NCBI GenBank assembly: GCA_037445775.1
Contig: JBBIJX010000005.1
Span: forward strand, 1 to 61,653
DNA from: Actinomycetota bacterium
GTDB taxonomy: Bacteria > Actinomycetota > Coriobacteriia > Anaerosomatales > PHET01
Reading direction: 5' to 3'
DNA length: 61,653 bases
In this document: positions 1-61,653 of the stretch, piece by piece
Layout of the letters: each line of letters begins with the position of its first letter
Numbering within the stretch: the first letter of the stretch is position 1
Notes under the pieces: model-generated
What the model saw: only the letters and a program-made list of their open reading frames with translations
Database searches by the model: none
What the model was told of the DNA's origin: nothing
Translations under genes and position numbers: made by a program

Positions 1-103
1 GACCCCGCCTCGCGACGACGCCGTTGCCTCCGGCTAAGAGTTAGACACCACCTCCTCCTCTGGGGGACTCTCACCCCCGAGCGACTGCCCATGCCGGGCG
101 TAC
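1..103 (-). mobile_element. Group II intron, class C (IIC), 5' end / domain I; continues beyond the left edge
   Basis: Minus strand from 103 reads GTACGCCCGGCATGGGC..GGGTGAGAGTCCC..TAACTCTTAGCCGGAGGCAACGGCGTC. This matches recalled IIC 5' motifs (GUNYG, CCCGGCAUGGG, GGGUGAGAGUCCC, UUAGCC..GCAA). It starts 6 nt after a terminator-like hairpin, the known IIC target context. Confidence 0.85.
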
Positions 104-139
104 ACACAAGGGCCCGTGCCGCTGGTGCGACTCGGGCCC
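104..139 (-). terminator. Intrinsic terminator-like hairpin after hemL (intron target)
   Basis: GGGCCCG-A-GTCGC-acca-GCGGC-A-CGGGCCC followed by TTGTGT on the minus strand. Confidence 0.7.
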
Positions 140-182
140 CGGTCATGGTCCGCTTGAGCGCGAGCGCGCGCCCCTCGGCGTC

Positions 183-1469
183 CTACGCCAGCTCCGCGAG
201 CACCTCGCCCGCCGCGGCGACGAACGCCTCGATCTCCTCGTCGGTGTGCGCCATCGAGACGAAGCACGCCTCGAACTGGCTCGGCGCGAGCCAGTAGCCG
301 CGGTCGAGCATGCCGCGGAAGAAGGCGGCGTACTTCTGCGTGTCGCTCGTGGAGGCCGTCGCCCAGTTGCTCACGTCGAGGTGCGTGAAGAACATCGTCG
401 ACATCGAGCCCACACGGTTGCACGACGTGTGAACGGCCGCGCTTCCCGCCGCGCGGCACAGGCCGTCGGCGAGCTTCTTGCCCTTGCGGTCGAGCTCCTC
501 GTAGACACCGGGCTGGCTGAGCCCGGCGATTGTGGCGAGACCCGCCACCATCGCGATGGGGTTGCCCGAAAGCGTGCCCGCCTGGTAGACGGGGCCCTCC
601 GGCGCGAGGTGGCGCATGATCTCCGCCTTCCCGCCGAACGCGCCCACCGGAAAGCCGCCACCGATGATCTTGCCGAGCGTGGTGAGGTCCGGCGTGACGC
701 CGTAGAGCTCCTGAGCGCCGCCCAAGGCAACGCGGAATCCGCTGATGACCTCGTCGAAGATGAGCACGGTGCCGTGCGCGTCGCAGAGGTCGCGCAGACC
801 CTGCAGGAAGCCCGCCTTCGGCGGCACGACGCCCATGTTGCCCGCGATGGGCTCGAGGATGATCGCCGCGATCTGTTCGGCGTTGGCCTCGAGAGCCTCG
901 CGCACCGCGTCGAGGTCGTTGTAGGGCAGGACGATGGTGTCCTTCGCCGCGCCCCCGGTCACACCCGGTGTGCCGGGGATCGAGAGCGTGAGGAGCCCCG
1001 AGCCCGCCGCAACGAGCAGCGCGTCGGAGTGTCCGTGGTAGTTGCCATCGAACTTGATGAACTTCTCGCGCCCGGTGTAGCCGCGAGCGAGCCGGATCGC
1101 ACTCATCGTAGCCTCGGTGCCGCTCGACACGAACCGCACCATCTCGACGCTCGGAACGGCCTTGATGACGGCCTCGGCCGCAGTGATCTCGATGCAGGTG
1201 GGCGCGCCGTAGCTCGTGCCCTTGTCGAGTTGCTCGCGCACGGCGTCGAGCACGGCGTCGTTCGCATGCCCTAGGATCATGGGCCCCCAGGAAGCCACGA
1301 AGTCGACGTACTCGCGCCCGTCGACGTCCCAGATGCGGGAGCCCTTCGCGCGCTCGACGAACCGGGGCTCGATGCCCACGCTCTTGTACGCGCGAACCGG
1401 TGAGTTCACGCCGCCGGGGATGACACTGCAGGCGGCGGCGAAGGAGTCGTGCGATGTGGTCTGAGTCAT
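183..1469 (-). CDS. hemL: Glutamate-1-semialdehyde 2,1-aminomutase
   Basis: IPGGVNSPVRA, SGTEATMSAIRLARG, FDEVISGFR, GKIIGGG, YQAGTLSGNP. Start moved to ATG 1469 (MTQTT). Confidence 0.97.
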   Translation of the reverse strand: MTQTTSHDSFAAACSVIPGGVNSPVRAYKSVGIEPRFVERAKGSRIWDVDGREYVDFVASWGPMILGHANDAVLDAVREQLDKGTSYGAPTCIEITAAEAVIKAVPSVEMVRFVSSGTEATMSAIRLARGYTGREKFIKFDGNYHGHSDALLVAAGSGLLTLSIPGTPGVTGGAAKDTIVLPYNDLDAVREALEANAEQIAAIILEPIAGNMGVVPPKAGFLQGLRDLCDAHGTVLIFDEVISGFRVALGGAQELYGVTPDLTTLGKIIGGGFPVGAFGGKAEIMRHLAPEGPVYQAGTLSGNPIAMVAGLATIAGLSQPGVYEELDRKGKKLADGLCRAAGSAAVHTSCNRVGSMSTMFFTHLDVSNWATASTSDTQKYAAFFRGMLDRGYWLAPSQFEACFVSMAHTDEEIEAFVAAAGEVLAELA

Positions 1470-1564
1470 GGCTGACGTGCCTTCCCTGAGGTGTTCGGCC
1501 GCGCCTGCGCGCGTGACGTCCGAGCGAGTGGTGACCGGCGCTCGTATTCTAGCGCAGCGACGCC

Positions 1565-2602
1565 TTAGCGCCGCCGCAGAAGCCGGAGCACCCCTTGGCG
1601 AGGCGCCGTGCGGTGAGCGCTCCCCTGCTCGGCTAACATCTCGGCCTCGTGCGCGACGTAGTGGTCGTAGGCCCGACGCACCATCGCGTCGTTGCTGTCG
1701 CGGGGTGTCCACCCCAGCACTGCGGACGTCTCGCTGATGTCGAAGGCGAACGGGTGACCGAGTGTGAGGTAATGCCAGTCGGTGAGCGGTGACAGACGTA
1801 GCCGGTCGAGTGCGGCCAGAGCGACGCGAGCGGGCACGGCGGGCACGTGCCACATTCGAGACCCGGTGCCTGCGTGCTCGATCAGATGATCGACGAGCTC
1901 TTCGAAGGTTCCGAACTCGGCGGCACCCGCGTTGAGCACGGTGCCCGGTGCGACCTGATGCGTCGCACACCGTACCGTGGCGTCGACGAGATCGCTGCCG
2001 CTCACGAGCTGGAACTGCTCGCTACCGTCACCGACGACGATGACGCGCGACCCGCGCGCGATCCAGTCGAACAGAATCTGGAAGATCCCGCCACGACCCT
2101 CGTCGACGATGGTGCGAGGCCGCAGGATGACGGCGTGAAGGCCTCGCTCGACGCGCGCGAGGACCTCGAGTTCGGCCGCGTGCTTGCTTGCGCCGTAGCG
2201 CCCCACGGGGCACGTCGGTGTCGCCGGTGTGATGGGCATGAGAACTCGCCGAGGGTCGAATACGGCGCTTGATGAGAGGTGCACGAAGCGACGCACGCCC
2301 GAGTCGAGCGCCGCATCGGCGACCACGCCCGAACCCGTCGCGTTCACGTCGGTGAAACCATTGCCCGCCTTTGTGAGCGGCACGAGCGCTGCCGTGTGGT
2401 AGACCACGTCGGCGCCTGCTACCGCGTCACGCACGGCGCCCGCGTCGAGGACGCTGCCGGCGCGCCAGTCCACGGCATCACACGCCTGCCCGGCAGGAGG
2501 TACTGGGTCGAGAACGCGTACCGAGTGGCCCAGCCCCACAAGGTGTGCGACGAGCATCGCTCCGAAGAACCCCGAGCCACCTGTGACTAGGTCGACGGTC
2601 AC
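1565..2602 (-). CDS. NAD-dependent epimerase/dehydratase (extended SDR)
   Basis: LVTGGSGFFG, HLSSSAV, YGASK. GTG start overlaps the upstream TGA. Confidence 0.88.
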   Translation of the reverse strand: MTVDLVTGGSGFFGAMLVAHLVGLGHSVRVLDPVPPAGQACDAVDWRAGSVLDAGAVRDAVAGADVVYHTAALVPLTKAGNGFTDVNATGSGVVADAALDSGVRRFVHLSSSAVFDPRRVLMPITPATPTCPVGRYGASKHAAELEVLARVERGLHAVILRPRTIVDEGRGGIFQILFDWIARGSRVIVVGDGSEQFQLVSGSDLVDATVRCATHQVAPGTVLNAGAAEFGTFEELVDHLIEHAGTGSRMWHVPAVPARVALAALDRLRLSPLTDWHYLTLGHPFAFDISETSAVLGWTPRDSNDAMVRRAYDHYVAHEAEMLAEQGSAHRTAPRQGVLRLLRRR

Positions 2603-3600
2603 CCGCGCGCCTCCGCGAGCAACCCGCGCTCGCGAGCCCATGCGATCGAACGGGCCATGCCGCCGGTGAGATCGGTGGGTGGCTCCCACCCTAGGTCCTT
2701 CTTCGCCTTGGTGACGCTGCACGCGATGTCCTTGTACATCTCGCCCGCAACGTGGATCTCCATCTGGTAGACATGCAGCGCCTGCAACACTCGATCACCG
2801 AACGCTGAAAGGTCGGAGGCGACCTTCGGGAACGACGACGTGCGCAGTTCCACGTCGAGCAGGCGAGCGATCGTTTCGTAGACGTGGCGCGTCGTATATG
2901 GCCGCTCATCGGCGATCCAATACAGTTCCCCGGCAGCACGCGTCTCAGTGGCGCACCGGATGAGCGCGTCGCACAGCGAGTCAACCTCGGTCATCGAACG
3001 CAAGTTCAGCCCATCTCCGAACAGAGGTGCCTTGCCGACGATGATCATGTTCATGAGCCGCGTCTGACGCTGCGGTTGGCCAGGCCCGTAGAACCAGCAC
3101 GGGCGCACGATGACCGTCTCAAGCAGGCCACGCACGAAGACGTCGTTGACGTACTGTTCGGCTTCGAGCTTGCTTCGCCCGTAGGCCATGTATGGCCGCT
3201 CGCGAGAGTACTCGTTGAGCAAGGTATCGCGTGACACGTTGCAGCCCGCTGCCGAGTTGCTGCTCACGTAGACGAAACGTCGAACTCCCGATCTCACCCC
3301 CTCGGCAAGAAGGTTCTTCGTACCCGCCGTATTGACGTCGAACAGGCCGCGCAGACTCAAGGGTGGCGGGTGGATAAGACCAGCGGCATGAAACACGACG
3401 TCGATCCCATCCGTGATTCCCGCAAGCGAGCGAGTATCGCGAAGATCGCCGCGTACGATCTCAGCGTCTGCGACAGCGTTTTCCGCATCAGGATGCACGA
3501 GACAGCGGACCGCGAAGCCGCGGAGCACTAGCTGCTCGACGAGTCGCGTGCCGAGCCATCCAGGAGCTCCGGTGACCAATGCGCGTCGAGAGCCACTCAT
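2599..3600 (-). CDS. NAD-dependent epimerase/dehydratase (extended SDR)
   Basis: LVTGAPGWLG, FHAAG, YVSS, YGRSK, RPCWFYGPG. Confidence 0.9.
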   Translation of the reverse strand: MSGSRRALVTGAPGWLGTRLVEQLVLRGFAVRCLVHPDAENAVADAEIVRGDLRDTRSLAGITDGIDVVFHAAGLIHPPPLSLRGLFDVNTAGTKNLLAEGVRSGVRRFVYVSSNSAAGCNVSRDTLLNEYSRERPYMAYGRSKLEAEQYVNDVFVRGLLETVIVRPCWFYGPGQPQRQTRLMNMIIVGKAPLFGDGLNLRSMTEVDSLCDALIRCATETRAAGELYWIADERPYTTRHVYETIARLLDVELRTSSFPKVASDLSAFGDRVLQALHVYQMEIHVAGEMYKDIACSVTKAKKDLGWEPPTDLTGGMARSIAWARERGLLAEARG

Positions 3601-3664
3601 GTGGATTCAACCTTTCGCGTGTGACTTCGGCACCCCGGGGAATCCGCCTGGGTCAGCTGGTATT

Positions 3665-5656
3665 CTAGCGCGGGTTCGGCGGCGGGCGGTTCCAGCCCCT
3701 CATCAGTCGGCTGTGCCCGGGACCGGTCGCTTCGATTTGTGGCTCCAATTCTCGTGCCTTGGTCACATCACCTGACGCAAGCGCAAGGTAGTAGGAGTAC
3801 AGGAGATACCGGGGGGCGCGAGGCACAAGTGCGGCCGTGCGTTCGAGCAACCCACGTGCCTGCGCCACCTCGCCCGAGAGCAGTGCCAGATGTGCCTGCT
3901 CGAGAATGACGTCGGGGTGGCTGGGCGCAAGACGCGATGCCCGTTGGATTCGCTCTGTTTCCCAGGAGAGGTCGGTGCGCCCGCCCAGATAGGCCTCGTC
4001 CAATGACAACTGGACTAGATTGGCGACGAAACCTGCGTTGCGCAACACTCCGTCGGGAGCCGTATCCACCTGCTTCCGGTACGACTCCAGGTCTGAAAGG
4101 CCCTCGCTCGCCAAGAAACCCGTCGCGTACAGGGCCTCATACGCCAGATAGGGGCGCCACGGCTGCGCGCGCTGTGCCCGCAGATACGCGGCACGCGCGA
4201 GCTCGGGAGCCGACTGACCGTAAGCCGAGGAAACCTGCGTGTCGGAGTACGCGGCGGTGCCCGCTAGCCACAGGGCAACGACGGTCGCGAGTGCCGCAAC
4301 GGCCGGACGCACCACCGGCAGCGAGGCACCGGACGACTTCGCGCGAGTGACCTCCGCATCTGCCGGGGCGCCATGATGCTGGTTGGCTCCACCGGCCGTC
4401 GCCAGCCCGGCAATGAGCGGCACCAACGGCCCGAACGATACCGCCCACGGCATGAAGAGCAGCGCGGCGACGCACGTCGCGACAGAGACAACGAGCGCGC
4501 AGCGCAGCGCCCACGAGGGGGACTCGGAGGTTCCCCTTGAGACCAGGCTTCGGGCGAGCCGAGCCCACTCGGAAACGAGCCATGCCAGGACCGCGATGCC
4601 CACAAGGCCTAGGCTCCCAAGCGCGAGTAGCGGAAGGGAATGCGGATCCTTCATGAGCACCCGGTAGTCCGAGTAGCCGCCGGACTCCAGCGTGAGGAGT
4701 CGCTCAGAGAGGTAGCCCTGCGACGCGAGCTGCATTCCATCGGGGCCCACGCCAAGCAGCGGGTGATCGGCGAAGATGGCGACAGCCATCTTCCACATCT
4801 CGATTCGGGTGAGCACGGTATCGCCTGCCACCCTTTGGGTCATGAAGGAGTCGACCGGCTCCGGCAGGACGTCGCCGGCGAGCGAGGCCGACGCGAGGAG
4901 CGCCAACACCACGACCGCGACGATTACGCCCCCGGCGACGCGTCGACCAGTCGTGCGCGCGATTCCCAGCAGCGGACCCGGTGCGAGCAGCGAGACCCCA
5001 GTCACCGCGACCGCCAGCGCGACGATCGCCGAAACACTCCCCGTCGCCAGGCACCCCGCGACCAGCGTGAGGACAAGGTAGCGCCACCACGGACGAAGTC
5101 GCGCTTCGTGTTCGGCGCTCGCGTAGAACAGCGCGAGAGGCACGAGCGTCGCAAGCGCGGCACCCGCGTAGTTGGCGTTTCCGAAGCCGCCGGTGACCTG
5201 GGGGGCGCCCGACGCGCGCTCCCATAGCACTATCGCAGCCGACACCGCTCCCCAAGCGAAGATGAGACGCAGCGCACCCACCACCCGGATCGAGGGCCTC
5301 GAAGACGCTGCAAGCACGAACACAGCAAGCAGCGCCAGCCAAGACGCGGCACCCATCAGGCTGTCCTCTGCGCCCCAAGTGAGCAGCATTGTTCGCGAAG
5401 GAGATGCAATAGCAGCCACGACGGTGGCTGCGGCCAAGGCTACAGCAGCCATCGTCAGCCGACGTGGCGTCCGAAACGCAGCGGGATTGAGTGCCCACGC
5501 CCAGAGCCACACGCACGCGGATAGCAGCACGCCCCCGAAACGCATCGTGTACGGAGCCACCGAAAACGCGGGTTGGACGAACGGTGCAAACGCCGTGAAC
5601 CCGACAGCTGTCGGCACCGCGAGTCGAGTGCGGATGATCACGACGGTCGAATCCAT
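3665..5656 (-). CDS. O-antigen ligase / oligosaccharyltransferase-like membrane protein with C-terminal TPR-like region
   Basis: Many TM segments; GGFGNANYAG, RIEMW..AVAIFADHPLLGVG and DPHS (Wzy_C-type motifs); helical soluble C-terminus. Confidence 0.8.
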   Translation of the reverse strand: MDSTVVIIRTRLAVPTAVGFTAFAPFVQPAFSVAPYTMRFGGVLLSACVWLWAWALNPAAFRTPRRLTMAAVALAAATVVAAIASPSRTMLLTWGAEDSLMGAASWLALLAVFVLAASSRPSIRVVGALRLIFAWGAVSAAIVLWERASGAPQVTGGFGNANYAGAALATLVPLALFYASAEHEARLRPWWRYLVLTLVAGCLATGSVSAIVALAVAVTGVSLLAPGPLLGIARTTGRRVAGGVIVAVVVLALLASASLAGDVLPEPVDSFMTQRVAGDTVLTRIEMWKMAVAIFADHPLLGVGPDGMQLASQGYLSERLLTLESGGYSDYRVLMKDPHSLPLLALGSLGLVGIAVLAWLVSEWARLARSLVSRGTSESPSWALRCALVVSVATCVAALLFMPWAVSFGPLVPLIAGLATAGGANQHHGAPADAEVTRAKSSGASLPVVRPAVAALATVVALWLAGTAAYSDTQVSSAYGQSAPELARAAYLRAQRAQPWRPYLAYEALYATGFLASEGLSDLESYRKQVDTAPDGVLRNAGFVANLVQLSLDEAYLGGRTDLSWETERIQRASRLAPSHPDVILEQAHLALLSGEVAQARGLLERTAALVPRAPRYLLYSYYLALASGDVTKARELEPQIEATGPGHSRLMRGWNRPPPNPR

Positions 5657-5687
5657 GCAAGGACCCTTCTGCCGATCGACCCCGAGT

Positions 5688-6557
5688 CTAGAAGTAGAGA
5701 ATGCAAACGACCGCAGCGGCCCACAGCACCACGGAAGCGATTATGGGCATGTCCGTGAGAAGAATCTCCTCCGGATTTCCGCCCAGATTGCGATCGTAGA
5801 TGAGGAAGAGATATCTGAAGACACCGTATGCCACGAACGGCACTGTATAGATGAGCGTGGGCGCCGTTTGAGCCGTCTCGGATAGGGACGCGTAGATGGC
5901 GTAGGTGACGATCGTGGCGCCAGTGACCGACGCGAGCAACGCGTCGAGCAGCGGTGCGCTGTATGACTGCAGCGCCGGCCGGTGCGCAGACGCTTCGGCT
6001 TCTAGCAGCAACAGCTCGTGGCGCCGCTTGCCAAACGCAAGAAACAGCGCGAGCAGCGAGACTGCTGAGTACAGCCAGGATGAGAACTCTGCACCGATCG
6101 CAGCGGAACCAGCCGCGACCCGCAACACGAATCCGGCAGAGACGGCGAATGCGTCGAGGATGGCAACGTGTTTCAGCAGCAGCATATACGCAATCTGCAA
6201 CACCATGTAGGCCAAGACAGGAGCGGCAGCCTCGCGAGTCATGAAGTACGTGACACCAAGCGCGGTGATTCCTGCCACGCCCGACGCCATGAGAGCTGTG
6301 GGCGCACTGACGTCGCCCTTCGCTATCGGACGCAGTCGCTTCCTCGCGTGCCTGCGATCACGTTCCACATCAAGCACATCATTGAGCAAATAGGCTGAGC
6401 CGGACAGAAGACAGAACACGATGAAGGTGCCACAGGCAAGCAGCAGCATCCGTTGGTCGGCCAGTTCATGGGCGAAGATGAGGGGCACGAAGACGAGCAG
6501 GTTCTTCGTCCATTGCCTCGGCCGCATGGAGATCAAGATCAGGTGTAACCGGCTCAC
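5688..6557 (-). CDS. UbiA-family prenyltransferase, decaprenyl-phosphate phosphoribosyltransferase-like
   Basis: MRPRQWTKNLLVF, YLLNDVLDVERDRRHARKRLRPIA, FGKRRHEL, YGVFRY, GGNPEE. Confidence 0.9.
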   Translation of the reverse strand: MSRLHLILISMRPRQWTKNLLVFVPLIFAHELADQRMLLLACGTFIVFCLLSGSAYLLNDVLDVERDRRHARKRLRPIAKGDVSAPTALMASGVAGITALGVTYFMTREAAAPVLAYMVLQIAYMLLLKHVAILDAFAVSAGFVLRVAAGSAAIGAEFSSWLYSAVSLLALFLAFGKRRHELLLLEAEASAHRPALQSYSAPLLDALLASVTGATIVTYAIYASLSETAQTAPTLIYTVPFVAYGVFRYLFLIYDRNLGGNPEEILLTDMPIIASVVLWAAAVVCILYF

Positions 6558-6804
6558 CGCTCGACCCGCTCGTCCGGGCGCAATCCGTCGTGCACTGTTA
6601 CGGATACAAGGTCCGTCGACGAGGTGCCGACGATCTTCGCGGGCGCCCAGTTGCCTTTCGCCAATTGAATCTCCCGCCGCACCAGCGCCATCTCCTCGAA
6701 TCGACAGCCTCTTGACGGCCCGCAGATTGTAGCAGAGGCGACTGTTCTGCCGAGGTTATGCGCTACGCTTCGCGGCAAGGCGTACCGACTCCCGAGGATT
6801 CACC

Positions 6805-7797
6805 GTGAATTTCCGCCGTGCCCTGCGTGGCCTACTAGCCCCTGCGCTCCTGAGCGCGCTCGCCTACGCGCTGCTTGCGGCAGTGGGTGACTGGCGCACA
6901 GTATCGGCTGCCGTGAGGTCCTTCCCCGCGACGACCCTGCTGCTCATGCTGTCTCTCACCCTCGCGAACTACGTGATTCGCTCGTTTCGCCTGCGCTTCC
7001 TCGTGCGCCTGTGTGGCCACGACATGGCGATAAGTGACGCGCTGTTCACGCAGTTCGGAAGCATCACCATGACCGTCACGCCCGGCAAAGTGGGCGAGAT
7101 CCTGAAGGCACTGCTCGTGCGCGAGTACGCAGGCTTGCCGGTTTCGCGTGGAGTCGCGCTCGTGTTCTCCGAACGGCTCGTCGACGTGGTCGCGGTGACC
7201 GCGCTCGCGGTCGGCGCTGTGGGACTCTTTGCGAACAGCGGCCCGGCGCTCGCCGCGGCGGTCGTGGCCCTGGCAAGCGGCATCCTTGCGCTCAGCTCCG
7301 AGCGCGTCCATCGACTCGCTCTGTCGCTCGCGCTGAAGCAGCGCTGGATGCGGCAGCATCGCGAAGCGGCCGCGGCGGTCTCCTCGACGGTTCGGATGAC
7401 GTTGGGGCTCCGGCCCCTCGCAGTATCGGCGCTCTTCTCCGCCGCAGCGTGGAGCTGCGAGGGTCTCGCCTTTGCGCTGTGTCTGCGCGAACTCGGCTTC
7501 GACGGGCTCACGCTGCCGGCGGCCGTGGCGGTCTACGCGATCTCGACGCTCGCGGGCGCCTTCACGTTCCTGCCGGGTGGCATCGGCCTCACCGAGGCCT
7601 CGCTCGCGGGGTTGCTGGTCGCCTCAGGGATGCACGCGGCCGACGCCTCAGCCGCCACGCTGCTCATCCGCCTCGTGACGCTGTGGTTCGGCGTGGCACT
7701 GGGGTGGGTCGTGCTCGCAAGCCGCCCTGCCGTGATCAGGCGACTGCTGCGCGACCCCGAAGCAGACGACGCCGAGGAGTCCTCCCCGGCGTCGTAG
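6805..7797 (+). CDS. Lysylphosphatidylglycerol-synthase TM / flippase-like membrane protein (UPF0104)
   Basis: TPGKVGEILK, ERLVD, LPGGIGLTE, LLIRLVTLW. Confidence 0.85.
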   Translation: MNFRRALRGLLAPALLSALAYALLAAVGDWRTVSAAVRSFPATTLLLMLSLTLANYVIRSFRLRFLVRLCGHDMAISDALFTQFGSITMTVTPGKVGEILKALLVREYAGLPVSRGVALVFSERLVDVVAVTALAVGAVGLFANSGPALAAAVVALASGILALSSERVHRLALSLALKQRWMRQHREAAAAVSSTVRMTLGLRPLAVSALFSAAAWSCEGLAFALCLRELGFDGLTLPAAVAVYAISTLAGAFTFLPGGIGLTEASLAGLLVASGMHAADASAATLLIRLVTLWFGVALGWVVLASRPAVIRRLLRDPEADDAEESSPAS

Positions 7798-7840
7798 CGA
7801 TGCGATTCGGTTGTCGCCGCGCGTGTGGGCGGCTGCGCCC

Positions 7841-9319
7841 CTAGCCCTCTCCCGTCGTCGAGACTCCCACGTCGGCCGCGGCCTCCTCGAGTGAGCACTC
7901 GCCCTTCCATGCAGGCGGCTCATAGGCGCAGTATGGCTCGGCCTCGAGGTAGTCGCCGGTGAGCTCGAGCGCGCGCGCGCGGCACCCGCCGCAAACGGCC
8001 CTGTACTCGCACGCGCCGCACTTGCCCTTGAGGAGCGAGTAGTCGCGGAGGTCGTTGAAGACCTTCGACTCGGTCCAGATCTCGCTGAACGGCTTCTCCT
8101 TGACGTTGCCAAGCTGCATGTCGAAGTAACCGCACGGCTGGATGTCGCCAACGTGACTGATGAAACAGAAGGTGATGCCGCCAAGGCAGCCGCGCGTCAT
8201 CGCGTCGAGGCCGTACTCCTCGCGCGTGACCTTCTTGCCTTCGGCCTTCGCGAGCTGGCGGATGATGCGGTAGTAGTGCGGCGAGTCGGTGGGCTTGAAA
8301 TGCAGCGGGCTCGTCTTCTGGCGGTGGTACGCCCACGTGAGGACTCGCTCGTATTCCTCGGGCGGAAGTTCCTTCTCGAGGAGGTCGCTCCCGCGTCCGG
8401 TAGGCACAAGCATGAAGATGTGGAACGCGTCGACGTTCAAGGACTCCGCGAGGTCGTGGATCTCCTCGATCTTGTGCGCGTTCTCCGTCGTGACGGTGGT
8501 GTTCACCTGCACGCCCACGCCGTGACGCTTTGCGATCTTGATGCCCTCGATCGACTGGTCGAAGCAGCCCGGCTGGCCGCGGAACGTGTCGTGCTCTTCT
8601 GCCGTGGGAAAGTCGATCGATACGCTGATGCGCGGGATGCCGTGTTCTGCCATCTGGGCGGCGATCTCATCCGTGATCATCGTCGCGTTCGTGCCGATGA
8701 CCGGCATCGCGCCCCGCCCGTGGCAGTAGTCGACGATCTCCCAGATGTCGGGGCGCATGAGCGGCTCGCCGCCCGTGAGGATGATGATGGGGTTCGAGAT
8801 TGTGACGATGTCGTCGATGACGCCCTTGATCTGGTCGAGCGAGAGCTCGCCCGCGTAGTGGCCGAACTCCGCAGCCGCGCGACAGTGGGCGCACGAGAGA
8901 TTGCAGCTTCGCGTGATCTCCCAGGCGATGATGCGCGGCGCCTTGATGCCCGTGCGCTCCTGGTAGGCGATCGCCTGCGGTCCGCCACCGGGGCGGAAGC
9001 CGACGCTGCGCGCCCCGCCGTGCCGCTGGCGGTCCATGGGGACGCCCGGCACGCCCGCAGGCACGCCGCCAGGGTGGCCGCCGGGGTGGCCGGGACCGTG
9101 TCCGGCGAGCGATTCGCGAGGGGCGTGTTCACCGCTGGAGGCGGTGGACACGCCACGAGCGTCCGAGCGGGCGGGCATGGGCACGGCCACCCCGACTCCC
9201 CCGCACGGCGCCTCGGCCTCGGCCATCTCCTGTTCGGTTATCGTGCCCTCGTCCTCACCGAACTCGGCTTCGAGGTCGAGGTCCGGACGGGCATCGGCGT
9301 TGCCGACGTTGTCAGCCAT
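7841..9319 (-). CDS. ahbD: Radical SAM/SPASM heme b synthase (Fe-coproporphyrin decarboxylase)
   Basis: [56 protein letters not shown]; located in the heme operon. Confidence 0.82.
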
Positions 9320-10307
9320 GCGCGTTCGAGCCCTTCTTGAGCCAGCGGGCGGCGTCCTTCGCGTGGTACGTCAGGATGAGGTCCGCCCCGGCCCGCTTGA
9401 AGCCGGTGAGCGTCTCGAGCACCACGCGCTCCTCGTCGATCCAGCCGTTGGCGGCGGCCGCCTTCACCATCGCGTACTCGCCGCTCACGTTGTAGGCGGC
9501 GGTGGGATAGCCGAACTCGTCCTTCACTCGGCGGATCATGTCCATGTAGGCGAGCGCGGGCTTGACCATGACGATGTCAGCGCCCTCATCGATGTCGAGC
9601 GCAGCCTCGCGGATGCCCTCCTCGGCGTTAGCCGGGTCCATCTGGTACTGCTTGCGGTCGCCGAACGACGGCGCGCTGTCCGCGGCGTCACGAAACGGCC
9701 CGTAGTAGCCGCTCGCATACTTCACCGAATACGCCATGATGGGCACGCCTGTGTGACCCTCGGCGTCGAGCGCCTCGCGGATCGCGCCCACGCGCCCGTC
9801 CATCATGTCGGAGGGCGCGACCATGTCGGCGCCGGCCTCAGCGTGCGTGACCGCCTCCTTGGCGAGCAGCTCGAGCGTGACGTCGTTCATCACGCAGCCG
9901 GCGTCGTCAAGGATGCCGCAGTGCCCGTGGTCGGTGTACTCGCACATGCACACGTCGGTGATCACGTAGAAGTCCGGGGCGTGTGCCTTGATGGCGCGGA
10001 TCGCCTGCTGCACGATGCCGTCCGGATCGTAGGCCTCTGAGCCCGCGGCGTCCTTAGAGCTGGGCAGCCCGAACAGGATGACTGCGGGGATTCCTAGCGT
10101 CCTGAGCTCGTCGATCTCGGCGGGAAGCATGTCGACGGAAAGCTGAAAGACTCCCGGCATCGACGAGACCTCGTCGCGCTTCCCGCGCCCGGGCTTCACG
10201 AAAAGCGGATAGATGAAGTCCACAGGCGACAGCGTGGTCTCCCGCACCATCGAGCGGATGGTCTCGTTCGCCCGCAGGCGGCGCGGACGGTACTTCGGGA
10301 ACTGCAT
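9312..10307 (-). CDS. hemB: Porphobilinogen synthase
   Basis: [48 protein letters not shown]; ATG at 10307. Confidence 0.97.
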
Positions 10308-10359
10308 GTTGTGCTCCTCCGGCGCGAGACGCGTGCGGACGCGAGACGCGTGCGATGTG

Positions 10360-10644
10360 CTACTCGACGAACTCCTCGACGGGGATGGCCTTCTTCTTGT
10401 CCGTCGGCGTGGCGGGCGTGCCGTCGCCGTCCTCATCGAGCACGTTATCGGTGCGCAGCTTGCCGCTGCGGCCCGTGCCCAGCTGGAAGTTGACCCAGCG
10501 CTTGTACTGCCAGACCGCGTATCCGAGCAGGATGACCATCGCGAGCCAGTAGGCGATCTGCGCAATGAATGCTACGACCTGGCCGTTGGCCATGATCCAC
10601 TCGACAAAACCGCTGCTCTGCTGAACAGGCACTGCTCCACCCAT
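10360..10644 (-). CDS. Small single-pass membrane protein, unknown function
   Basis: One hydrophobic helix then an acidic tail; fills the gap between the tRNA and hemB in the same orientation; start uncertain. Confidence 0.65.
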
Positions 10645-10675
10645 GAGGGGTCCCTTCGTCCGCGTCTTCCATACA

Positions 10676-10710
10676 GTCAGGGCGGCCCGCCGTGACGAGA
10701 CCGCCCTGAC
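10676..10710 (-). terminator. Hairpin downstream of tRNA-Ala
   Basis: GTCAGGGCGG...CCGCCCTGAC 10-bp inverted repeat; weak U tract. Confidence 0.5.
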
Positions 10711-10721
10711 ATTCTACCCGT

Positions 10722-10797
10722 TGGTGGAGACGAGCGGATTCGAACCGCCGACCTCTGCCGTGCGAAGGCAGCGCTCTCCCAACTGAGCCACGTCCCC
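10722..10797 (-). tRNA. tRNA-Ala (anticodon CGC)
   Basis: GGGGACGTGGCTCAGTTGGGAGAGCG CTGCC TTCGCAC GGCAG AGGTCGGCGGTTCGAATCCGCTCGTCTCCACCA; 76 nt, G3:U70, encoded CCA. Confidence 0.97.
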
Positions 10798-10845
10798 ACG
10801 AATGCGCTTCACATGCCCTGATAGGGGGCCTGAAGAGCGAAGGAT

Positions 10846-10874
10846 ATGATGACAAGCGCATGGCGGAGTGTCAA
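10846..10874 (-). promoter_or_regulatory. Sigma70-type promoter for the tRNA-Ala/hemB/ahbD transcript
   Basis: TTGACA-17 nt-CATCAT on the minus strand. Confidence 0.55.
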
Positions 10875-10925
10875 ACCGCCGTATGCGCGCGGGAAGCACT
10901 CGGAGCCGTCCTGTCGACACTCGCC

Positions 10926-11744
10926 TCACTCCCCCGCCAGATACGCCGCCAGCGCGTCCACCAGCGCCTCGATCGTCGATGGCTGCGCCTCGAGGTCGAC
11001 GCGAATCCCCGCCTCACGCAGCGCGACGGTCGTGACAGGCCCTATGCTCGCGATGACCACGCGCGACATCGCATCAGCGGGATCGACGCCAGCGCGCCGG
11101 AGGAGTGCTGTGAAGTTGCGCACGGTGCTGGGGCTCGTGAACGTGACCGCGTCGAACCCGCCAGAACGCAGCCTCTCGACCGTCGCGGGCTCCGGCGTCG
11201 CAGGCACCGTCCGGTAGACCGGCGCGACGTCGACGATGGCACCGAGCAGGCGGAGTGTTTCCGGCAGCACCTCGCGCGCCTCAAGGGCTCGCGGGATGAG
11301 CACGTGCCAGCCGGGGCCTACCCCCCGCGCGACGAACTCCTCCGCGAGCGCTTCGGCGCGGAAGCTCGACGGCGGCACGAAGTCTGCCGTGTGGCCGCGC
11401 GCCGCGAGCACGCGGGCCGTGGCGTCACCCACGGCCGCGAGCTTGGGGTGTGCGAGCTCGTCGGCAGAGAAACCGCGGTCCTCGAGCCTGGTGAAGAAGC
11501 GGCGCACGGCGTTCGCGGACGTGAAGACGACCCAGTCGTACTCGCGCAGACGTGACAGCGCGTCGTCGATGAGCTCGAAGTCCGGCGGATCGACAACCTC
11601 GATCACGGGACAGGCCACGACCTCGGCTCCCAGGGCCTCGAGCGGGCCCGCAAGCTCACTCGCCTGCTCGCGTGTGCGGGTCACAACAATGGAGCGCCCG
11701 CTCAGGGGCGCCTCGACGTGCGCGTCTTCGGCAGAACCAGCCAA
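10926..11744 (-). CDS. hemD: Uroporphyrinogen-III synthase
   Basis: IVVTRTREQA, YDWVVFTSANAV, AVGDATA, VTFTSPSTV, SIGPVT. Confidence 0.93.
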   Translation of the reverse strand: MAGSAEDAHVEAPLSGRSIVVTRTREQASELAGPLEALGAEVVACPVIEVVDPPDFELIDDALSRLREYDWVVFTSANAVRRFFTRLEDRGFSADELAHPKLAAVGDATARVLAARGHTADFVPPSSFRAEALAEEFVARGVGPGWHVLIPRALEAREVLPETLRLLGAIVDVAPVYRTVPATPEPATVERLRSGGFDAVTFTSPSTVRNFTALLRRAGVDPADAMSRVVIASIGPVTTVALREAGIRVDLEAQPSTIEALVDALAAYLAGE

Positions 11745-11759
11745 GCGACCCCTCCGCTG

Positions 11760-12719
11760 TCAGGTCTTGAGGAGGCCGTCGACGCCGTCGGCCGCGCGGA
11801 TCTCGGCGAGGATCTCGCCGCCGCCCAGCTCGAGCAGGCGCGCGACCATCGCGTCGCCCAGCGCGACCGGGTTGTTCGGATCACCGGTCAGCCTGTCGCG
11901 CACGATGCGACTCCCGTCGACCGAGCCCACGAGCCCGTCCATGACGAGCGCACCGTCCTCGATGCGCGCATAGGCGCCGATGGGCACCTGGCAGCCGCCC
12001 TCGAGCTTACGCATGACGACGCGCTCCGCGGTGACGCACGTGAACGTCTCGGGATGATTCACCCTGGCCATGACGTCGATCATGAAGTCGTCATCATCAC
12101 GGATCTCGATGCCGATGGCGCCCTGGCCCACGGCGGAGACCATCTGCTCCGTTGGAATGTAGCTTGAGATGCGCTCCGCCCAGCCCATGCGCGTGATGCC
12201 GGCGCTCGCGAGGATCACGACGTCGACCTCGCCGTCCTCGGCCTTGCGCATGCGCGTGTCGAGATTGCCGCGCACGTCGACGATGTGCACGTCGGGGCGC
12301 AGGTTGCGAACCTGCGCGACGCGGCGAAGTGAGCTCGTGCCCACCTTCGCGCCTTCGGGCAGTGTCTCCAAGCTGTAGCCAGCGCCGGAGACGAGTGCAT
12401 CACGCGGGTCGACACGCTTCGGCGTCGCCGCGATGTACATGCCGGGCGGAAGCTCCGTGGGCACGTCCTTCATCGAGTGCACGCACAGGTCGACGGTACC
12501 CGCCGCGAGTTCGACCTCGAGCTCCTTTGTGAACAACCCCTTGCCGCCCACCTTGGCCAGCGGGACATCGAGGATCTTGTCGCCGGTGGTCTTGATGATC
12601 TTGAGCTCGACCGGCAGACCGGTGATCTCCTCGACCAGCCCCTTGATGAAGTTCGACTGCCACAGAGCGAGCTTGCTGCCCCTGGTCCCGATCACGAGCT
12701 TCGCGCGGCTAGCAACCAA
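11760..12719 (-). CDS. hemC: Hydroxymethylbilane synthase
   Basis: IGTRGSKLALWQS, GKGLFTKELE, VHSMKDVPT, GTSSLRR, RGNLDTR, LEGGCQVPIG; TTG start inferred. Confidence 0.97.
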   Translation of the reverse strand: MVASRAKLVIGTRGSKLALWQSNFIKGLVEEITGLPVELKIIKTTGDKILDVPLAKVGGKGLFTKELEVELAAGTVDLCVHSMKDVPTELPPGMYIAATPKRVDPRDALVSGAGYSLETLPEGAKVGTSSLRRVAQVRNLRPDVHIVDVRGNLDTRMRKAEDGEVDVVILASAGITRMGWAERISSYIPTEQMVSAVGQGAIGIEIRDDDDFMIDVMARVNHPETFTCVTAERVVMRKLEGGCQVPIGAYARIEDGALVMDGLVGSVDGSRIVRDRLTGDPNNPVALGDAMVARLLELGGGEILAEIRAADGVDGLLKT

Positions 12720-14103
12720 CGGAGTCTCCCATCTCACCGGAGTTCTGAGTGGACTGGGCCTGAGGATGCTGCACCGCGGGACGCTCGCCCCGTTTGAGCA
12801 GGTTCTTGAGCAGGCCGAGATGCGGGCTTCTGCCTTCGGGGTTGCTGTCGAGCCCGTAAAGATAGCGCGCGGCCTCGATGTAGCCGACCCCGTAGCGCTC
12901 GCCGCTCACTTGCTTGAGGCGTTCCGTGGGGCCGTGCAGCATCTTGTTGACGATCGCCTGCGACATCATCTCGACGGTCTTGAGTTCCTTCTCGGACAGG
13001 CCGCCAAGCCGCTTCATCGCCTTCTCGAGCTCTTCGGTGCGCACCCGCTCGGCCTTAGCGCGGATCGCGGCGACCGTCGGGACGACCGCCATCGAATCCA
13101 GCCACGTCTCGAACGCTATCATCTCCTCGGCGATGATGACCTCGGCGCGCTCGGCCTCGCGCATGCGTTCCTCAAGGTTCGTCGAGACGACGCCGTTGAG
13201 GTCGTCGATGTTGTAGACGAACGCGTCGCCGAGTCTCGCGCACTCGGGGTCGATGTCGCGCGGGAGGGCGATGTCGATGAGGAAGAGCGGGTCGCGCCTG
13301 CGGTGGAGCACCGGCGCGAGCAACTCCTTCGTGATGACGTAGCCCGGTGCGGCCGTCGAGGAGATGACGATGTCGGCCTCGCGCATGCGCTCGAAGAGCG
13401 ACTCGTAGGGGATCGCCTCGCCGTCAAAGCGCTCCGCGAGCTCGACGGCGCGCTCGAAGGTGCGGTTCGCCACCAGCGTGCGCGACACGCCCGCGCCCAC
13501 CAGGTTCTTCGCCGTGAGCTCGCTCATCTTGCCTGCGCCGAGCACCAACACGCAGCGACCCTCGAGCGTGTCGAAGACGCGCTTCGCGAGCTCTACCGCG
13601 GCGTAGCTGATCGACACGGCGTTCTCGCCGATGTCGGTCTCGGTGCGCACGCGCTTGCCCACCTCGAAGCTCTGGCGAAACAGCTTGTTGAAGACGCGGC
13701 CGGTGGCCTGGTACGTGAAGGCGTGATCGTACGCCTCCTTCACCTGTCCCAGAATCTGTGCCTCGCCGAGCACCATCGAGTCAAGCGACGCAACAACCCT
13801 GAACAGATGCCGAACGACAGCCTCGCCCTCGGAGATGTAGAGGTAGCGGACGAGCTCCGTCCGGTCGAGGTCGTGGTAGTCGGCCATGAAGTCGATGATC
13901 GCGGCCGGCCCGTCGTGGCTAGCTGCGGTCACCGCGTAGATCTCGGTGCGATTGCACGTCGAGACGATGACCGCCTCGGTCACGGCGTCGGAGTCGAGAA
14001 GGTGTGCGAGCGCGTGCTCCTGCCTGCTGGCGGGGAACGTGAGCTTCTCGCGTATGTCGACCGGAGCGGTCTTGTGGCTCAGCCCCACGAGCGTCAGATG
14101 CAT
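12709..14103 (-). CDS. hemA: Glutamyl-tRNA reductase
   Basis: GLSHKTAPVDIRE, STCNRTEIY, LDSMVLGEAQILGQVK, GAGKM, DIALPRDID. Confidence 0.97.
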   Translation of the reverse strand: MHLTLVGLSHKTAPVDIREKLTFPASRQEHALAHLLDSDAVTEAVIVSTCNRTEIYAVTAASHDGPAAIIDFMADYHDLDRTELVRYLYISEGEAVVRHLFRVVASLDSMVLGEAQILGQVKEAYDHAFTYQATGRVFNKLFRQSFEVGKRVRTETDIGENAVSISYAAVELAKRVFDTLEGRCVLVLGAGKMSELTAKNLVGAGVSRTLVANRTFERAVELAERFDGEAIPYESLFERMREADIVISSTAAPGYVITKELLAPVLHRRRDPLFLIDIALPRDIDPECARLGDAFVYNIDDLNGVVSTNLEERMREAERAEVIIAEEMIAFETWLDSMAVVPTVAAIRAKAERVRTEELEKAMKRLGGLSEKELKTVEMMSQAIVNKMLHGPTERLKQVSGERYGVGYIEAARYLYGLDSNPEGRSPHLGLLKNLLKRGERPAVQHPQAQSTQNSGEMGDSVGC

Positions 14104-14138
14104 TCGGTCTGTCTCGCCTCACCAGGTCTATCGTCACT

Positions 14139-14285
14139 CGCCGCCATCGTGGCGGCGCTTGGGCACAGGAGCGCCCTCGCCGGAGCGGTGCGTTGGTGTT
14201 CAGGCAAGCAGGCCCGGCGAGGGCGGTGTCACGGTCACTCGTATGACGCATCACTGCATGTTGCCTGAACGCTCGGATTCTAACA
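14139..14285 (-). promoter_or_regulatory. hemA promoter (TGnTAGAAT) and structured ~170-nt leader
   Basis: Extended -10 at 14285-14277. Crossing complementary pairs 14261-14270/14198-14207 and 14214-14225/14172-14183. Hairpin at 14139-14157. Confidence 0.55.
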
Positions 14286-14326
14286 CCTTGGGGCACGCGG
14301 CGCCACCTGAAGGTTGTATTAGGGAC

Positions 14327-14350
14327 GCAGGTCAGCGGGTGCGGTAGCGG
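14327..14350. repeat. 24-bp direct repeat, left copy (GCAGGTCAGCGGGTGCGGTAGCGG)
   Basis: Identical to 15707-15730; the two copies bracket the AAA-DUF4143 gene. Confidence 0.9.
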
Positions 14351-14416
14351 GCACGGAGAAGCGCTCCGTGATGCGCGCGGCGGCTGCGGGCTCGACCCGA
14401 GATTGTCGCGGGGCGC

Positions 14417-14460
14417 CATGATGTGGAATATTATTCACATCATGAGTAGATTCCACTCAT
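14417..14460. promoter_or_regulatory. AT-rich inverted repeats over the AAA-DUF4143 start (putative autoregulatory operator)
   Basis: CATGATGTG-N10-CACATCATG and ATGAGT-N7-ACTCAT. Confidence 0.5.
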
Positions 14461-15701
14461 ACGTTGAAGAAGTTCCTCCCCACGCCTACCGTCCGCGCTG
14501 GGCCGCGGGCGTCGTGAGGGCGCTCGCGGAGGACTTCCCGGTGACCGTGCTCACTGGCGCGAGGCAGGTGGGCAAGTCGACCCTCCTCAGACGCGAGGAG
14601 CCGTTCCGGCAGTGGCGCTATGTGACCCTCGACGACTTCGATGCGCTCGATGCCGCAATGACAGATCCCGCGTCGCTTTGGACCGGTACCCAGACCGTGG
14701 TTCTCGATGAAGTCCAGAAGGCGCCTGCTGTGCTCAGCGCGGTCAAGGCAGCGATCGACGGTGATCCCAGCCGACGGTTCGTCCTGTCGGGTTCGGCGAA
14801 CCTGTTGCTCATGAGCCGCGTGAGCGAGAGCCTCGCGGGACGAGCGGCCTACCTTGAGCTCGGTCCGCTTGCTCTGGGTGAGGAGGAGACGCGCGCAGCG
14901 CCTACCGTCCTCGCCGACATGCTCGCGGGCGTGGCACCTACGCGCGCACGGGCCACGTCTCACATCGATGCGCTGACCGTGGCACAGCGCGGCATGATGC
15001 CTCGGTTCCTCTCGCTTCCGGCGCGAGCCACAGCCTCGTGGTGGGATGGCTACGTCGCAACGTACCTCGAGCGCGATCTGCGCACACTCTCCCACGTCAG
15101 CTCGCTCTCGGAGTTCCGTCGGCTGATGGAGGTGCTCGCGCTGCGCTCAGGGCAGCTTCTCAACCGGTCAGAGGCGGCGCGCGACGTGGGCCTGAGCCAG
15201 GCGACCGCGCACCGCTATATCGGCCTTATGGAGGTCTCGGCCGTCCTCACCTTGCTGCGCGCGTTCGCGGGCAACAGGTCCAGCCGGCTCGTCAAGGCGC
15301 CAAAGCCCTACCTGTTCGACTCGGGGCTCGCGGCCTTCCTCTCGGGGCACTACGAGCATGCGTCGCTCTTGGGTTCGCGCGAGGCCGGGGCCGTGTTCGA
15401 GACCTTCGTCCTGCAGCATATTCGCGTGCTCTGCCAGCTCATGTCGCCGCGCCCGAAGGTGCACTACTGGCGCACGGTCGCGGGACGTGAGGTGGATGTG
15501 GTTGTCGAGCACGGCCGCTCGATCGTGGGGCTTGAGATCAAGCTCTCTGAGCGTGCGGGGTATCGCGACACCGCCGGGCTCCGGGCGTTCAAGGAGTCCA
15601 CGCCCGGCGTGTCGTGCTGTGCCGTGGTCTACTGTGGAACCGAGATCGCCGAACTCGCCGACGGAATCTTCGCCGTACCGTGGAGTGAGTTCGCCGGCTG
15701 A
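14442..15701 (+). CDS. AAA_14 ATPase with HTH and DUF4143 (PD-(D/E)XK-like) C-terminus
   Basis: LTGARQVGKST, VVLDEVQKAP, LSGS, ESLAGR, YLERDL, KAPKPYLFDSG, FETFV, YWRTVAGREVD..EIK; start 14442 or 14418. Confidence 0.9.
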   Translation: MSRFHSYVEEVPPHAYRPRWAAGVVRALAEDFPVTVLTGARQVGKSTLLRREEPFRQWRYVTLDDFDALDAAMTDPASLWTGTQTVVLDEVQKAPAVLSAVKAAIDGDPSRRFVLSGSANLLLMSRVSESLAGRAAYLELGPLALGEEETRAAPTVLADMLAGVAPTRARATSHIDALTVAQRGMMPRFLSLPARATASWWDGYVATYLERDLRTLSHVSSLSEFRRLMEVLALRSGQLLNRSEAARDVGLSQATAHRYIGLMEVSAVLTLLRAFAGNRSSRLVKAPKPYLFDSGLAAFLSGHYEHASLLGSREAGAVFETFVLQHIRVLCQLMSPRPKVHYWRTVAGREVDVVVEHGRSIVGLEIKLSERAGYRDTAGLRAFKESTPGVSCCAVVYCGTEIAELADGIFAVPWSEFAG

Positions 15702-15706
15702 GGTAA

Positions 15707-15730
15707 GCAGGTCAGCGGGTGCGGTAGCGG
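15707..15730. repeat. 24-bp direct repeat, right copy
   Basis: Identical to 14327-14350. Confidence 0.9.
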
Positions 15731-15748
15731 TTCGTGCGGAGTCGGCGG

Positions 15749-17122
15749 TCACCGCGTCCGGTACCGGGCGCGCCCCTCGGCGATGTAGTACTTGCGGTGA
15801 GGGTCGTTCGGTGAGGAGCCGACCTCGACGACGAGCCCCGCGTCCACGAGCGTGCGCAGCCGGGTCCGGGCTGAGCGCGGCGTCCGCGAGATCGCGGTGG
15901 CGACGTCGCTGGTCGAAAGGCCTCCGGAAGCGGCGAGCGCATCAAGTACCGCGGCGTCGAGCGGCTCGACCTCAGCGGTGTCGCGCGCGGCGCGCAGGGT
16001 GACCCGCACGAGCGAACCGAGCTCCTCGATCTCGGGCTCGGGCAGACCCGCCAACCGGCATGCCTCGATGGCGCGCGGGATGCCCGTCCCCCATTGCTCG
16101 ACGATGCCGAGTTCGCGCAGCACCCGGGCGATGACCCGGTTTCTGATCCGTGAGACGCCCGCCCGCAGATCGTCGACGGTGAGCCCCGGAAGCAGTAGCC
16201 CCGGACTGTCGACCTCGAGCCGGTCATCGAAGATCGCGATGCGTGTGCGCATGCCCGGAAGGGAGTAGTCCGCGTGCACAGACGCGTTGACGACGATCTC
16301 GCGGACGGCCTCCAGGGGATACTCCCAGACCTCCGCCCGGCGAACTCCACCGATCTCGTAGCGTCGCGCGAGATTGCGCCTGACGAACGCGAGTGCGCCC
16401 TCGATCGCGTGCGGAAGCGCCTCATCGAACGTGGCCGCGTCGGCGAATGTCGAGCGCCCCGTGCCTATGAAGCGCGCCGCCTCGATGACCGCATCGGGGA
16501 AGCGCTCGATCCTCCGCGCTCCGAACAGCAGCACACCTCCGACGGTAGGCACATCGCGACCGTCCGCCCGTGCGATGATGCGCAACGTCGTGAGCGCCCG
16601 GCGGTCGATCGTCCGCGACCCCGCGAACGACGCGCGCACGGCCGCAACGTCGATGGCCTCCGTCCCGGCATCGATGAGGGGTTCCTCGTCGAACGAGCGG
16701 CCGCCCGACGAGCGCCGCAGTTCGACGATCATCGCAGCATCGGCCCGCCTGTTGGTGGAGCCCACCCTGACGTAGACCCCGTCATGCGGTCCGAGGCGCT
16801 TGACGTTGTACGGACGCGAGCTGCCGGGGTGGACGCGAACGGCGAGGACGCTGCGATCCCGCCACGCGAGAACGTCGATCTCTGGCGCGATCCGCGGCTC
16901 GATCGAGTCAACCAAGATGCTTGCGATCCGCTCCTCGGCAGCGAGCGGGTCCGCAACGCCCACGACCTCGCGCGTCTTGTCCGCGACGCCTACAAGCACC
17001 ACGCCTCCGGCGGAGTTGGCGAACGCGACAACGGAGCGCACGATGCCGTCTGGCGAAGAAGCATCCTGCTTGAACTCGAGGGTCTTGCCCTCGTTGCGCG
17101 TAAGAAGTGTGGCGAGATCCAT
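15749..17122 (-). CDS. Schlafen/AlbA_2 + HATPase_c_4 + winged-HTH protein
   Basis: EGKTLEFKQ, VVAFANSAGGVVLVGVAD, YVRVGSTN, YPLEAVREIVVNASVHADY, DRLEVDSPG, RNRVIA, EQWGTGI, C-terminal HTH. Confidence 0.88.
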   Translation of the reverse strand: MDLATLLTRNEGKTLEFKQDASSPDGIVRSVVAFANSAGGVVLVGVADKTREVVGVADPLAAEERIASILVDSIEPRIAPEIDVLAWRDRSVLAVRVHPGSSRPYNVKRLGPHDGVYVRVGSTNRRADAAMIVELRRSSGGRSFDEEPLIDAGTEAIDVAAVRASFAGSRTIDRRALTTLRIIARADGRDVPTVGGVLLFGARRIERFPDAVIEAARFIGTGRSTFADAATFDEALPHAIEGALAFVRRNLARRYEIGGVRRAEVWEYPLEAVREIVVNASVHADYSLPGMRTRIAIFDDRLEVDSPGLLLPGLTVDDLRAGVSRIRNRVIARVLRELGIVEQWGTGIPRAIEACRLAGLPEPEIEELGSLVRVTLRAARDTAEVEPLDAAVLDALAASGGLSTSDVATAISRTPRSARTRLRTLVDAGLVVEVGSSPNDPHRKYYIAEGRARYRTR

Positions 17123-17180
17123 ACTCAGTAATCTACTAGGAAGTACTCAGAGACGCAACGCTTCCGTGTAGATTTCCTAC

Positions 17181-17208
17181 CGCCTACTCCTACTCGCCTA
17201 CTCCTACT
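17181..17208. repeat. Perfect 14-bp tandem duplication CGCCTACTCCTACT x2 containing the SDR stop codon
   Basis: 17181-17194 equals 17195-17208, plus a partial CCTAC at 17176. Confidence 0.8.
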
Positions 17209-18103
17209 TTGCCTCTTCCTGCTTCGCCTTCTGGGCTGCCCCACGCTGCTTGCGCGCCTTCTTGACGTCGCTGTCGACGATCGCGTAGAAGAGCTCGGGC
17301 AGAAGCCCCTTGAGCCGGAAATACAAGGCCAGCGTCGCGTCTGGGATGACCAAGTAGCGGCCGCGGTCGATTGCCTTCATCACACCGCGAGCGACCTGGT
17401 CGGCCGGAATCGGCTTGACCTTGCCGGAGATCACGTGAGTCTCGTGCGGGCGCAGCGTGTGCTCGTACGCGAGACCGGGCGTCTCGGTGTCCGGCGGGCA
17501 GACAACCGACACGCGCACGCCCTCGGGCTTCATCTCGCAGCGCAGCGCCTCGGTGAAGCCCATGACCGCGTACTTCGCTGCCGCGTAACTTGTGTAGCCG
17601 TAGTAGGCCAGGAAGCCGGCACCGGATGAGACGTTGATGATGTGTCCACTCCCGCGCTCGACCATGCGAGAGACGACGGCGCGGCACGGGTGGACGACGC
17701 TCCAGAAGCCGGATGACATGTTCGCCTCGAAATCGTCCAGTGGCATCGTGACGAACTCGCCAGGGATGATGACGCCCGCTGAGTTCACAAGAACGTCGGG
17801 AGCGAAGCCTTCGGCCGACAGTTCGGCGAAGACCGCCTCTGTGCGATCGAAAGAGCACAGGTCCGCGCTCTTCCAGACGACACGCTGCGCGCTGTCGGAC
17901 GCCACGGCACGGATCGCCTCGGCAGCCGCCTCGAGCCGGCCCGCATCCCGCGCGACGATCGCAACGTCGTAGCCGCGTCGCGCGAGCGCTTCGGCACACG
18001 CGAGCCCGATGCCGGAGCTTCCGCCGGTGACGACCGCGCACGGGCGCGCGCTCACGTACTCGCGCGTCTCTACGAGGAGCTTGCCGACGGCCACGGGCCG
18101 CAC
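17204..18103 (-). CDS. Short-chain dehydrogenase/reductase, KDSR-like
   Basis: VVTGGSSGIG, LVNSAG, NVSS, YTSYAAAKYA, CPPDTETPG; start may be GTG 18055. Confidence 0.88.
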   Translation of the reverse strand: MRPVAVGKLLVETREYVSARPCAVVTGGSSGIGLACAEALARRGYDVAIVARDAGRLEAAAEAIRAVASDSAQRVVWKSADLCSFDRTEAVFAELSAEGFAPDVLVNSAGVIIPGEFVTMPLDDFEANMSSGFWSVVHPCRAVVSRMVERGSGHIINVSSGAGFLAYYGYTSYAAAKYAVMGFTEALRCEMKPEGVRVSVVCPPDTETPGLAYEHTLRPHETHVISGKVKPIPADQVARGVMKAIDRGRYLVIPDATLALYFRLKGLLPELFYAIVDSDVKKARKQRGAAQKAKQEEAK

Positions 18104-18973
18104 CTACAGCTGGCCGAAGACGTGGAAGCCAACGGGTAGCGTGCGCGCGATGATCGCAAGGATGACGACGAACACGAAGCCGGTCACCGCGACCCACGCC
18201 GTGGTGCGCGAGGTCACGTTGTGCCGGTAGACGATCGTCAGGTAGGTGCCGAACGTCATCAGGACGATACCCGACATCATGATGCGCGCGTCGAAGTACC
18301 AGCCGCCCACATCTACTTGGATCGCGCGGATCATGCCGAGCGAGAGTCCGGCCGCATACACGGGGAATGCGAGTGCGATCGCGCGGCGCGACACCGTCTC
18401 AAGCGTCGCGAGTGACGGGAGCCGCCGAGACATGCGGTTCGAGCGGTGGTGCTTGAGCTGCGACTCCTGGTAGAGGTAGAGCATCGAAGAGACGGCTCCG
18501 ACGATGAAGCCCGCATTCGCGAAGACGATCAGCGCGACGTGGAAGGCGATACCCCAGCTGTTGAGCTGGTTGGCCACGTCGGCCGGTGGCGGCGTCAGCG
18601 CGCCGGATCCGGCGCCGCCCATCAACTGCGCGATGGCCATGAGCAACGCAGCCGCCGGGACGAGGAACGCGCCGTACGCACGCAGGTGCATGAGGTGCTC
18701 CATGGCGAAGTACAGGAGCACAAGCGCCCAGCTCGCGAGAACGAGTTGGTTCGCGCCGGTGAGCGGCGTGCCGTCATTCGCGACCGAGTTCGCCCCGATC
18801 GACAGTGTCTGCATGAGGAATCCGGCGCCAGTCGCGAACCGTGCCCACCAAGCGACTTTCGAGCGGCGCAACGCGAACTGGTAGGCGTAGAGCACCGACG
18901 CGACGACGTAGGACGCGAACGCGAACCAGTACAGGACAACCGAGGCCCGCTCTGCAAGTTCGACACTGAACAC
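18104..18973 (-). CDS. Cytochrome c assembly family membrane protein (CcsA/HemX/YpjD-like)
   Basis: About 8 TM helices; W..FHV, LYLYQESQLK, RLPSLATLE; degenerate WWD segment (GWYFDAR). Confidence 0.8.
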   Translation of the reverse strand: MFSVELAERASVVLYWFAFASYVVASVLYAYQFALRRSKVAWWARFATGAGFLMQTLSIGANSVANDGTPLTGANQLVLASWALVLLYFAMEHLMHLRAYGAFLVPAAALLMAIAQLMGGAGSGALTPPPADVANQLNSWGIAFHVALIVFANAGFIVGAVSSMLYLYQESQLKHHRSNRMSRRLPSLATLETVSRRAIALAFPVYAAGLSLGMIRAIQVDVGGWYFDARIMMSGIVLMTFGTYLTIVYRHNVTSRTTAWVAVTGFVFVVILAIIARTLPVGFHVFGQL

Positions 18974-19076
18974 GACTGTTGTGACCCCTCCGCCGGTGTG
19001 TCAAGGACGCGCCCGCTAACGGGCCTGCATCGCCAGTATACGGCTATGGCCCCGCGCGTGCGCTAGGCGAGGCCCG

Positions 19077-19268
19077 CTAGGCGCCGGTGCGCTTCTCGAC
19101 GGCGCCCTCGAGCACCTCGACCTCCTTCTCGAGCTGCATGATGCGCCGAAGGACGATCGTCAGGTAGCCCACGAACGCGATCCAGAGGATCGCGTAGGCC
19201 CCGATGACGAACGGTGCGTCGGCGATCGCGAGACGGTAGAGCTCGAGATTCGTCGCATCAACCTGCAT
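19077..19268 (-). CDS. ccmD: CcmD-like heme exporter small subunit
   Basis: FVIGAYAILWIAFVGY followed by a coiled coil; last gene after ccmC. Confidence 0.72.
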   Translation of the reverse strand: MQVDATNLELYRLAIADAPFVIGAYAILWIAFVGYLTIVLRRIMQLEKEVEVLEGAVEKRTGA

Positions 19269-19298
19269 GGCGGTCCTCCAACCGGGTCCGTGGGGGCG

Positions 19299-20060
19299 CT
19301 AGCCCTCCAGCGCTTCCTTGGTGATCTCGACGCGCTCGCGCAGGCGTTCCTCGCTCATGCGCGCGGTGTAGATGCCGTAACCGATGAGCAGCATCCCGAT
19401 CTGCCCGATGATGAACGGCAGCAGGTTCGACGGCGCCATTCCCGGCTGGAATACGACCGGGTGGTTCGACGGGATGATGCGCGTGATCATGAAGGAGATG
19501 GGCGCGTTGATCGCAGCCACGACGGCGAAGACTGCGGCGTATGTCGCTCGGCGCTCGTCCTCCTCGATCGAGTTACGCAGCACGAAGTAGGCGATCATCA
19601 TGAGCATCATGATGAAGTAGGTGGTCAGCCGCGGCTCCCACTCCCACCATACGCCCCACGACGCCTTCGTCCAGAGCACGCCCGTGATCATCGTGAGCAC
19701 AACGAAGACGAGTGATGTCTCCATCGCGATGCGCGACTTCGTGTCGTACGCGGCGCGCTTGGTCACGAGGAACCGCACGGCAAAGTACGCCGCGATGATG
19801 AGCACGAGGAAAGACGCCTCGGCCACCGGCACGTGGAAGTAGAAGATCTTCTGGCTGAACCACGGCTGCACGTAGGCGATCTTGCCCCCGCCCGGCTGCA
19901 GCTCGGGCGGTGCGAGCGGGAATACCGTCTCGATCTCCGAGTCGAACGTCACCGTGCCGAACTGCTGGACCTCGGCGGTGTAGAAGGCCATGAGGAACGC
20001 GGCCGTCGTGAGCAGACCGCCCACGAGCACGAGCACGATCGCGATCTTGAGCTGTCTCAC
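19299..20060 (-). CDS. ccmC: Heme exporter / cytochrome c biogenesis protein C
   Basis: QKIFYFHVP, TGVLWTKASWGVWWEWEPRLTT, HP; real start GTG 20060. Confidence 0.9.
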   Translation of the reverse strand: MRQLKIAIVLVLVGGLLTTAAFLMAFYTAEVQQFGTVTFDSEIETVFPLAPPELQPGGGKIAYVQPWFSQKIFYFHVPVAEASFLVLIIAAYFAVRFLVTKRAAYDTKSRIAMETSLVFVVLTMITGVLWTKASWGVWWEWEPRLTTYFIMMLMMIAYFVLRNSIEEDERRATYAAVFAVVAAINAPISFMITRIIPSNHPVVFQPGMAPSNLLPFIIGQIGMLLIGYGIYTARMSEERLRERVEITKEALEG

Positions 20061-20092
20061 ATGCAGTCCCTTCCTCGAATCATGCCTCTCCC

Positions 20093-20848
20093 TCACGCGC
20101 CGAGCACGAACTCGTACAGCGCGAACGCAGCAAGCAGCATCACCGTATCGTACCCGGCTGCAAGACCCATCATCTGCCAGAACGTCTGTGCGTACCCCGG
20201 CTCGGCCTGCAGGACCACCGACGTGCCGGCAACGACCGCCAGCAGCAGCGGGAACATGATGGGGATGAACAGCACCGCGAGGATGAAGTCCTTGCCCTTC
20301 GTGTTCACCGACATCGTCGCAAGGAGCGTGCCCACCCCCGCGATGCCGATCGAGCCCAGCAGAAGCGCGAGCGCGATCATCCACAACGGACCCATCGCCG
20401 TCGTCATGGACGACGACAGGAAGATGAAGTAGAAGAGCGGGACGATGAACGCCTCGACGATCAGAAGGAAGATGAGGTTTCCCACCGCCTTGCCGAAGAA
20501 TATCACCGGCCGATCCGTGGGCGAGATCAGCAACGCGTCGAGGCAGCCCTGATCCTTCTCGTGGACTAGCGAGCGGTTGAGGCCCAGAAGCGACGTGAAG
20601 ATGAAGACGAGCCACAACAGCCCCGCCGCGATGCGGCGCACCTCGAAGTTCTGGCCCGCCTGTGACAGCGTGATGTAGTAGACGACGAGCACGAGCAGCG
20701 CGTAGAGGCCCATCGACGTGAGCATCTCCTTTGTGCGCAGCTCCATGACGATGTCCTTTCGGAGGATCGCCCTGAACTGGCGCCACGATGAGATGCGCCC
20801 CGAGCGGGAGGAGCCGGGTGCGGCGGCATCGGTGCTCCTGTTCGCCAT
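20093..20848 (-). CDS. ccmB: Heme exporter permease
   Basis: ILRKDIVMELR, EKDQGCLDALL, GKAVGN, LFIPIMFPLL. Confidence 0.9.
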   Translation of the reverse strand: MANRSTDAAAPGSSRSGRISSWRQFRAILRKDIVMELRTKEMLTSMGLYALLVLVVYYITLSQAGQNFEVRRIAAGLLWLVFIFTSLLGLNRSLVHEKDQGCLDALLISPTDRPVIFFGKAVGNLIFLLIVEAFIVPLFYFIFLSSSMTTAMGPLWMIALALLLGSIGIAGVGTLLATMSVNTKGKDFILAVLFIPIMFPLLLAVVAGTSVVLQAEPGYAQTFWQMMGLAAGYDTVMLLAAFALYEFVLGA

Positions 20849-21580
20849 CTAGCTCACCCCCATGCCAACGGTCGCACGGTACGTGGCCGCGAACTCGGCC
20901 TCGTCGATGAGCTCCCTGTCCTGGAAGAGCACGATCTTGCCCTTCGCAAGGATGAGCGCGTGGCTGCACAGTTCGAGCCCCTTCGTCAGGTCGTGGCTGA
21001 CCATGACGAACGTGCGCCCCTCCCGGATCCGCTCGAGCAGCGAGTCGAGGATGTCCATCGCGTGGGGGTCGAGGCCCGAGTACGGCTCGTCGAGAAAGAC
21101 GAGCGCAGGGTCGTGCAGAAGAGCGCGTGCGATGGAGAGGCGCTGCAGCATGCCGCGCGAGAACGTACGCACCAGGTCGAGGCGCCGGTGGTCGAGCTCG
21201 ACGGCGTCTAGCAGCTCGCGGATGCGCGCCTTGGGATCCTCGATGCAGTAGATCTCCGCGAAGAACTCGAGGTTCTCCTCGGCGGTGAGGTCCGGGTAGA
21301 GCAGCGGGTTGTGGCTGATGAAGCCCATCTTCTCGCGTAGCTCGACGGCGCCCTCGACCACATCGAGACCGAGCACGCGCGCCGATCCCTTCGACGGTGT
21401 CGACAGCGTCGCGAGCACCTTGAGCAGGGTCGTCTTGCCGGCGCCGTTCGGCCCGAAGATCGAAAGGAACGAACCCCGCTCGATCTCGAAGGACACCGAA
21501 TCGAGGGCCTTGCGCGCGCCGAAGGCCCGGGAGAGATCCCGGACCTCCAGGGCGAGCGTATCGGTCTGCGGCGTCGTCAA
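20849..21580 (-). CDS. ccmA: Heme ABC exporter ATPase
   Basis: GPNGAGKTT, LTAEENL, FSRGMLQR, FLDEPY; TTG start after GGAGG. Confidence 0.9.
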   Translation of the reverse strand: MTTPQTDTLALEVRDLSRAFGARKALDSVSFEIERGSFLSIFGPNGAGKTTLLKVLATLSTPSKGSARVLGLDVVEGAVELREKMGFISHNPLLYPDLTAEENLEFFAEIYCIEDPKARIRELLDAVELDHRRLDLVRTFSRGMLQRLSIARALLHDPALVFLDEPYSGLDPHAMDILDSLLERIREGRTFVMVSHDLTKGLELCSHALILAKGKIVLFQDRELIDEAEFAATYRATVGMGVS

Positions 21581-21597
21581 CGCGCCTCCGCCAGGGT

Positions 21598-23715
21598 CTA
21601 GCGGTTCTTGCCCGCGGGTGCCGCGGCAAGCGCTGGACGCTTCTTCGGCCACGCCGCGAGCGCCGTGCCGAGCATCAGCAGCCCGAACCCGCCCCATGCA
21701 AACCAGATCAGCGGGTTGATCTTGACGTTAACCGACATCATGCCCTGCTCGGAGCCCTGCCACACCATGAAGATGTCACGCAGCGGCTCGGAGAGGACCT
21801 CGGCGTCCAAGCGCGTCTGACCCTGCCGCGCGAACTGCGTGAGGCCGGGGGTCACCGTGCCGAGCGCGCGCCCGTCGCGGGCCACGGCGATGCTTGCCCT
21901 CGCGACGATATCGCCGTTGCTGAGCTTCTGTTCGTTGAGCCCCTGGTAGGTGAAGGTGTAGTCGTCAACGGTGAACGACTCGCCCTGCTTGTCGGGCACC
22001 TCGATGATCACGTCGCGCACGTACATGGACGAGCCCACGAGGCCGATGATGATGATGCCCATGCCGATGTGCGAGAGGTAGCCGCCGGACTGCGTCCGCG
22101 CGTTGACGAGGATGCTGCCGAACGACGAGAGAGCGTTCTCGCCCTTGGCCTTCGCCCGCTTGCGCGAGCCGTCGATGAACAGCCACGTCGTCGTCGAGAT
22201 GAGCAGCGCGCCGGCGAGGAAGCCGCCGATCGAGATGATGTCGTAGACGATCTCGGGGCCGAACGCCTGGAGCTTGCGGGCCCCCTCACCGCCCTGCTCG
22301 ATCATGAACAGGTAGATGGGTCGCAGGTTCACGACCCAGTCCCACACGAGCAGGGCGAAGATCACGGCGGTGCCCACGAGCGGCCACTTGACGCGGGCCC
22401 AGAAAGTGGCGGGCTCGGTCTTGCGCCACGCGAGGATAGGACAGACCGCGATGATGAACACGTAGAGCACGCCCAAGGGGCGCCCGATGAGATCGTAGGA
22501 GACCGCGGAGATCGACTGGCCGCCGAAGGGCATCCACGTGGGCAGCGCCGACGTGACGGTCATGTAGGCAACCAACCAGCCCGAGACCAGCATGATCACA
22601 TTGTTGAAGTAGTACGCAGCTTCCTTACTCGTCAGCGACTCGAACTCGTCGTTGCCCTCGAACGTCTTCCATCTGAGATAGAGGCCTATTGCGACCGCGA
22701 CGATGGGGGCGATGATCATGAAGCCGAACAGGTACTTCGAGACCGGGTCCTCCTGGAAGGCGTGGACCGACTGCACGATGCCCGAGCGCGTGATGAACGT
22801 GCCGAGGATCACAAGCGAGAACGTAGACGCGGCCTGCACGATGGCCCAGCGCTTGAAACCGTCACGCCGCCGGTAGACCGTGAAGCTGTGGATGAGGCCG
22901 ACACCGGTGAGCCACGGAAGGAGCGACGCGTTCTCGACCGGGTCCCACGCCCAGTAGCCGCCCCAGCCGAGCACGACGTAAGCCCAGACGGCGCCGAGGC
23001 CGATGCCGGCGCCAAGGAACAGCCATGCGAACACCGTGATGCGGTCGACGATCTCGACCCACGCCTTCGATCTGTCGTTGACGATGATCGCCGCCATCGC
23101 AAAGGCGAATGGGATCGTCAGTCCCGCGTAGCCGATGAAGAGCGTGGGCGGGTGCAGGATCATCGCCCAGTGCTGCAGGAGCGGGTTCATGCCCAGCGAC
23201 GCGCCCTGACCCACGAGCTGACCGTTCGACAACCACTCGGCCGGCGTCGACTTGAACGGGTTGTTCGGATCGCTGAACACCATCGCAGCGCCGAAGCACA
23301 CCATGACGAGGTTCGTCACCATGAGGCCCATGTTCGACAGGTCATCGGTCTTGTCCATGCGCTGATAGGCGACCCACGCGGCGAACAGCGCGATCAGCCA
23401 CGCCCAGAACAGGAGCGATCCTTCGCGGCCGGCCCAGATGCCGGAGAGGGTGTAGAGCCATGCAAGGCTCGAGACGTCCGTCGAGTGATTCTCGACCACG
23501 TAAAGGAACGAGAAGTCCTTGATGAAGAACGCGGTGATCATCACGAGGCTCGAGATGGTGATCGCGGCGGTACCGGCGAACGTCGCCAGGTAGCCGAAGT
23601 TGGTTACGCTCTCACCCTGCTTCGCGCCGAGACTGCGGCCCCACAGAAGCGCGCCGATCGCCACCACGGTTGTGAGCAGCCACAAGCCTAGGAACACCTG
23701 TCCGACAAAGAGCAT
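21598..23715 (-). CDS. ccmF: Cytochrome c heme lyase
   Basis: WAGREGSLLFW, GMNPLLQH, HPPTLFIGY, GWGGYWAWDPVENASLLPW, TRSGIVQSVHAF. Confidence 0.95.
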   Translation of the reverse strand: MLFVGQVFLGLWLLTTVVAIGALLWGRSLGAKQGESVTNFGYLATFAGTAAITISSLVMITAFFIKDFSFLYVVENHSTDVSSLAWLYTLSGIWAGREGSLLFWAWLIALFAAWVAYQRMDKTDDLSNMGLMVTNLVMVCFGAAMVFSDPNNPFKSTPAEWLSNGQLVGQGASLGMNPLLQHWAMILHPPTLFIGYAGLTIPFAFAMAAIIVNDRSKAWVEIVDRITVFAWLFLGAGIGLGAVWAYVVLGWGGYWAWDPVENASLLPWLTGVGLIHSFTVYRRRDGFKRWAIVQAASTFSLVILGTFITRSGIVQSVHAFQEDPVSKYLFGFMIIAPIVAVAIGLYLRWKTFEGNDEFESLTSKEAAYYFNNVIMLVSGWLVAYMTVTSALPTWMPFGGQSISAVSYDLIGRPLGVLYVFIIAVCPILAWRKTEPATFWARVKWPLVGTAVIFALLVWDWVVNLRPIYLFMIEQGGEGARKLQAFGPEIVYDIISIGGFLAGALLISTTTWLFIDGSRKRAKAKGENALSSFGSILVNARTQSGGYLSHIGMGIIIIGLVGSSMYVRDVIIEVPDKQGESFTVDDYTFTYQGLNEQKLSNGDIVARASIAVARDGRALGTVTPGLTQFARQGQTRLDAEVLSEPLRDIFMVWQGSEQGMMSVNVKINPLIWFAWGGFGLLMLGTALAAWPKKRPALAAAPAGKNR

Positions 23716-23750
23716 AGTCTCTCCCCTATCCGATGACGGGTAACACAATA

Positions 23751-23775
23751 CACCCCGGCCGTTAGGGCCGGGGTG
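23751..23775 (-). terminator. Hairpin/terminator between ccmE and ccmF
   Basis: CACCCCGGCC-N5-GGCCGGGGTG, then TATTGTGTT on the minus strand. Confidence 0.6.
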
Positions 23776-23784
23776 CTTGATGCG

Positions 23785-24477
23785 CTACTTCTGGCTCTCC
23801 GCCATCGAAACGTTCGTGGCGACGAAGATGCCGTCCTGCTCGAGCGCGCCTTGGATGACGACCTGTGAACCGTCGGCCATCCCCTCGGGAAGCGCTCCCT
23901 CGTACCCGACGCCGACCTGGACGCCGCCGCCGCCTTCGTCCTCAGCGGCGTAGAAGCGCACCGGCTCGCCCGGGGGCACGATGCTGCCCGGCTTGACGTG
24001 GCCGGTCATCTTGATCGTCTTGCCCACCATCGACTCGCCGCCCTCGACCAGGTCGCCCACGGGCATCGCACCCTTGGCGGTTTCGTACTTCGACGGACAC
24101 TTCGTGATCATCTCGCCCGCGAGCAGCGTGCCGTCAGGCTCGATCTCGCCGGTGAGGATCGCTGTCACGCCGTCGCCGAACGTCGTCGGCACGCCTTCTG
24201 AGTAGACGACGCGGATGATCGGGCCGGTGCCGTAGGTGTCCTTCTCGTCGCGGATCTCGAACGTCATCGGGTTCGACTTGCGGTCCCACGACCCCGGAAC
24301 CACGGCGCCGCCCACCTTGACGCGCTCGCCCACGAGTGACTTGTCCTTCGCGATGTCCTCGACGGACTTGTAGTACGCCGTGCCACCCCGCGACCCGATG
24401 CTCGCGAAGATCGCCGCGATACCCAGTACGACGATCGCCGTGACGCCGATGAGACGGTTGCGAGCCCGCTTGTTCAT
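23785..24477 (-). CDS. ccmE: Heme chaperone CcmE, CxxxY type, with a duplicated OB-like domain
   Basis: N-terminal TM; VKVGGAVVPGS...ITKCPSKY; a second repeat (IKMTGHVKPGS...ALPEGM) has no heme motif. Confidence 0.88.
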   Translation of the reverse strand: MNKRARNRLIGVTAIVVLGIAAIFASIGSRGGTAYYKSVEDIAKDKSLVGERVKVGGAVVPGSWDRKSNPMTFEIRDEKDTYGTGPIIRVVYSEGVPTTFGDGVTAILTGEIEPDGTLLAGEMITKCPSKYETAKGAMPVGDLVEGGESMVGKTIKMTGHVKPGSIVPPGEPVRFYAAEDEGGGGVQVGVGYEGALPEGMADGSQVVIQGALEQDGIFVATNVSMAESQK

Positions 24478-24574
24478 TGCCGGATCCTCTCCTTCGCACG
24501 GCGAAACAGGCTTGCCGCGCACAATACGAGACGGAGGTGGAGGCCACGCGCACGCTGACGCGCGTGGTGCACCG

Positions 24575-24612
24575 CTGCCTGACCCACTTGCCTGAACACT
24601 GAGAGTCTAGCA
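24575..24612 (-). promoter_or_regulatory. ccm operon promoter (TGnTAGACT) with GTTCAGGCAA element at +1 and a second degenerate copy
   Basis: -10 at 24609-24604; GTTCAGGCAA at 24597-24588; GGTCAGGCAG at 24584-24575. Confidence 0.55.
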
Positions 24613-24693
24613 CCGCGCTTGCCAGCCTGCCAGATGGGACGTTCAGATTTCTTCAGTCGAGTGTCACACGCGTCGCTCGGCACGCTCCGGCGT

Positions 24694-25620
24694 TCACTCG
24701 TCGCGCTGCAGCCAGCGCACGTCGGGGGTGAACCCGGTGCGCTGCAGAAGCTCGAGATAGCGCTCCGGGCGGAGGCGTCCCTGCGCGCCGTCGAGCGCGA
24801 TCATCGTGGCCTCGATCACGTTCGTCCCGAAGGAACGCCCCTCGAGGCGCGGCGTGCTCGTGACAAGGAGCTCGACTCCCACTGATCGCAAGAAGTCAAC
24901 GTCGTCGGCGGTCGTCGTGTTGGTCACGACCCACTTCCCGCGCATGTCGGGGGGCATGTAGCGGCGCACGTACTTGTAATCGCCGGCGATGATGTCGGCG
25001 TCGCGGTAGAGCGCCGCGTGCTTCGACGTCCCCTGGACCCCGGTCGTGTGGTCCGCGTCGGCCTCATAGAGCCAGGCGAACGGCAGCTGCACAGCGATAG
25101 GCGCGACGAGGTGGATGGCCCGCTCGGCCGCGCGACGCGTGCGCAGCATCACGGGGATACCCAGCGCGTACAGCAGGTCCGCCACGACGACCTCGCAACC
25201 GGCGCTGTAGAAGCCCTCGGTCATGCCCCACCTATCTACTGCGGAGGTGACCAGAACGCGCTTGCCGGCGAGCTCGAGCCCGAGGTCTTGAGCGAGGTGG
25301 CGAACGACACCGGCCTCGACGGCGCCCTTGAGCCCTGAGCCGTCGACGAGCGGCGTCTTCGTCACCGCCCGAGCGAAGCGCCGCCCGTCCCGGAAGTGGT
25401 AGTCGCGCCCCGCTGCGGTCAGGTAGAGGTCGATGCCGCCCAGCCCTAGCGCGTCGACGTGCCCGTCGAGGTCACGCAGTCGCGCGACGGCGGCGTCCAT
25501 GTCCCCGTCGGTCCCCGTCCGCGAGATCCGGAACACCTCGCCGAACAGGTCCACCTCGACAACGTGGTCGCGCTTCGAGGAGCCGAGCGACACGCTCACG
25601 ACTTCCTTGACTGCTGCCAC
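24694..25620 (-). CDS. Conserved protein of uncertain function (resembles proteins labelled 'quinate 5-dehydrogenase')
   Basis: VVSVSLGSSKRD, RTGTDGD, GLGGIDLY, VDGSGLK, GRSFGTNVIEA; family assignment from recall. Confidence 0.6.
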   Translation of the reverse strand: MAAVKEVVSVSLGSSKRDHVVEVDLFGEVFRISRTGTDGDMDAAVARLRDLDGHVDALGLGGIDLYLTAAGRDYHFRDGRRFARAVTKTPLVDGSGLKGAVEAGVVRHLAQDLGLELAGKRVLVTSAVDRWGMTEGFYSAGCEVVVADLLYALGIPVMLRTRRAAERAIHLVAPIAVQLPFAWLYEADADHTTGVQGTSKHAALYRDADIIAGDYKYVRRYMPPDMRGKWVVTNTTTADDVDFLRSVGVELLVTSTPRLEGRSFGTNVIEATMIALDGAQGRLRPERYLELLQRTGFTPDVRWLQRDE

Positions 25621-26216
25621 CTCCCGGCGATCTCATCGGCGGCGTCGCGCAGCGCGCCTGTCATGCGCCCGCGCCGGCCCTGCCGCTTGGTGCGCGCCGT
25701 CATCACTCCGGAGAGCGCCTGGTCGAGCTCGTCGATGTCGACGTGCTGGTCCGCGCGCAGCGGAGTGTGTCCGAGCGGGATGCCGATGACCTCCGCGCCT
25801 AGGATCTTCTCCATCGTCAGGATACGCATGTCGCTCGCGAGCAGGATGAGCGTGTCGAAGTCGCGCAACGCCGCGAGCGTCTCGAGCACTTGGTTGAACA
25901 CGTCGGCTGATGACCCCGCCTCGATCGACTCGCGGTCCGACTGGCTTACGACGAGCACGAAATCGACCGCGTGGCGTTCGGCCAGCGCGCGCACCTCGTC
26001 GCGGTTGGCTACCGGGAAGCCCACGAGCGCGACCCGGGGACCGCGCCGGACCTCACCGAGCGTCTCGAGGAAGCTCACGAAGCTGCGCTGCACGTGCGCG
26101 CGGCGGGCCGCCTGCTCCTGGGTGGCTCCCGCTTCGCGCTCCTCAAGGATGCTGTCGATGGCGGCGAGCAGCTTGTCGCGGCTCACGACCTTCTCGCCGA
26201 TCCGGTAGAGCTTCAC
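25596..26216 (-). CDS. Putative transcriptional regulator (N-terminal HTH)
   Basis: GATQEQAARRAHVQRSFVSFLE HTH-like segment; overlaps the downstream gene. Confidence 0.62.
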   Translation of the reverse strand: MKLYRIGEKVVSRDKLLAAIDSILEEREAGATQEQAARRAHVQRSFVSFLETLGEVRRGPRVALVGFPVANRDEVRALAERHAVDFVLVVSQSDRESIEAGSSADVFNQVLETLAALRDFDTLILLASDMRILTMEKILGAEVIGIPLGHTPLRADQHVDIDELDQALSGVMTARTKRQGRRGRMTGALRDAADEIAGRWQQSRKS

Positions 26217-26290
26217 CGCCCGCCACTCCCCGTCTCAGTCACGCGCTCGATCCCGGGTGCACGCTCGTCGCTCGCACACGCCTGCTTTGG

Positions 26291-26320
26291 TGTGCACAAG
26301 ACTGTGTACAGGTGAGTATA
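26291..26320 (-). promoter_or_regulatory. -10 box TATACT with tandem TGTGYACA boxes
   Basis: TGTGCACA-agac-TGTGTACA (26291-26310) just downstream of TATACT (26320-26315). Confidence 0.45.
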
Positions 26321-26342
26321 CGCTGAGCGGCGGGGGTGCCCG

Positions 26343-27107
26343 CTAGCGATTGCGGTCCCGGATGAGCCGGAGCCCGGTGAGCGTCAGGTCGACGTCGACG
26401 TGGGCCACCGTCTCACAGAGAGGCGCCATGCGAGGCGCAAGTCCACCGGTCGCGACCACGGGAGCCTCACACCCGAGTTCGGTCCGGATCCGACGCACGA
26501 GCCCGTCGACCATGGTGGCCTCGCCCAGGATGAGCCCGGACTGCACGCTCGCGCGCGTGTTCGTCCCAATGACTCGCGCCGGCGGCTCGAGGTCGACCTT
26601 GGAGAGGCGCGCGGCCTTCGCGAAGAGGGCCTCGGCGCTCGTTTCGACCCCCGGCGCGATCGCGCCCCCCAGGTAGGAGCCATCGGCTCCGATGACGTCG
26701 ATGGTGGTGGCCGTGCCGAAGTCGACGATGATGCACGGCGCGCCGAACCGCTCGGCGGCGGCCACGCCGTTCACGATGCGGTCCGCGCCTACTTCGTGCG
26801 GGTTGTCGTAACGAATGGGCAGACCCGTCTTCAGGCCGGGACCCACTACGAAGAGCGCGCAGGCGCAGGAGCGCTCCACGAGCTCCTCCCACTCCGCTGT
26901 GAGGCGTGGCACGACGCTCGCGAGCACGACCTCGTCGATGTCGTCCCACTCGCGGCCAGCCGTCCCGAGCAGCCCGCTCACGGTCAGCCCAAGCTCGTCG
27001 GCGGTGAGTGACGCGTGCGTCGACACGCGCCAGTGCGCCGCGAGTGTGTCGTCTTCGAACAGGCCGAGCACCGTTTGCGTGTTACCCACATCGACCGCGA
27101 GCAACAT
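26343..27107 (-). CDS. coaX: Type III pantothenate kinase
   Basis: MLLAVDVGNT, SVVP, EVGADRIVN, VDFGTATT, GGAIAPG, VATGG. Confidence 0.95.
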   Translation of the reverse strand: MLLAVDVGNTQTVLGLFEDDTLAAHWRVSTHASLTADELGLTVSGLLGTAGREWDDIDEVVLASVVPRLTAEWEELVERSCACALFVVGPGLKTGLPIRYDNPHEVGADRIVNGVAAAERFGAPCIIVDFGTATTIDVIGADGSYLGGAIAPGVETSAEALFAKAARLSKVDLEPPARVIGTNTRASVQSGLILGEATMVDGLVRRIRTELGCEAPVVATGGLAPRMAPLCETVAHVDVDLTLTGLRLIRDRNR

Positions 27108-27275
27108 GGCCGACTCCCTTCGCTCCTCGTGACGGCACGGTGACGCCACCGGCCGGGCGTGTGCCGAGCGGTGCTATCATCGCGCCGAGGCGCCCGGAGC
27201 GCCCCGGATGCGCGAACCCCGGGTGTCGCCTCTGAGCAGCCATGATACTCCCAATCCGCCCGGGGAGGCGCACGT

Positions 27276-27980
27276 ATGACCGACAGCCCCGCACGCATCC
27301 TGATCGTCGACGACGAGCCCTCCATCACCGAGTTCGTCAGCTACAACCTCAAGAAGGAGGGCTACGAGGTCGCGGTGGCCGCAGACGGCGACACGGCGCT
27401 CGCACTCGCAGCGCACACATCGTTCGACCTCGTCGTGCTCGACGTGATGCTGCCCGGCATCGACGGGTACGAAGTCTGCCGGCGTCTGCGCACCTCTTCG
27501 AGCGTGCCGGTGCTGTTCCTTTCGGCGCGCGACACCGAACTCGACAAGGTCGTGGGACTCGAGATCGGAGGCGACGACTACCTCGCGAAGCCTTTCGGCG
27601 TTCGCGAGCTCACCGCGCGCGTCAAGGCGCTCCTGCGCCGTGCACCGTCTGGCTCACGCGACGGCGGCGTGGCCGGGGAGCGCTTCGAGGTGGCCGGCGT
27701 CGTGCTCGACGAGGGAGCTCATACCGCGATCGCCGAGGCTGGCCCCATCGATCTCACTCCACGCGAGTTCGAGCTCCTGGCCTGCCTCATGCGCCACGCC
27801 GGCAAGGTGCTCTCGCGCGAGCAGCTGCTCCGCGACGCATGGGGCTGGGAGTACCTCGTGGAGACGAAGACCGTCGACACGCACGTCAAGCGGCTTCGCG
27901 ACAAACTCGAGGCGGCGAAGGTGGATCCGGCGCTCGTCGAAACGGTGCGCGGCTACGGCTACCGGTTCCGGGCGGTGTAG
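27276..27980 (+). CDS. OmpR-family response regulator
   Basis: ILIVDDE, LDVMLPG, GDDYLAKPF, LTPREFELL, TVDTHVKRLR, VRGYGY. Confidence 0.95.
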   Translation: MTDSPARILIVDDEPSITEFVSYNLKKEGYEVAVAADGDTALALAAHTSFDLVVLDVMLPGIDGYEVCRRLRTSSSVPVLFLSARDTELDKVVGLEIGGDDYLAKPFGVRELTARVKALLRRAPSGSRDGGVAGERFEVAGVVLDEGAHTAIAEAGPIDLTPREFELLACLMRHAGKVLSREQLLRDAWGWEYLVETKTVDTHVKRLRDKLEAAKVDPALVETVRGYGYRFRAV

Positions 27981-27981
27981 C

Positions 27982-28998
27982 GTGTACCGCATGCGCTCGC
28001 GCATCGCGGTCCTGCTCGGGTTGTTCACGCTCGCGGGCGCGACGGTCGGGGTACTCGTTGCCCGCGTGGCGCCCGGCGCCGACGTTCTCGTCATCGCCGC
28101 TTCGCCGGTCGCGGGCTACCTCATCGGCCTGATCTTCGCTCGCGGGTTCGCGCGCCCGCTCGAGCGTCTCGCCGCGACAGCGGCCTCGTTCGGCGCGGGC
28201 AACCTCGATGCCCGGGCACGTACCGGCGGGCCGCGCGAGGTGCGCATGATCGCGCGCTCGTTCAACCGTATGGCCGACGAGGTCTCCTCGGCGCTCGCGC
28301 AAGTCACGAGCGAGGAGCGGCGCAAGACCCAGTTCGTCTCTGACGTGAGCCACGAGCTGCGCACTCCGCTCACGGCGATCCGTGGAGCGGCCGAGACGCT
28401 CCTCGACGGCGACGTCGCCTTCGACGACCAGCAGCGCTTCCTGTCGACCATCGCGCTCGAAGCCGAGCGGCTCACCCGCCTCGCGAACGACCTGCTCACG
28501 CTGCAGCGGATCGAGGGCGCGACCGGCGAGCTGCCGCTGAAACGCTTCGACCTGCGCGTCGCGGCGGACCGCGCAGCGGCGATGCTCGAGCCCCTCGTCG
28601 AGCATCGCGACGTCACGCTCACCGTTACCGGCTCCGCGCCACCCGTCCTGGGCGACCTGGACCGCATCCAGCAGGTGGTCGCCAACCTCGTGGACAACGC
28701 GACGCGTATCGTGGGTACCGGCGGGAAGGTGCGCGTCGAGCTTTCCGAGGAGGAGGGCTTCGCGGTGCTCGCCGTCATCGACAACGGTCCAGGCATCCCC
28801 GAGACCGATCTGCCGAACCTTTTCGACCGCTTCTATCGCGCCGACTCGAGCCGCGCGCGCTCCGGGGGCGGCGGCGCCGGACTCGGACTCGCCATCGTGC
28901 GCGCGATCGTGACGGCGCACGGGGGTACGATCGAAGCGGAGAACCTGCCCCCGCGCGGATCGTGCTTCACGGTGCGGCTACCGGCCGCCCCAGCGTAG
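27982..28998 (+). CDS. Sensor histidine kinase (2 TM, HAMP, HisKA, HATPase)
   Basis: FNRMA, SDVSHELRTPLT, NLVDNA, DNGPGI, FDRFYR, GAGLGLAI. Confidence 0.93.
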   Translation: MYRMRSRIAVLLGLFTLAGATVGVLVARVAPGADVLVIAASPVAGYLIGLIFARGFARPLERLAATAASFGAGNLDARARTGGPREVRMIARSFNRMADEVSSALAQVTSEERRKTQFVSDVSHELRTPLTAIRGAAETLLDGDVAFDDQQRFLSTIALEAERLTRLANDLLTLQRIEGATGELPLKRFDLRVAADRAAAMLEPLVEHRDVTLTVTGSAPPVLGDLDRIQQVVANLVDNATRIVGTGGKVRVELSEEEGFAVLAVIDNGPGIPETDLPNLFDRFYRADSSRARSGGGGAGLGLAIVRAIVTAHGGTIEAENLPPRGSCFTVRLPAAPA

Positions 28999-29556
28999 GG
29001 AGCGCCGCACTGCGCCCGCCACCGCGACGGCCACGAGCGCCTTGGCGACATCGGGGACGATGAACGGCGCGATTCCCGCCGCGACCGCAGCGGCCGGGTC
29101 GAGCGCGAGCACGATCGCGAGCTGCCACACCCCTAGGATGTAGACAACGGCAACGGCGGCGAGTGCGGCCGCGATGCCGGTCGGCGTCTGCGCCCATCCC
29201 CGCCGGACAAGCCAGCCCTGCAGCGCCGCGCCGATGATCGCGGCGGCGACGAAGCCGATGAGATAGCCGCCCGTGGGACCGGCGAGCACGGCGATCCCTC
29301 CCTTGCCGCCTGCGAAGACGGGCAGTCCCAGCGCCCCCAACGCCAAATAGAGTCCGACGGCGGCACCGGCCCACCGGGGCCGTAGGAGCAAGGCGGCGAG
29401 CACCACGAAGAACGTCTGCAGTGTCACGGGCACGGCGCCAACAGGAATCGCGACCCATGCCGACGCGCAGAGCAGCGCGGTGACGAGCGCGGCGGACGTC
29501 AGTTCACGCGTACGGGTTTGCGATGGGGCGTGCGCGACGGCGTGGGTGTGGTCCAT
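28978..29556 (-). CDS. bioY: Biotin transporter
   Basis: VPVTLQT, GLPVFAGG, GPTGGYLIGF, PFIVPD. Confidence 0.93.
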   Translation of the reverse strand: MDHTHAVAHAPSQTRTRELTSAALVTALLCASAWVAIPVGAVPVTLQTFFVVLAALLLRPRWAGAAVGLYLALGALGLPVFAGGKGGIAVLAGPTGGYLIGFVAAAIIGAALQGWLVRRGWAQTPTGIAAALAAVAVVYILGVWQLAIVLALDPAAAVAAGIAPFIVPDVAKALVAVAVAGAVRRSLRWGGR

Positions 29557-29568
29557 AGGTCGAGTCCT

Positions 29569-29601
29569 CCGTAAACCCTTGGTGAGTGAGTTGGTTCACG
29601 G
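29569..29601. promoter_or_regulatory. BirA operator upstream of bioY
   Basis: CCGTAAACC-N15-GGTTCACGG fits the TGTAAACC-N14/15-GGTTTACA BirA box; the adjacent BirA has an HTH. Confidence 0.75.
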
Positions 29602-29640
29602 TAAGGCCCGAACGGGGGCGCGTCAAGACGCGGCCCGCTC

Positions 29641-30618
29641 CTACGTGAGCCGCTCCTCATCACCCGGCGTCTTCAGTGTGACCTCGCCGGACGCCACGGC
29701 GACCGTTGTCCCGTCGCGCTCGACGAGCAGCCGCCCCGCAGCGTCGATCCCGCGCGCCACCCCGCTCACACGCACCATCCCGAGCGCGTTTCTGACGACA
29801 ACGTGCTGTCCTGTCAGTACCGAGCGCGCCTCGTAGTCGCCCAGCAGCTGCGTGAACCCCTCCGCGAGCCACGCGGCGTAGACCTCTGTGATGCCGTCGA
29901 GGCACGACCCCGCAGCCTCTGCCACGCCGACCTTGGGGGCGTAGTCGTGCACGTAGGCGGCGTGCGGCAGCGGCTCATCCGGACGCACGACGTTGAGGCC
30001 GAAGCCCGCGACGACCCAGCTCACCAAGTCGCCCTCCGCACCCATCTCGATCAGGATGCCGGCAAGCTTGCGCCCCTCGGCCTTCACGTCGTTGGGCCAC
30101 TTCAGTCTTGTCGTCACGCCGATCGTCTCAAGCCCGCGCGCGATGCCGAGCGCGACCACGAGCGCGAGCGGGCCGGCCTCGACCGGCGCGACCGGCGGGC
30201 GCATCACGCACGACACGTACGCGCCGCCTTCGGGTGAGGCCCACGCGCGCCCGAACCTGCCGCGCCCGCCTTCCTGGCGCGCCGCGACGACTACCGTCCC
30301 CTCCTCCGCCCCAGCGAGAGCCAGCGCGCGCGCGTCGTCGTTGGTCGAGACGGTCGAGAGCCCGCCCTCGAACGTGCGCCAGTACGGGTTGTGCACGAAT
30401 CGCGCGACCTCCCAAGGGAAGGCGCGGTCCGGGGCCGAGACGAGCGTGTAGCCCGCACCGGGGGCAGCGTCGATAACGTAGCCAAGGTCACGGAGCGCGG
30501 CCACGTGCTTGCCCACCGCGACTCGGCTGACACCAAGCATGCCTGCGAGACGCTCGCCGCTCAGTCCGGCCGCCCCAGCGGCCCTGATCGCATCGAGAAC
30601 GTGCTGGCGCGTGTTCAC
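29641..30618 (-). CDS. birA: Bifunctional biotin ligase / repressor
   Basis: N-terminal HTH (SGERLAGMLGVSRVAVGKH), STND, QEGGRGRFGRAW, KWPND, KLAGILIE. Confidence 0.95.
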   Translation of the reverse strand: MNTRQHVLDAIRAAGAAGLSGERLAGMLGVSRVAVGKHVAALRDLGYVIDAAPGAGYTLVSAPDRAFPWEVARFVHNPYWRTFEGGLSTVSTNDDARALALAGAEEGTVVVAARQEGGRGRFGRAWASPEGGAYVSCVMRPPVAPVEAGPLALVVALGIARGLETIGVTTRLKWPNDVKAEGRKLAGILIEMGAEGDLVSWVVAGFGLNVVRPDEPLPHAAYVHDYAPKVGVAEAAGSCLDGITEVYAAWLAEGFTQLLGDYEARSVLTGQHVVVRNALGMVRVSGVARGIDAAGRLLVERDGTTVAVASGEVTLKTPGDEERLT

Positions 30619-31328
30619 GACCCTCCCTCGGCGTCTGAATCGCCAGCCGCTCCTTCGGCGAGGGCCTGCGCCGCGCGCCGCGCCTTGACGCGCTTGCGCG
30701 TGAGCCAGACCCCCAGGACGAACGAAACGAACACCGCGAACCCCACCCAGCTCGCACCCGTCGCAACGCGCAGCGCCCGGTCCATGTTCTCTCCCACGAA
30801 CCAGCCTATCACGCACATGAGCGTCGATTGCGTGATGGCCCCGAGGAGAGTGTGAAACTCGAACCAGAACACCGGCATGCGGACGGCGCCGGCCATCGCC
30901 GGGACGAAGTTCTTGGCGCCGGTCGCAAAGCGCGAGAAGAAGACCGTCTTCGAGCCGTCGACGTCGAAGTGCTCCTGGACCTCGTCGATTCCGGCGGGGT
31001 CGATGCGAAGGATGCGGCCGATGCGCGTCGCAGCCACACGTTCAGCGAGCGCGCGCACATTCTCGATACCCGCCTTGCGCCCCAGCAGGTAGCTCAGGTT
31101 GCTGCCCGCGACGGTCCCGAGAACCGAGGCGCCCCACACCAGCCACAGCTTCAGCCCGCCCGCCGAAGCCACAAAAGACGAGGCGATCACGACCATCTCA
31201 CCGGGCGTGAGCGAGCCCACCACGAAGACGTTCTCCGATACCGTGGCGGCGAACACGACAAGGTAGCCCGACTGCCCGAGCAGGGCGAGAAATGAGTCAA
31301 CGATCGCGATTCCGGTCTCAGGGACCAC
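30615..31328 (-). CDS. DedA family membrane protein
   Basis: E..FVVG..PGE, GSNLSYLLGR, VFFSRF, PAMAG. Confidence 0.85.
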   Translation of the reverse strand: MVPETGIAIVDSFLALLGQSGYLVVFAATVSENVFVVGSLTPGEMVVIASSFVASAGGLKLWLVWGASVLGTVAGSNLSYLLGRKAGIENVRALAERVAATRIGRILRIDPAGIDEVQEHFDVDGSKTVFFSRFATGAKNFVPAMAGAVRMPVFWFEFHTLLGAITQSTLMCVIGWFVGENMDRALRVATGASWVGFAVFVSFVLGVWLTRKRVKARRAAQALAEGAAGDSDAEGGS

Positions 31329-31364
31329 AGGTGCCTCCGTCGGCAGTTCGGAGCGGTGACGGCG

Positions 31365-32291
31365 TTACGCCTCATCCAATCCGAAGTCGACGGGAGGCGC
31401 AAGGGTGAGCGCGCTCGATGATACCCGGCCGACACCTGCGGCGCCGAGCGCCTGCAGCCGGTCGCGCGTGATGTTTCCGGACGCCTCGACGATAAGCGAG
31501 CGCCCCCGATCAGCCGCGGCGATCAAGCACCCGGTCGCGACGAGCGTCGTCGTGTCATCGTCCATGTTGTCGAGGAGCACGATGTCGGCTCCGTGGACGA
31601 CGGCCTCGAGCGCCTGGGCCTCAGTGTCCGCCTCGACCTCGACGAGAAGGCCCGGATTCGCCGCGTCGGCGCGCCCGATCGCCTCTGCGATCGTCGCGTG
31701 CCTGAGGTGGTTGTCCTTGATGAGCACCATGTCATGAAGGCCGTCCCTGTGGTTCGTGCCGCCGCCCACGCGCACCGCGTACTTCGATAGCGCCCTGAGG
31801 CCCGGATAGGTCTTGCGCGTGTCGCACACGGCGAGGCCGAGCGGTGCCGCCTCGACCCATCGCTTCGTCTCGGTCGCGATGCCGGACAGGACCATGAGGA
31901 AGTCAAGGGCGGTGCGCTCAGCGCTCAGCACGACCGCCGCGAGGCCGTCGACCTCAGCGACGGCGGTACCGGCCGAGACACGCGCACCCTCCGCGACCAG
32001 CGGGAAGAACTCGACCGGCTCGAACAGGCCTACCGCGGCCGACAGCGCCTCGAAGACCGCTGCTGCCACCGGCAGCCCCGCCACGACGCACTCCTCACGC
32101 GCGACAACGGTTCCGAAGAAGCGTGCATCGAAGCCCACCACCGGCGCCGTCGTCACGTCACGCTCGAGCAGCGCGAGCGACGGCTCCGAAGACGCGAGCG
32201 CTTCGCGCTCCATGCCTAGGTCCTCGGCAAGCGCGGCGGCCACGATCCCGGTCACATCGGGCAGTTCGAACACGGCAGCTCCCTCAGGCAC
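31365..32291 (-). CDS. nadC: Nicotinate-nucleotide diphosphorylase (carboxylating)
   Basis: ERTALDFL, DTRKTYPGLR, GGGTNHR, IKDNH, EVE, LLDN, EASG. Confidence 0.95.
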   Translation of the reverse strand: MPEGAAVFELPDVTGIVAAALAEDLGMEREALASSEPSLALLERDVTTAPVVGFDARFFGTVVAREECVVAGLPVAAAVFEALSAAVGLFEPVEFFPLVAEGARVSAGTAVAEVDGLAAVVLSAERTALDFLMVLSGIATETKRWVEAAPLGLAVCDTRKTYPGLRALSKYAVRVGGGTNHRDGLHDMVLIKDNHLRHATIAEAIGRADAANPGLLVEVEADTEAQALEAVVHGADIVLLDNMDDDTTTLVATGCLIAAADRGRSLIVEASGNITRDRLQALGAAGVGRVSSSALTLAPPVDFGLDEA

Positions 32292-32292
32292 G

Positions 32293-33918
32293 CTACGCCC
32301 CTGACGGCCGAACGGGCGCGAACCGCGGTTCGCATCCCCGTACGAAGATTGTGTGCCCTAGCCAGCGCTCGTCGTCACGCTCGCCGAAGTCGAGACGCAT
32401 GTGACAGCCCCTTGATTCGGTCCGAACCGCCGCCGCGCGCGCGATGAGGCCGGCAACGGTCACGAGGTTGGCCAGTTCGAGGTGCGCGACCGCATCGCCC
32501 GGCCTCGGTGTCGCGGCTTGGATCTCAGCCTCGATGAGCGCGAGCTCGGATGCGGCGCGGACGAGCCCGTCGGCGGTGCGGCCCATGCCGAGCAGCTCGC
32601 CAGCGACCGCGTGCAGGCGAGCGCGAGCGGAACCCTGCACCGCCGGTGGCGACGCGACGGCTTCGCCAACCGCGTCACTCACGTCGACGCCCCTCACAGC
32701 GGCCGCCACCGTCGCGCTGTCGAGCACGCGCGCGATGCGCCGCGAGAAGACGAGGCCCTCGAGCAGCGAGTTCGACGCGAGCCGATTCGCTCCGTGAAGC
32801 CCGCTTGCCGTGACTTCGCCCGACGCGAAGAGGCCCGGCACGCTCGTGCGCCCGTCGGCGTCCACGCGCACGCCGCCAACGAGGTAGTGGGCCGCCGGCG
32901 CTACGGGCACGAGGTCTGCCGAGAGGTCGTAGCCCGCCTCCGCGCAGGCACGCCAGATGTTCGGGAAGCGCGCCCGGAGGTGCGCTTCGCCCAGGTGGCG
33001 GGCGTCGAGCAGGACATTGCGGCGGCCGCAGCGAGTCATCACACTCTCGATCTCGCGGCTCACGACGTCACGGGGCGCGAGTTCGGCGAGCGGGTGGACG
33101 CCCGCCATGAAGCGCCGCTCGTCGCAGTCGAGCAGGTAGGCGCCCTCGCCCCTGAGCGCCTCGCTCACTAGGAAGCGCGGCGCGGCGTCGGAGTCGAGCG
33201 CCGTGGGGTGGAACTGGACGAACTCGAGGTCGCTCACCTCTGCGCCTGCGCGCCAGGCGGCCGCAACCCCGTCGCCGGTGGCGATGAGCGGGTTCGTCGT
33301 CACCGGGTAGACCTGGCCCGCCCCGCCCGTGGCAAGAACGACGGCGTCAGCGCGGAACGTCTCGACGTCACCTGTGCGCGTGTTGAGTACGACAGCGCCC
33401 CGGCACCGGCCGTCGTCGACGATGAGGTCAACGAGGAAGCGGTGCTCGAGCACGGGGATGCGCCCGCGCGAGATGAGCGAGGTGACGAGCGCGTCCTGGA
33501 TCGCGGCACCGGTCTTGTCGCCGGAGTGCAGCACGCGCGGCAGCGAGTGTCCGCCCTCGCGCGCGAGCGCCACCCCGCCTCCTTCGGCGAGGTCGAAGCG
33601 CACGCCGAAGCCGAGCAGTGACTCGAGCGCCTCGGGCGCCTCGCTCACGACAGCACGCACCACCGCTTCGTCACAGAGCCCCTGCCCCACCACGATAGTG
33701 TCCGCGACGTGCAGGTCGACCGAGTCCGCCTCACCCACAGCGCCCGCGATCCCGCCCTGCGCGTACCAAGTGCTGGTTTGCGCGAGCTCGCCCTTCGTGA
33801 CGAGCGTGACGGAACGGTCGCGCGAGCAGTGCAGCGCCGCGCTGAGCCCGGCGATCCCCGAGCCCACGACGAGGACGTCGGACTCCGTGACGCGCCCGCT
33901 GCCGGCGTTCTCAGCCAA
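32293..33918 (-). CDS. nadB: L-aspartate oxidase
   Basis: GSGIAGL, AQGGIA, REGGHS, QFHPT, SEALRGEG, LAPRD, LHGANRLASNSLLE. Confidence 0.95.
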   Translation of the reverse strand: MAENAGSGRVTESDVLVVGSGIAGLSAALHCSRDRSVTLVTKGELAQTSTWYAQGGIAGAVGEADSVDLHVADTIVVGQGLCDEAVVRAVVSEAPEALESLLGFGVRFDLAEGGGVALAREGGHSLPRVLHSGDKTGAAIQDALVTSLISRGRIPVLEHRFLVDLIVDDGRCRGAVVLNTRTGDVETFRADAVVLATGGAGQVYPVTTNPLIATGDGVAAAWRAGAEVSDLEFVQFHPTALDSDAAPRFLVSEALRGEGAYLLDCDERRFMAGVHPLAELAPRDVVSREIESVMTRCGRRNVLLDARHLGEAHLRARFPNIWRACAEAGYDLSADLVPVAPAAHYLVGGVRVDADGRTSVPGLFASGEVTASGLHGANRLASNSLLEGLVFSRRIARVLDSATVAAAVRGVDVSDAVGEAVASPPAVQGSARARLHAVAGELLGMGRTADGLVRAASELALIEAEIQAATPRPGDAVAHLELANLVTVAGLIARAAAVRTESRGCHMRLDFGERDDERWLGHTIFVRGCEPRFAPVRPSGA

Positions 33919-34834
33919 TCGCGACCATCCGCTCGACCGCCGTGCGCGCCCGGGCGGCGACGTCCGCGTCGACGTCGACGGCGTACTGGTCGTAGAGGAG
34001 CGCGTCGCGCACCTTCACGAGCGTGGTGAGCTTCATGTTCGGGCACAGCATGCGCGGGGCGAGCTCGTGGAAGACCTTGCCCGGCGCGGCCTTCTCGAGC
34101 GCATGGACGAGGCCCGTCTCAGTCACCACGACGAACTCGCGGGCGGGGTCGGCCGCCGCGAACGACAGCATCTGCGACGTGGACAGCACGGCGTCGGCGA
34201 GGTCGACGACGTCCGGCCGGCACTCGGGATGCGCCATGACGCGCGCGTGCGGGTGCGCCGCGCGTGCCGCCGCCACCTGTTCGGCGGTGACCTCGTCGTG
34301 CGTGGGACACCAGCCGTCCCAGAGGATCACATCGACGGCTGGCAGCGACCGCGCTACCCAGCTGCCCAGGTTGCGGTCCGGAGCGAACAGGATGCGATCG
34401 GAGCCGAGCGAGCGAACGACCGCGACCGCGTTGGCGCTCGTCACGCAGACGTCCGAGTGCGCTTTGACCTCGGCCGACGAGTTCACGTAGGTCACGACCG
34501 GCACGCCCGGGTGCTCACGTCGCCACGCTTTGAGCGCCTCGCCGGTGATCATGTCCGCCATGGGACATCCGGCGCGCGGCTCAGGGATCAGCACGCGCTT
34601 GTCAGGCGCGAGGATCTTCGCCGTCTCTGCCATGAAGTGCACGCCCGCGAAGACGATCTTCGACGAGCGTGTCGCGGCGGCCTGGCGCGAGAGGCCGAGC
34701 GAGTCGCCGGTGAACGTGGCGACGTCCTGGACCTCGGCCCGCTGGTAGTTGTGCGCGATGACGACCGCGTCGCGCTCCTTCGCGAGCGTGCGGATCTCCT
34801 CGGAGAGCGCGGCGAGCGTCGCGGCGTCAGGCAC
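33911..34834 (-). CDS. nadA: Quinolinate synthase
   Basis: AHNYQ, GDSL, GVHFMAE, GCPMAD, YVNS, CPTH, HPEC, CPNMK; GTG start 34834. Confidence 0.95.
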   Translation of the reverse strand: MPDAATLAALSEEIRTLAKERDAVVIAHNYQRAEVQDVATFTGDSLGLSRQAAATRSSKIVFAGVHFMAETAKILAPDKRVLIPEPRAGCPMADMITGEALKAWRREHPGVPVVTYVNSSAEVKAHSDVCVTSANAVAVVRSLGSDRILFAPDRNLGSWVARSLPAVDVILWDGWCPTHDEVTAEQVAAARAAHPHARVMAHPECRPDVVDLADAVLSTSQMLSFAAADPAREFVVVTETGLVHALEKAAPGKVFHELAPRMLCPNMKLTTLVKVRDALLYDQYAVDVDADVAARARTAVERMVAIG

Positions 34835-35696
34835 GGGAGACCCCCCGGGGAACGAGCGCGCAGTTGTCGATGAGGCGGGTCGTGCCCACGCGGCCGGCGA
34901 TAAGCGCGCGGGCGGGCGCGTCCTCGACGCGCTCGAGCGGCTCGAGCGTGACCGGGTCGACGACCGCGGCATAGTCGAGCGCGACACCGCCGCGTTCAGC
35001 GACTGTGGCGCGCATCGCCTCTTCAAGCATCCGGGCGCCGGTCTCGCCTGACGCGAGCGCGGTCTCGGCGACGCTTAGGGCGGCAGGGATCGCAAGCGCC
35101 GCCGCTCTGCCCTCGCGCGTGAGGTAGGCGTTGCGGCTCGACAGCGCGAGGCCGTCGTCTTCGCGCACCGTTGGTCCGGCTGCGATCGTGCAACCCAGAT
35201 CGAGATCGCGCGCGATCGTCTCGACGATGCGCAGCTGCTGGTAGTCCTTCTCGCCGAAGAAGGCCACGTCCGGACGGACGATCGACAGGAGCTTCGCCAC
35301 TACGGTGGCGACCCCGTTGAAGTGGCCCGGGCGCGCTTCGCCTTCCCAGCGGCGCGCGAGTGGCCCTGGATCGACGGTGACGGCGGTGCCGGGCGCATAC
35401 ATCTCGCCCGCGCTCGGCGTGAAGGCGATCTCGACGCCCTCGGCGGCCAGGTGCGCGAGATCATCGTCGAGACGCCGCGGGTAGGTGGCGTAGTCCTCGC
35501 CCGGGGCGAACTGCGTGGGGTTGACGAAGATCGACACGACGACGAGGTCGGCGCGCGCGCATGCGGCGTGCACGAGCGAGAGGTGCCCGGCGTGCAGCGC
35601 CCCCATCGTGGGGACGAAGCCGATTCGCTTGGCGTCGCGCCGGGCTGCCGTGACCGCCGCGCGCACCTCGTCCTTGCTGTGCAACCGCTCGATCAC
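34827..35696 (-). CDS. panC: Pantoate--beta-alanine ligase
   Basis: VPTMGALHAGH, SIFVNPTQF, RPGHF, FGEKDYQQ, GLALSSRN, RLIDN. Confidence 0.96.
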   Translation of the reverse strand: MIERLHSKDEVRAAVTAARRDAKRIGFVPTMGALHAGHLSLVHAACARADLVVVSIFVNPTQFAPGEDYATYPRRLDDDLAHLAAEGVEIAFTPSAGEMYAPGTAVTVDPGPLARRWEGEARPGHFNGVATVVAKLLSIVRPDVAFFGEKDYQQLRIVETIARDLDLGCTIAAGPTVREDDGLALSSRNAYLTREGRAAALAIPAALSVAETALASGETGARMLEEAMRATVAERGGVALDYAAVVDPVTLEPLERVEDAPARALIAGRVGTTRLIDNCALVPRGVSRA

Positions 35697-36586
35697 GCGC
35701 TCCCACCACCGCGGGCGGAGGTGCTCGCGGCTTCCGCCTCGGCCACGACCGCGGCGTCGACGTGGGTCATCTGCGCCTCGGTGGGAAACTCGCCAGCACG
35801 CACTTCGCCAGCGTAGGTGGCGACCGCGTCGGCGATGACGGCGGAGACGTTCGCATAGCGCTTCGCGTGCCTAGGCAGGAAGTCACCCAGTCCAACGACA
35901 TCGTGGAACACCTGTACCTGCCCGTCGCAGCCGCCGCCGGCGCCGATGCCTATGGTGGGCACATACAACCGCGCGGTCACGCGGCGCGCGAGCTCGGCCG
36001 GGATGCATTCGAGCACGACGGCGAACGCACCGGCCTGCGCGAGCGCGAGGCAGTCGTCGATGAGCTTCGCAGCCGCGGCCGCGTCCTTCGCCTGCGTCGA
36101 GTAGCCGCCCAGCGCGTGCACGGACTGCGGCGTGAGGCCCACATGCCCCATCACCGGGATGCCGGCCTCGACGAGTCCGCGCGTGAGAGCGAGCGTGCCG
36201 GCGGCGGCGCCTTCGAGCTTGACAGCTTGGGCACCACCCTCGGCGACAAGACGGGCGGCGTTACGCATACCCTCCTCGTAGGAGGCCTGGTAGCTCATGA
36301 ACGGCATGTCCGCGACGACGAGCGCGCGCTTCACCGCTCTCGTGACCGCCGAGGTCGCCCGGACGACGTCGTCGACGGTCACCGGCAACGTGCTGTCGTG
36401 CCCGAGTACCGTCATTCCAAGCGAATCGCCCACGAGAACCGCATCCACGCCGGCACTCTCGACGAGGCGCGCCGTAGGGAAGTCATACGCGGTTATCATC
36501 ACGATGGGGCGTGCGGAATGCTTCATGGCCGTCAGGGCCGAAGCGGTAACGCGCGGCCCGGGGGCCTGCGCAGGATGAGCGCTCAT
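35693..36586 (-). CDS. panB: 3-methyl-2-oxobutanoate hydroxymethyltransferase
   Basis: MITAYD, LVGDSLG, ADMPF, VKLEG, GHVGLTPQ, IGIGAG..CDGQV. Confidence 0.96.
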   Translation of the reverse strand: MSAHPAQAPGPRVTASALTAMKHSARPIVMITAYDFPTARLVESAGVDAVLVGDSLGMTVLGHDSTLPVTVDDVVRATSAVTRAVKRALVVADMPFMSYQASYEEGMRNAARLVAEGGAQAVKLEGAAAGTLALTRGLVEAGIPVMGHVGLTPQSVHALGGYSTQAKDAAAAAKLIDDCLALAQAGAFAVVLECIPAELARRVTARLYVPTIGIGAGGGCDGQVQVFHDVVGLGDFLPRHAKRYANVSAVIADAVATYAGEVRAGEFPTEAQMTHVDAAVVAEAEAASTSARGGGSA

Positions 36587-36714
36587 GGCGCCTCCTTCCA
36601 CGGTCCGTCGTCGCAGCCCGCTGCCTGCGGGTCCACGCGACCCTCCGACGAGGGAGTGCGAGTATACACCGTCATCACCGGCGCCTGCGCGCGGCGTCTC
36701 CGCTGCGCGAATCC

Positions 36715-37506
36715 TCAGAGTGCGGGCGGGCCCTCATCGAAGTTCGGGGGCGCCGCGTCGATGGCGGCCATCAGTTCGCGCGCGCGTCCGACGCGGTCCG
36801 CAGGCACGAGCAACCGGTAAGTGACGGGCATGCCGAACGGGTCCATGTCCATGCCCGGCTCATGCGGCTCCCAAGCGACCGGGATGCCCTCGTCAACGAG
36901 CACCTCCCGTTTGAGCTGCAGTGACGCGTCGAAGCCCACGATGCGGTCGGCCGTCGTCTGGCTCGTCGCCACCTCAACCCACTCGACCGGCTCGATAGGC
37001 ACGTCGTGAATCGCACCGACGTCTGGAATGGGTCCCGCATCGCGCAGGACGTCGCCTTGGGTCGCCTCGGAACGGCGCAGGTGGTGCCCGTTGGGCAGCG
37101 TGATACGCGGTGCGATCTCGAGCAGCGGCGTGACCACGAAGTCACGCTCGGTGAGTCCGGGATGCGGCAGTGTGAGCTCGGTGGTGTTCCACTCCTCGTC
37201 GTCGTAGAGCAAGAGGTCGAGGTCGATGACGCGCGGCCCCTGGTCGCGCTCGCGCACCCGTCCCATGGCGGACTCGATGTCGAGCAGGTGCGCCATGAGC
37301 GCGTCGGCCATGAGCGACGTCGTCACCTGGGCGGCGGCGTTGAGAAAGAGCGGCTGGTCCTCGACGTAGGCCGGCACGGATTCGTACGCGTTCGAGACCT
37401 GTTCGACGTGCGTCTCGGGCAGGTGCGCGACCGCCTCGACGGCGCTCGCGAGATTGCCCATGCGGTCACCCAGGTTACTGCCGAACCCAATGTACGCGGT
37501 CGCCAT
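36715..37506 (-). CDS. folK: HPPK with a C-terminal extra domain
   Basis: AYIGFGSNLGD, FLNA, GPRVIDLDLL, LPHP..ERDFV; about 100-aa extension. Confidence 0.93.
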   Translation of the reverse strand: MATAYIGFGSNLGDRMGNLASAVEAVAHLPETHVEQVSNAYESVPAYVEDQPLFLNAAAQVTTSLMADALMAHLLDIESAMGRVRERDQGPRVIDLDLLLYDDEEWNTTELTLPHPGLTERDFVVTPLLEIAPRITLPNGHHLRRSEATQGDVLRDAGPIPDVGAIHDVPIEPVEWVEVATSQTTADRIVGFDASLQLKREVLVDEGIPVAWEPHEPGMDMDPFGMPVTYRLLVPADRVGRARELMAAIDAAPPNFDEGPPAL

Positions 37507-37572
37507 GGGAATCGCCCTCCCCGAGTTCGGAGACGTTGTGAAACCGTCCGTAAGAGAGGTATTCCCGCGAGT

Positions 37573-37590
37573 TCAGTAGTGATACCTGAG
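37573..37590. repeat. 18-bp direct repeat, left copy (TCAGTAGTGATACCTGAG); copy of the yoeB 3' end
   Basis: Identical to 39870-39887, the last five codons plus stop of yoeB (LRYHY*). Confidence 0.9.
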
Positions 37591-37599
37591 AGATCGCGA

Positions 37600-37624
37600 A
37601 CGAGTGCAGACGACGAGTGCAGAC
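37600..37624. repeat. Tandem duplication ACGAGTGCAGAC x2 (13-bp period)
   Basis: 37600-37611 and 37613-37624. Confidence 0.7.
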
Positions 37625-37677
37625 CGCTTCACGCGCGGAAACGCCGAAGGGGCTCGCGGAGCGGCCGCTGTGAGGTA

Positions 37678-37706
37678 GTGACAACGAACACACGTTCGCA
37701 TATCAT
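37678..37706 (+). promoter_or_regulatory. Sigma70 promoter of the R-M operon with a LexA (SOS) box in the spacer
   Basis: GTGACA-17 nt-TATCAT; the spacer holds CGAAC-ACAC-GTTCG (37685-37698), the Gram-positive/actinobacterial SOS box. Confidence 0.75.
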
Positions 37707-37784
37707 GAGGGTATCGCAGATGCAGGCTCGATGTATGCTTGCCGGAGACTGATCGGTGCCAACACGCGGAGACAGGGGTGCGCC

Positions 37785-38738
37785 TTGGCTTTGAGCTCGA
37801 TTGAGATCTGCGCCGGCGGCGGCGGTCAGGCACTCGGCCTCGAGGCTGCCGGTTTCGATCACTCTGCAGTCATCGAGATCGAGGCGCCCGCCTGCGACAC
37901 CCTCCGGTTGAATCGCCCGGGCTGGAACGTCATCGAGGGAGATATCCGTCAATTCGATGCGTCTGGCTACGAGGGCATCGATCTGCTGGCGGGAGGCGTT
38001 CCCTGTCCGCCATTCTCGAAGGCGGGCCGACAGCTGGGCGCTGATGATGAGCGCGACCTGTTCCCTGAGGCAATCAGGCTCGTCGACGAGTGCCGGCCCA
38101 AGGCGGTCATGCTCGAGAACGTCCGTGGACTGCTGGACGCGGTCTTCGACGACTACCGTCACAAAGTGGAGCACCAGCTCCGCGACCTGGGCTACGTTCC
38201 CGGCTGGCGACTTCTGAACGCGTCGGACTACGGCGTCTCGCAACTTCGTCCGCGCGTCGTCTTCGTGGGTATTCGCAAGGACCTGTCTGATGTGTTCGCG
38301 TGGCCAGTGCCAGCCGGAGAGACTCCTCCGACAGTCGGCGAGCTGCTCGGGGATCTCATGGGCGAGAATGGCTGGAAGGGCGTAGATGCGTGGCGATCCC
38401 GCGCCGACTCCATCGCCCCCACACTCGTTGGCGGCTCCAAGAAGCACGGCGGTCCCGATCTTGGGCCCACACGCGCGAAGCGCGCTTGGGAGACGCTTGG
38501 TGTCGACGGACGAGGAATCGCTGATGCTGCGCCTGAGCGCGATTTCGTTGGCAGGCCTCGGCTCACCACCCGGATGACTGCGCGAGTCCAGGGATTCCCC
38601 GACCACTGGGTCTTCGCTGGCCGGAAGACAGCCGCGTATCGCCAGATCGGCAACGCGTTCCCGCCGCCGGTCGCTGCGGCCGTAGCGCGGCAGATCGCAG
38701 TCGCACTGTCCGCCAGGCGCTCATTCCGGGTGGCGTGA
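37785..38738 (+). CDS. DNA (cytosine-5) methyltransferase, M.NgoMIV-like (probably GCCGGC)
   Basis: EICAGGGG, GGVPCPPFS, ENVRG, QLRPR, IAPTLVGGSKKHGGPDLGPTR, YRQIGNAFPP; closely resembles recalled M.NgoMIV; TTG start after AGGGG. Confidence 0.93.
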   Translation: MALSSIEICAGGGGQALGLEAAGFDHSAVIEIEAPACDTLRLNRPGWNVIEGDIRQFDASGYEGIDLLAGGVPCPPFSKAGRQLGADDERDLFPEAIRLVDECRPKAVMLENVRGLLDAVFDDYRHKVEHQLRDLGYVPGWRLLNASDYGVSQLRPRVVFVGIRKDLSDVFAWPVPAGETPPTVGELLGDLMGENGWKGVDAWRSRADSIAPTLVGGSKKHGGPDLGPTRAKRAWETLGVDGRGIADAAPERDFVGRPRLTTRMTARVQGFPDHWVFAGRKTAAYRQIGNAFPPPVAAAVARQIAVALSARRSFRVA

Positions 38739-39601
38739 TGTACGCACGGGCTGAGTTCGCTGAGGCGCGTGCGGACTTCCATACCGCTTTGCTGCAGTCG
38801 TGTCTCACCATCGATCCGCAGGGCCGTCCGAGCAACAGTGACAGCTCGAATCAGGCTAGTGTGGCTATCGCGAAGGGCATCGCTAACCGGCTCAAGGCGG
38901 AGACCGTCGGAGAACGGGCCGCTGGCCAGACCTCGGGCAATCAGTTCGAGGCTGTCTGCGCGGACTTCGTCCGCGCAACGTTTCCCAGACTCGGACATCT
39001 CCGCCCAGGCACCTGGAGTGTTCACCATGTAAGAGGCCGCAACCGGCTGGAGATCGCGCGCTACGAGCAGTACTCGCATCTCGTGGCGCTCGACAAGGCC
39101 GCCCGCAACGATCCCGACCTTGCGGCGTCGCTTGGCAGTGACTACACGATCACGCCGGACGTCGTCATCGTCCGTAACCTTGAAGAGGATGCGGTCATCA
39201 ACGCCCCGGCGATGCTCGTGGATGGTGGCGTGGCAACGCTGGCGAGTCTCCGGAAGTCCAATGGCGGCCTGCCCCTCTTGCATGCAAGCATCTCCTGCAA
39301 GTGGACGATTCGCAGCGACCGCGCTCAGAATGCCCGGTCAGAGGCTCTGAATCTAGTCCGCAATCGCAAGGGTTCCCTGCCCCATATCGTCGTCGTCACG
39401 GCGGAGCCCACGCCAAGCAGACTCGCGTCCGTTGCCCTTGGCACCGGAGACATTGACTGCGTCTACCATTTCGCGCTGTATGAACTCCAGGAGACTCTGG
39501 AGGAGCTGAACATGACTGATGCTGCAGACATGCTCGCGGTCATGGTAGACGGGGACCGTCTCAAAGACATCTCCGACCTCCCCCTCGATCTCGCCGTCTA
39601 G
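38738..39601 (+). CDS. Type II restriction endonuclease, NgoMIV family
   Basis: GQTSGNQFE, GSDYTITPD, HASISCKWTIRSDRAQNARSE, RNRKG, KDISDLPLDLAV; TGATG coupling to the MTase. Confidence 0.93.
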   Translation: MYARAEFAEARADFHTALLQSCLTIDPQGRPSNSDSSNQASVAIAKGIANRLKAETVGERAAGQTSGNQFEAVCADFVRATFPRLGHLRPGTWSVHHVRGRNRLEIARYEQYSHLVALDKAARNDPDLAASLGSDYTITPDVVIVRNLEEDAVINAPAMLVDGGVATLASLRKSNGGLPLLHASISCKWTIRSDRAQNARSEALNLVRNRKGSLPHIVVVTAEPTPSRLASVALGTGDIDCVYHFALYELQETLEELNMTDAADMLAVMVDGDRLKDISDLPLDLAV

Positions 39602-39608
39602 GACGCAA

Positions 39609-39776
39609 ATGGGAATCAGCCGCAGCGAGAACATGCGGCGCATCAGGAGCCGCGATACCGCACCTGAGCTTGTGGTTCGCGCGGCACTGCGGCAGCTTGG
39701 CCATGTTGGCTGGGAGTGCGAACTGGGGGATGACACCACGCTCCGGAGACGCCTGGACGAGTTCGTTCGGAGATAG
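39609..39776 (+). pseudogene. vsr: Very-short-patch repair endonuclease with an in-frame internal deletion (55 aa)
   Basis: MGISRSENMRRIRSRDTAPELVVRAALRQLGHVG joined directly to WECELGDD...; the central PGxPD and FVHGCFWH regions are absent. Confidence 0.8.
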
Positions 39777-39869
39777 CGGGCGGGCGCCTCATCCAGCGTA
39801 TCGCCCTCCGGCGTCAATCTGGCTCGGCGTCCTCATGGATGCCCAACGCACATGGGAATCAGGTTCACA

Positions 39870-40124
39870 TCAGTAGTGATACCTGAGCTGGGCGATGTAG
39901 AGGGTGTCGCCCTCGACCTTGTAGACGAGGCGGTGGGTGTCGTCGATGCGCCTGGACCAGTAGCCCGCGAGCGCGTGCCGCAACGGTTCGGGCTTGCCCG
40001 GCCCCTCGAACGGCACGCGCCGAATGTCGCGGATGAGACTGTTGACGCGCTGCAGGACCTTGCGGTCGGTCTTCTGCCAGTAGAGGTAGTCCTCCCAAGC
40101 CGCCTCGTCGAAGACGGTCTTCAT
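39870..40124 (-). CDS. yoeB: Txe/YoeB toxin
   Basis: AWEDYLYWQKTD, GPGKPEPL, WSRRIDDTHRLVY, RYHY. Confidence 0.95.
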   Translation of the reverse strand: MKTVFDEAAWEDYLYWQKTDRKVLQRVNSLIRDIRRVPFEGPGKPEPLRHALAGYWSRRIDDTHRLVYKVEGDTLYIAQLRYHY

Positions 40125-40372
40125 TCGAGGAGCTCTCGTTCAGCACCGCCTCCACCCTCGATCCGGTCTACTGACTCGAGCAACCTTCGAGCGTTCGCAG
40201 GACTGCGGAGCAGGTAGGCGGTCTCCTCCAGCGACTCGTAGTCGTCGAGCGAGATCATCACCACGGAGGAGGAGGCCTTGCGGGTCACGATGATGGGTGC
40301 GTGGTCCTCGCACACGCGATCCATCTGCTTGGCGAGGTTCGCCCTCAGCGTCGTATAGGGAATGGCATCCAT
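40121..40372 (-). CDS. yefM: YefM/Phd antitoxin
   Basis: YTTLRANLA..MDRV, PIIVTR, VVMISLDDYESLEETAYLLRSPANARRL; overlaps the toxin. Confidence 0.95.
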   Translation of the reverse strand: MDAIPYTTLRANLAKQMDRVCEDHAPIIVTRKASSSVVMISLDDYESLEETAYLLRSPANARRLLESVDRIEGGGGAERELLE

Positions 40373-40389
40373 GAGAACCTCCTCGTACC

Positions 40390-40407
40390 TGTACAGCTAA
40401 TGGTACA
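40390..40407. promoter_or_regulatory. YefM-YoeB operator
   Basis: TGTACA and GGTACA cores 12 bp apart, as in the E. coli yefM-yoeB operator. Confidence 0.6.
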
Positions 40408-40424
40408 GCAAGCGATGGCGGTCC

Positions 40425-41288
40425 TCAAGCCCCTCGGTCCTTCCGCCCGTCCACGGCAGCAGCAACGGCGAACGCCTGCGCGGTCGCGGCGACGTCGTGG
40501 ACGCGTACCACCGATGCCCCGCGCTCGACCGCGATGAGCGCCGCCGCCACTGAGCCCGCGACGCGATCGCACGGCTCCGTGACTCCGGTGAGCTCACCGA
40601 TGAAGCGCTTGCGCGATGCGCCCACCAGCACCGGATATCCGGTCGCGGCAAGCTCCGGGATCGCTCGCAGCAGCGCAAGGTTGTGCTCGAGCGTCTTGCC
40701 GAACCCGATGCCCGGGTCGATGGCGATGCGGTCTCGGGCGACGCCGACGGCCTCGAGCACCCGCGCGCGGGCGAGCAGGAAGTCGCGCACTTCGGTGACG
40801 ACGTCGTCGTAGCGAGGGTCCGACTGCATCGTCTGGGGCTCACCCAACATGTGCATCACCACAACGCCGCAGTCACGTGCCGCCGCAAGCCCGACCATCG
40901 CCAGGTCCGTGAAGCCGGTGACATCGTTGACGATGCTCGCGCCCGCATCGAGGGCCGCGCGCGCGACCTCGGCGTGTCGCGTGTCGATCGAGACACAAGC
41001 GCCGGTGGCAGCAAGGCGGGTCACCACCGGCCCGATGCGCGCCAGCTCGGCAGCGAGCGCCACAGGCTCGGCGCCCGGACGCGTCGACTCTCCGCCCACG
41101 TCGAGGATGTGGGCGCCTTCGGCGAGCAGCCGCCCCCCGTGCGCGACTGCGGCGTCGGCGTCCGAGTGCTCGCCGCCGTCAGAGAAGGAGTCGGGCGTCA
41201 CGTTGACGATGCCCATGACGAGCGGGGACGCGAGCGCGAACTCGAACGCGCCGCAGCGCCATGTGCGAGGTGTCATCGAGGCCATCAT
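40425..41288 (-). CDS. folP: Dihydropteroate synthase
   Basis: MGIVNVTPDSFSDGG, DVGGESTRPG, SIDT, DPGIGFGK, GASRKRF, VRVHDV. Confidence 0.96.
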   Translation of the reverse strand: MMASMTPRTWRCGAFEFALASPLVMGIVNVTPDSFSDGGEHSDADAAVAHGGRLLAEGAHILDVGGESTRPGAEPVALAAELARIGPVVTRLAATGACVSIDTRHAEVARAALDAGASIVNDVTGFTDLAMVGLAAARDCGVVVMHMLGEPQTMQSDPRYDDVVTEVRDFLLARARVLEAVGVARDRIAIDPGIGFGKTLEHNLALLRAIPELAATGYPVLVGASRKRFIGELTGVTEPCDRVAGSVAAALIAVERGASVVRVHDVAATAQAFAVAAAVDGRKDRGA

Positions 41289-41343
41289 GGTGACGAGTCT
41301 ACCCGCGCACGCCGCCCGAGTCGCGCACGGACCGCTCGTGGCG

Positions 41344-41910
41344 CTACCGCGAGCGCGTGATCAGCGACATCGCTTCCGCGCGTGTCGCGGCCTTTCGCTC
41401 GAAGATGCCGCGCACGGCGCTTGTGACCGTCTCGGCGCCGGGCTTCTTCGCGCCGCGCATCGACATGCACAGGTGTTCAGCCTCGATGACGACGATGACG
41501 CCGGCCGGGTCGAGGTGCTCGACGATCGTGTCCGCGATCTGCGAGGTGAGGCGCTCCTGGACCTGCGGGCGCTTCGCGTAGACGTCGACGACGCGTGCGA
41601 GCTTCGAGAGCCCACAGATGCGCCCGTGCGGCCCCGGGATGTAGGCGACGTGCGCGCGACCGAGGAACGGCACGAGGTGGTGCTCGCACACCGAGTAGAG
41701 CGGGATGTCGCGAACGAGCACCAGCTCCTGATGCCCCTCGTCGAAGGTCACGCAGAAGTGATCGGCGGCGTCCTCGCCGATACCCGCGAAGATCTCCGCG
41801 TACATGTCAGCGACTCGGCGCGGGGTATCCGCGAGGCCCTCGCGCGCGGGGTCCTCGCCGATGCCTTCGAGGACGAGGCGTATGCCGGATTCGATCTTGT
41901 CGCGGTCCAT
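41344..41910 (-). CDS. folE: GTP cyclohydrolase I
   Basis: [48 protein letters not shown]. Confidence 0.97.
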
Positions 41911-41976
41911 GGGGCTCCTGGGGCGGGGGGCGGAAAGTCAGCGTACCACCTCGCGCGCCAACCTAGAGTCACGTGG

Positions 41977-44900
41977 TCACTTGACACTCACGCCCCGGTG
42001 CGGCGAGGTGGAGGCCGCATGGTCACCGTCCGCGTGATAGGCGCGCAGTCTCCACGCTCCGCGGGACGGCAGCAACACCGAAGCGCGATAGGTCGAATAC
42101 GCGACGCCGTAGGCGACCTTGGCCGGAACCTCCATGCGCAATCGGTACCTGTCGCCTTCCTTTCGGTAGCACCTGATCAACACGCCGCCGGTGGAGCCCG
42201 CATGACCGGGCTTCAGCGTACCCGACACCGGGAAGGTCTTGCCCCGGGTCACCGCCGTCGGCGCGCTTGGCGCCGTCAGAGAGGCCTTCACTCTCACTAG
42301 GCGCGTCGGACTCTGGCATGCGGCATAGTCCGAGTCGCCGACGAAACGTAAGCGATACGTGGCGTTGCGAGTCGGCCTGTCCACGTATGAGTAGACGTCG
42401 CCGGCACCGGTCACGGTCGCGATGCGCTTGAACCGCACCCCATCGTAGGAACGCAGTACCTCGACACGCCGTGCCGCGAGACCAACCGTATCGCTCGCGC
42501 GACTAAGCGTACCGCGTACCGTGACGCGTCCCTGATAGCCTACCTTGCTTGCGGAAGTGGATATCGTGAGCCGTGCGCCGCGCTTGATGACGAATGAAAC
42601 GCTATTCGCGACCTCCGTGTTGCCCTCTTGATCCACAGACCAAAACTGCACCGTGTGCGAGCCGAGGCCGCTAACAAGAGCAACCGTGCCCTCCTGCTGC
42701 GCGCCGCCATCCACTCGGAAGAAGGTGCGGGTCGCGCCCCCAGCGTCTACCGCAGTCAGGCGAATCGATGCGGCGTCGGGGTACTCAGCGCGGGCATCGC
42801 TCGTGGTCACCGGCGGCGTGCCGTCGCGCACGGTGACCGTCACACTCTTGGGTGACTCCAGATTGCCCGCCTTGTCGGACGACCAGAACGAGAGCGTGTG
42901 AGTGCCGACGGTGTTGATGACGGCAACGGTGCCACTCACCTGATCGCCTTGGCCGAGGCGCCAGTACGTGGTGCCGACCCCGCTCAAGTCATCGGTGGCG
43001 CTCAGCGTGATGGTAGCCACTTCGGAGTAGGGCGTAGACATGGCGTTGCTACTTGTGACAGGCGGCTTCGTGTCAATGATGAAGCGCACCTCGGCCGAGC
43101 TTTCGGCGACCGCGTCGCGCGCCCACCCAACGAGCGTATGCCTGCCCGGCGTCGAGAGCGGATTGGGTGTCCACGCTCCACCGTTCAGCGTTACGCGCGT
43201 CTCAAGGATGCCGGTCCCGATGAAGTCGATCGTAGGAATCACCGTCGTGTTGTACACGCCACCTTCAACCACGCCGCGGATCGAGACCGTTATGGGCGGC
43301 GCAAGAGCCTGAATGCGGTGATTGCCCGTGTCCGCAACGTAGAGAAGTCCAGACGCACCGATGTCGACCGCCGCCGGGCCGTCGAACTGCCCGGCCTCCG
43401 TACCGCGAGATCCGAAGACCGCGAGTACCGCTCCTGCGGGCGACAGCTTCTGGATTCTGTGGTTGCCCGTGTCGGCGATGTAGACGTTGCCCGCAGAGTC
43501 CACGCACACGCCGGCCGGCGAGTCGAATGACCCCGGGGCGCTCCCGAAGCGTCCCCAGGTCGCCACATGCGCACCACCAGCGGTGAACTTCTGAACCCGG
43601 TGATTCCCAGTATCTGCGACGTAGACGTTGCCCGCCGAGTCGAGCGCGACAGCCTGAGGCTTGTTGAGTTCTCCTGTCTGCGAGCCGAGGCGCCCCCACT
43701 TGCCCACGAAGACCCCGTCGGTATCGAAGACCTGTATGCGGCTGTTACCTGCGTCCGCGACGAAGACACGCCTCGAGCCCGATACCATTCCAGCCGCGAC
43801 GTCAGAAGGGCTTTCGAAGAAGCCGTCACCCGTTCCCTTCGCGCCCCACTTGTTCGAGTACGTCCCATTACTCTGTATCCTCATGATCCTGTGATTGCCG
43901 GAATCAGCGACGAAGAGGTCGATGCCGTCCGCCGCGACACCCTTGGGATCTTTGAACCGATCATTGAGATTGCCTGACGAATTGGGCACGTAGTCCGGCG
44001 CTGCCCATTCAACTGCACCGTCGGAGCGGAACTGCTGCACGCGGTGGTTCTTGGTGTCGCCCACCAGAACCGCGCCATTGGGAAGTACCGCCAGGCCGCT
44101 CGGCGTCTCGAAACGCCCGTGCGCCTCGCCCCAGCTTCCGTTGATGCCGTCGGCGGTGCCGGCATCTGTGAACACCCTGACCCTGTCGTTTCCGGTGTCA
44201 CAGACGTAGAGCTTGGTCGCGCCTTGAGTAGAGCGAACGGCGATACCCCAGGGGGTGCGCATCGCGGCACGACCTTGTGAAGTGGTGTCACCGTATCCAG
44301 TGAAGCCGAAGCGCGTGACTAGTGTAGGCTGGGCTTGACTGACGTCGTACTTCGACACACAGTCATCTCCCGTCTCGGTAACGTACAAGTACGCACCGTC
44401 GTCGCTGACCGCGACACCCGAGGGGTAACGGAGTCTCCCCGACGTCTCGTATCGTTCGAATATTGACCGCCAGCCGCCCCAGCTGCGCACGAACGCGCCC
44501 TCCGAGTCGAACTGCTGGACGTAGCTGTTCGTCCGGTCCCTGTCGCAGACGAAGACCTGCCCTGCGCCGCTGACGGCAACATCCGAGGGCTTCAGGAACA
44601 GCCCGTCACCCGAGCCAGGTCGCCCCCACTGACGAAGAAACGCTCCCGCTGCGGAGAACTTCTGAACGCGCGCGTTGCCCGTGTCGGCGACGTAGACACT
44701 GCCCGCAGAGTCCAGGGCGACGCCTTCCGGCGCGTTGAACTCACCCGGACCGGAGCCGGAGAGATCCGGTCCGCCCGCCTTGCCCCACTTGCGCACGAAC
44801 TGTCCGGACGACGTGAACTGCTGCACGCGGTGGTTCCCGGTGTCGACCACGTAGACGTTCGTTCCGCTCTTGTTGACCGCGATTCCCTTCGGGCCCTTGA

Positions 44901-45168
44901 AGTTGCCGTCTGCGGAGCCGCTTGTTCCCCATGCGGTCACGAAGCGTCCCGTTGCGTCGAACTTCGCGACTCGGTCGTTGAGCGTGTCCGCCATGTAGAC
45001 GTTGCCGGCGGCGTCGATGGCGACACCTGAGGCGCCGTCAAGCTTCCACGTGGGCTGCGGCCACCGGTTCGCGACCCGGAAGTCGCTGGTGCCGGCCGAC
45101 GCTGGCGCGATGGCGAGCAACCCAATCAGCAATCCTCCGACGAGAGTCCGCGCCGCAACCTTCATCAT
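41977..45168 (-). CDS. Secreted NHL-repeat (beta-propeller) protein with Ig-like repeats
   Basis: Signal peptide; about 12 F..P.GVA.D..GNVYVADTGNHRVQKF repeats; two D..PPVT.S..G.HT..FWS.D..GN.E Ig-like repeats; basic C-terminal beta domains. Confidence 0.88.
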   Translation of the reverse strand: MMKVAARTLVGGLLIGLLAIAPASAGTSDFRVANRWPQPTWKLDGASGVAIDAAGNVYMADTLNDRVAKFDATGRFVTAWGTSGSADGNFKGPKGIAVNKSGTNVYVVDTGNHRVQQFTSSGQFVRKWGKAGGPDLSGSGPGEFNAPEGVALDSAGSVYVADTGNARVQKFSAAGAFLRQWGRPGSGDGLFLKPSDVAVSGAGQVFVCDRDRTNSYVQQFDSEGAFVRSWGGWRSIFERYETSGRLRYPSGVAVSDDGAYLYVTETGDDCVSKYDVSQAQPTLVTRFGFTGYGDTTSQGRAAMRTPWGIAVRSTQGATKLYVCDTGNDRVRVFTDAGTADGINGSWGEAHGRFETPSGLAVLPNGAVLVGDTKNHRVQQFRSDGAVEWAAPDYVPNSSGNLNDRFKDPKGVAADGIDLFVADSGNHRIMRIQSNGTYSNKWGAKGTGDGFFESPSDVAAGMVSGSRRVFVADAGNSRIQVFDTDGVFVGKWGRLGSQTGELNKPQAVALDSAGNVYVADTGNHRVQKFTAGGAHVATWGRFGSAPGSFDSPAGVCVDSAGNVYIADTGNHRIQKLSPAGAVLAVFGSRGTEAGQFDGPAAVDIGASGLLYVADTGNHRIQALAPPITVSIRGVVEGGVYNTTVIPTIDFIGTGILETRVTLNGGAWTPNPLSTPGRHTLVGWARDAVAESSAEVRFIIDTKPPVTSSNAMSTPYSEVATITLSATDDLSGVGTTYWRLGQGDQVSGTVAVINTVGTHTLSFWSSDKAGNLESPKSVTVTVRDGTPPVTTSDARAEYPDAASIRLTAVDAGGATRTFFRVDGGAQQEGTVALVSGLGSHTVQFWSVDQEGNTEVANSVSFVIKRGARLTISTSASKVGYQGRVTVRGTLSRASDTVGLAARRVEVLRSYDGVRFKRIATVTGAGDVYSYVDRPTRNATYRLRFVGDSDYAACQSPTRLVRVKASLTAPSAPTAVTRGKTFPVSGTLKPGHAGSTGGVLIRCYRKEGDRYRLRMEVPAKVAYGVAYSTYRASVLLPSRGAWRLRAYHADGDHAASTSPHRGVSVK

Positions 45169-45201
45169 CGCCTGACCTCCTGCTCGACCGCGTAACCTTA
45201 C

Positions 45202-46134
45202 TCAGAGAGCCATCCCGAACAGCTGACCTATGCGCACGACCGCCGGCCCCATGATGACGACCATCGTCGCCGGAAGGATGCAGAGCACGAGCGGCAGAGC
45301 CATCTGCACCGGCGTGCGCTGCGCCTGCTCCTCGGCTTGCTGACGTCTCTTCAGTCGCATTTCATCGGCCTGCGTGCGCAACACGTTCACGATGCTCACG
45401 CCAAACACCTCGGCCTGAACCACGGAGGTCACGAAGGAGTTGATTTCGGGCGCATCGATGCGTCGCGCCAGATTGCGCATCGCCTCCTTGCGGGTTGCGC
45501 CAGCCTGCACCTCCTGCAGCATCCGGGCGAACTCCTTTGCAAGGGGTCCGTGGGTAGAGCGAACGATCTTGGCGAGGGCGCCATCGAGACCGAGGCCGGC
45601 TTCGACGCTGATGGTCAACATGTCGAGCAGGTCCGGAAGCTCCCGCACAATGGCGCGCTGACGGCCGTGCGCACGATCGCGCAGCCAGAGCACGGGCAGC
45701 CATCCGCAAGCCAGCGCGCTCACAGTGGCCATCAGCATGGACACGAACGCGGTGCGGCCTGCGGAGAGACCGGCGACGAGCAGCAAGACGAACACACCCA
45801 CAGCTATCAGCGTCTGCGCGACCAGGAAACGCTCCCCTGTGAGACCCTGCGGCTGCCCGGCGGAGACGATGAGCCTATCGATGACCACGCGATAGTGGCC
45901 TGGGAGTACTCGTTTCGCGCCCGCTATCATCAGCGCGACCGCAGGCCTCAGGACCCTGTCGGCGAACGACTTCAACAGGGGTTGCGTCTGCAGAACTTCG
46001 CCGTGTTCGTACGTCGTCAAGGTGCTCAGACGCCGCGTGACTCGCCGCTCGTCAGAGAAGAGCATCCCGAGCACCGCGTAGCACGCAAGCGCAACCGCGA
46101 AGAACGCCAGTGCGATGACTGCGGCCTCCGGCAT
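45202..46134 (-). CDS. tadC: Tad pilus platform protein
   Basis: ELPDLLDMLTISVEAGLG, RTQADEMR, PLVLCILPA. Confidence 0.9.
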   Translation of the reverse strand: MPEAAVIALAFFAVALACYAVLGMLFSDERRVTRRLSTLTTYEHGEVLQTQPLLKSFADRVLRPAVALMIAGAKRVLPGHYRVVIDRLIVSAGQPQGLTGERFLVAQTLIAVGVFVLLLVAGLSAGRTAFVSMLMATVSALACGWLPVLWLRDRAHGRQRAIVRELPDLLDMLTISVEAGLGLDGALAKIVRSTHGPLAKEFARMLQEVQAGATRKEAMRNLARRIDAPEINSFVTSVVQAEVFGVSIVNVLRTQADEMRLKRRQQAEEQAQRTPVQMALPLVLCILPATMVVIMGPAVVRIGQLFGMAL

Positions 46135-46137
46135 CCG

Positions 46138-48045
46138 CTACACCTCGATCCTGGTCACACGGAAGAGCCACCAGCTCCCGAAGAGCATCAGCAGCAACGC
46201 CCCGGTGGACATCGCGATGCCCATCGTGGTTGTGTACAGAGGTCGCAGGTAGCCCGGGTTGATGATCAGCAGCAGGCCTACCTCCACAACGGGCAATGCA
46301 ACGAGCACGTATGCAGACAGCCGACCCTCCGCGGTCAACGCACGAACCTGTCGGCGCAACCCCGCGCGTTCGCGCAGCGTGCGCGCCACGGAATCGAGCA
46401 CTTCAGTCAGGTTGCCGCCGGACTCGCGCTGTATCGTCATGGCGGTCACGACCGTATCGAAGTCGGGACTGATGACGCGCGCGGCCATGGACTGCAGGGC
46501 GGTCTCAAGCGCGATGCCCAGCCGCGCCTCGGTCACGACCCGATTGAACTCGTCAGCTACGGGCGCCTGCATCTCCTCCGAGACGAGGCCGAGTGCCTGC
46601 TGCACACCCCACCCCGCGCGCAACGATCCCGAGATCATGTCGAGCACGTCGGGAAGCTGTGTCTCGAACTTCGCACGACGCCGTTCCACGGCCGCGTCGA
46701 GCAGCATGAGAGGCAGCACCGTCCCGATGATAACCACCGCCAGACCGACGACCAAGTTGTCCGTAGCGATCTGCGCTACAACGCCCGACGCGATAACCGC
46801 GAGCATGTGCGCGGTCATGTACTCCGCAGGACGCAGCGGAAGTCCCGCCCTCTCAAGCCGATCGGCCAACCACCTCGTCAGCCCACGCTTGCCGGCCACG
46901 GTGCCGACCGCGTCAACGACACGATCTGCAAGACCGTCGCGATCGCCAGCGGCAGCGCGGTCCGCCGCAACTTGAAGCTGGTCGTAGAACTTGAGCTGCT
47001 GGAGTCCGGTCCGCCCACGCGATGACAGCGTGATGACCCCCGCTGTCAGCAAACTCACAGAGACGAAGACCAGCCCACCGCTCAGGAGCAGCAGCCCCGG
47101 GTTCTCGCGGACTTCAGCGGCTCCAAGCGGGATACCCTGTGAGGGCGCCAAGAAGTCCGGATTCGGGTACGAGAAGACGGCACCCCACTGCGCGCCGGCA
47201 ATCTCCGTCATCGCGTCAAGATCGATGTCCTTCGTGCGAGGCCGCGAACTCATCCACGACACATCGTACGACTCGGTGAGTTCGGTGGCGATTGAGTCGA
47301 AGATACCGGCGAGCTCCCCGGAGCGCTTGGCCGGGACCAGCCGGCCGCCGCTACGCTTCGCCAGGATGGACAGCCCCTTCTCGTCCCTCTCCTTACTTTG
47401 TAGCGAGACGCCGTAGAGCGGCGCCCCTCGCGCGCGAAGCGCTTCCACAGAGCTCTCGAGATTCGAGCTACTGACTGTGTCAGCGCCGTCGGTCAATACC
47501 ACGATTGCCGCGTGGTCGACAGCGGGCTCCGCCGTGGACTTCACCGCTTGCGCCACCGCATCGTAGAGTGCGGTCTCACCGCCAGCTGACAACGCATTGA
47601 TGGCGCGAACGTGAGCTTCGCGTCCTTCATCTGAACGGGATGCGACGGTGGCCTTGTCGCTAAACGAGATTACGGTTACCTCAGCGTCTTGCCCCAGCTG
47701 ATCGAGGAAGCGGAGCGATGCACGCTTCGCGTCACGAAGCGGGACGCCAGCCATGCTTCCGCTCACATCTATCACCAGTACGACACGCAGTGACTCACTC
47801 CGTATGCCGACCCGCCGCACCTCCATGTTCCGTACGGCTCTTCCATTCTCAAGAACCACGAAACTCGGAACCTCCGCATCCGCCGTCGCCGACCCGGGAG
47901 GCGCGGCCACCCGTAGGCGCACTGTTGGGAACGCCTCGACGTCAAGCTCCTGAACCACGAGGGCGTGCTCGGCGCCGTGCGCTGAGCAGGCGGCTGCCAG
48001 CAGCCATATCGTGAGACACAGGAGTGTCCGGAGCCTGCGCCTCAT
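46138..48045 (-). CDS. tadB: vWA-TadB fusion
   Basis: Signal peptide; vWA MIDAS DVSGSM, GETALYDA, VLTDG; then QLPDVLDMISGSLRAG, GGNLTEVL, LTAEGRLS. Confidence 0.85.
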   Translation of the reverse strand: MRRRLRTLLCLTIWLLAAACSAHGAEHALVVQELDVEAFPTVRLRVAAPPGSATADAEVPSFVVLENGRAVRNMEVRRVGIRSESLRVVLVIDVSGSMAGVPLRDAKRASLRFLDQLGQDAEVTVISFSDKATVASRSDEGREAHVRAINALSAGGETALYDAVAQAVKSTAEPAVDHAAIVVLTDGADTVSSSNLESSVEALRARGAPLYGVSLQSKERDEKGLSILAKRSGGRLVPAKRSGELAGIFDSIATELTESYDVSWMSSRPRTKDIDLDAMTEIAGAQWGAVFSYPNPDFLAPSQGIPLGAAEVRENPGLLLLSGGLVFVSVSLLTAGVITLSSRGRTGLQQLKFYDQLQVAADRAAAGDRDGLADRVVDAVGTVAGKRGLTRWLADRLERAGLPLRPAEYMTAHMLAVIASGVVAQIATDNLVVGLAVVIIGTVLPLMLLDAAVERRRAKFETQLPDVLDMISGSLRAGWGVQQALGLVSEEMQAPVADEFNRVVTEARLGIALETALQSMAARVISPDFDTVVTAMTIQRESGGNLTEVLDSVARTLRERAGLRRQVRALTAEGRLSAYVLVALPVVEVGLLLIINPGYLRPLYTTTMGIAMSTGALLLMLFGSWWLFRVTRIEV

Positions 48046-48046
48046 G

Positions 48047-49402
48047 TCAGGCGCTCTCGCGACGTTCAGGCGCTTCGTACTCGAAGATGCTCGTCGGAAG
48101 ATTGATTCCGTAGTCGGCCAGTCGCTGGGAGAACTTCGGGCGCAGCCCGGTCGACTTCAGAGAGCCACGGAAGTGCCCCGACTGGTCCACCCCGGCCGAG
48201 AAGTCGAAATACGCGATGTCCTGCAGCACCACCGTGTCCCCTTCCATGCCCTCGACTTCGACCATGTGCGTGATTCTTCGAGAGCCGTCGCGGAGGCGGG
48301 AGAGATGGATGATGAGGTTGAGCGCCGATGACAGCTGCTGGCGTGTGGCCCGCACGGGCAGATCGAATCCGGACATGAGTACCATGGTCTCGATCCTCGC
48401 GATGGCGTCACGAGGCGAGTTGGCGTGCACCGTGGACAGTGACCCGTCGTGACCCGTGTTCATCGCCTGCAGCATGTCGAGCGCCTCAGAGCCGCGAACT
48501 TCCCCGACGATGATGCGGTCCGGCCTCATGCGCAACGAGTTGCGAACCAAGTCTCGAATCGTGACGGCTCCCCTGCCCTCGATATTGGCCGGCCGTGACT
48601 CCAGCCGCAGGACGTGGTTCTGATGGAGGCGGAGCTCCGCCGCATCCTCAATCGTCACGATACGTTCCTCGGCAGGCACATATTGCGACACTACGTTCAG
48701 CAGCGTCGTCTTCCCGGTCCCGGTACCTCCGGAGATAAGGACGTTCAGTCGTCCTTCCACGCATGCCTTAAGCAGTTCCGCGTGTCGATCGTCCAGCGTC
48801 CCGAAGCGGATGAGATCCTCGATGGTGTACGGTTCGTGAGAGAACTTCCGAATCGTGAGAATGGGCCCGTCCAGTGCGAGCGGCGGTATGACCGCGTTCA
48901 CCCGCGAGCCGTCGGGCAGTCTGGCATCGACCATGGGAGATGACTCGTCGATTCGGCGCCCGACCTGCGCGACGATCTTGTCGATGACCCTGCGAAGGTG
49001 CGATTCATCAACGAAACGCCGCCCTGTGGGGTAGATGCGCCCGCCTCGCTCGCAGAAGACCGTGCGCGCGTCATTGACCATGACCTCAGTCACTGTCGGA
49101 TCATTGAGCAGACCCTGAATCGGCCCGTACCCCAACACGTCATCGGTAACGTCAGCGATGATCTGCCGACGGTCGTCAGCTGAAAGCGGCGTCGTCTCCT
49201 TCTCCAGCAGATCCCTGAGCTTCCGCTCGATGCGTCCGCGAACGGCCTCTGTGTCTGAACCGGCGGCCTCGATTTCCTTCGCCATCTCCTCGATGAGCAG
49301 GTAGTGCAACTGCTGCTTGATGCCGTCTCTCGATGACTGAGACGACGTCATGTCGGTCTGCGAGACCTCACCCGCCCGTGCCAACCGTTCCCTAAGCGAC
49401 AT
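48047..49402 (-). CDS. tadA: Tad secretion ATPase CpaF/TadA
   Basis: [60 protein letters not shown]. Confidence 0.95.
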
Positions 49403-50558
49403 GGTGGGCCTCCTTGGTGACGCCGGAAGCTATGATGCCGCGCACGATCGAACTGATGCTCTTTGAGACCTCGGACCGCGGCATGTCCACGATCACCGGG
49501 ATGCCCTTGTTCACGGAGCGGGGAACGCTTCTGTCGCTCGGGATTCTGGCGTGGATCTTCCCGCCAATCGCCTTTTCGACTTCCGCAGGCTCCAGGAGCA
49601 CCTTGCTGTCTGCACGGTTCAGGACTATGTGGACGCGCGATGCGTCGTATCCCAGTTGCGAGAGCTTCTGAAGCGATATCCTGGTGTTCTTGATGCTCGC
49701 CACATCCATCATGGTTATGACGAACACCTCATCACTCCTGTCGAGCGCAGCGAGGACCGGCTCAGAGAACGACGGGGAAGTGTCAATGACCAGATAGTCG
49801 AAGCGGTCGCGCAGGAGCTTGATGATGTGTGCGATGCGCGCCGCTGACACAGGCTCCGCGTCCTCGGGCCGCACCGGCGCGAGCAACACCTTCGCGCCAC
49901 TCGAGTGATGCATCATGAGTCCATCGAGCATCTCAGCATCGAGACGGTCGAAGACTTGGACAGCGTCGAAGAGCGTGTGCTCCGGCGTGAGCCCCATCAT
50001 GATGCCCACGTCACCGAACTCCAGATCGAGATCGAGCACAGCCACGCTTACGCCGTCGGAATGCGCCAGTGCCACGGCGAGGTTCGTTGCGAGGACTGTC
50101 TTGCCCACACCGCCCTTTGTGCTGAACACCGTCAGCACCCGCCCAACTGGCGTCTCCTCAATGGCGGACGAGCCGCCGCCTGCAAGCGCGCGTCTCGCGG
50201 CTTCCGCAGCACGCCCGATGGCCTGCCCGATGTCCGAGGTGGGCTCGGATAGGGCAACCACATCGGAAACACCCGCCCGCAATGCCGCGCGCAGCAGTTC
50301 AGCATCGATCGACTCCGGGACCAGCACGCACGCGGAGCGCCGTGATTCGACAGCGTGGGAAGCCAGCTCTAGCGCGGCTCCGTCCACGAGATTCGGGCCG
50401 ATCACCAGCACCGCGCCTTCCTCTGCCGAGAGCGCTTCTCTTGCCTCAGCGAGGGTATCGACGGCTACGAACCGCTGTTTGGCGCCCAACACCCCACCTG
50501 CTGCGCTCACAAGCCTCTGCGCGGCCTGGCCGTCGGGCTCTGCGATGATTGTCTGCAT
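49392..50558 (-). CDS. cpaE: CpaE/TadZ receiver-like + MinD ATPase
   Basis: Atypical receiver; STKGGVGKT, LDLDLEFGDV, VIDT, VLNR. Confidence 0.87.
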   Translation of the reverse strand: MQTIIAEPDGQAAQRLVSAAGGVLGAKQRFVAVDTLAEAREALSAEEGAVLVIGPNLVDGAALELASHAVESRRSACVLVPESIDAELLRAALRAGVSDVVALSEPTSDIGQAIGRAAEAARRALAGGGSSAIEETPVGRVLTVFSTKGGVGKTVLATNLAVALAHSDGVSVAVLDLDLEFGDVGIMMGLTPEHTLFDAVQVFDRLDAEMLDGLMMHHSSGAKVLLAPVRPEDAEPVSAARIAHIIKLLRDRFDYLVIDTSPSFSEPVLAALDRSDEVFVITMMDVASIKNTRISLQKLSQLGYDASRVHIVLNRADSKVLLEPAEVEKAIGGKIHARIPSDRSVPRSVNKGIPVIVDMPRSEVSKSISSIVRGIIASGVTKEAHHVA

Positions 50559-50564
50559 CTACGC

Positions 50565-51326
50565 CTACTTCGCGATGTTGGAGATGGTCACCGGGCCGGG
50601 CACCGCGGCTTGCGCTCCCGACGCGGGCAGCAGCGCGAGCCGAACGGAGCCGGTCTCTTGTGCGTACGTGAGCCTTGCCGCTTCGTCTGCGGCGAGCGCA
50701 AGCGTCACGGTCCGCGCCAAGCCCTGCGAGCGCGACTGGCCACCACCCAGCGCGCCTCCCCCGTCCTGATCCTCGTCGTCTCCCGCCTGTGTGCCCACTG
50801 TGGCGCCTACGGCCAACACACGCGCCACCGGGATAACGACCAACGTCCGCTCCTCGCGACCGCGTGCCCCAGTCTGGAGCGTCGCGAAGACCATCACCTG
50901 ATCGCCCGGACGCAATAGACCCCCGACCCCGCTCACCTCGTCGACTTCACAGGCGATCGCGACGTACTGCGCCGGGACGCTGTAGGATAGGCCGGCCTCG
51001 GCCGGGTACTGGAATCGACCCCTGGTCAGCTGCTCACCGGTCGCCACAGGGACTGCGAGCACCTGGTCCTCGGCGCCGCGGAAACTCGACATTGCGTCCA
51101 TGGACACGAACTGGCGAGGAATCTCACGGGTCACCACGAGCTCCTCCTGCTTGAGCTGCTCGACGGTCATGCCGCGCGGAAGATCCTTCTGGGCAATCAG
51201 GACCGCGACCGTCTCGGCCTGTGCGGCTATGTCGCTGCGGGCACTGCGCAAGTAGGACGCGGCCATGAACGCGGCGACCCCGCCAAGAGCCAAGGCGACC
51301 ACCAGTACCAGTATGCGAGAGCGCAT
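50565..51326 (-). CDS. cpaB: Flp pilus assembly protein CpaB/RcpC
   Basis: N-terminal TM; SAF-like VLIAQKDLPRG; GVGGLLRPGDQV, VLAVG, VTLAL. Confidence 0.87.
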   Translation of the reverse strand: MRSRILVLVVALALGGVAAFMAASYLRSARSDIAAQAETVAVLIAQKDLPRGMTVEQLKQEELVVTREIPRQFVSMDAMSSFRGAEDQVLAVPVATGEQLTRGRFQYPAEAGLSYSVPAQYVAIACEVDEVSGVGGLLRPGDQVMVFATLQTGARGREERTLVVIPVARVLAVGATVGTQAGDDEDQDGGGALGGGQSRSQGLARTVTLALAADEAARLTYAQETGSVRLALLPASGAQAAVPGPVTISNIAK

Positions 51327-51354
51327 GAATCCTCCTGTCGACGAACTGGATCCC

Positions 51355-52941
51355 TCAGAAGTCGCGTCCCTCGGCGACCAGAAGGGGTGCACGCGTGTGG
51401 AAGCCGCCCGGGTTGGGCGGGTTCGGGCCAACGACTACAGCCGGACTCACGTAGTCGATGAAGCGACCAATCACCGGATCGCCTGAGGAGCTCGGCCGCT
51501 GCTCGATGAAGAACGACGCGAAACTCTCCACCCGAAGCACCGTGCGACCGCCCGGGTCCTCCAGACGCTCAGTGATCGGAACGATGACGACCTGCGGTGT
51601 GGGCGGGCGATCTTGATCGTTCCACTCATCGAACGACATCAGCGTGCCCGGCATACGGTCGCGTATCCCTTGTGCCGTCGGACCCGTCTTCGAACCGGGC
51701 AGCGTCGTGAGCGTGTCGCCGATGTGAATCACCAGTTCGGAGACGCCCGAGATGAACTCGCGGTAGTCCGCACCTCCACCGTAGCTTCCGGCACTGCCGC
51801 CGAACTCGCACGTCGAGTGATCCAACGAATTGAGGTCCACAGCGAGGAAGCCGCCGACTTCACCGGACCCGCCTTCGACCTTCAGCTGATATCTCGCCCC
51901 ATATTGGAAGGCGAGCGTCTTCACCGAAAGGTACACCGCTGCGCCGGTCGCCGCGAACGCCGGCTGGAATGACACGTCCTCGATCAGGTAGTTCGAGCGC
52001 CGCACCAGCAGTACGCACGAGACGGACTGCTTCGAAGAACCCTCCCTAATCTCAACGGACAGCTCCTGGTCACGATACGCATCTGACGTGCCGGGAACCG
52101 GGACGGTGCCGAAGAAGCGCACGCCGTCAGCGGACGTGAGGGTGACGTTCGTCCCGCCGCCGTCCGCCTTGATGGAGCCGCCCGAGGCGAGCGGCGACCG
52201 CAGCGTCACATCAACGATGACACTCCCATGAAGGCCTGAAGTGAGCGTGGTGCGACTGACGTTGATTGCAGCGAATCGCCCCCCCGGAGGCAAGAAGCCC
52301 ACAGCGCCCTGGTTGGCGAAGGTCTCGGTGTAGCCCTGCCCGTTGGTGGCGCGCAGCGTGATGCTTCCGCGTACGTCGGCGGGGAAGGTCCCCTCCCAGC
52401 GGCCGGAGCCGGAGGCCGAGGCAGACAGCGGTATCGTCACGCCGCCCATGGTCGCCCGCATCTCCCCGACGCGGATCACCGGGAGCGCCCACGGTACGGG
52501 ACTACGCGTCCCGCTCACGTACCCGACTATCGCTCGCGCCTGGGCGCGGATGCGTCCCTCAGTTTCCGGCGCCTCGAAGTAGTCCAAGAGCTCCTGATAG
52601 AACGAGCTTGCTTGAGTCGAGACAGTGACCTTGACGGCTTGAGCCGCCATGTCCACGTCAACCACAGTGCTGATCGAGTGGACCGGGTTCACGGCGTTGT
52701 GGCTGGCGTACGTACGCGCCTCAACTCGCGCGTCATCCTCGTCGCCCGTCTGAGCCAGCTCAGCAGCGCCCGCCAGCGCCGCGGAGTCCGCCGCAGATTG
52801 CAGTTGCGCCCTGACAACGTACCAGTAGCCGACGTCGACAACGAGGGCAAGGAAAAGCATCAGGACCGCCATCATCACCGCAACGATGACGAGCGAGGCG
52901 CCCGTCTCCTCACGCCGCACTCTCCGACAGAGTCCTCTCAA
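51355..52941 (-). CDS. tadG: TadG-like pseudopilin / pilus-associated protein
   Basis: ETG processing site followed by a TM; VVDVG..RAQLQSAADSAALAGA; large beta-rich C-terminus. Confidence 0.78.
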   Translation of the reverse strand: MRGLCRRVRREETGASLVIVAVMMAVLMLFLALVVDVGYWYVVRAQLQSAADSAALAGAAELAQTGDEDDARVEARTYASHNAVNPVHSISTVVDVDMAAQAVKVTVSTQASSFYQELLDYFEAPETEGRIRAQARAIVGYVSGTRSPVPWALPVIRVGEMRATMGGVTIPLSASASGSGRWEGTFPADVRGSITLRATNGQGYTETFANQGAVGFLPPGGRFAAINVSRTTLTSGLHGSVIVDVTLRSPLASGGSIKADGGGTNVTLTSADGVRFFGTVPVPGTSDAYRDQELSVEIREGSSKQSVSCVLLVRRSNYLIEDVSFQPAFAATGAAVYLSVKTLAFQYGARYQLKVEGGSGEVGGFLAVDLNSLDHSTCEFGGSAGSYGGGADYREFISGVSELVIHIGDTLTTLPGSKTGPTAQGIRDRMPGTLMSFDEWNDQDRPPTPQVVIVPITERLEDPGGRTVLRVESFASFFIEQRPSSSGDPVIGRFIDYVSPAVVVGPNPPNPGGFHTRAPLLVAEGRDF

Positions 52942-52946
52942 TGCCC

Positions 52947-53375
52947 TCAGCCCCCCGCGCGCATCGTCGCCCGGATTATCAGGATGACCGAGTCGCTGAT
53001 ACCGGAACCTCCCGGCAGGATCCCAAACAACCCACTGACTAGTCCGAGCGATGCTGGATAGCGCACCGTCACGACAACCGGCCTCCCGTAGTCATGCGGA
53101 AGCACGACTTGGGGCGGACTAATGGTTATCTGCGAGTCAGCTAGGGGAGGGTCGAGCTCCGTCGCCGCGCGCTTGGCCGCCTCGCGTACCCTCGTCGGGG
53201 GCTCACCGAGCGCCGCCCAGTGAACCGCTTCGCGTGCGGCGTGCGCTACCTGGAGGTACTGGACACCCACGATCCCCATCTGAGCGACGCCAAGCAGCAG
53301 AACGAAGAGCAACGGCATGACGAGCGCGAACTCCACCGCGCTCGAACCGCGCTCGCCCTTGAGTCCACCAGACAC
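52947..53375 (-). CDS. tadE: TadE-like pseudopilin
   Basis: ERGSSAVEFALVMP, HAAREA; GTG start inferred. Confidence 0.85.
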   Translation of the reverse strand: MSGGLKGERGSSAVEFALVMPLLFVLLLGVAQMGIVGVQYLQVAHAAREAVHWAALGEPPTRVREAAKRAATELDPPLADSQITISPPQVVLPHDYGRPVVVTVRYPASLGLVSGLFGILPGGSGISDSVILIIRATMRAGG

Positions 53376-53395
53376 CGCCCATCCCCCCAATGCAG

Positions 53396-53436
53396 CGCCC
53401 GGGTGTCGCGGCCGCTGCGGTCGCGACACCCGGGCG
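53396..53436 (-). terminator. Long GC hairpin between flp and tadE
   Basis: CGCCCGGGTGTCGCGGCCGC-T-GCGGTCGCGACACCCGGGCG (19/20 complementary); no U tract. Confidence 0.55.
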
Positions 53437-53469
53437 TGAGCAAACCGACTGACTCGCCCTGATCGCGGT

Positions 53470-53655
53470 CTAGCCGCCGCCTCCGATTGCAGTCAGAACG
53501 TCGTTGAACTTGACATCCAGCTGAGTGCCGATGAGGCCAACGGTCGCGATGATCACGGCCGCGATCAGGGCGACCATGATGCCGTACTCGACGGCAGTTG
53601 CGCCTTCATCGGAGGCCATGCGGTTCTGGAACTTCACATACATGTTCAGGAGCAT
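53470..53655 (-). CDS. flp: Flp (type IVc) major pilin
   Basis: DEG^ATAVEYGIMVALIA Flp motif; GGAGG RBS; 61 aa. Confidence 0.93.
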   Translation of the reverse strand: MLLNMYVKFQNRMASDEGATAVEYGIMVALIAAVIIATVGLIGTQLDVKFNDVLTAIGGGG

Positions 53656-53927
53656 TCCCAAAGCACCTCCCCAGTGCAGGGCGCCTGCACGGCCCCCCGT
53701 GTCCGCCGGTCCGCCCCCTCGTGGGGCGAGGTCTCGAGCTGCGCCTCCGGCGAACCTTCCAGCTCTCATGTGACATTCTTCACCCAAGACGGTACCGCTC
53801 ACCATCGGCCATTACGCCGAACCTGGGAGCGATGCGCGTGAGAAGCCGCTCGTACCATCGGATGATGCGGAGTGGTACGTCTCGGCGATGCGAGAGCGCG
53901 GCCAAAGGGGTAGCTACAGCGCTTGGG

Positions 53928-54581
53928 CTACCCGCCTATGCGGACGAGCCCGGCCTTCACTGCAGCGAGCACGGCCTGTGTGCGGTCCGCCTGGCCCAGC
54001 TTGCGCAGGATGTGGCTCACGTGCGTCTTGACCGTGGTCTCGCCTATCCATAGCGAGCGGCCGATCTCCTTGTTCGAGAGGCCTTTCGCCATGAGCTCGA
54101 GCACTTCCATCTCGCGCTCCGAGAGTGGCTCATCCAGATCGCCGTTGCCCTGCGGCCGCCCGGAGATGATGCGGCTAGCCACTGCGGAGTCGAAGACGGC
54201 CTGGCCGTCCGCGACCGCGCGGATCGCGTGCACGATGCGATCCGGGCGGCTGTCCTTGAGGATGTAGCCGCACGCGCCGGCTGAGAGCACGCCAAAGAGC
54301 TCCTCGTCCTCGTCGAAGCTCGTGAGCACGAGCACCGCCGTGTCCGGGCACACATCGCGTACCTTGCGGCACACCTCGACTCCGCCATCGCCAGGCATAC
54401 GCAGGTCGAGAACGAGCACGTCGGGCGATGCCTCCGTGCACCCGCTGATAGCGGTGTCCGAATCGACGCCTTCGCCCACGACCTCGATGTCGTCCTCGAC
54501 GTCGAGCACCGTCTTGAGCGCGTAGCGCACAAGCTCGTGGTCGTCTGCGATGAACACCCGGATCGAACCTTGGCTTGTCAT
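53928..54581 (-). CDS. NarL/LuxR-family response regulator
   Basis: IADDHELVR, LDLRMPG, LTSF, GYILK, LSEREMEVL..GLSNKEI..TVKTHVSHILRKL. Confidence 0.95.
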   Translation of the reverse strand: MTSQGSIRVFIADDHELVRYALKTVLDVEDDIEVVGEGVDSDTAISGCTEASPDVLVLDLRMPGDGGVEVCRKVRDVCPDTAVLVLTSFDEDEELFGVLSAGACGYILKDSRPDRIVHAIRAVADGQAVFDSAVASRIISGRPQGNGDLDEPLSEREMEVLELMAKGLSNKEIGRSLWIGETTVKTHVSHILRKLGQADRTQAVLAAVKAGLVRIGG

Positions 54582-55825
54582 CAGATCGTCCCTCCGGACC
54601 TATGCTGCTGTCCCCCAACAGGCAGCTCGACCGTGAGCGTCGTGCCACGCCCCGCGACACTCGCGACCTGCAGCACCCCACCATCGCGCGACACGCGGTC
54701 CCGGATGCTCTTGAGCCCGAGACCCTGCGTGCCGCCCCCCATCACGAGCGCCGTGTCGAACCCGTTGCCGTCGTCAGTTATCACCATCGTCACAGTCGAG
54801 CCGTTCGGTGTGACTCTGACCTCGAACGATCGCGCTCCCGAGTGGCGCACGATGTTGCTCACCGCCTCCTTGGCCACGCGGTAGAGGCACGCCTCCTCCG
54901 CGGGCTCGAGGTGCGGGAGCGTCCCGTCGACGACCACCCCGCCGCGTACCGGGCGGCCCTGCGTGATCTCGTTGACCCAGTACTCGGTTGCGCTCACAAA
55001 CCCCAGCTCGGTGAGTTTCATGGGCCTGAGGTCATAGATGAAGCGCCTGAGCTCGGTCATCGAGGTGTTGAGGTGTTGCTGCAGTTCTTCGAGGCGCTCG
55101 GCGACGAGCGCCGGGTCGCGCGAGATCTGCTTCTTGCAGAGCTCGAGTCCGAGCGAGATCGAGAAGAGCGACTGCACGACGCCGTCGTGCATCTCGCGTG
55201 CGATGCGGTCTCGTTCGGAGGCTAGAAGCACGTAGCGGCTCTGCTCGACGAGGCGTGCGTTCTCGATGGCGGATGCGGCGAACGCGCAGAGGATCTCCGC
55301 GAAGTCCACCTGGTCCGGGGTGAACGGGCGCTCTTCGCTGTTGATCGCGCACAACATCCCCACCGGCCGGTCCTTGGCGAACAGCGGACTCGCCAAGATG
55401 AGCGCCCGCTGCTTGGGGTGGCGCTCGACGAGCGGCCCGCCGCGCTCGAACGCCGTACGCGCGAGCCCTTCGAGGCGGTCCTCCCACCAGTCCTGCAGGT
55501 GCTGCACGCGCTGGCCGCGCACGACGATGGTGTCGAGGTCGAGCTCGGCGCCCTGATCGCTCGTGAGCACGAGCAGCGCCTTGTCCGTGTCGGTGATGCG
55601 CTTCGCGCGGTCGACGATCGCGTCGAGCACCGCGTCCACGCTCATCGTCGATGAGACAGCGTCAGCCACCTCGTTGAGCGTGACGATGAGCTCGGTCTGG
55701 TTGGCGGGCTGGAGGCCCCGAAGCAAGCGCGTGATATCGCGAGCACGCACGAAGAACGCCCGCGACGTGCGAGGCGACAACCGCGTGTCCGAATACCGCG
55801 CCGTGCTGTGGTCCGGACCCTTCAC
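54581..55825 (-). CDS. Cytoplasmic GAF sensor histidine kinase (HisKA_3)
   Basis: GAF ending AIENARL, ERDRIAREMHDGVVQSL, EAVSNIVRHS, DDGNGF, GLGL; no TM; start uncertain (ORF open to 55933). Confidence 0.9.
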   Translation of the reverse strand: MKGPDHSTARYSDTRLSPRTSRAFFVRARDITRLLRGLQPANQTELIVTLNEVADAVSSTMSVDAVLDAIVDRAKRITDTDKALLVLTSDQGAELDLDTIVVRGQRVQHLQDWWEDRLEGLARTAFERGGPLVERHPKQRALILASPLFAKDRPVGMLCAINSEERPFTPDQVDFAEILCAFAASAIENARLVEQSRYVLLASERDRIAREMHDGVVQSLFSISLGLELCKKQISRDPALVAERLEELQQHLNTSMTELRRFIYDLRPMKLTELGFVSATEYWVNEITQGRPVRGGVVVDGTLPHLEPAEEACLYRVAKEAVSNIVRHSGARSFEVRVTPNGSTVTMVITDDGNGFDTALVMGGGTQGLGLKSIRDRVSRDGGVLQVASVAGRGTTLTVELPVGGQQHRSGGTI

Positions 55826-55944
55826 CTTCCCCCTTGACGGTCCTGCCAGCACCACACGTCCGCCCCAAAGAACGTGCGCTAGGTCACAATAGTAGCAGTT
55901 CGGGGTGAAAGGGTGTGAGCCCCGGCGGGGCAACGACTTCGCTC

Positions 55945-56769
55945 CTAGGTTGTTCGAATGAATGAGAGCAACGCCTGAACCCGCTCGTAGGCGTCGCGCT
56001 TCACAAGTTCCGCTTCTTCGCCTTGAAGCTCAAGGAAGCCGGCGACAGAGGCGGGACCGAAATGGTCCGGTGATGCGTACTTGGTCTCCAGTACCCCCGC
56101 AGCCTCGACGACCAGACCGTGGGCGAGTAGCCCCTCGAACTCAGCGGCGATGGCGTTCACTCCACCCGGGTAGTTCGACAGCGTGAACCAGATGTCGTAG
56201 GCGTCCTTCTCCTTGATGCGCATGTTGAGGGCTGCGCTCTTCATCACGATGTAAGGAACGACTCCGGCGACCCTCACCGCCACAGAGTCCAGCGTACCGT
56301 CAGGCAGCCGAGCCTTCACCTCACGCTCAACGGTCTGCCCGAAGAGGAGATCCACACCTCGTGCCTTGCGTGGCTTCAGGTCCTGAACCTGCTGTGTCCT
56401 CCGGCTCTTGCCTCGGCCACCGTACTCTCCAGCAATGAAGTCCACCTCCACCACAACGGGACCACCGGCGACTTCCACCACGCGGTGCCAGATGAACGGC
56501 TGCCCCTCGTCCTGTTGGTAGCCATGGAAAACAAGCGTCTCTGAGATTCGAGAGTAGGCGACGTCATTCGTGGCAAGGTGATTGAGCGCGACGTCGACAT
56601 CGGTACTCCCGACGTGTCCGGTGCTTTCGGGCATCAGGAGCGGCGGCACCCATCCGCCGACGACCGCCATGTTGTCACGATACTCGCCAAGGATGTGCAC
56701 AAGCTCAACCAGAACCGACTTGGCAGCCTCAACTTCATCAGGCGGGTAGTCTGCGGCGCTCTTCACCAC
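55945..56769 (-). CDS. Nucleotidyltransferase toxin of a type IV (AbiE-like) TA pair
   Basis: VVGGW..H.GSTDVDV, EVDF, MK..R.KEKDAYDI; overlaps the upstream antitoxin. Confidence 0.72.
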   Translation of the reverse strand: MVKSAADYPPDEVEAAKSVLVELVHILGEYRDNMAVVGGWVPPLLMPESTGHVGSTDVDVALNHLATNDVAYSRISETLVFHGYQQDEGQPFIWHRVVEVAGGPVVVEVDFIAGEYGGRGKSRRTQQVQDLKPRKARGVDLLFGQTVEREVKARLPDGTLDSVAVRVAGVVPYIVMKSAALNMRIKEKDAYDIWFTLSNYPGGVNAIAAEFEGLLAHGLVVEAAGVLETKYASPDHFGPASVAGFLELQGEEAELVKRDAYERVQALLSFIRTT

Positions 56770-57842
56770 GACGGCCTCAGCTCTCTGATGAGCACCTCTT
56801 CAGCAGCCTCTTCACCGCGTCCAGGCGTCGATGCCAAGTCGAGATACAGCTGCACAGGTGACGCCACTCGCTTCCCGTGGAGAACGCGAGCACCCAGAAA
56901 GATGCCCTCGTCATGCGGCTTCAACAGCAAAAAATTGCCGCCGCTCTCAACGGTCTTGAGCTCCGCGCCGACCGCAGCTGCCTCAAGTCTCGACTCCACA
57001 TAGACCGTTGAACGGCTGTATCTCACTCGGGGAGACGACATGCGAGCGCCCGAGAAGCCTGTCAGCGCGTATCGCACCTGCTCCCTCGCGCACCAATCTG
57101 CAACGGCTGACTCCGCGTTATCGGCGCTGGCCATCGTGTAGTACTCACCAACGGCGTTGTCTCGGTATGAATAGGCCTGCGCCCACTCCATCAGCACCCG
57201 CTCAGGATCGGCAAGCAGGACGCCGTCATCGGTGGTGCGAATCCATTCCCGTTCCTCGAGTTCCTTCTTCACTTTCGAGACGAGACCGAGACTCACATCG
57301 GCGGCGCTGGCAAGCTGCTGAACCTTCCATGGCCGTGATTCGCCCAGCATCAGACGAATGATGCGCGACGACTTCGGTGAGAACAGCGACGCTCGACTTC
57401 GTCGCTCCTTGTAAGTGTTCTCTGGCGACACCTTCTCGAGATAGGCATCCCTGAACTCAAGCCTGCAGTTGCCAACCAGGTCGAGGTATCCGGTCCCGGC
57501 CTCTCGACAGATCCGGGCACTTGCCTCAGATATGTACGGGGCAGTTACACAGGGATACGCGGCGCTCACCTGAGAGTCGGAAAGCATCCGTCTGAGTTCG
57601 TCGATCGCCTCTCGCGTGCGACGGGGCTGGCCACTCGACTTGGCCTCCACGAGCAGCTTCTCTCTTCGACCCAGAATCGTTACGTCCACGATCAGGTCCG
57701 CAGTCATGCCGTTCGCCAAGCGCACATCGCGTTCCACCCGACCGATCTCGGAACGCGGTGCGCCTGCAACGCAGCGCTCGAGTGCATCGGTGAACCGTGA
57801 GATGAGTTCTGGTTCTTTCACTAGAATCGACCTTTTCACCAT
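56763..57842 (-). CDS. Type IV TA antitoxin, AbiEi_2-like
   Basis: ADL..LLVEAK, APYISE, YLDLVGN, HTH (LASAADVSLGLVSKV), YALTGFSGA, SPVQLYLDL, RGEEAA. Confidence 0.75.
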   Translation of the reverse strand: MVKRSILVKEPELISRFTDALERCVAGAPRSEIGRVERDVRLANGMTADLIVDVTILGRREKLLVEAKSSGQPRRTREAIDELRRMLSDSQVSAAYPCVTAPYISEASARICREAGTGYLDLVGNCRLEFRDAYLEKVSPENTYKERRSRASLFSPKSSRIIRLMLGESRPWKVQQLASAADVSLGLVSKVKKELEEREWIRTTDDGVLLADPERVLMEWAQAYSYRDNAVGEYYTMASADNAESAVADWCAREQVRYALTGFSGARMSSPRVRYSRSTVYVESRLEAAAVGAELKTVESGGNFLLLKPHDEGIFLGARVLHGKRVASPVQLYLDLASTPGRGEEAAEEVLIRELRPSW

Positions 57843-57851
57843 TCGGTGAAA
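57834..57851. promoter_or_regulatory. Palindrome over the antitoxin start (putative autoregulatory operator)
   Basis: TTTCACC-attc-GGTGAAA. Confidence 0.55.
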
Positions 57852-57923
57852 CTAACCATATCAATGAAAGAACCGCCCGTCAACGCGCAAACCATCACGA
57901 AGCATGACCTGCCTATTGAGTCC

Positions 57924-58322
57924 TCAAGTCGCAGCCTCGTCGGTCGCTCGCCGGTAGCCCCGGAGCAGCCGCCGCGACCAGCGTTCGAGCCGCGCCTGCA
58001 CCTTGGGCGACCGGTGCTCCCAACGGTCGATGCCTTGCCAATGCCACACGTGGCCCACCACCCCGTGGGCGATCGTGTCTTGCGTGGCGTGCAGCGCCTC
58101 GCCCAGCGCGACGAGGTCTCTCGCGCGAACGGCGCGACGGTAGCGCCTCCACGCAAGCAGCGGGGCCCCCGCGAGCGGCCAGTGATAGCGCCAGTACCGG
58201 GCGCCGGTCCGGGTGACGTCGCAGTCCCAGTTCGCCCGGGCGATCGCCGTTGCGTCTTGCGGCGCGAAGCCCTCATCGAGCGCCCAGTCGCGGGTCAGGT
58301 CGTAGTGAACCTCACGGTTCAC
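57924..58322 (-). CDS. Hypothetical protein with possible zinc-hydrolase motifs
   Basis: HYDLT, N..CD, HW, LGEALHATQDTIAH; directly follows ftsH. Confidence 0.6.
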   Translation of the reverse strand: MNREVHYDLTRDWALDEGFAPQDATAIARANWDCDVTRTGARYWRYHWPLAGAPLLAWRRYRRAVRARDLVALGEALHATQDTIAHGVVGHVWHWQGIDRWEHRSPKVQARLERWSRRLLRGYRRATDEAAT

Positions 58323-58334
58323 GCGCGTGCGCCC

Positions 58335-60326
58335 CTACGCGTTGAGGATGGGCGGCGCAGCCGGCGGCGCCTCGGCATCGTCCGAACCTTCACCGGCATC
58401 GACCGCCTGCGACGCGGCAACGGCCTCTCCAGCCTCTGGCTCATCCGCGTCTGCCGGCGGTTCTTCGGCCGCCATCGCAGCCTTCTGCTCCAGATACTCG
58501 TCCCACCGCCCGTCGAGCAGCGCCTCGAGCTCGTCCTTGTCGACCGTCTCTCGCTCAAGAAGCACCGCAGCCATGAGGTCGAGTTGCTCGCGGCGGTCCG
58601 TGAGGATCTCGCGCGCCCGCTGATAGCCCTCGTCGATGAGGCGCGCGACCTCCTTGTCGATCTCGTACGCGATCTCGGGGCTGTAGTCCGCATTCGCTGA
58701 GAAGTCGCGTCCCAAGAAGACCTCGTGGTTCGCGTCGCCGAACGTTTGCGGCCCGAGCCGCTCGCTCATGCCGTAGCGCATCACCATCGACTTCGCCAGC
58801 TTGGTCGCGCGCTCGATATCGTTGGCCGCACCGGTGGTGACGTCGGCGAACACGATCTCCTCGGCGGCGCGACCGCCAAGCATCATCGCGATCTCGTCGA
58901 GCATCTCGCCCTTCGTCGCGCTGTACTTGTCCTCCGTGGGCAGCGACATCGTGTAGCCGAGCGCCCGCCCGCGCGGGATGATCGTCACCTTGTGGATGGG
59001 GTCGGTCTTGGGCAGGACGTGCCCAACGATGGCGTGTCCCGACTCATGGTAGGCGGTGTTTCGCCGCTCGTCTTCGGACATGACGCGGCTCTTGCGCTCC
59101 GGCCCGGCGACGACGCGGTCGATGCCCTCCTCCATCTCCGCCATGTCGATGCGCTTCTTGCCGTGACGCGCGGCGAGCAACGCGGCCTCGTTGATGAGGT
59201 TCGCGAGGTCCGCTCCGGTGAAGCCGGGCGTGCGGCGCGCGAGCACCTCGAGGTCGACGTCGTCGGTGAGCGGCTTGCCCCGCGCGTGCACCTTCAGGAT
59301 GCCGTGACGGCCCTTGAGGTCCGGCCGGTCCACGACGACCTGCCGGTCGAAGCGGCCGGGACGGAGCAGCGCCGGGTCAAGGATATCGGGGCGGTTCGTC
59401 GCCGCGATGAGGATGACGTTGTCCTTGAGGTCGAAACCGTCCATCTCGACGAGCAGCTGGTTGAGCGTCTGCTCGCGCTCGTCGTGCCCGCCGCCCAGGC
59501 CCGCGCCACGCTGGCGGCCCACCGCGTCGATCTCGTCCATGAAGATGATGCAGGGGCTCGCCGCCTTCGCCTGTTCGAACAGGTCGCGAACGCGACTCGC
59601 TCCCACGCCCACGAACATCTCGACGAAGTCCGAGCCCGAGATGGAGAAGAACGGCACCGCGGCCTCACCGGCCACCGCGCGTGCGAGCAGCGTCTTGCCG
59701 GTACCCGGAGGCCCAACGAGCAGCACGCCCTTCGGGATCTTGGCGCCGAGCGCCTGGAACTTCGCAGGGTTGGCGAGGAAATCCTTGATCTCCTCGAGCT
59801 CCTCGATGGCCTCGTCGGCGCCGGCGACATCCTTGAAGGTCACACGCGGGCTGTCGCGCGTCATGCGCTTCACGCGCGCCTTACCGAAGCTCATGACCTT
59901 GGAGTTGCCGCCCTGCATCTGGTTCAAGAAGAAGATCATCACGCCCACGAGCAAGAGGATGGGCAGCAGCGAGGCGAGAATCGACCAGAGCGGGTTCGGC
60001 CCGGAGTTGTTGACCTCGTACGGAGTGTTGTTCGCGAGCGCGAACTCGGTGAACGAGTCGCTGCCGGCCCACGTGGCCGTGTAGCTTTTCGCGTCCTTCT
60101 TGGCCTTCTTGTCCTCGGGTGATCCCCAGTACTCGCCGGTGATCGACCCGTCACGCGTCCAGTAGGTGGACGACTTGATGAGCCCGCCCTTGGCGGACGT
60201 GACGAACTCGCTCGTGGTGAGCTTCTCGGGTCCGGTCGCGCCTCGCGTCATGGAGTCCATGACGACCCAGACGAGCACCCCAAGCAGGATGAGGTAGATT
60301 ACGACCGTTCGGAAGTTCTTGTTCAC
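58335..60326 (-). CDS. ftsH: ATP-dependent zinc metalloprotease
   Basis: 2 [39 protein letters not shown]. Confidence 0.98.
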
Positions 60327-60361
60327 GTGATCTTCGCTCCTTGCGTCGCCGACATCCGACG

Positions 60362-60913
60362 TCAGTCCTGGTAGATGTCCTGTCGCAACACGCCTATGTA
60401 GGGCAGGTTGCGATACCGCTCCGCGTAGTCGAGGCCGTAGCCCACGACGAACTCGTCGGGGATGTCGAACCCGACGTACTTGCAGTCGATAGGTACCCGC
60501 TGCTTGCCTTGCTTGCTCAGAAGAGTGACGACCTCGAGCGAGCGGGGCTTGCGCGACGCGAGGTTCTTCAGCAGATACTTCAGCGTGAGTCCGGTGTCCA
60601 GGATGTCCTCGACCACGAGCACGTGGCGCCCCTCGATACCCTCGTCGAGATCCTTGAGGATGCGCACGACGCCAGACGTCTTCGTCGACGAGCCGTAGCT
60701 CGAGACCGCCATGAAGTCGATCTCCACCGGTGAAGTCATCTCACGCGACAGATCCGCCACGAACAGCGCGGCGCCGCGCAGCACCGTGACAAGCAACACC
60801 GGCTCGCCGCCGTAGTCGCGGCTGATGGCATCTCCGAGCTCCGCGACGCGCGCGCGGATCTCCTCCTCCGAGAGGACTACCCGCTCGATGTCGGTGTGTA
60901 TCGAGTCGCTCAC
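60362..60913 (-). CDS. hpt: Hypoxanthine phosphoribosyltransferase
   Basis: [32 protein letters not shown]; GTG start 60913. Confidence 0.96.
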
Positions 60914-61653
60914 GCACCCGCTCCCGTCGTCGTGCCCGATTCCGTCGCCTCGCCCGCCTTCCACGTGACACGCACGGAGCGCCTTGTCTCCGGCGTCACG
61001 CGGTACTCCTCACTCATCCGCACGCCGGCGAGCCACACGATGCGTTCGCCGTCGCGCACCACCGGACGCATTCGCCGCAGCCGCTTCGGCACCTTCGCGT
61101 CAATCAGCAGGTCAGAGAGCTTCCGGCTCCCATCCATGCCGAACGGGCGCATCCGATCGCCGTCACGTAACGCGTCCACCACAAGCGCCCCGGACGTCCG
61201 GCCCGCGTCGATCACGATGGAGTGGGCCGTGCCCGACGTGTCGTCCGTCCCGGTCTCTTCAGCGAATACCTCACCAGCAGCGCCGAGGTCCGCGTGTCCA
61301 GGAAGTGTGAGCAGGGCCGGTTGCAGACACGGCGCCTCAGCGTCCGCGTATGAGACGACCAGTGTAGCGTATTCGGTGCGCGCGCTGAGACCGCCCGGCA
61401 GGTCGCGCGCGAAGGCGTCAGACGCGAGTCCCGTGACGAGCGCATCCACATGCGCGGCTTCGATCCGCGACGCCTCGGGGAACGCCTCGATGAGCGCCGC
61501 ACGCATGACGCGGCGCGCCATCGTGCGCTCGAGCGTGCGCATGCACTCACGCTCGAAGCGCACCTCGCCCGGGGCGATCTCGGCGAAACCCCGCACGAAC
61601 CCGTCGGCCATGCGCGCGAGCAGCGCGTCGTCGTCGCCGAGGAGGTCCATGGT
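60910..61653 (-). CDS. tilS: tRNA(Ile)-lysidine synthetase, C-terminal part (5' end outside the window)
   Basis: TilS_C motifs [31 protein letters not shown]; tilS-hpt-ftsH synteny. Confidence 0.88.

Follow-up and report, generated by a model that had tools for sequence, protein, structure and literature searches.

The 61,653-bp stretch of DNA analysed here (the window) comes from an Actinomycetota bacterium of the order Anaerosomatales and raises the question of how small defence-type cassettes enter the spacers of conserved operons. Two cassettes occupy such spacers, one beside hemA and one between folP and folK. Each is bounded by an exact direct repeat, the two repeats are unrelated in sequence, and neither cassette contains a recombinase gene, all of which the initial annotation had described. 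On balance, both cassettes are probably foreign DNA that was put into short housekeeping-gene spacers by insertion with long target-site duplication.

On the hemA side, an exact 24-bp direct repeat, GCAGGTCAGCGGGTGCGGTAGCGG, is present at positions 14327-14350 and 15707-15730, and the pair stretches to 30 nt at 93% identity. In a search of the 1.8-Mb genome (G000), these two cassette flanks are the only copies. Under an iid model, 4e-4 exact repeats of at least 24 bp within 8 kb are expected per genome, so the pair is far beyond chance. The left copy, a putative target-site duplication, lies in the spacer approximately 224 bp upstream of the hemA start. Between the copies is a 1356-bp cassette (14351-15706, + strand), delimited by Pfam and PADLOC matches, the synteny of relatives and its termini. 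Its only gene encodes a protein with AAA_14 and DUF4143 domains (Pfam), starts at ATG 14442 or TTG 14403 and stops at 15701, with only 5 bp of the cassette left after the stop. The cassette also contains an AT-rich palindrome (14420-14441). PADLOC assigns the protein to the candidate defence system PDC-S01 (PDLC04790, E 9.8e-110, nearly full length). The claim that 24-bp repeats surround an AAA-DUF4143 gene is confirmed.

The right copy is 18 bp from the stop (15749-15751) of a gene for a SLFN_AlbA_2, HATPase_c_4 and HTH protein (15749-17122, - strand; Pfam), which is an earlier accessory insertion in the spacer between hemA and an SDR gene. The DUF4143 cassette is absent beside hemA in all nine relatives' loci. 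The SDR gene adjoins hemA directly in seven of these, one more contains neither accessory gene, and G012 contains AlbA_2 only. The inverted repeat upstream of AlbA_2 is conserved with G012; the orthologous spacer of G012 does not align with the spacer that carries the 24-bp repeat in the window.

Two shorter repeats had been grouped with this one. A 14-bp unit in two tandem copies, part of a CCTAC-heptamer array (17181-17208), covers the SDR stop at 17204-17206. The tandem duplication across the stop is real, but it is not a cassette boundary. The micro-array bounds nothing, and in G012 the same AlbA_2 upstream region abuts the SDR stop without it. The 12-bp word GTATTCTAGCGC (1544-1555 and 3660-3671) was a candidate third case. 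Two epimerase genes on the - strand (1565-2722 and 2599-3600) lie between its copies, and the stop codon of a Wzy_C gene falls within the right copy. The word lies outside the interval 14327-39887 to which the initial annotation referred and has only two copies in the genome. Repeats of at least 12 bp are common: the window has 173 pairs, and a length of 12 bp is also attained in 39 of 300 random controls. The epimerase region beside hemL is conserved in none of 19 matching relatives. The 12-bp repeat is at or near chance level, and a chance match or an assembly artefact is its likeliest explanation.

In the folP-folK spacer, an exact 18-bp direct repeat, TCAGTAGTGATACCTGAG, is present at 37573-37590 and 39870-39887, and a search of the 1.8-Mb genome returns no other copies than these two. 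The left copy starts 6 bp past the end of the conserved folK-upstream motif GGTATTCCC. The cassette between the copies (2279 bp, 37591-39869, + strand) is an NgoMIV-type restriction-modification (R-M) cassette, recognised by Pfam and PADLOC matches, by a G+C content below that of its flanks and by a contig of sequencing run X4 that skips it exactly. It encodes a C5 DNA methylase (37731-38738) and an NgoMIV-family endonuclease (38735-39601), followed by what remains of vsr after an internal deletion (39609-39767), all identified with Pfam; the vsr of a relative (G026:C124) is longer by approximately 232 bp, internally. The repeats therefore surround an R-M operon as claimed. The right copy consists of the yoeB stop codon and the last five codons (LRYHY). 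The yefM-yoeB toxin-antitoxin pair (39870-40372, - strand; Pfam) is itself an earlier insertion in this spacer. In all five relatives' loci, the folP-folK gap is approximately 100 bp and contains neither the toxin-antitoxin pair nor the R-M cassette.

By length alone, an 18-bp pair is near chance genome-wide (approximately 3.9 isolated pairs of at least 18 bp expected from distance-band controls, 11 seen), and this pair is taken as real because of its placement and its empty site. The empty site is found in a public run from a related strain. Record 30 of X4 (3945 bp, 53 differences over 3406 bp) follows the window over 34167-37572 and then over 39870-40408. The joint (37572 to 39870) skips 2297 bases, 18 letters fit either side, and one copy of TCAGTAGTGATACCTGAG is left. 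Read depth in X4 is 0-0.22 across 37778-39679. The yefM-yoeB pair is retained in this strain. The occupied form is present in a second run, where record 11 of X2 spans 28603-40088 with the cassette in place. The X4 allele is a true empty site of the R-M cassette, although it could alternatively be a precise deletion between the repeats of a site that was once occupied.

The cargo of both cassettes runs in the opposite orientation to its neighbours, and both are nested behind an earlier accessory gene (AlbA_2 for DUF4143, yefM-yoeB for R-M), in agreement with the initial annotation. Its proposal that such repeats fall on stop codons is borne out for the 18-bp repeat, which contains that of yoeB, but not for the 24-bp repeat, where the TGA ends no called gene. 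A genome-wide scan of G000 shows no enrichment of repeats at stop codons. In this genome, exact repeats of 12-17 bp are no more frequent than background, and only the 24-bp and 18-bp pairs sit outside coding interiors and bracket whole cassettes. The first interpretation of the locus is thus partly supported.

Relatives have further examples of this signature. In G130:C23 (L063), from a different genus of the order, an exact 24-bp repeat with copies 1352 bp apart surrounds a DUF4143 gene that is 50% identical to that of the window. In the sister species (G131:C342), one diverged copy (18 of 24 positions) stands between the left and right flanks and the gene is missing, which provides a second empty site. 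By analogy with these two genomes, the 24-bp repeat at the window's DUF4143 cassette may be read as a target duplication. A 47-bp repeat (46/47) flanks an mqsR-mqsA pair in G130:C58, and an exact 22-bp repeat flanks a DUF6036 nucleotidyltransferase cassette in G127:C5. Most DUF4143 genes lack such flanks. Strong bracketing repeats are present at five of the 117 DUF4143 genes of the order, the window's own included, and are missing at the other 112; one of 31 metagenome relatives has them, which gives 6/148 overall. The three other DUF4143 genes of G000 have no bracketing repeat, nor does any of five R-M homologue loci have a flanking repeat. Among 1070 control genes of G000, three are bracketed (the window's own gene and two tandem paralogues). 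The difference between DUF4143 genes (5/147) and controls (2/1069) has a Fisher p of 4e-4, with all control genes drawn from one genome and with related genomes that are not independent.

Four other explanations were weighed against insertion with target duplication. That the repeats are chance matches or metagenome assembly artefacts is scarcely credible, and for the 24-bp and 18-bp pairs it is largely refuted. Genome-wide, 18-mer pairs no more than 8 kb apart are not unusual and repeats of 12-14 bp are at background, but the iid expectation argues against chance for the 24-mer, and both longer pairs sit exactly at synteny breaks relative to other genomes. An artefact is opposed by the independent assemblies of two other runs, which hold the occupied (X2) and the empty (X4) forms. 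The run index uses 31-letter words, and the assembly word length of Logan is also longer than 18 or 24 bp; a contig should therefore not jump between repeat copies without reads that span the joint. It is very unlikely that the repeats are att sites of recombinases encoded elsewhere and acting in trans, such as Xer-type enzymes or the integrase on contig C49. Three tyrosine recombinases and two rve genes are present in G000, all on other contigs, and islands borne by integrases typically duplicate the 3' end of a gene. The cassette of G014:C45 (L045) is flanked by an exact 38-bp repeat that is the 5' half of a tRNA-Arg(CCT), and its DUF4143 subfamily adjoins tRNA genes in 6 of 17 loci. However, two of the three tyrosine recombinases are XerC/D-sized (open frames of 313 and 326 aa), and the 61-kb contig contains no Pfam integrase or transposase. 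The genome contains no serine recombinase or Cas1. The 24-mer, the 18-mer and the relatives' repeats share no common core, and each repeat word is found solely at its own two flanks.

Integration by a Campbell-type single crossover, in which a circle excised elsewhere carries one copy of the site and recreates the flanking repeats through short homology, is rather unlikely for the window. Evidence for it comes from relatives, where several of the longer DUF4143 repeats are imperfect (367 bp at 91%, made up of the AlbA_2 5' end, in G014; 371 bp at 88%, made up of a purB 3' end, in G088; another of 124 bp at 91%; and one of 48 bp at 88-90%). Homology-driven integration suits these better than a fresh duplication does, and the three longest resemble donor/recipient hybrids. 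Of the two repeat copies in G130:C6, the one beyond the cassette is nearer to a paralogous locus (92%) than to its own partner (about 80%), and the X4 allele shows that a cassette-free form exists. The crossover leaves unexplained, however, the first arrival at a site without matching sequence, and the repeat words of the window are unrelated to each other, with no further copies in the genome. Searches of the JGI metagenome contigs and of viral collections did not find the 24-mer. In G130 the two copies are identical at 24/24 positions while the sister species differs at 6/24, which fits fresh duplication, and 18-24 bp is short for RecA-dependent recombination. It is also unlikely that the DUF4143 gene is an autonomous single-gene mobile element whose own AAA ATPase/PD-(D/E)XK product makes a staggered cut of approximately 24 bp and drives insertion, with the R-M and toxin-antitoxin insertions as separate matters. 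PD-(D/E)XK proteins are not known to catalyse strand transfer. DUF4143 is listed among the PD-(D/E)XK families (PMC3424549), and two independent events have duplications of exactly 24 bp. The cassettes extend very little beyond the gene, with 33-91 bp ahead of the ATG and 5-12 bp past the stop. Copy numbers are high and patchy: 77/146 genomes of the order have the family, which reaches 13 copies in G016 and has 10 in G130. A different DUF4143 gene occupies the hemA|SDR spacer of G037. G130 has one pair of copies with 99.56% identity across 1348 bp, about the size of the gene, but the neighbours of this pair are paralogous ABC-transporter genes, and gene conversion can account for the likeness. 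Also against autonomy, neither conserved termini nor inverted repeats are common to the cassettes, the other bracketing repeats vary in length (37, 38 and 48 bp), strong repeats bracket few of the genes, and the R-M, mqsRA and DUF6036 cassettes have the same signature without DUF4143 inside.

Insertion with target duplication is the explanation that we prefer for both cassettes, each of which is a self-contained expression unit. That they are true insertions with a duplicated target is highly probable. The particular route by staggered breaks and end joining is put forward tentatively. Two breaks, separated by 18-24 nt and located on opposite strands or on two sister duplexes, would open the target. 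Illegitimate recombination of the end-joining type would then attach a fragment of foreign DNA, either linear or linearised, to both ends, and gap filling would duplicate the stretch between the breakpoints. Where the insertion falls within the last codons of a gene, a long duplication would rebuild the gene 3' end, as is seen for yoeB in the window and for an epimerase gene in G130; because of this, operons would remain undamaged and the insertion would survive selection. R-M and toxin-antitoxin cargo is not easily lost, and the nuclease-ATPase may cause breaks of its own; such insertions would therefore persist and stack at tolerant spacers. The repeats would also permit precise loss through recombination between the copies. 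Contig C26 of G000 carries Ku and an adjacent ATP-dependent LigD-like ligase (within a 929-aa open frame). Ku is not found in G130 (89% complete), the home of the best-documented events. In both 24-bp cases the DUF4143 cassette ends 5-12 bp past the stop, which is tighter than random captured fragments would give and counts against this route. That two independent events both duplicated exactly 24 bp is a hint of a defined enzyme and not of random breaks.

The cassettes share features with several known elements. Like integrase-borne islands, they duplicate a gene end, leave the target gene intact and pile up at one spot; they differ in their size (1.4-2.3 kb), in having no integrase inside or beside them and in lacking a common att core. 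In such islands the duplicated part is the 3' end of a gene for a tRNA or a protein, whereas the tRNA case in G014 duplicates the 5' half. Integron cassettes are small units of one to few genes that are added serially at one place, but no integron-type integrase is nearby and the orientation of the cargo in the window is not uniform. Casposons make target duplications of 14-15 bp; in contrast, this genome has no Cas1 and the cassettes have no terminal inverted repeats. The insertion sequence IS1634 makes long, variable target duplications. Those of IS1630 are 19-26 bp (PMC2853133, Figure 1 legend). The cassettes resemble both insertion sequences in having duplications that vary in length and measure approximately 20 bp or more, but a transposase gene and terminal inverted repeats are found in IS1630 and IS1634 and in neither cassette.

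The closest match is the "insertion with long target duplication" of R-M systems that Furuta et al. (2010; PMC2853133) describe in several phyla, including an actinobacterium; their reference 37 is the original H. pylori report. To call the window's pattern an undescribed system, as the initial annotation did, is too strong, because R-M insertion with a long, variable target duplication, and with no other mobile element, is already published there. That paper proposes that double-strand breakage, a property common to R-M systems, is involved, and names no enzyme. As in the window, those insertions have no transposase or integrase, the duplicated target is single-copy at the empty site, and the repeats vary by case. 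The published duplications are longer, with a threshold of >30 bp and tabulated values of 46-47 bp and more, compared with 18 and 24 bp here. Their cargo is R-M, whereas here it also includes AAA_14-DUF4143 (PDC-S01) and, in relatives, mqsRA and DUF6036. The insertions in the window are, in addition, nested behind earlier accessory genes in operon spacers.

The DUF4143 protein of the window has the ATPase plus PD-(D/E)XK architecture of PDC-S01, a defence candidate awaiting validation (PMC12988326). The passages on DUF4143, PDC-S01 and COG1373 in the literature searched gave no account of the gene's movement or of target duplication, and no published target-duplicating insertion was found for DUF4143 genes or toxin-antitoxin pairs. 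What appears to be new is the cargo (PDC-S01/DUF4143 and toxin-antitoxin pairs) together with the shorter duplications of 18-24 bp. A kind of insertion so far described for R-M systems is thereby extended to a very common candidate defence gene.

The window comprises contig C5 in its entirety (61,653 bp) and belongs to a genome of 1.8 Mb in 110 contigs with approximately 66% G+C. The sequencing runs that contain it are labelled subsurface metagenome. Pfam assignments give two conserved minus-strand gene rows, hemC-hemA ... SDR-ccsA-ccm genes and folE-folP ... folK-panB-panC-nadABC, each with accessory genes in its gap. In the first row, a gene encoding AAA_14 and DUF4143 domains (14403/14442–15701, plus strand) and an AlbA_2/HATPase_c_4/HTH gene (15749–17122) lie between hemA (12709–14103, minus strand) and the SDR gene (17204–18103, minus strand). 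The second row has a C5-methylase gene (37731–38738), an NgoMIV-family endonuclease gene (38735–39601), a vsr remnant of 52 codons matching only positions 8–35 of the Vsr model (39609–39767) and yefM-yoeB (39870–40372) between folK (36715–37506, minus strand) and folP (40425–41288, minus strand). A stretch of lower G+C (0.60–0.61) at 55945–57842, flanked by a two-component system and ftsH, is probably a further accessory islet; its genes encode an AbiEi_2-type antitoxin and a 274-aa protein without a Pfam match. Rfam matches across the window consist of a single tRNA. Contigs C70 (100%) and C1 (95%) have copies of the first 105–124 bases at their ends; positions 1–124 are a repeat shared among assembly breaks.

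An exact-word scan of the window recovers a 24-bp pair at 14327/15707, which brackets the DUF4143 gene, an 18-bp pair at 37573/39870, which brackets the R-M genes, and a 14-bp tandem duplication at 17181/17195. The window contains 173 pairs of at least 12 bp, so pairs of 12–14 bp alone carry little meaning. The 24-mer, the 18-mer and a 12-mer around two epimerase genes each have exactly two copies in the whole genome. Across the host genome, isolated exact repeats of 14–17 bp are as dense within 0.3–8 kb as at 8–32 kb in distance-band controls, and exact direct repeats of 12–17 bp are as frequent within 8 kb as in farther bands. Repeats of at least 18 bp show a modest excess (11 observed, approximately 3.9 expected; Poisson p = 0.002). 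Nearly all isolated pairs of at least 16 bp fall within coding sequence. The window's 24- and 18-bp pairs are the only ones located outside coding interiors and enclosing entire cassettes; two more pairs scored as intergenic belong to genes missed by a crude gene caller or to a repeat region. A tiled search tolerating mismatches gives 29 hits, which are paralogue pairs with few exceptions. The initial annotation proposed a test for genome-wide enrichment of such repeats at stop codons; this test is negative in the host genome, where the pattern stands on two cases with no statistical excess behind it. Flanking repeats of the AlbA_2, yefM-yoeB and AbiEi-type (55945–57842) cassettes were also sought, and none exceeds 8–10 bp.

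In the relative G012, the inverted repeat upstream of AlbA_2 runs directly into the SDR stop codon, and the host genome adds two 14-bp units at this point. These units are repeated CCTAC-containing heptamers with TAG in each. They had been taken as a cassette boundary, a role they do not have: the array bounds nothing. It is a micro-tandem array at the junction and may have arisen by slippage or from a filled-in staggered break without cargo. The 12-mer at 1544/3660 encloses the two epimerase genes, its right copy lying over the Wzy_C stop codon. A 12-bp match in such zones is present in 39 of 300 random controls. None of the 19 relatives with a match to the query has a counterpart of the 1.5–6.6-kb region beside hemL.

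The cargo between the 18-bp repeats is predicted to be a type II R-M system of the NgoMIV family, with a cognate C5-methylase (PF00145, E = 1.4e-69) and an NgoMIV_restric endonuclease (PF09015, E = 7.5e-124) encoded by adjacent genes that overlap by 4 bp. PADLOC assigns MTase_II and REase_II to the same cargo. Contig C124 of the relative G026 has approximately 232 bp more inside vsr, which indicates that the vsr remnant of the window is internally deleted. In five of five relatives' loci, folP and folK are spaced by approximately 100 bp with neither toxin-antitoxin nor R-M genes. A conserved motif upstream of folK, GGTATTCCC, stops 6 bp short of the left 18-mer.

Four public sequencing runs, all from a single study, contain the stretch, and their Logan contigs were placed on positions 27000–46000; parts of the runs without coverage were excluded as evidence. 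In run X2, a single contig extends across 28603–40088 with the R-M cassette included. In run X4, a contig of 3945 bp at depth 5.65, with 53 differences over 3406 bp, covers 34167–37572 and resumes at 39870–40408. Its joint omits 2297 bases, and 18 letters at the joint are assignable to either side. Depth in X4 is 0–0.22 across 37778–39679. The contig therefore represents a close strain that lacks R-M genes and has a single 18-mer where yefM-yoeB runs straight into the folK upstream region, and the empty site that the initial annotation called for exists. Logan assembly uses words of 31 letters. The run index has the same word length, above that of the 18-bp repeat, and a collapse in assembly is unlikely because the repeat is shorter than these words. 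The X4 allele could be ancestral or the product of a precise loss between the repeats; in both cases the 18-mer is the junction. R-M homologues with 71–73% DNA identity in five other genomes have no flanking repeat longer than 12 bp within 1.5-kb flanks. For the two cassettes, identity to the best relatives found in this analysis reaches no more than 65% (protein) and 73% (DNA). The 18-mer itself has six hits in genome_contigs and one in viral contigs; three of the seven are yoeB ends in Gammaproteobacteria and the others are unrelated.

The cargo between the 24-bp repeats is a candidate defence gene, PDC-S01, to judge from the AAA_14 (PF13173, E = 3.8e-23) and DUF4143 (PF13635, E = 9.8e-38) matches in one protein and the PADLOC match to PDLC04790 (E = 9.8e-110). 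A query for this region is matched by 40 of the 41 genomes searched, the host genome included. DNA homology spans hemA and its conserved upstream region and ends near 14290, just ahead of the left repeat. By tblastn, the SDR gene is immediately beside hemA in seven of nine relatives' loci. Locus L005 has the order ccsA, 777 bp, hemA, with both accessory genes missing, and G012 has hemA-AlbA_2-SDR with DUF4143 missing. At the level of synteny, DUF4143 is missing beside hemA in all nine relatives' loci. The presence of AlbA_2 without DUF4143 in G012 indicates that AlbA_2 arrived first and DUF4143 later, behind it. In the complete genome G037, from another family, the same hemA|SDR spacer is occupied by a distantly related DUF4143 gene (25% identity) with no flanking repeats (L133, G037:C1:1071800-1078400), and this spacer is a recurring landing place. 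The 24-mer has no matches in JGI metagenome contigs or in viral contigs.

Two features of this region are recorded in their own right. The segment upstream of hemA at 14104–14290 is conserved at the DNA level in at least nine relatives and contains a long GC-rich stretch, apparently capable of forming a hairpin, and a promoter-like end (...CTGAACGCTCGGATTCTAAC). It has no Rfam match and could represent a leader or regulatory element of hemA not described before. GCCGGC, the NgoMIV recognition sequence, occurs in the last DUF4143 codons (15694–15699) at a distance of 8 bp from the right repeat, and its position is probably a coincidence in a GC-rich genome.

A parallel event is present in G130, whose sister species is G131, both of another genus. 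On G130 contig C23, the 24-mer GCGCGAGTGCTCGCCGAGGGGTAG forms the final seven codons and stop codon of an epimerase-type gene, and a paralogue 5.8 kb away that ends in the identical 24-mer is a UDP-GlcNAc 2-epimerase gene. The two copies are 1352 bp apart and enclose a DUF4143 gene 50% identical to that of the window. In G131, no gene separates the left flank (93% identity) from the right flank (86%) on one contig, and the repeat is present there as one diverged copy (18/24). Since the two G130 copies are identical to one another, the duplication is younger than the split between the two species. This case is decisive for the DUF4143 parallel. The G130 and window cassettes share the same order: repeat, short leader, AT-rich palindrome, ATG, gene, 5–12 bp, repeat. 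The palindromes directly before the ATG are GATGTGGAATATTATTCACATC in the window (14420–14441) and GTGTGAATGGATATCATTCACAC in G130. A further pair of G130 DUF4143 copies (L096 2863–4210; L097 2413–3760) is 99.56% identical over a gene-sized 1348 bp, and each copy adjoins a paralogous ABC-transporter gene (82% identity). Recent movement would explain this pair, as would gene conversion between the paralogous loci.

The DUF4143 family is patchy and multi-copy, occurring in 77 of 146 genomes of the order with four copies in the host genome, 13 in G016 and 10 in G130. Repeats around 117 DUF4143 genes in 118 loci were scored by blastn-short self-comparison, with E < 1e-6 defining a strong repeat; this replaces an earlier longest-common-word test whose zones were too narrow and which missed cases. 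Five of the 117 genes are strongly bracketed: the window's own (L033, 24 bp exact), G130:C23 (L063, 24 bp exact), G014:C45 (L045, 38 bp exact, the 5' half of tRNA-Arg(CCT)), G012:C5 (L034, 48 bp at 87.5%) and G025:C21 (L119, 48 bp at 89.6%). The host genome's three other DUF4143 genes have no strong bracketing repeat. Among 36 full-length metagenome relatives, 31 have usable flanks and one of these (L186) is strongly bracketed, by 37 bp at 89%. Under the same rule, three of 1070 host genes are bracketed, namely the window's own and two tandem paralogues. A Fisher test of 5/147 against 2/1069 gives p = 4e-4, for a control of one genome and related genomes that are not independent. A 16-bp repeat at G004:C11 and bracketing hits of 15–19 bp and 23 bp (91%) fall within the range of chance (24 of 400 random windows) and are not counted. 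The 18-bp repeat at L104 and the 71-bp repeat at L113 are rejected as target duplications, as they sit in paralogous flanking genes and tandem paralogues, respectively.

Homologues of AlbA_2/HATPase_c_4 adjoin DUF4143 genes at L044 (G001:C10), L104 (G080:C92) and L039 (G014:C88), and in G001 the AlbA_2 and DUF4143 genes are convergent, as in the window. An AlbA_2 homologue is close to a DUF4143 gene in just seven of 118 loci, and the association is thus not obligate; the neighbourhood reflects either a common island or a loose functional link. One DUF4143 subfamily (L045, L159, L162, L048, L030 and L158) has 82–94% protein identity across families of the order. In six of 17 loci it adjoins a tRNA gene, which is tRNA-Arg(CCT) in three of the six; the pattern suggests that the subfamily spread horizontally in recent times, with a preference for the side of tRNA genes.

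Repeats also enclose other cargo in the DUF4143 neighbourhoods of relatives. On G130:C58, a 47-bp repeat (46/47) encloses mqsR-mqsA directly after an ABC-transporter gene, and on G127:C5 a 22-bp exact repeat encloses a DUF6036 nucleotidyltransferase cassette. Among the relatives searched, the mqsRA, DUF6036 and tRNA-flanked cassettes have no clean empty sites. Longer, imperfect repeats are present as well. In G014, a 367-bp direct repeat at 91%, made up of the AlbA_2 5' end and upstream sequence, lies around a DUF4143 pseudogene that has an in-frame TAG and is divided over two contigs (L071 4130–4496, end of C50; L072 872–1237, start of C88), the adjacency of which is inferred. A 371-bp repeat at 88% in G088 is the purB 3' end, and a 124-bp repeat at 91% lies within DUF1016 genes.

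According to Furuta et al. (2010, PMC2853133), R-M genes insert with long target duplications in many bacteria, Clavibacter among them, repeats flank R-M genes more often than average genes, and double-strand breakage is suggested to be involved. The cassettes resemble this type in several respects. The segment is missing from a related genome with aligned flanks, in the X4 contig for the R-M cassette and at the synteny level for DUF4143; flanking direct repeats with a single-copy empty site are present for the R-M cassette and for G130/G131; and the insert neither contains nor adjoins any other mobile-element gene. The same paper describes a screen for duplications longer than 30 bp around inserts with R as well as M genes, whereas the duplications here are 18 and 24 bp and the DUF4143 cassette has no R-M genes. 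These are screening thresholds rather than a mechanism, and the process may be the same. The R-M cassette is a shorter example of the known insertion type.

DUF4143 is listed as a PD-(D/E)XK family (PMC3424549) and mentioned in passing as an REase-like domain (bioRxiv 10.64898/2026.10.19.760177), and COG1373 is among the genes co-shared between genera (PMC10782964). A recent survey ranks PDC-S01 fourth in frequency among the defence candidates of prokaryotes and treats it as still unvalidated (PMC12988326). The literature consulted on DUF4143, PDC-S01 and COG1373, from which many subscription papers are missing, gives no account of target duplication around these genes. The initial annotation described defence-type cassettes bounded by duplicated gene ends and read them as the product of a sequence-independent route and a candidate for an undescribed system. 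The observation is confirmed in part and the reading is supported in part: this type of insertion is already known for R-M genes, and what appears to be new is its extension to DUF4143/PDC-S01 and toxin-antitoxin cassettes.

The cassettes are inserted into spacers with exact duplication of host sequence, empty sites have one copy, and the repeat words are unrelated. The single-copy empty site is seen for the R-M cassette (18 letters at the joint) and for the G130/G131 event; for the window's own DUF4143 cassette, a target duplication is probable by analogy with the G130/G131 event. The insertion itself is nearly certain. Its route is less so, and end joining is put forward tentatively. The target would be opened at two points 18–24 nt apart, a foreign fragment would be joined into it, and fill-in would duplicate the interval between the breakpoints. 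A long duplication would restore the end of a gene struck in its last codons, as for yoeB here and the epimerase gene in G130, so that surviving insertions would lie at gene ends without damage to the operon. We read the gene-end position as survivorship, not targeting. Ku is encoded next to a LigD-like ligase in the host genome and in four of the five other repeat-bearing genomes, and was not found in G130 (89% complete). Campbell-type integration through short homology is unlikely for these cassettes; the longer imperfect repeats are more consistent with homology-driven integration or an old event than with a fresh duplication.

An activity encoded by the element itself, with the DUF4143 protein mobilising its own gene, would account for two independent duplications of exactly 24 bp, the very tight cassette limits and the 99.56%-identical gene-sized pair within G130, although gene conversion would also explain that pair; we regard it as improbable. 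An integrase acting in trans is very improbable. Pfam matches of the window genes include no integrase or transposase, and the repeat words are unrelated and unique, contrary to att integration. On other contigs, the host genome encodes three tyrosine recombinases (open frames of 313 and 326 aa give two of them the size of XerC/D) and two rve genes, the latter with no link found to the cassettes; it has no match to a serine recombinase. Unlike DNA transposons, IS elements and MITEs, the cassettes have neither a transposase nor terminal inverted repeats joining their ends (among the 25 longest of 41 and the 25 longest of 77 inverted-repeat pairs; termini also inspected). Casposons use a Cas1-family integrase and make 14–15-bp target duplications; the host genome has no match to Cas1 (PF01867). 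A wider proposal is a recombinase-free process of defence-islet building in prokaryotes. Nuclease or addiction genes or operons (PDC-S01 ATPase-nucleases, type II R-M systems and toxin-antitoxin pairs) would be inserted at gene 3' ends, with 18–50-bp duplications that rebuild the gene end and would permit the cassette to be excised cleanly later on. In its boldest form, the PDC-S01 protein would cut with a stagger of approximately 24 bp and mobilise its own gene. This wider proposal is speculative and quite unlikely to hold as a whole.

For the growth of defence islands without a visible integrase or transposase, the window provides two clean, recent examples with junctions exact to the base pair. 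For one of them, the R-M cassette, occupied and empty alleles both exist in a natural population, and base-exact alleles of both kinds make the mechanism testable. A scar so far documented for R-M genes is also present around DUF4143/PDC-S01 genes and, in relatives, around toxin-antitoxin pairs. The long duplication would explain in a simple way how insertions inside the last codons of operon genes do no harm. Whether the abundance of PDC-S01 partly reflects selfish spread rather than defence becomes checkable. If the boldest form were true, one of the most widespread defence candidates, PDC-S01, would be in part or entirely a selfish transposable element of a new, single-gene kind.
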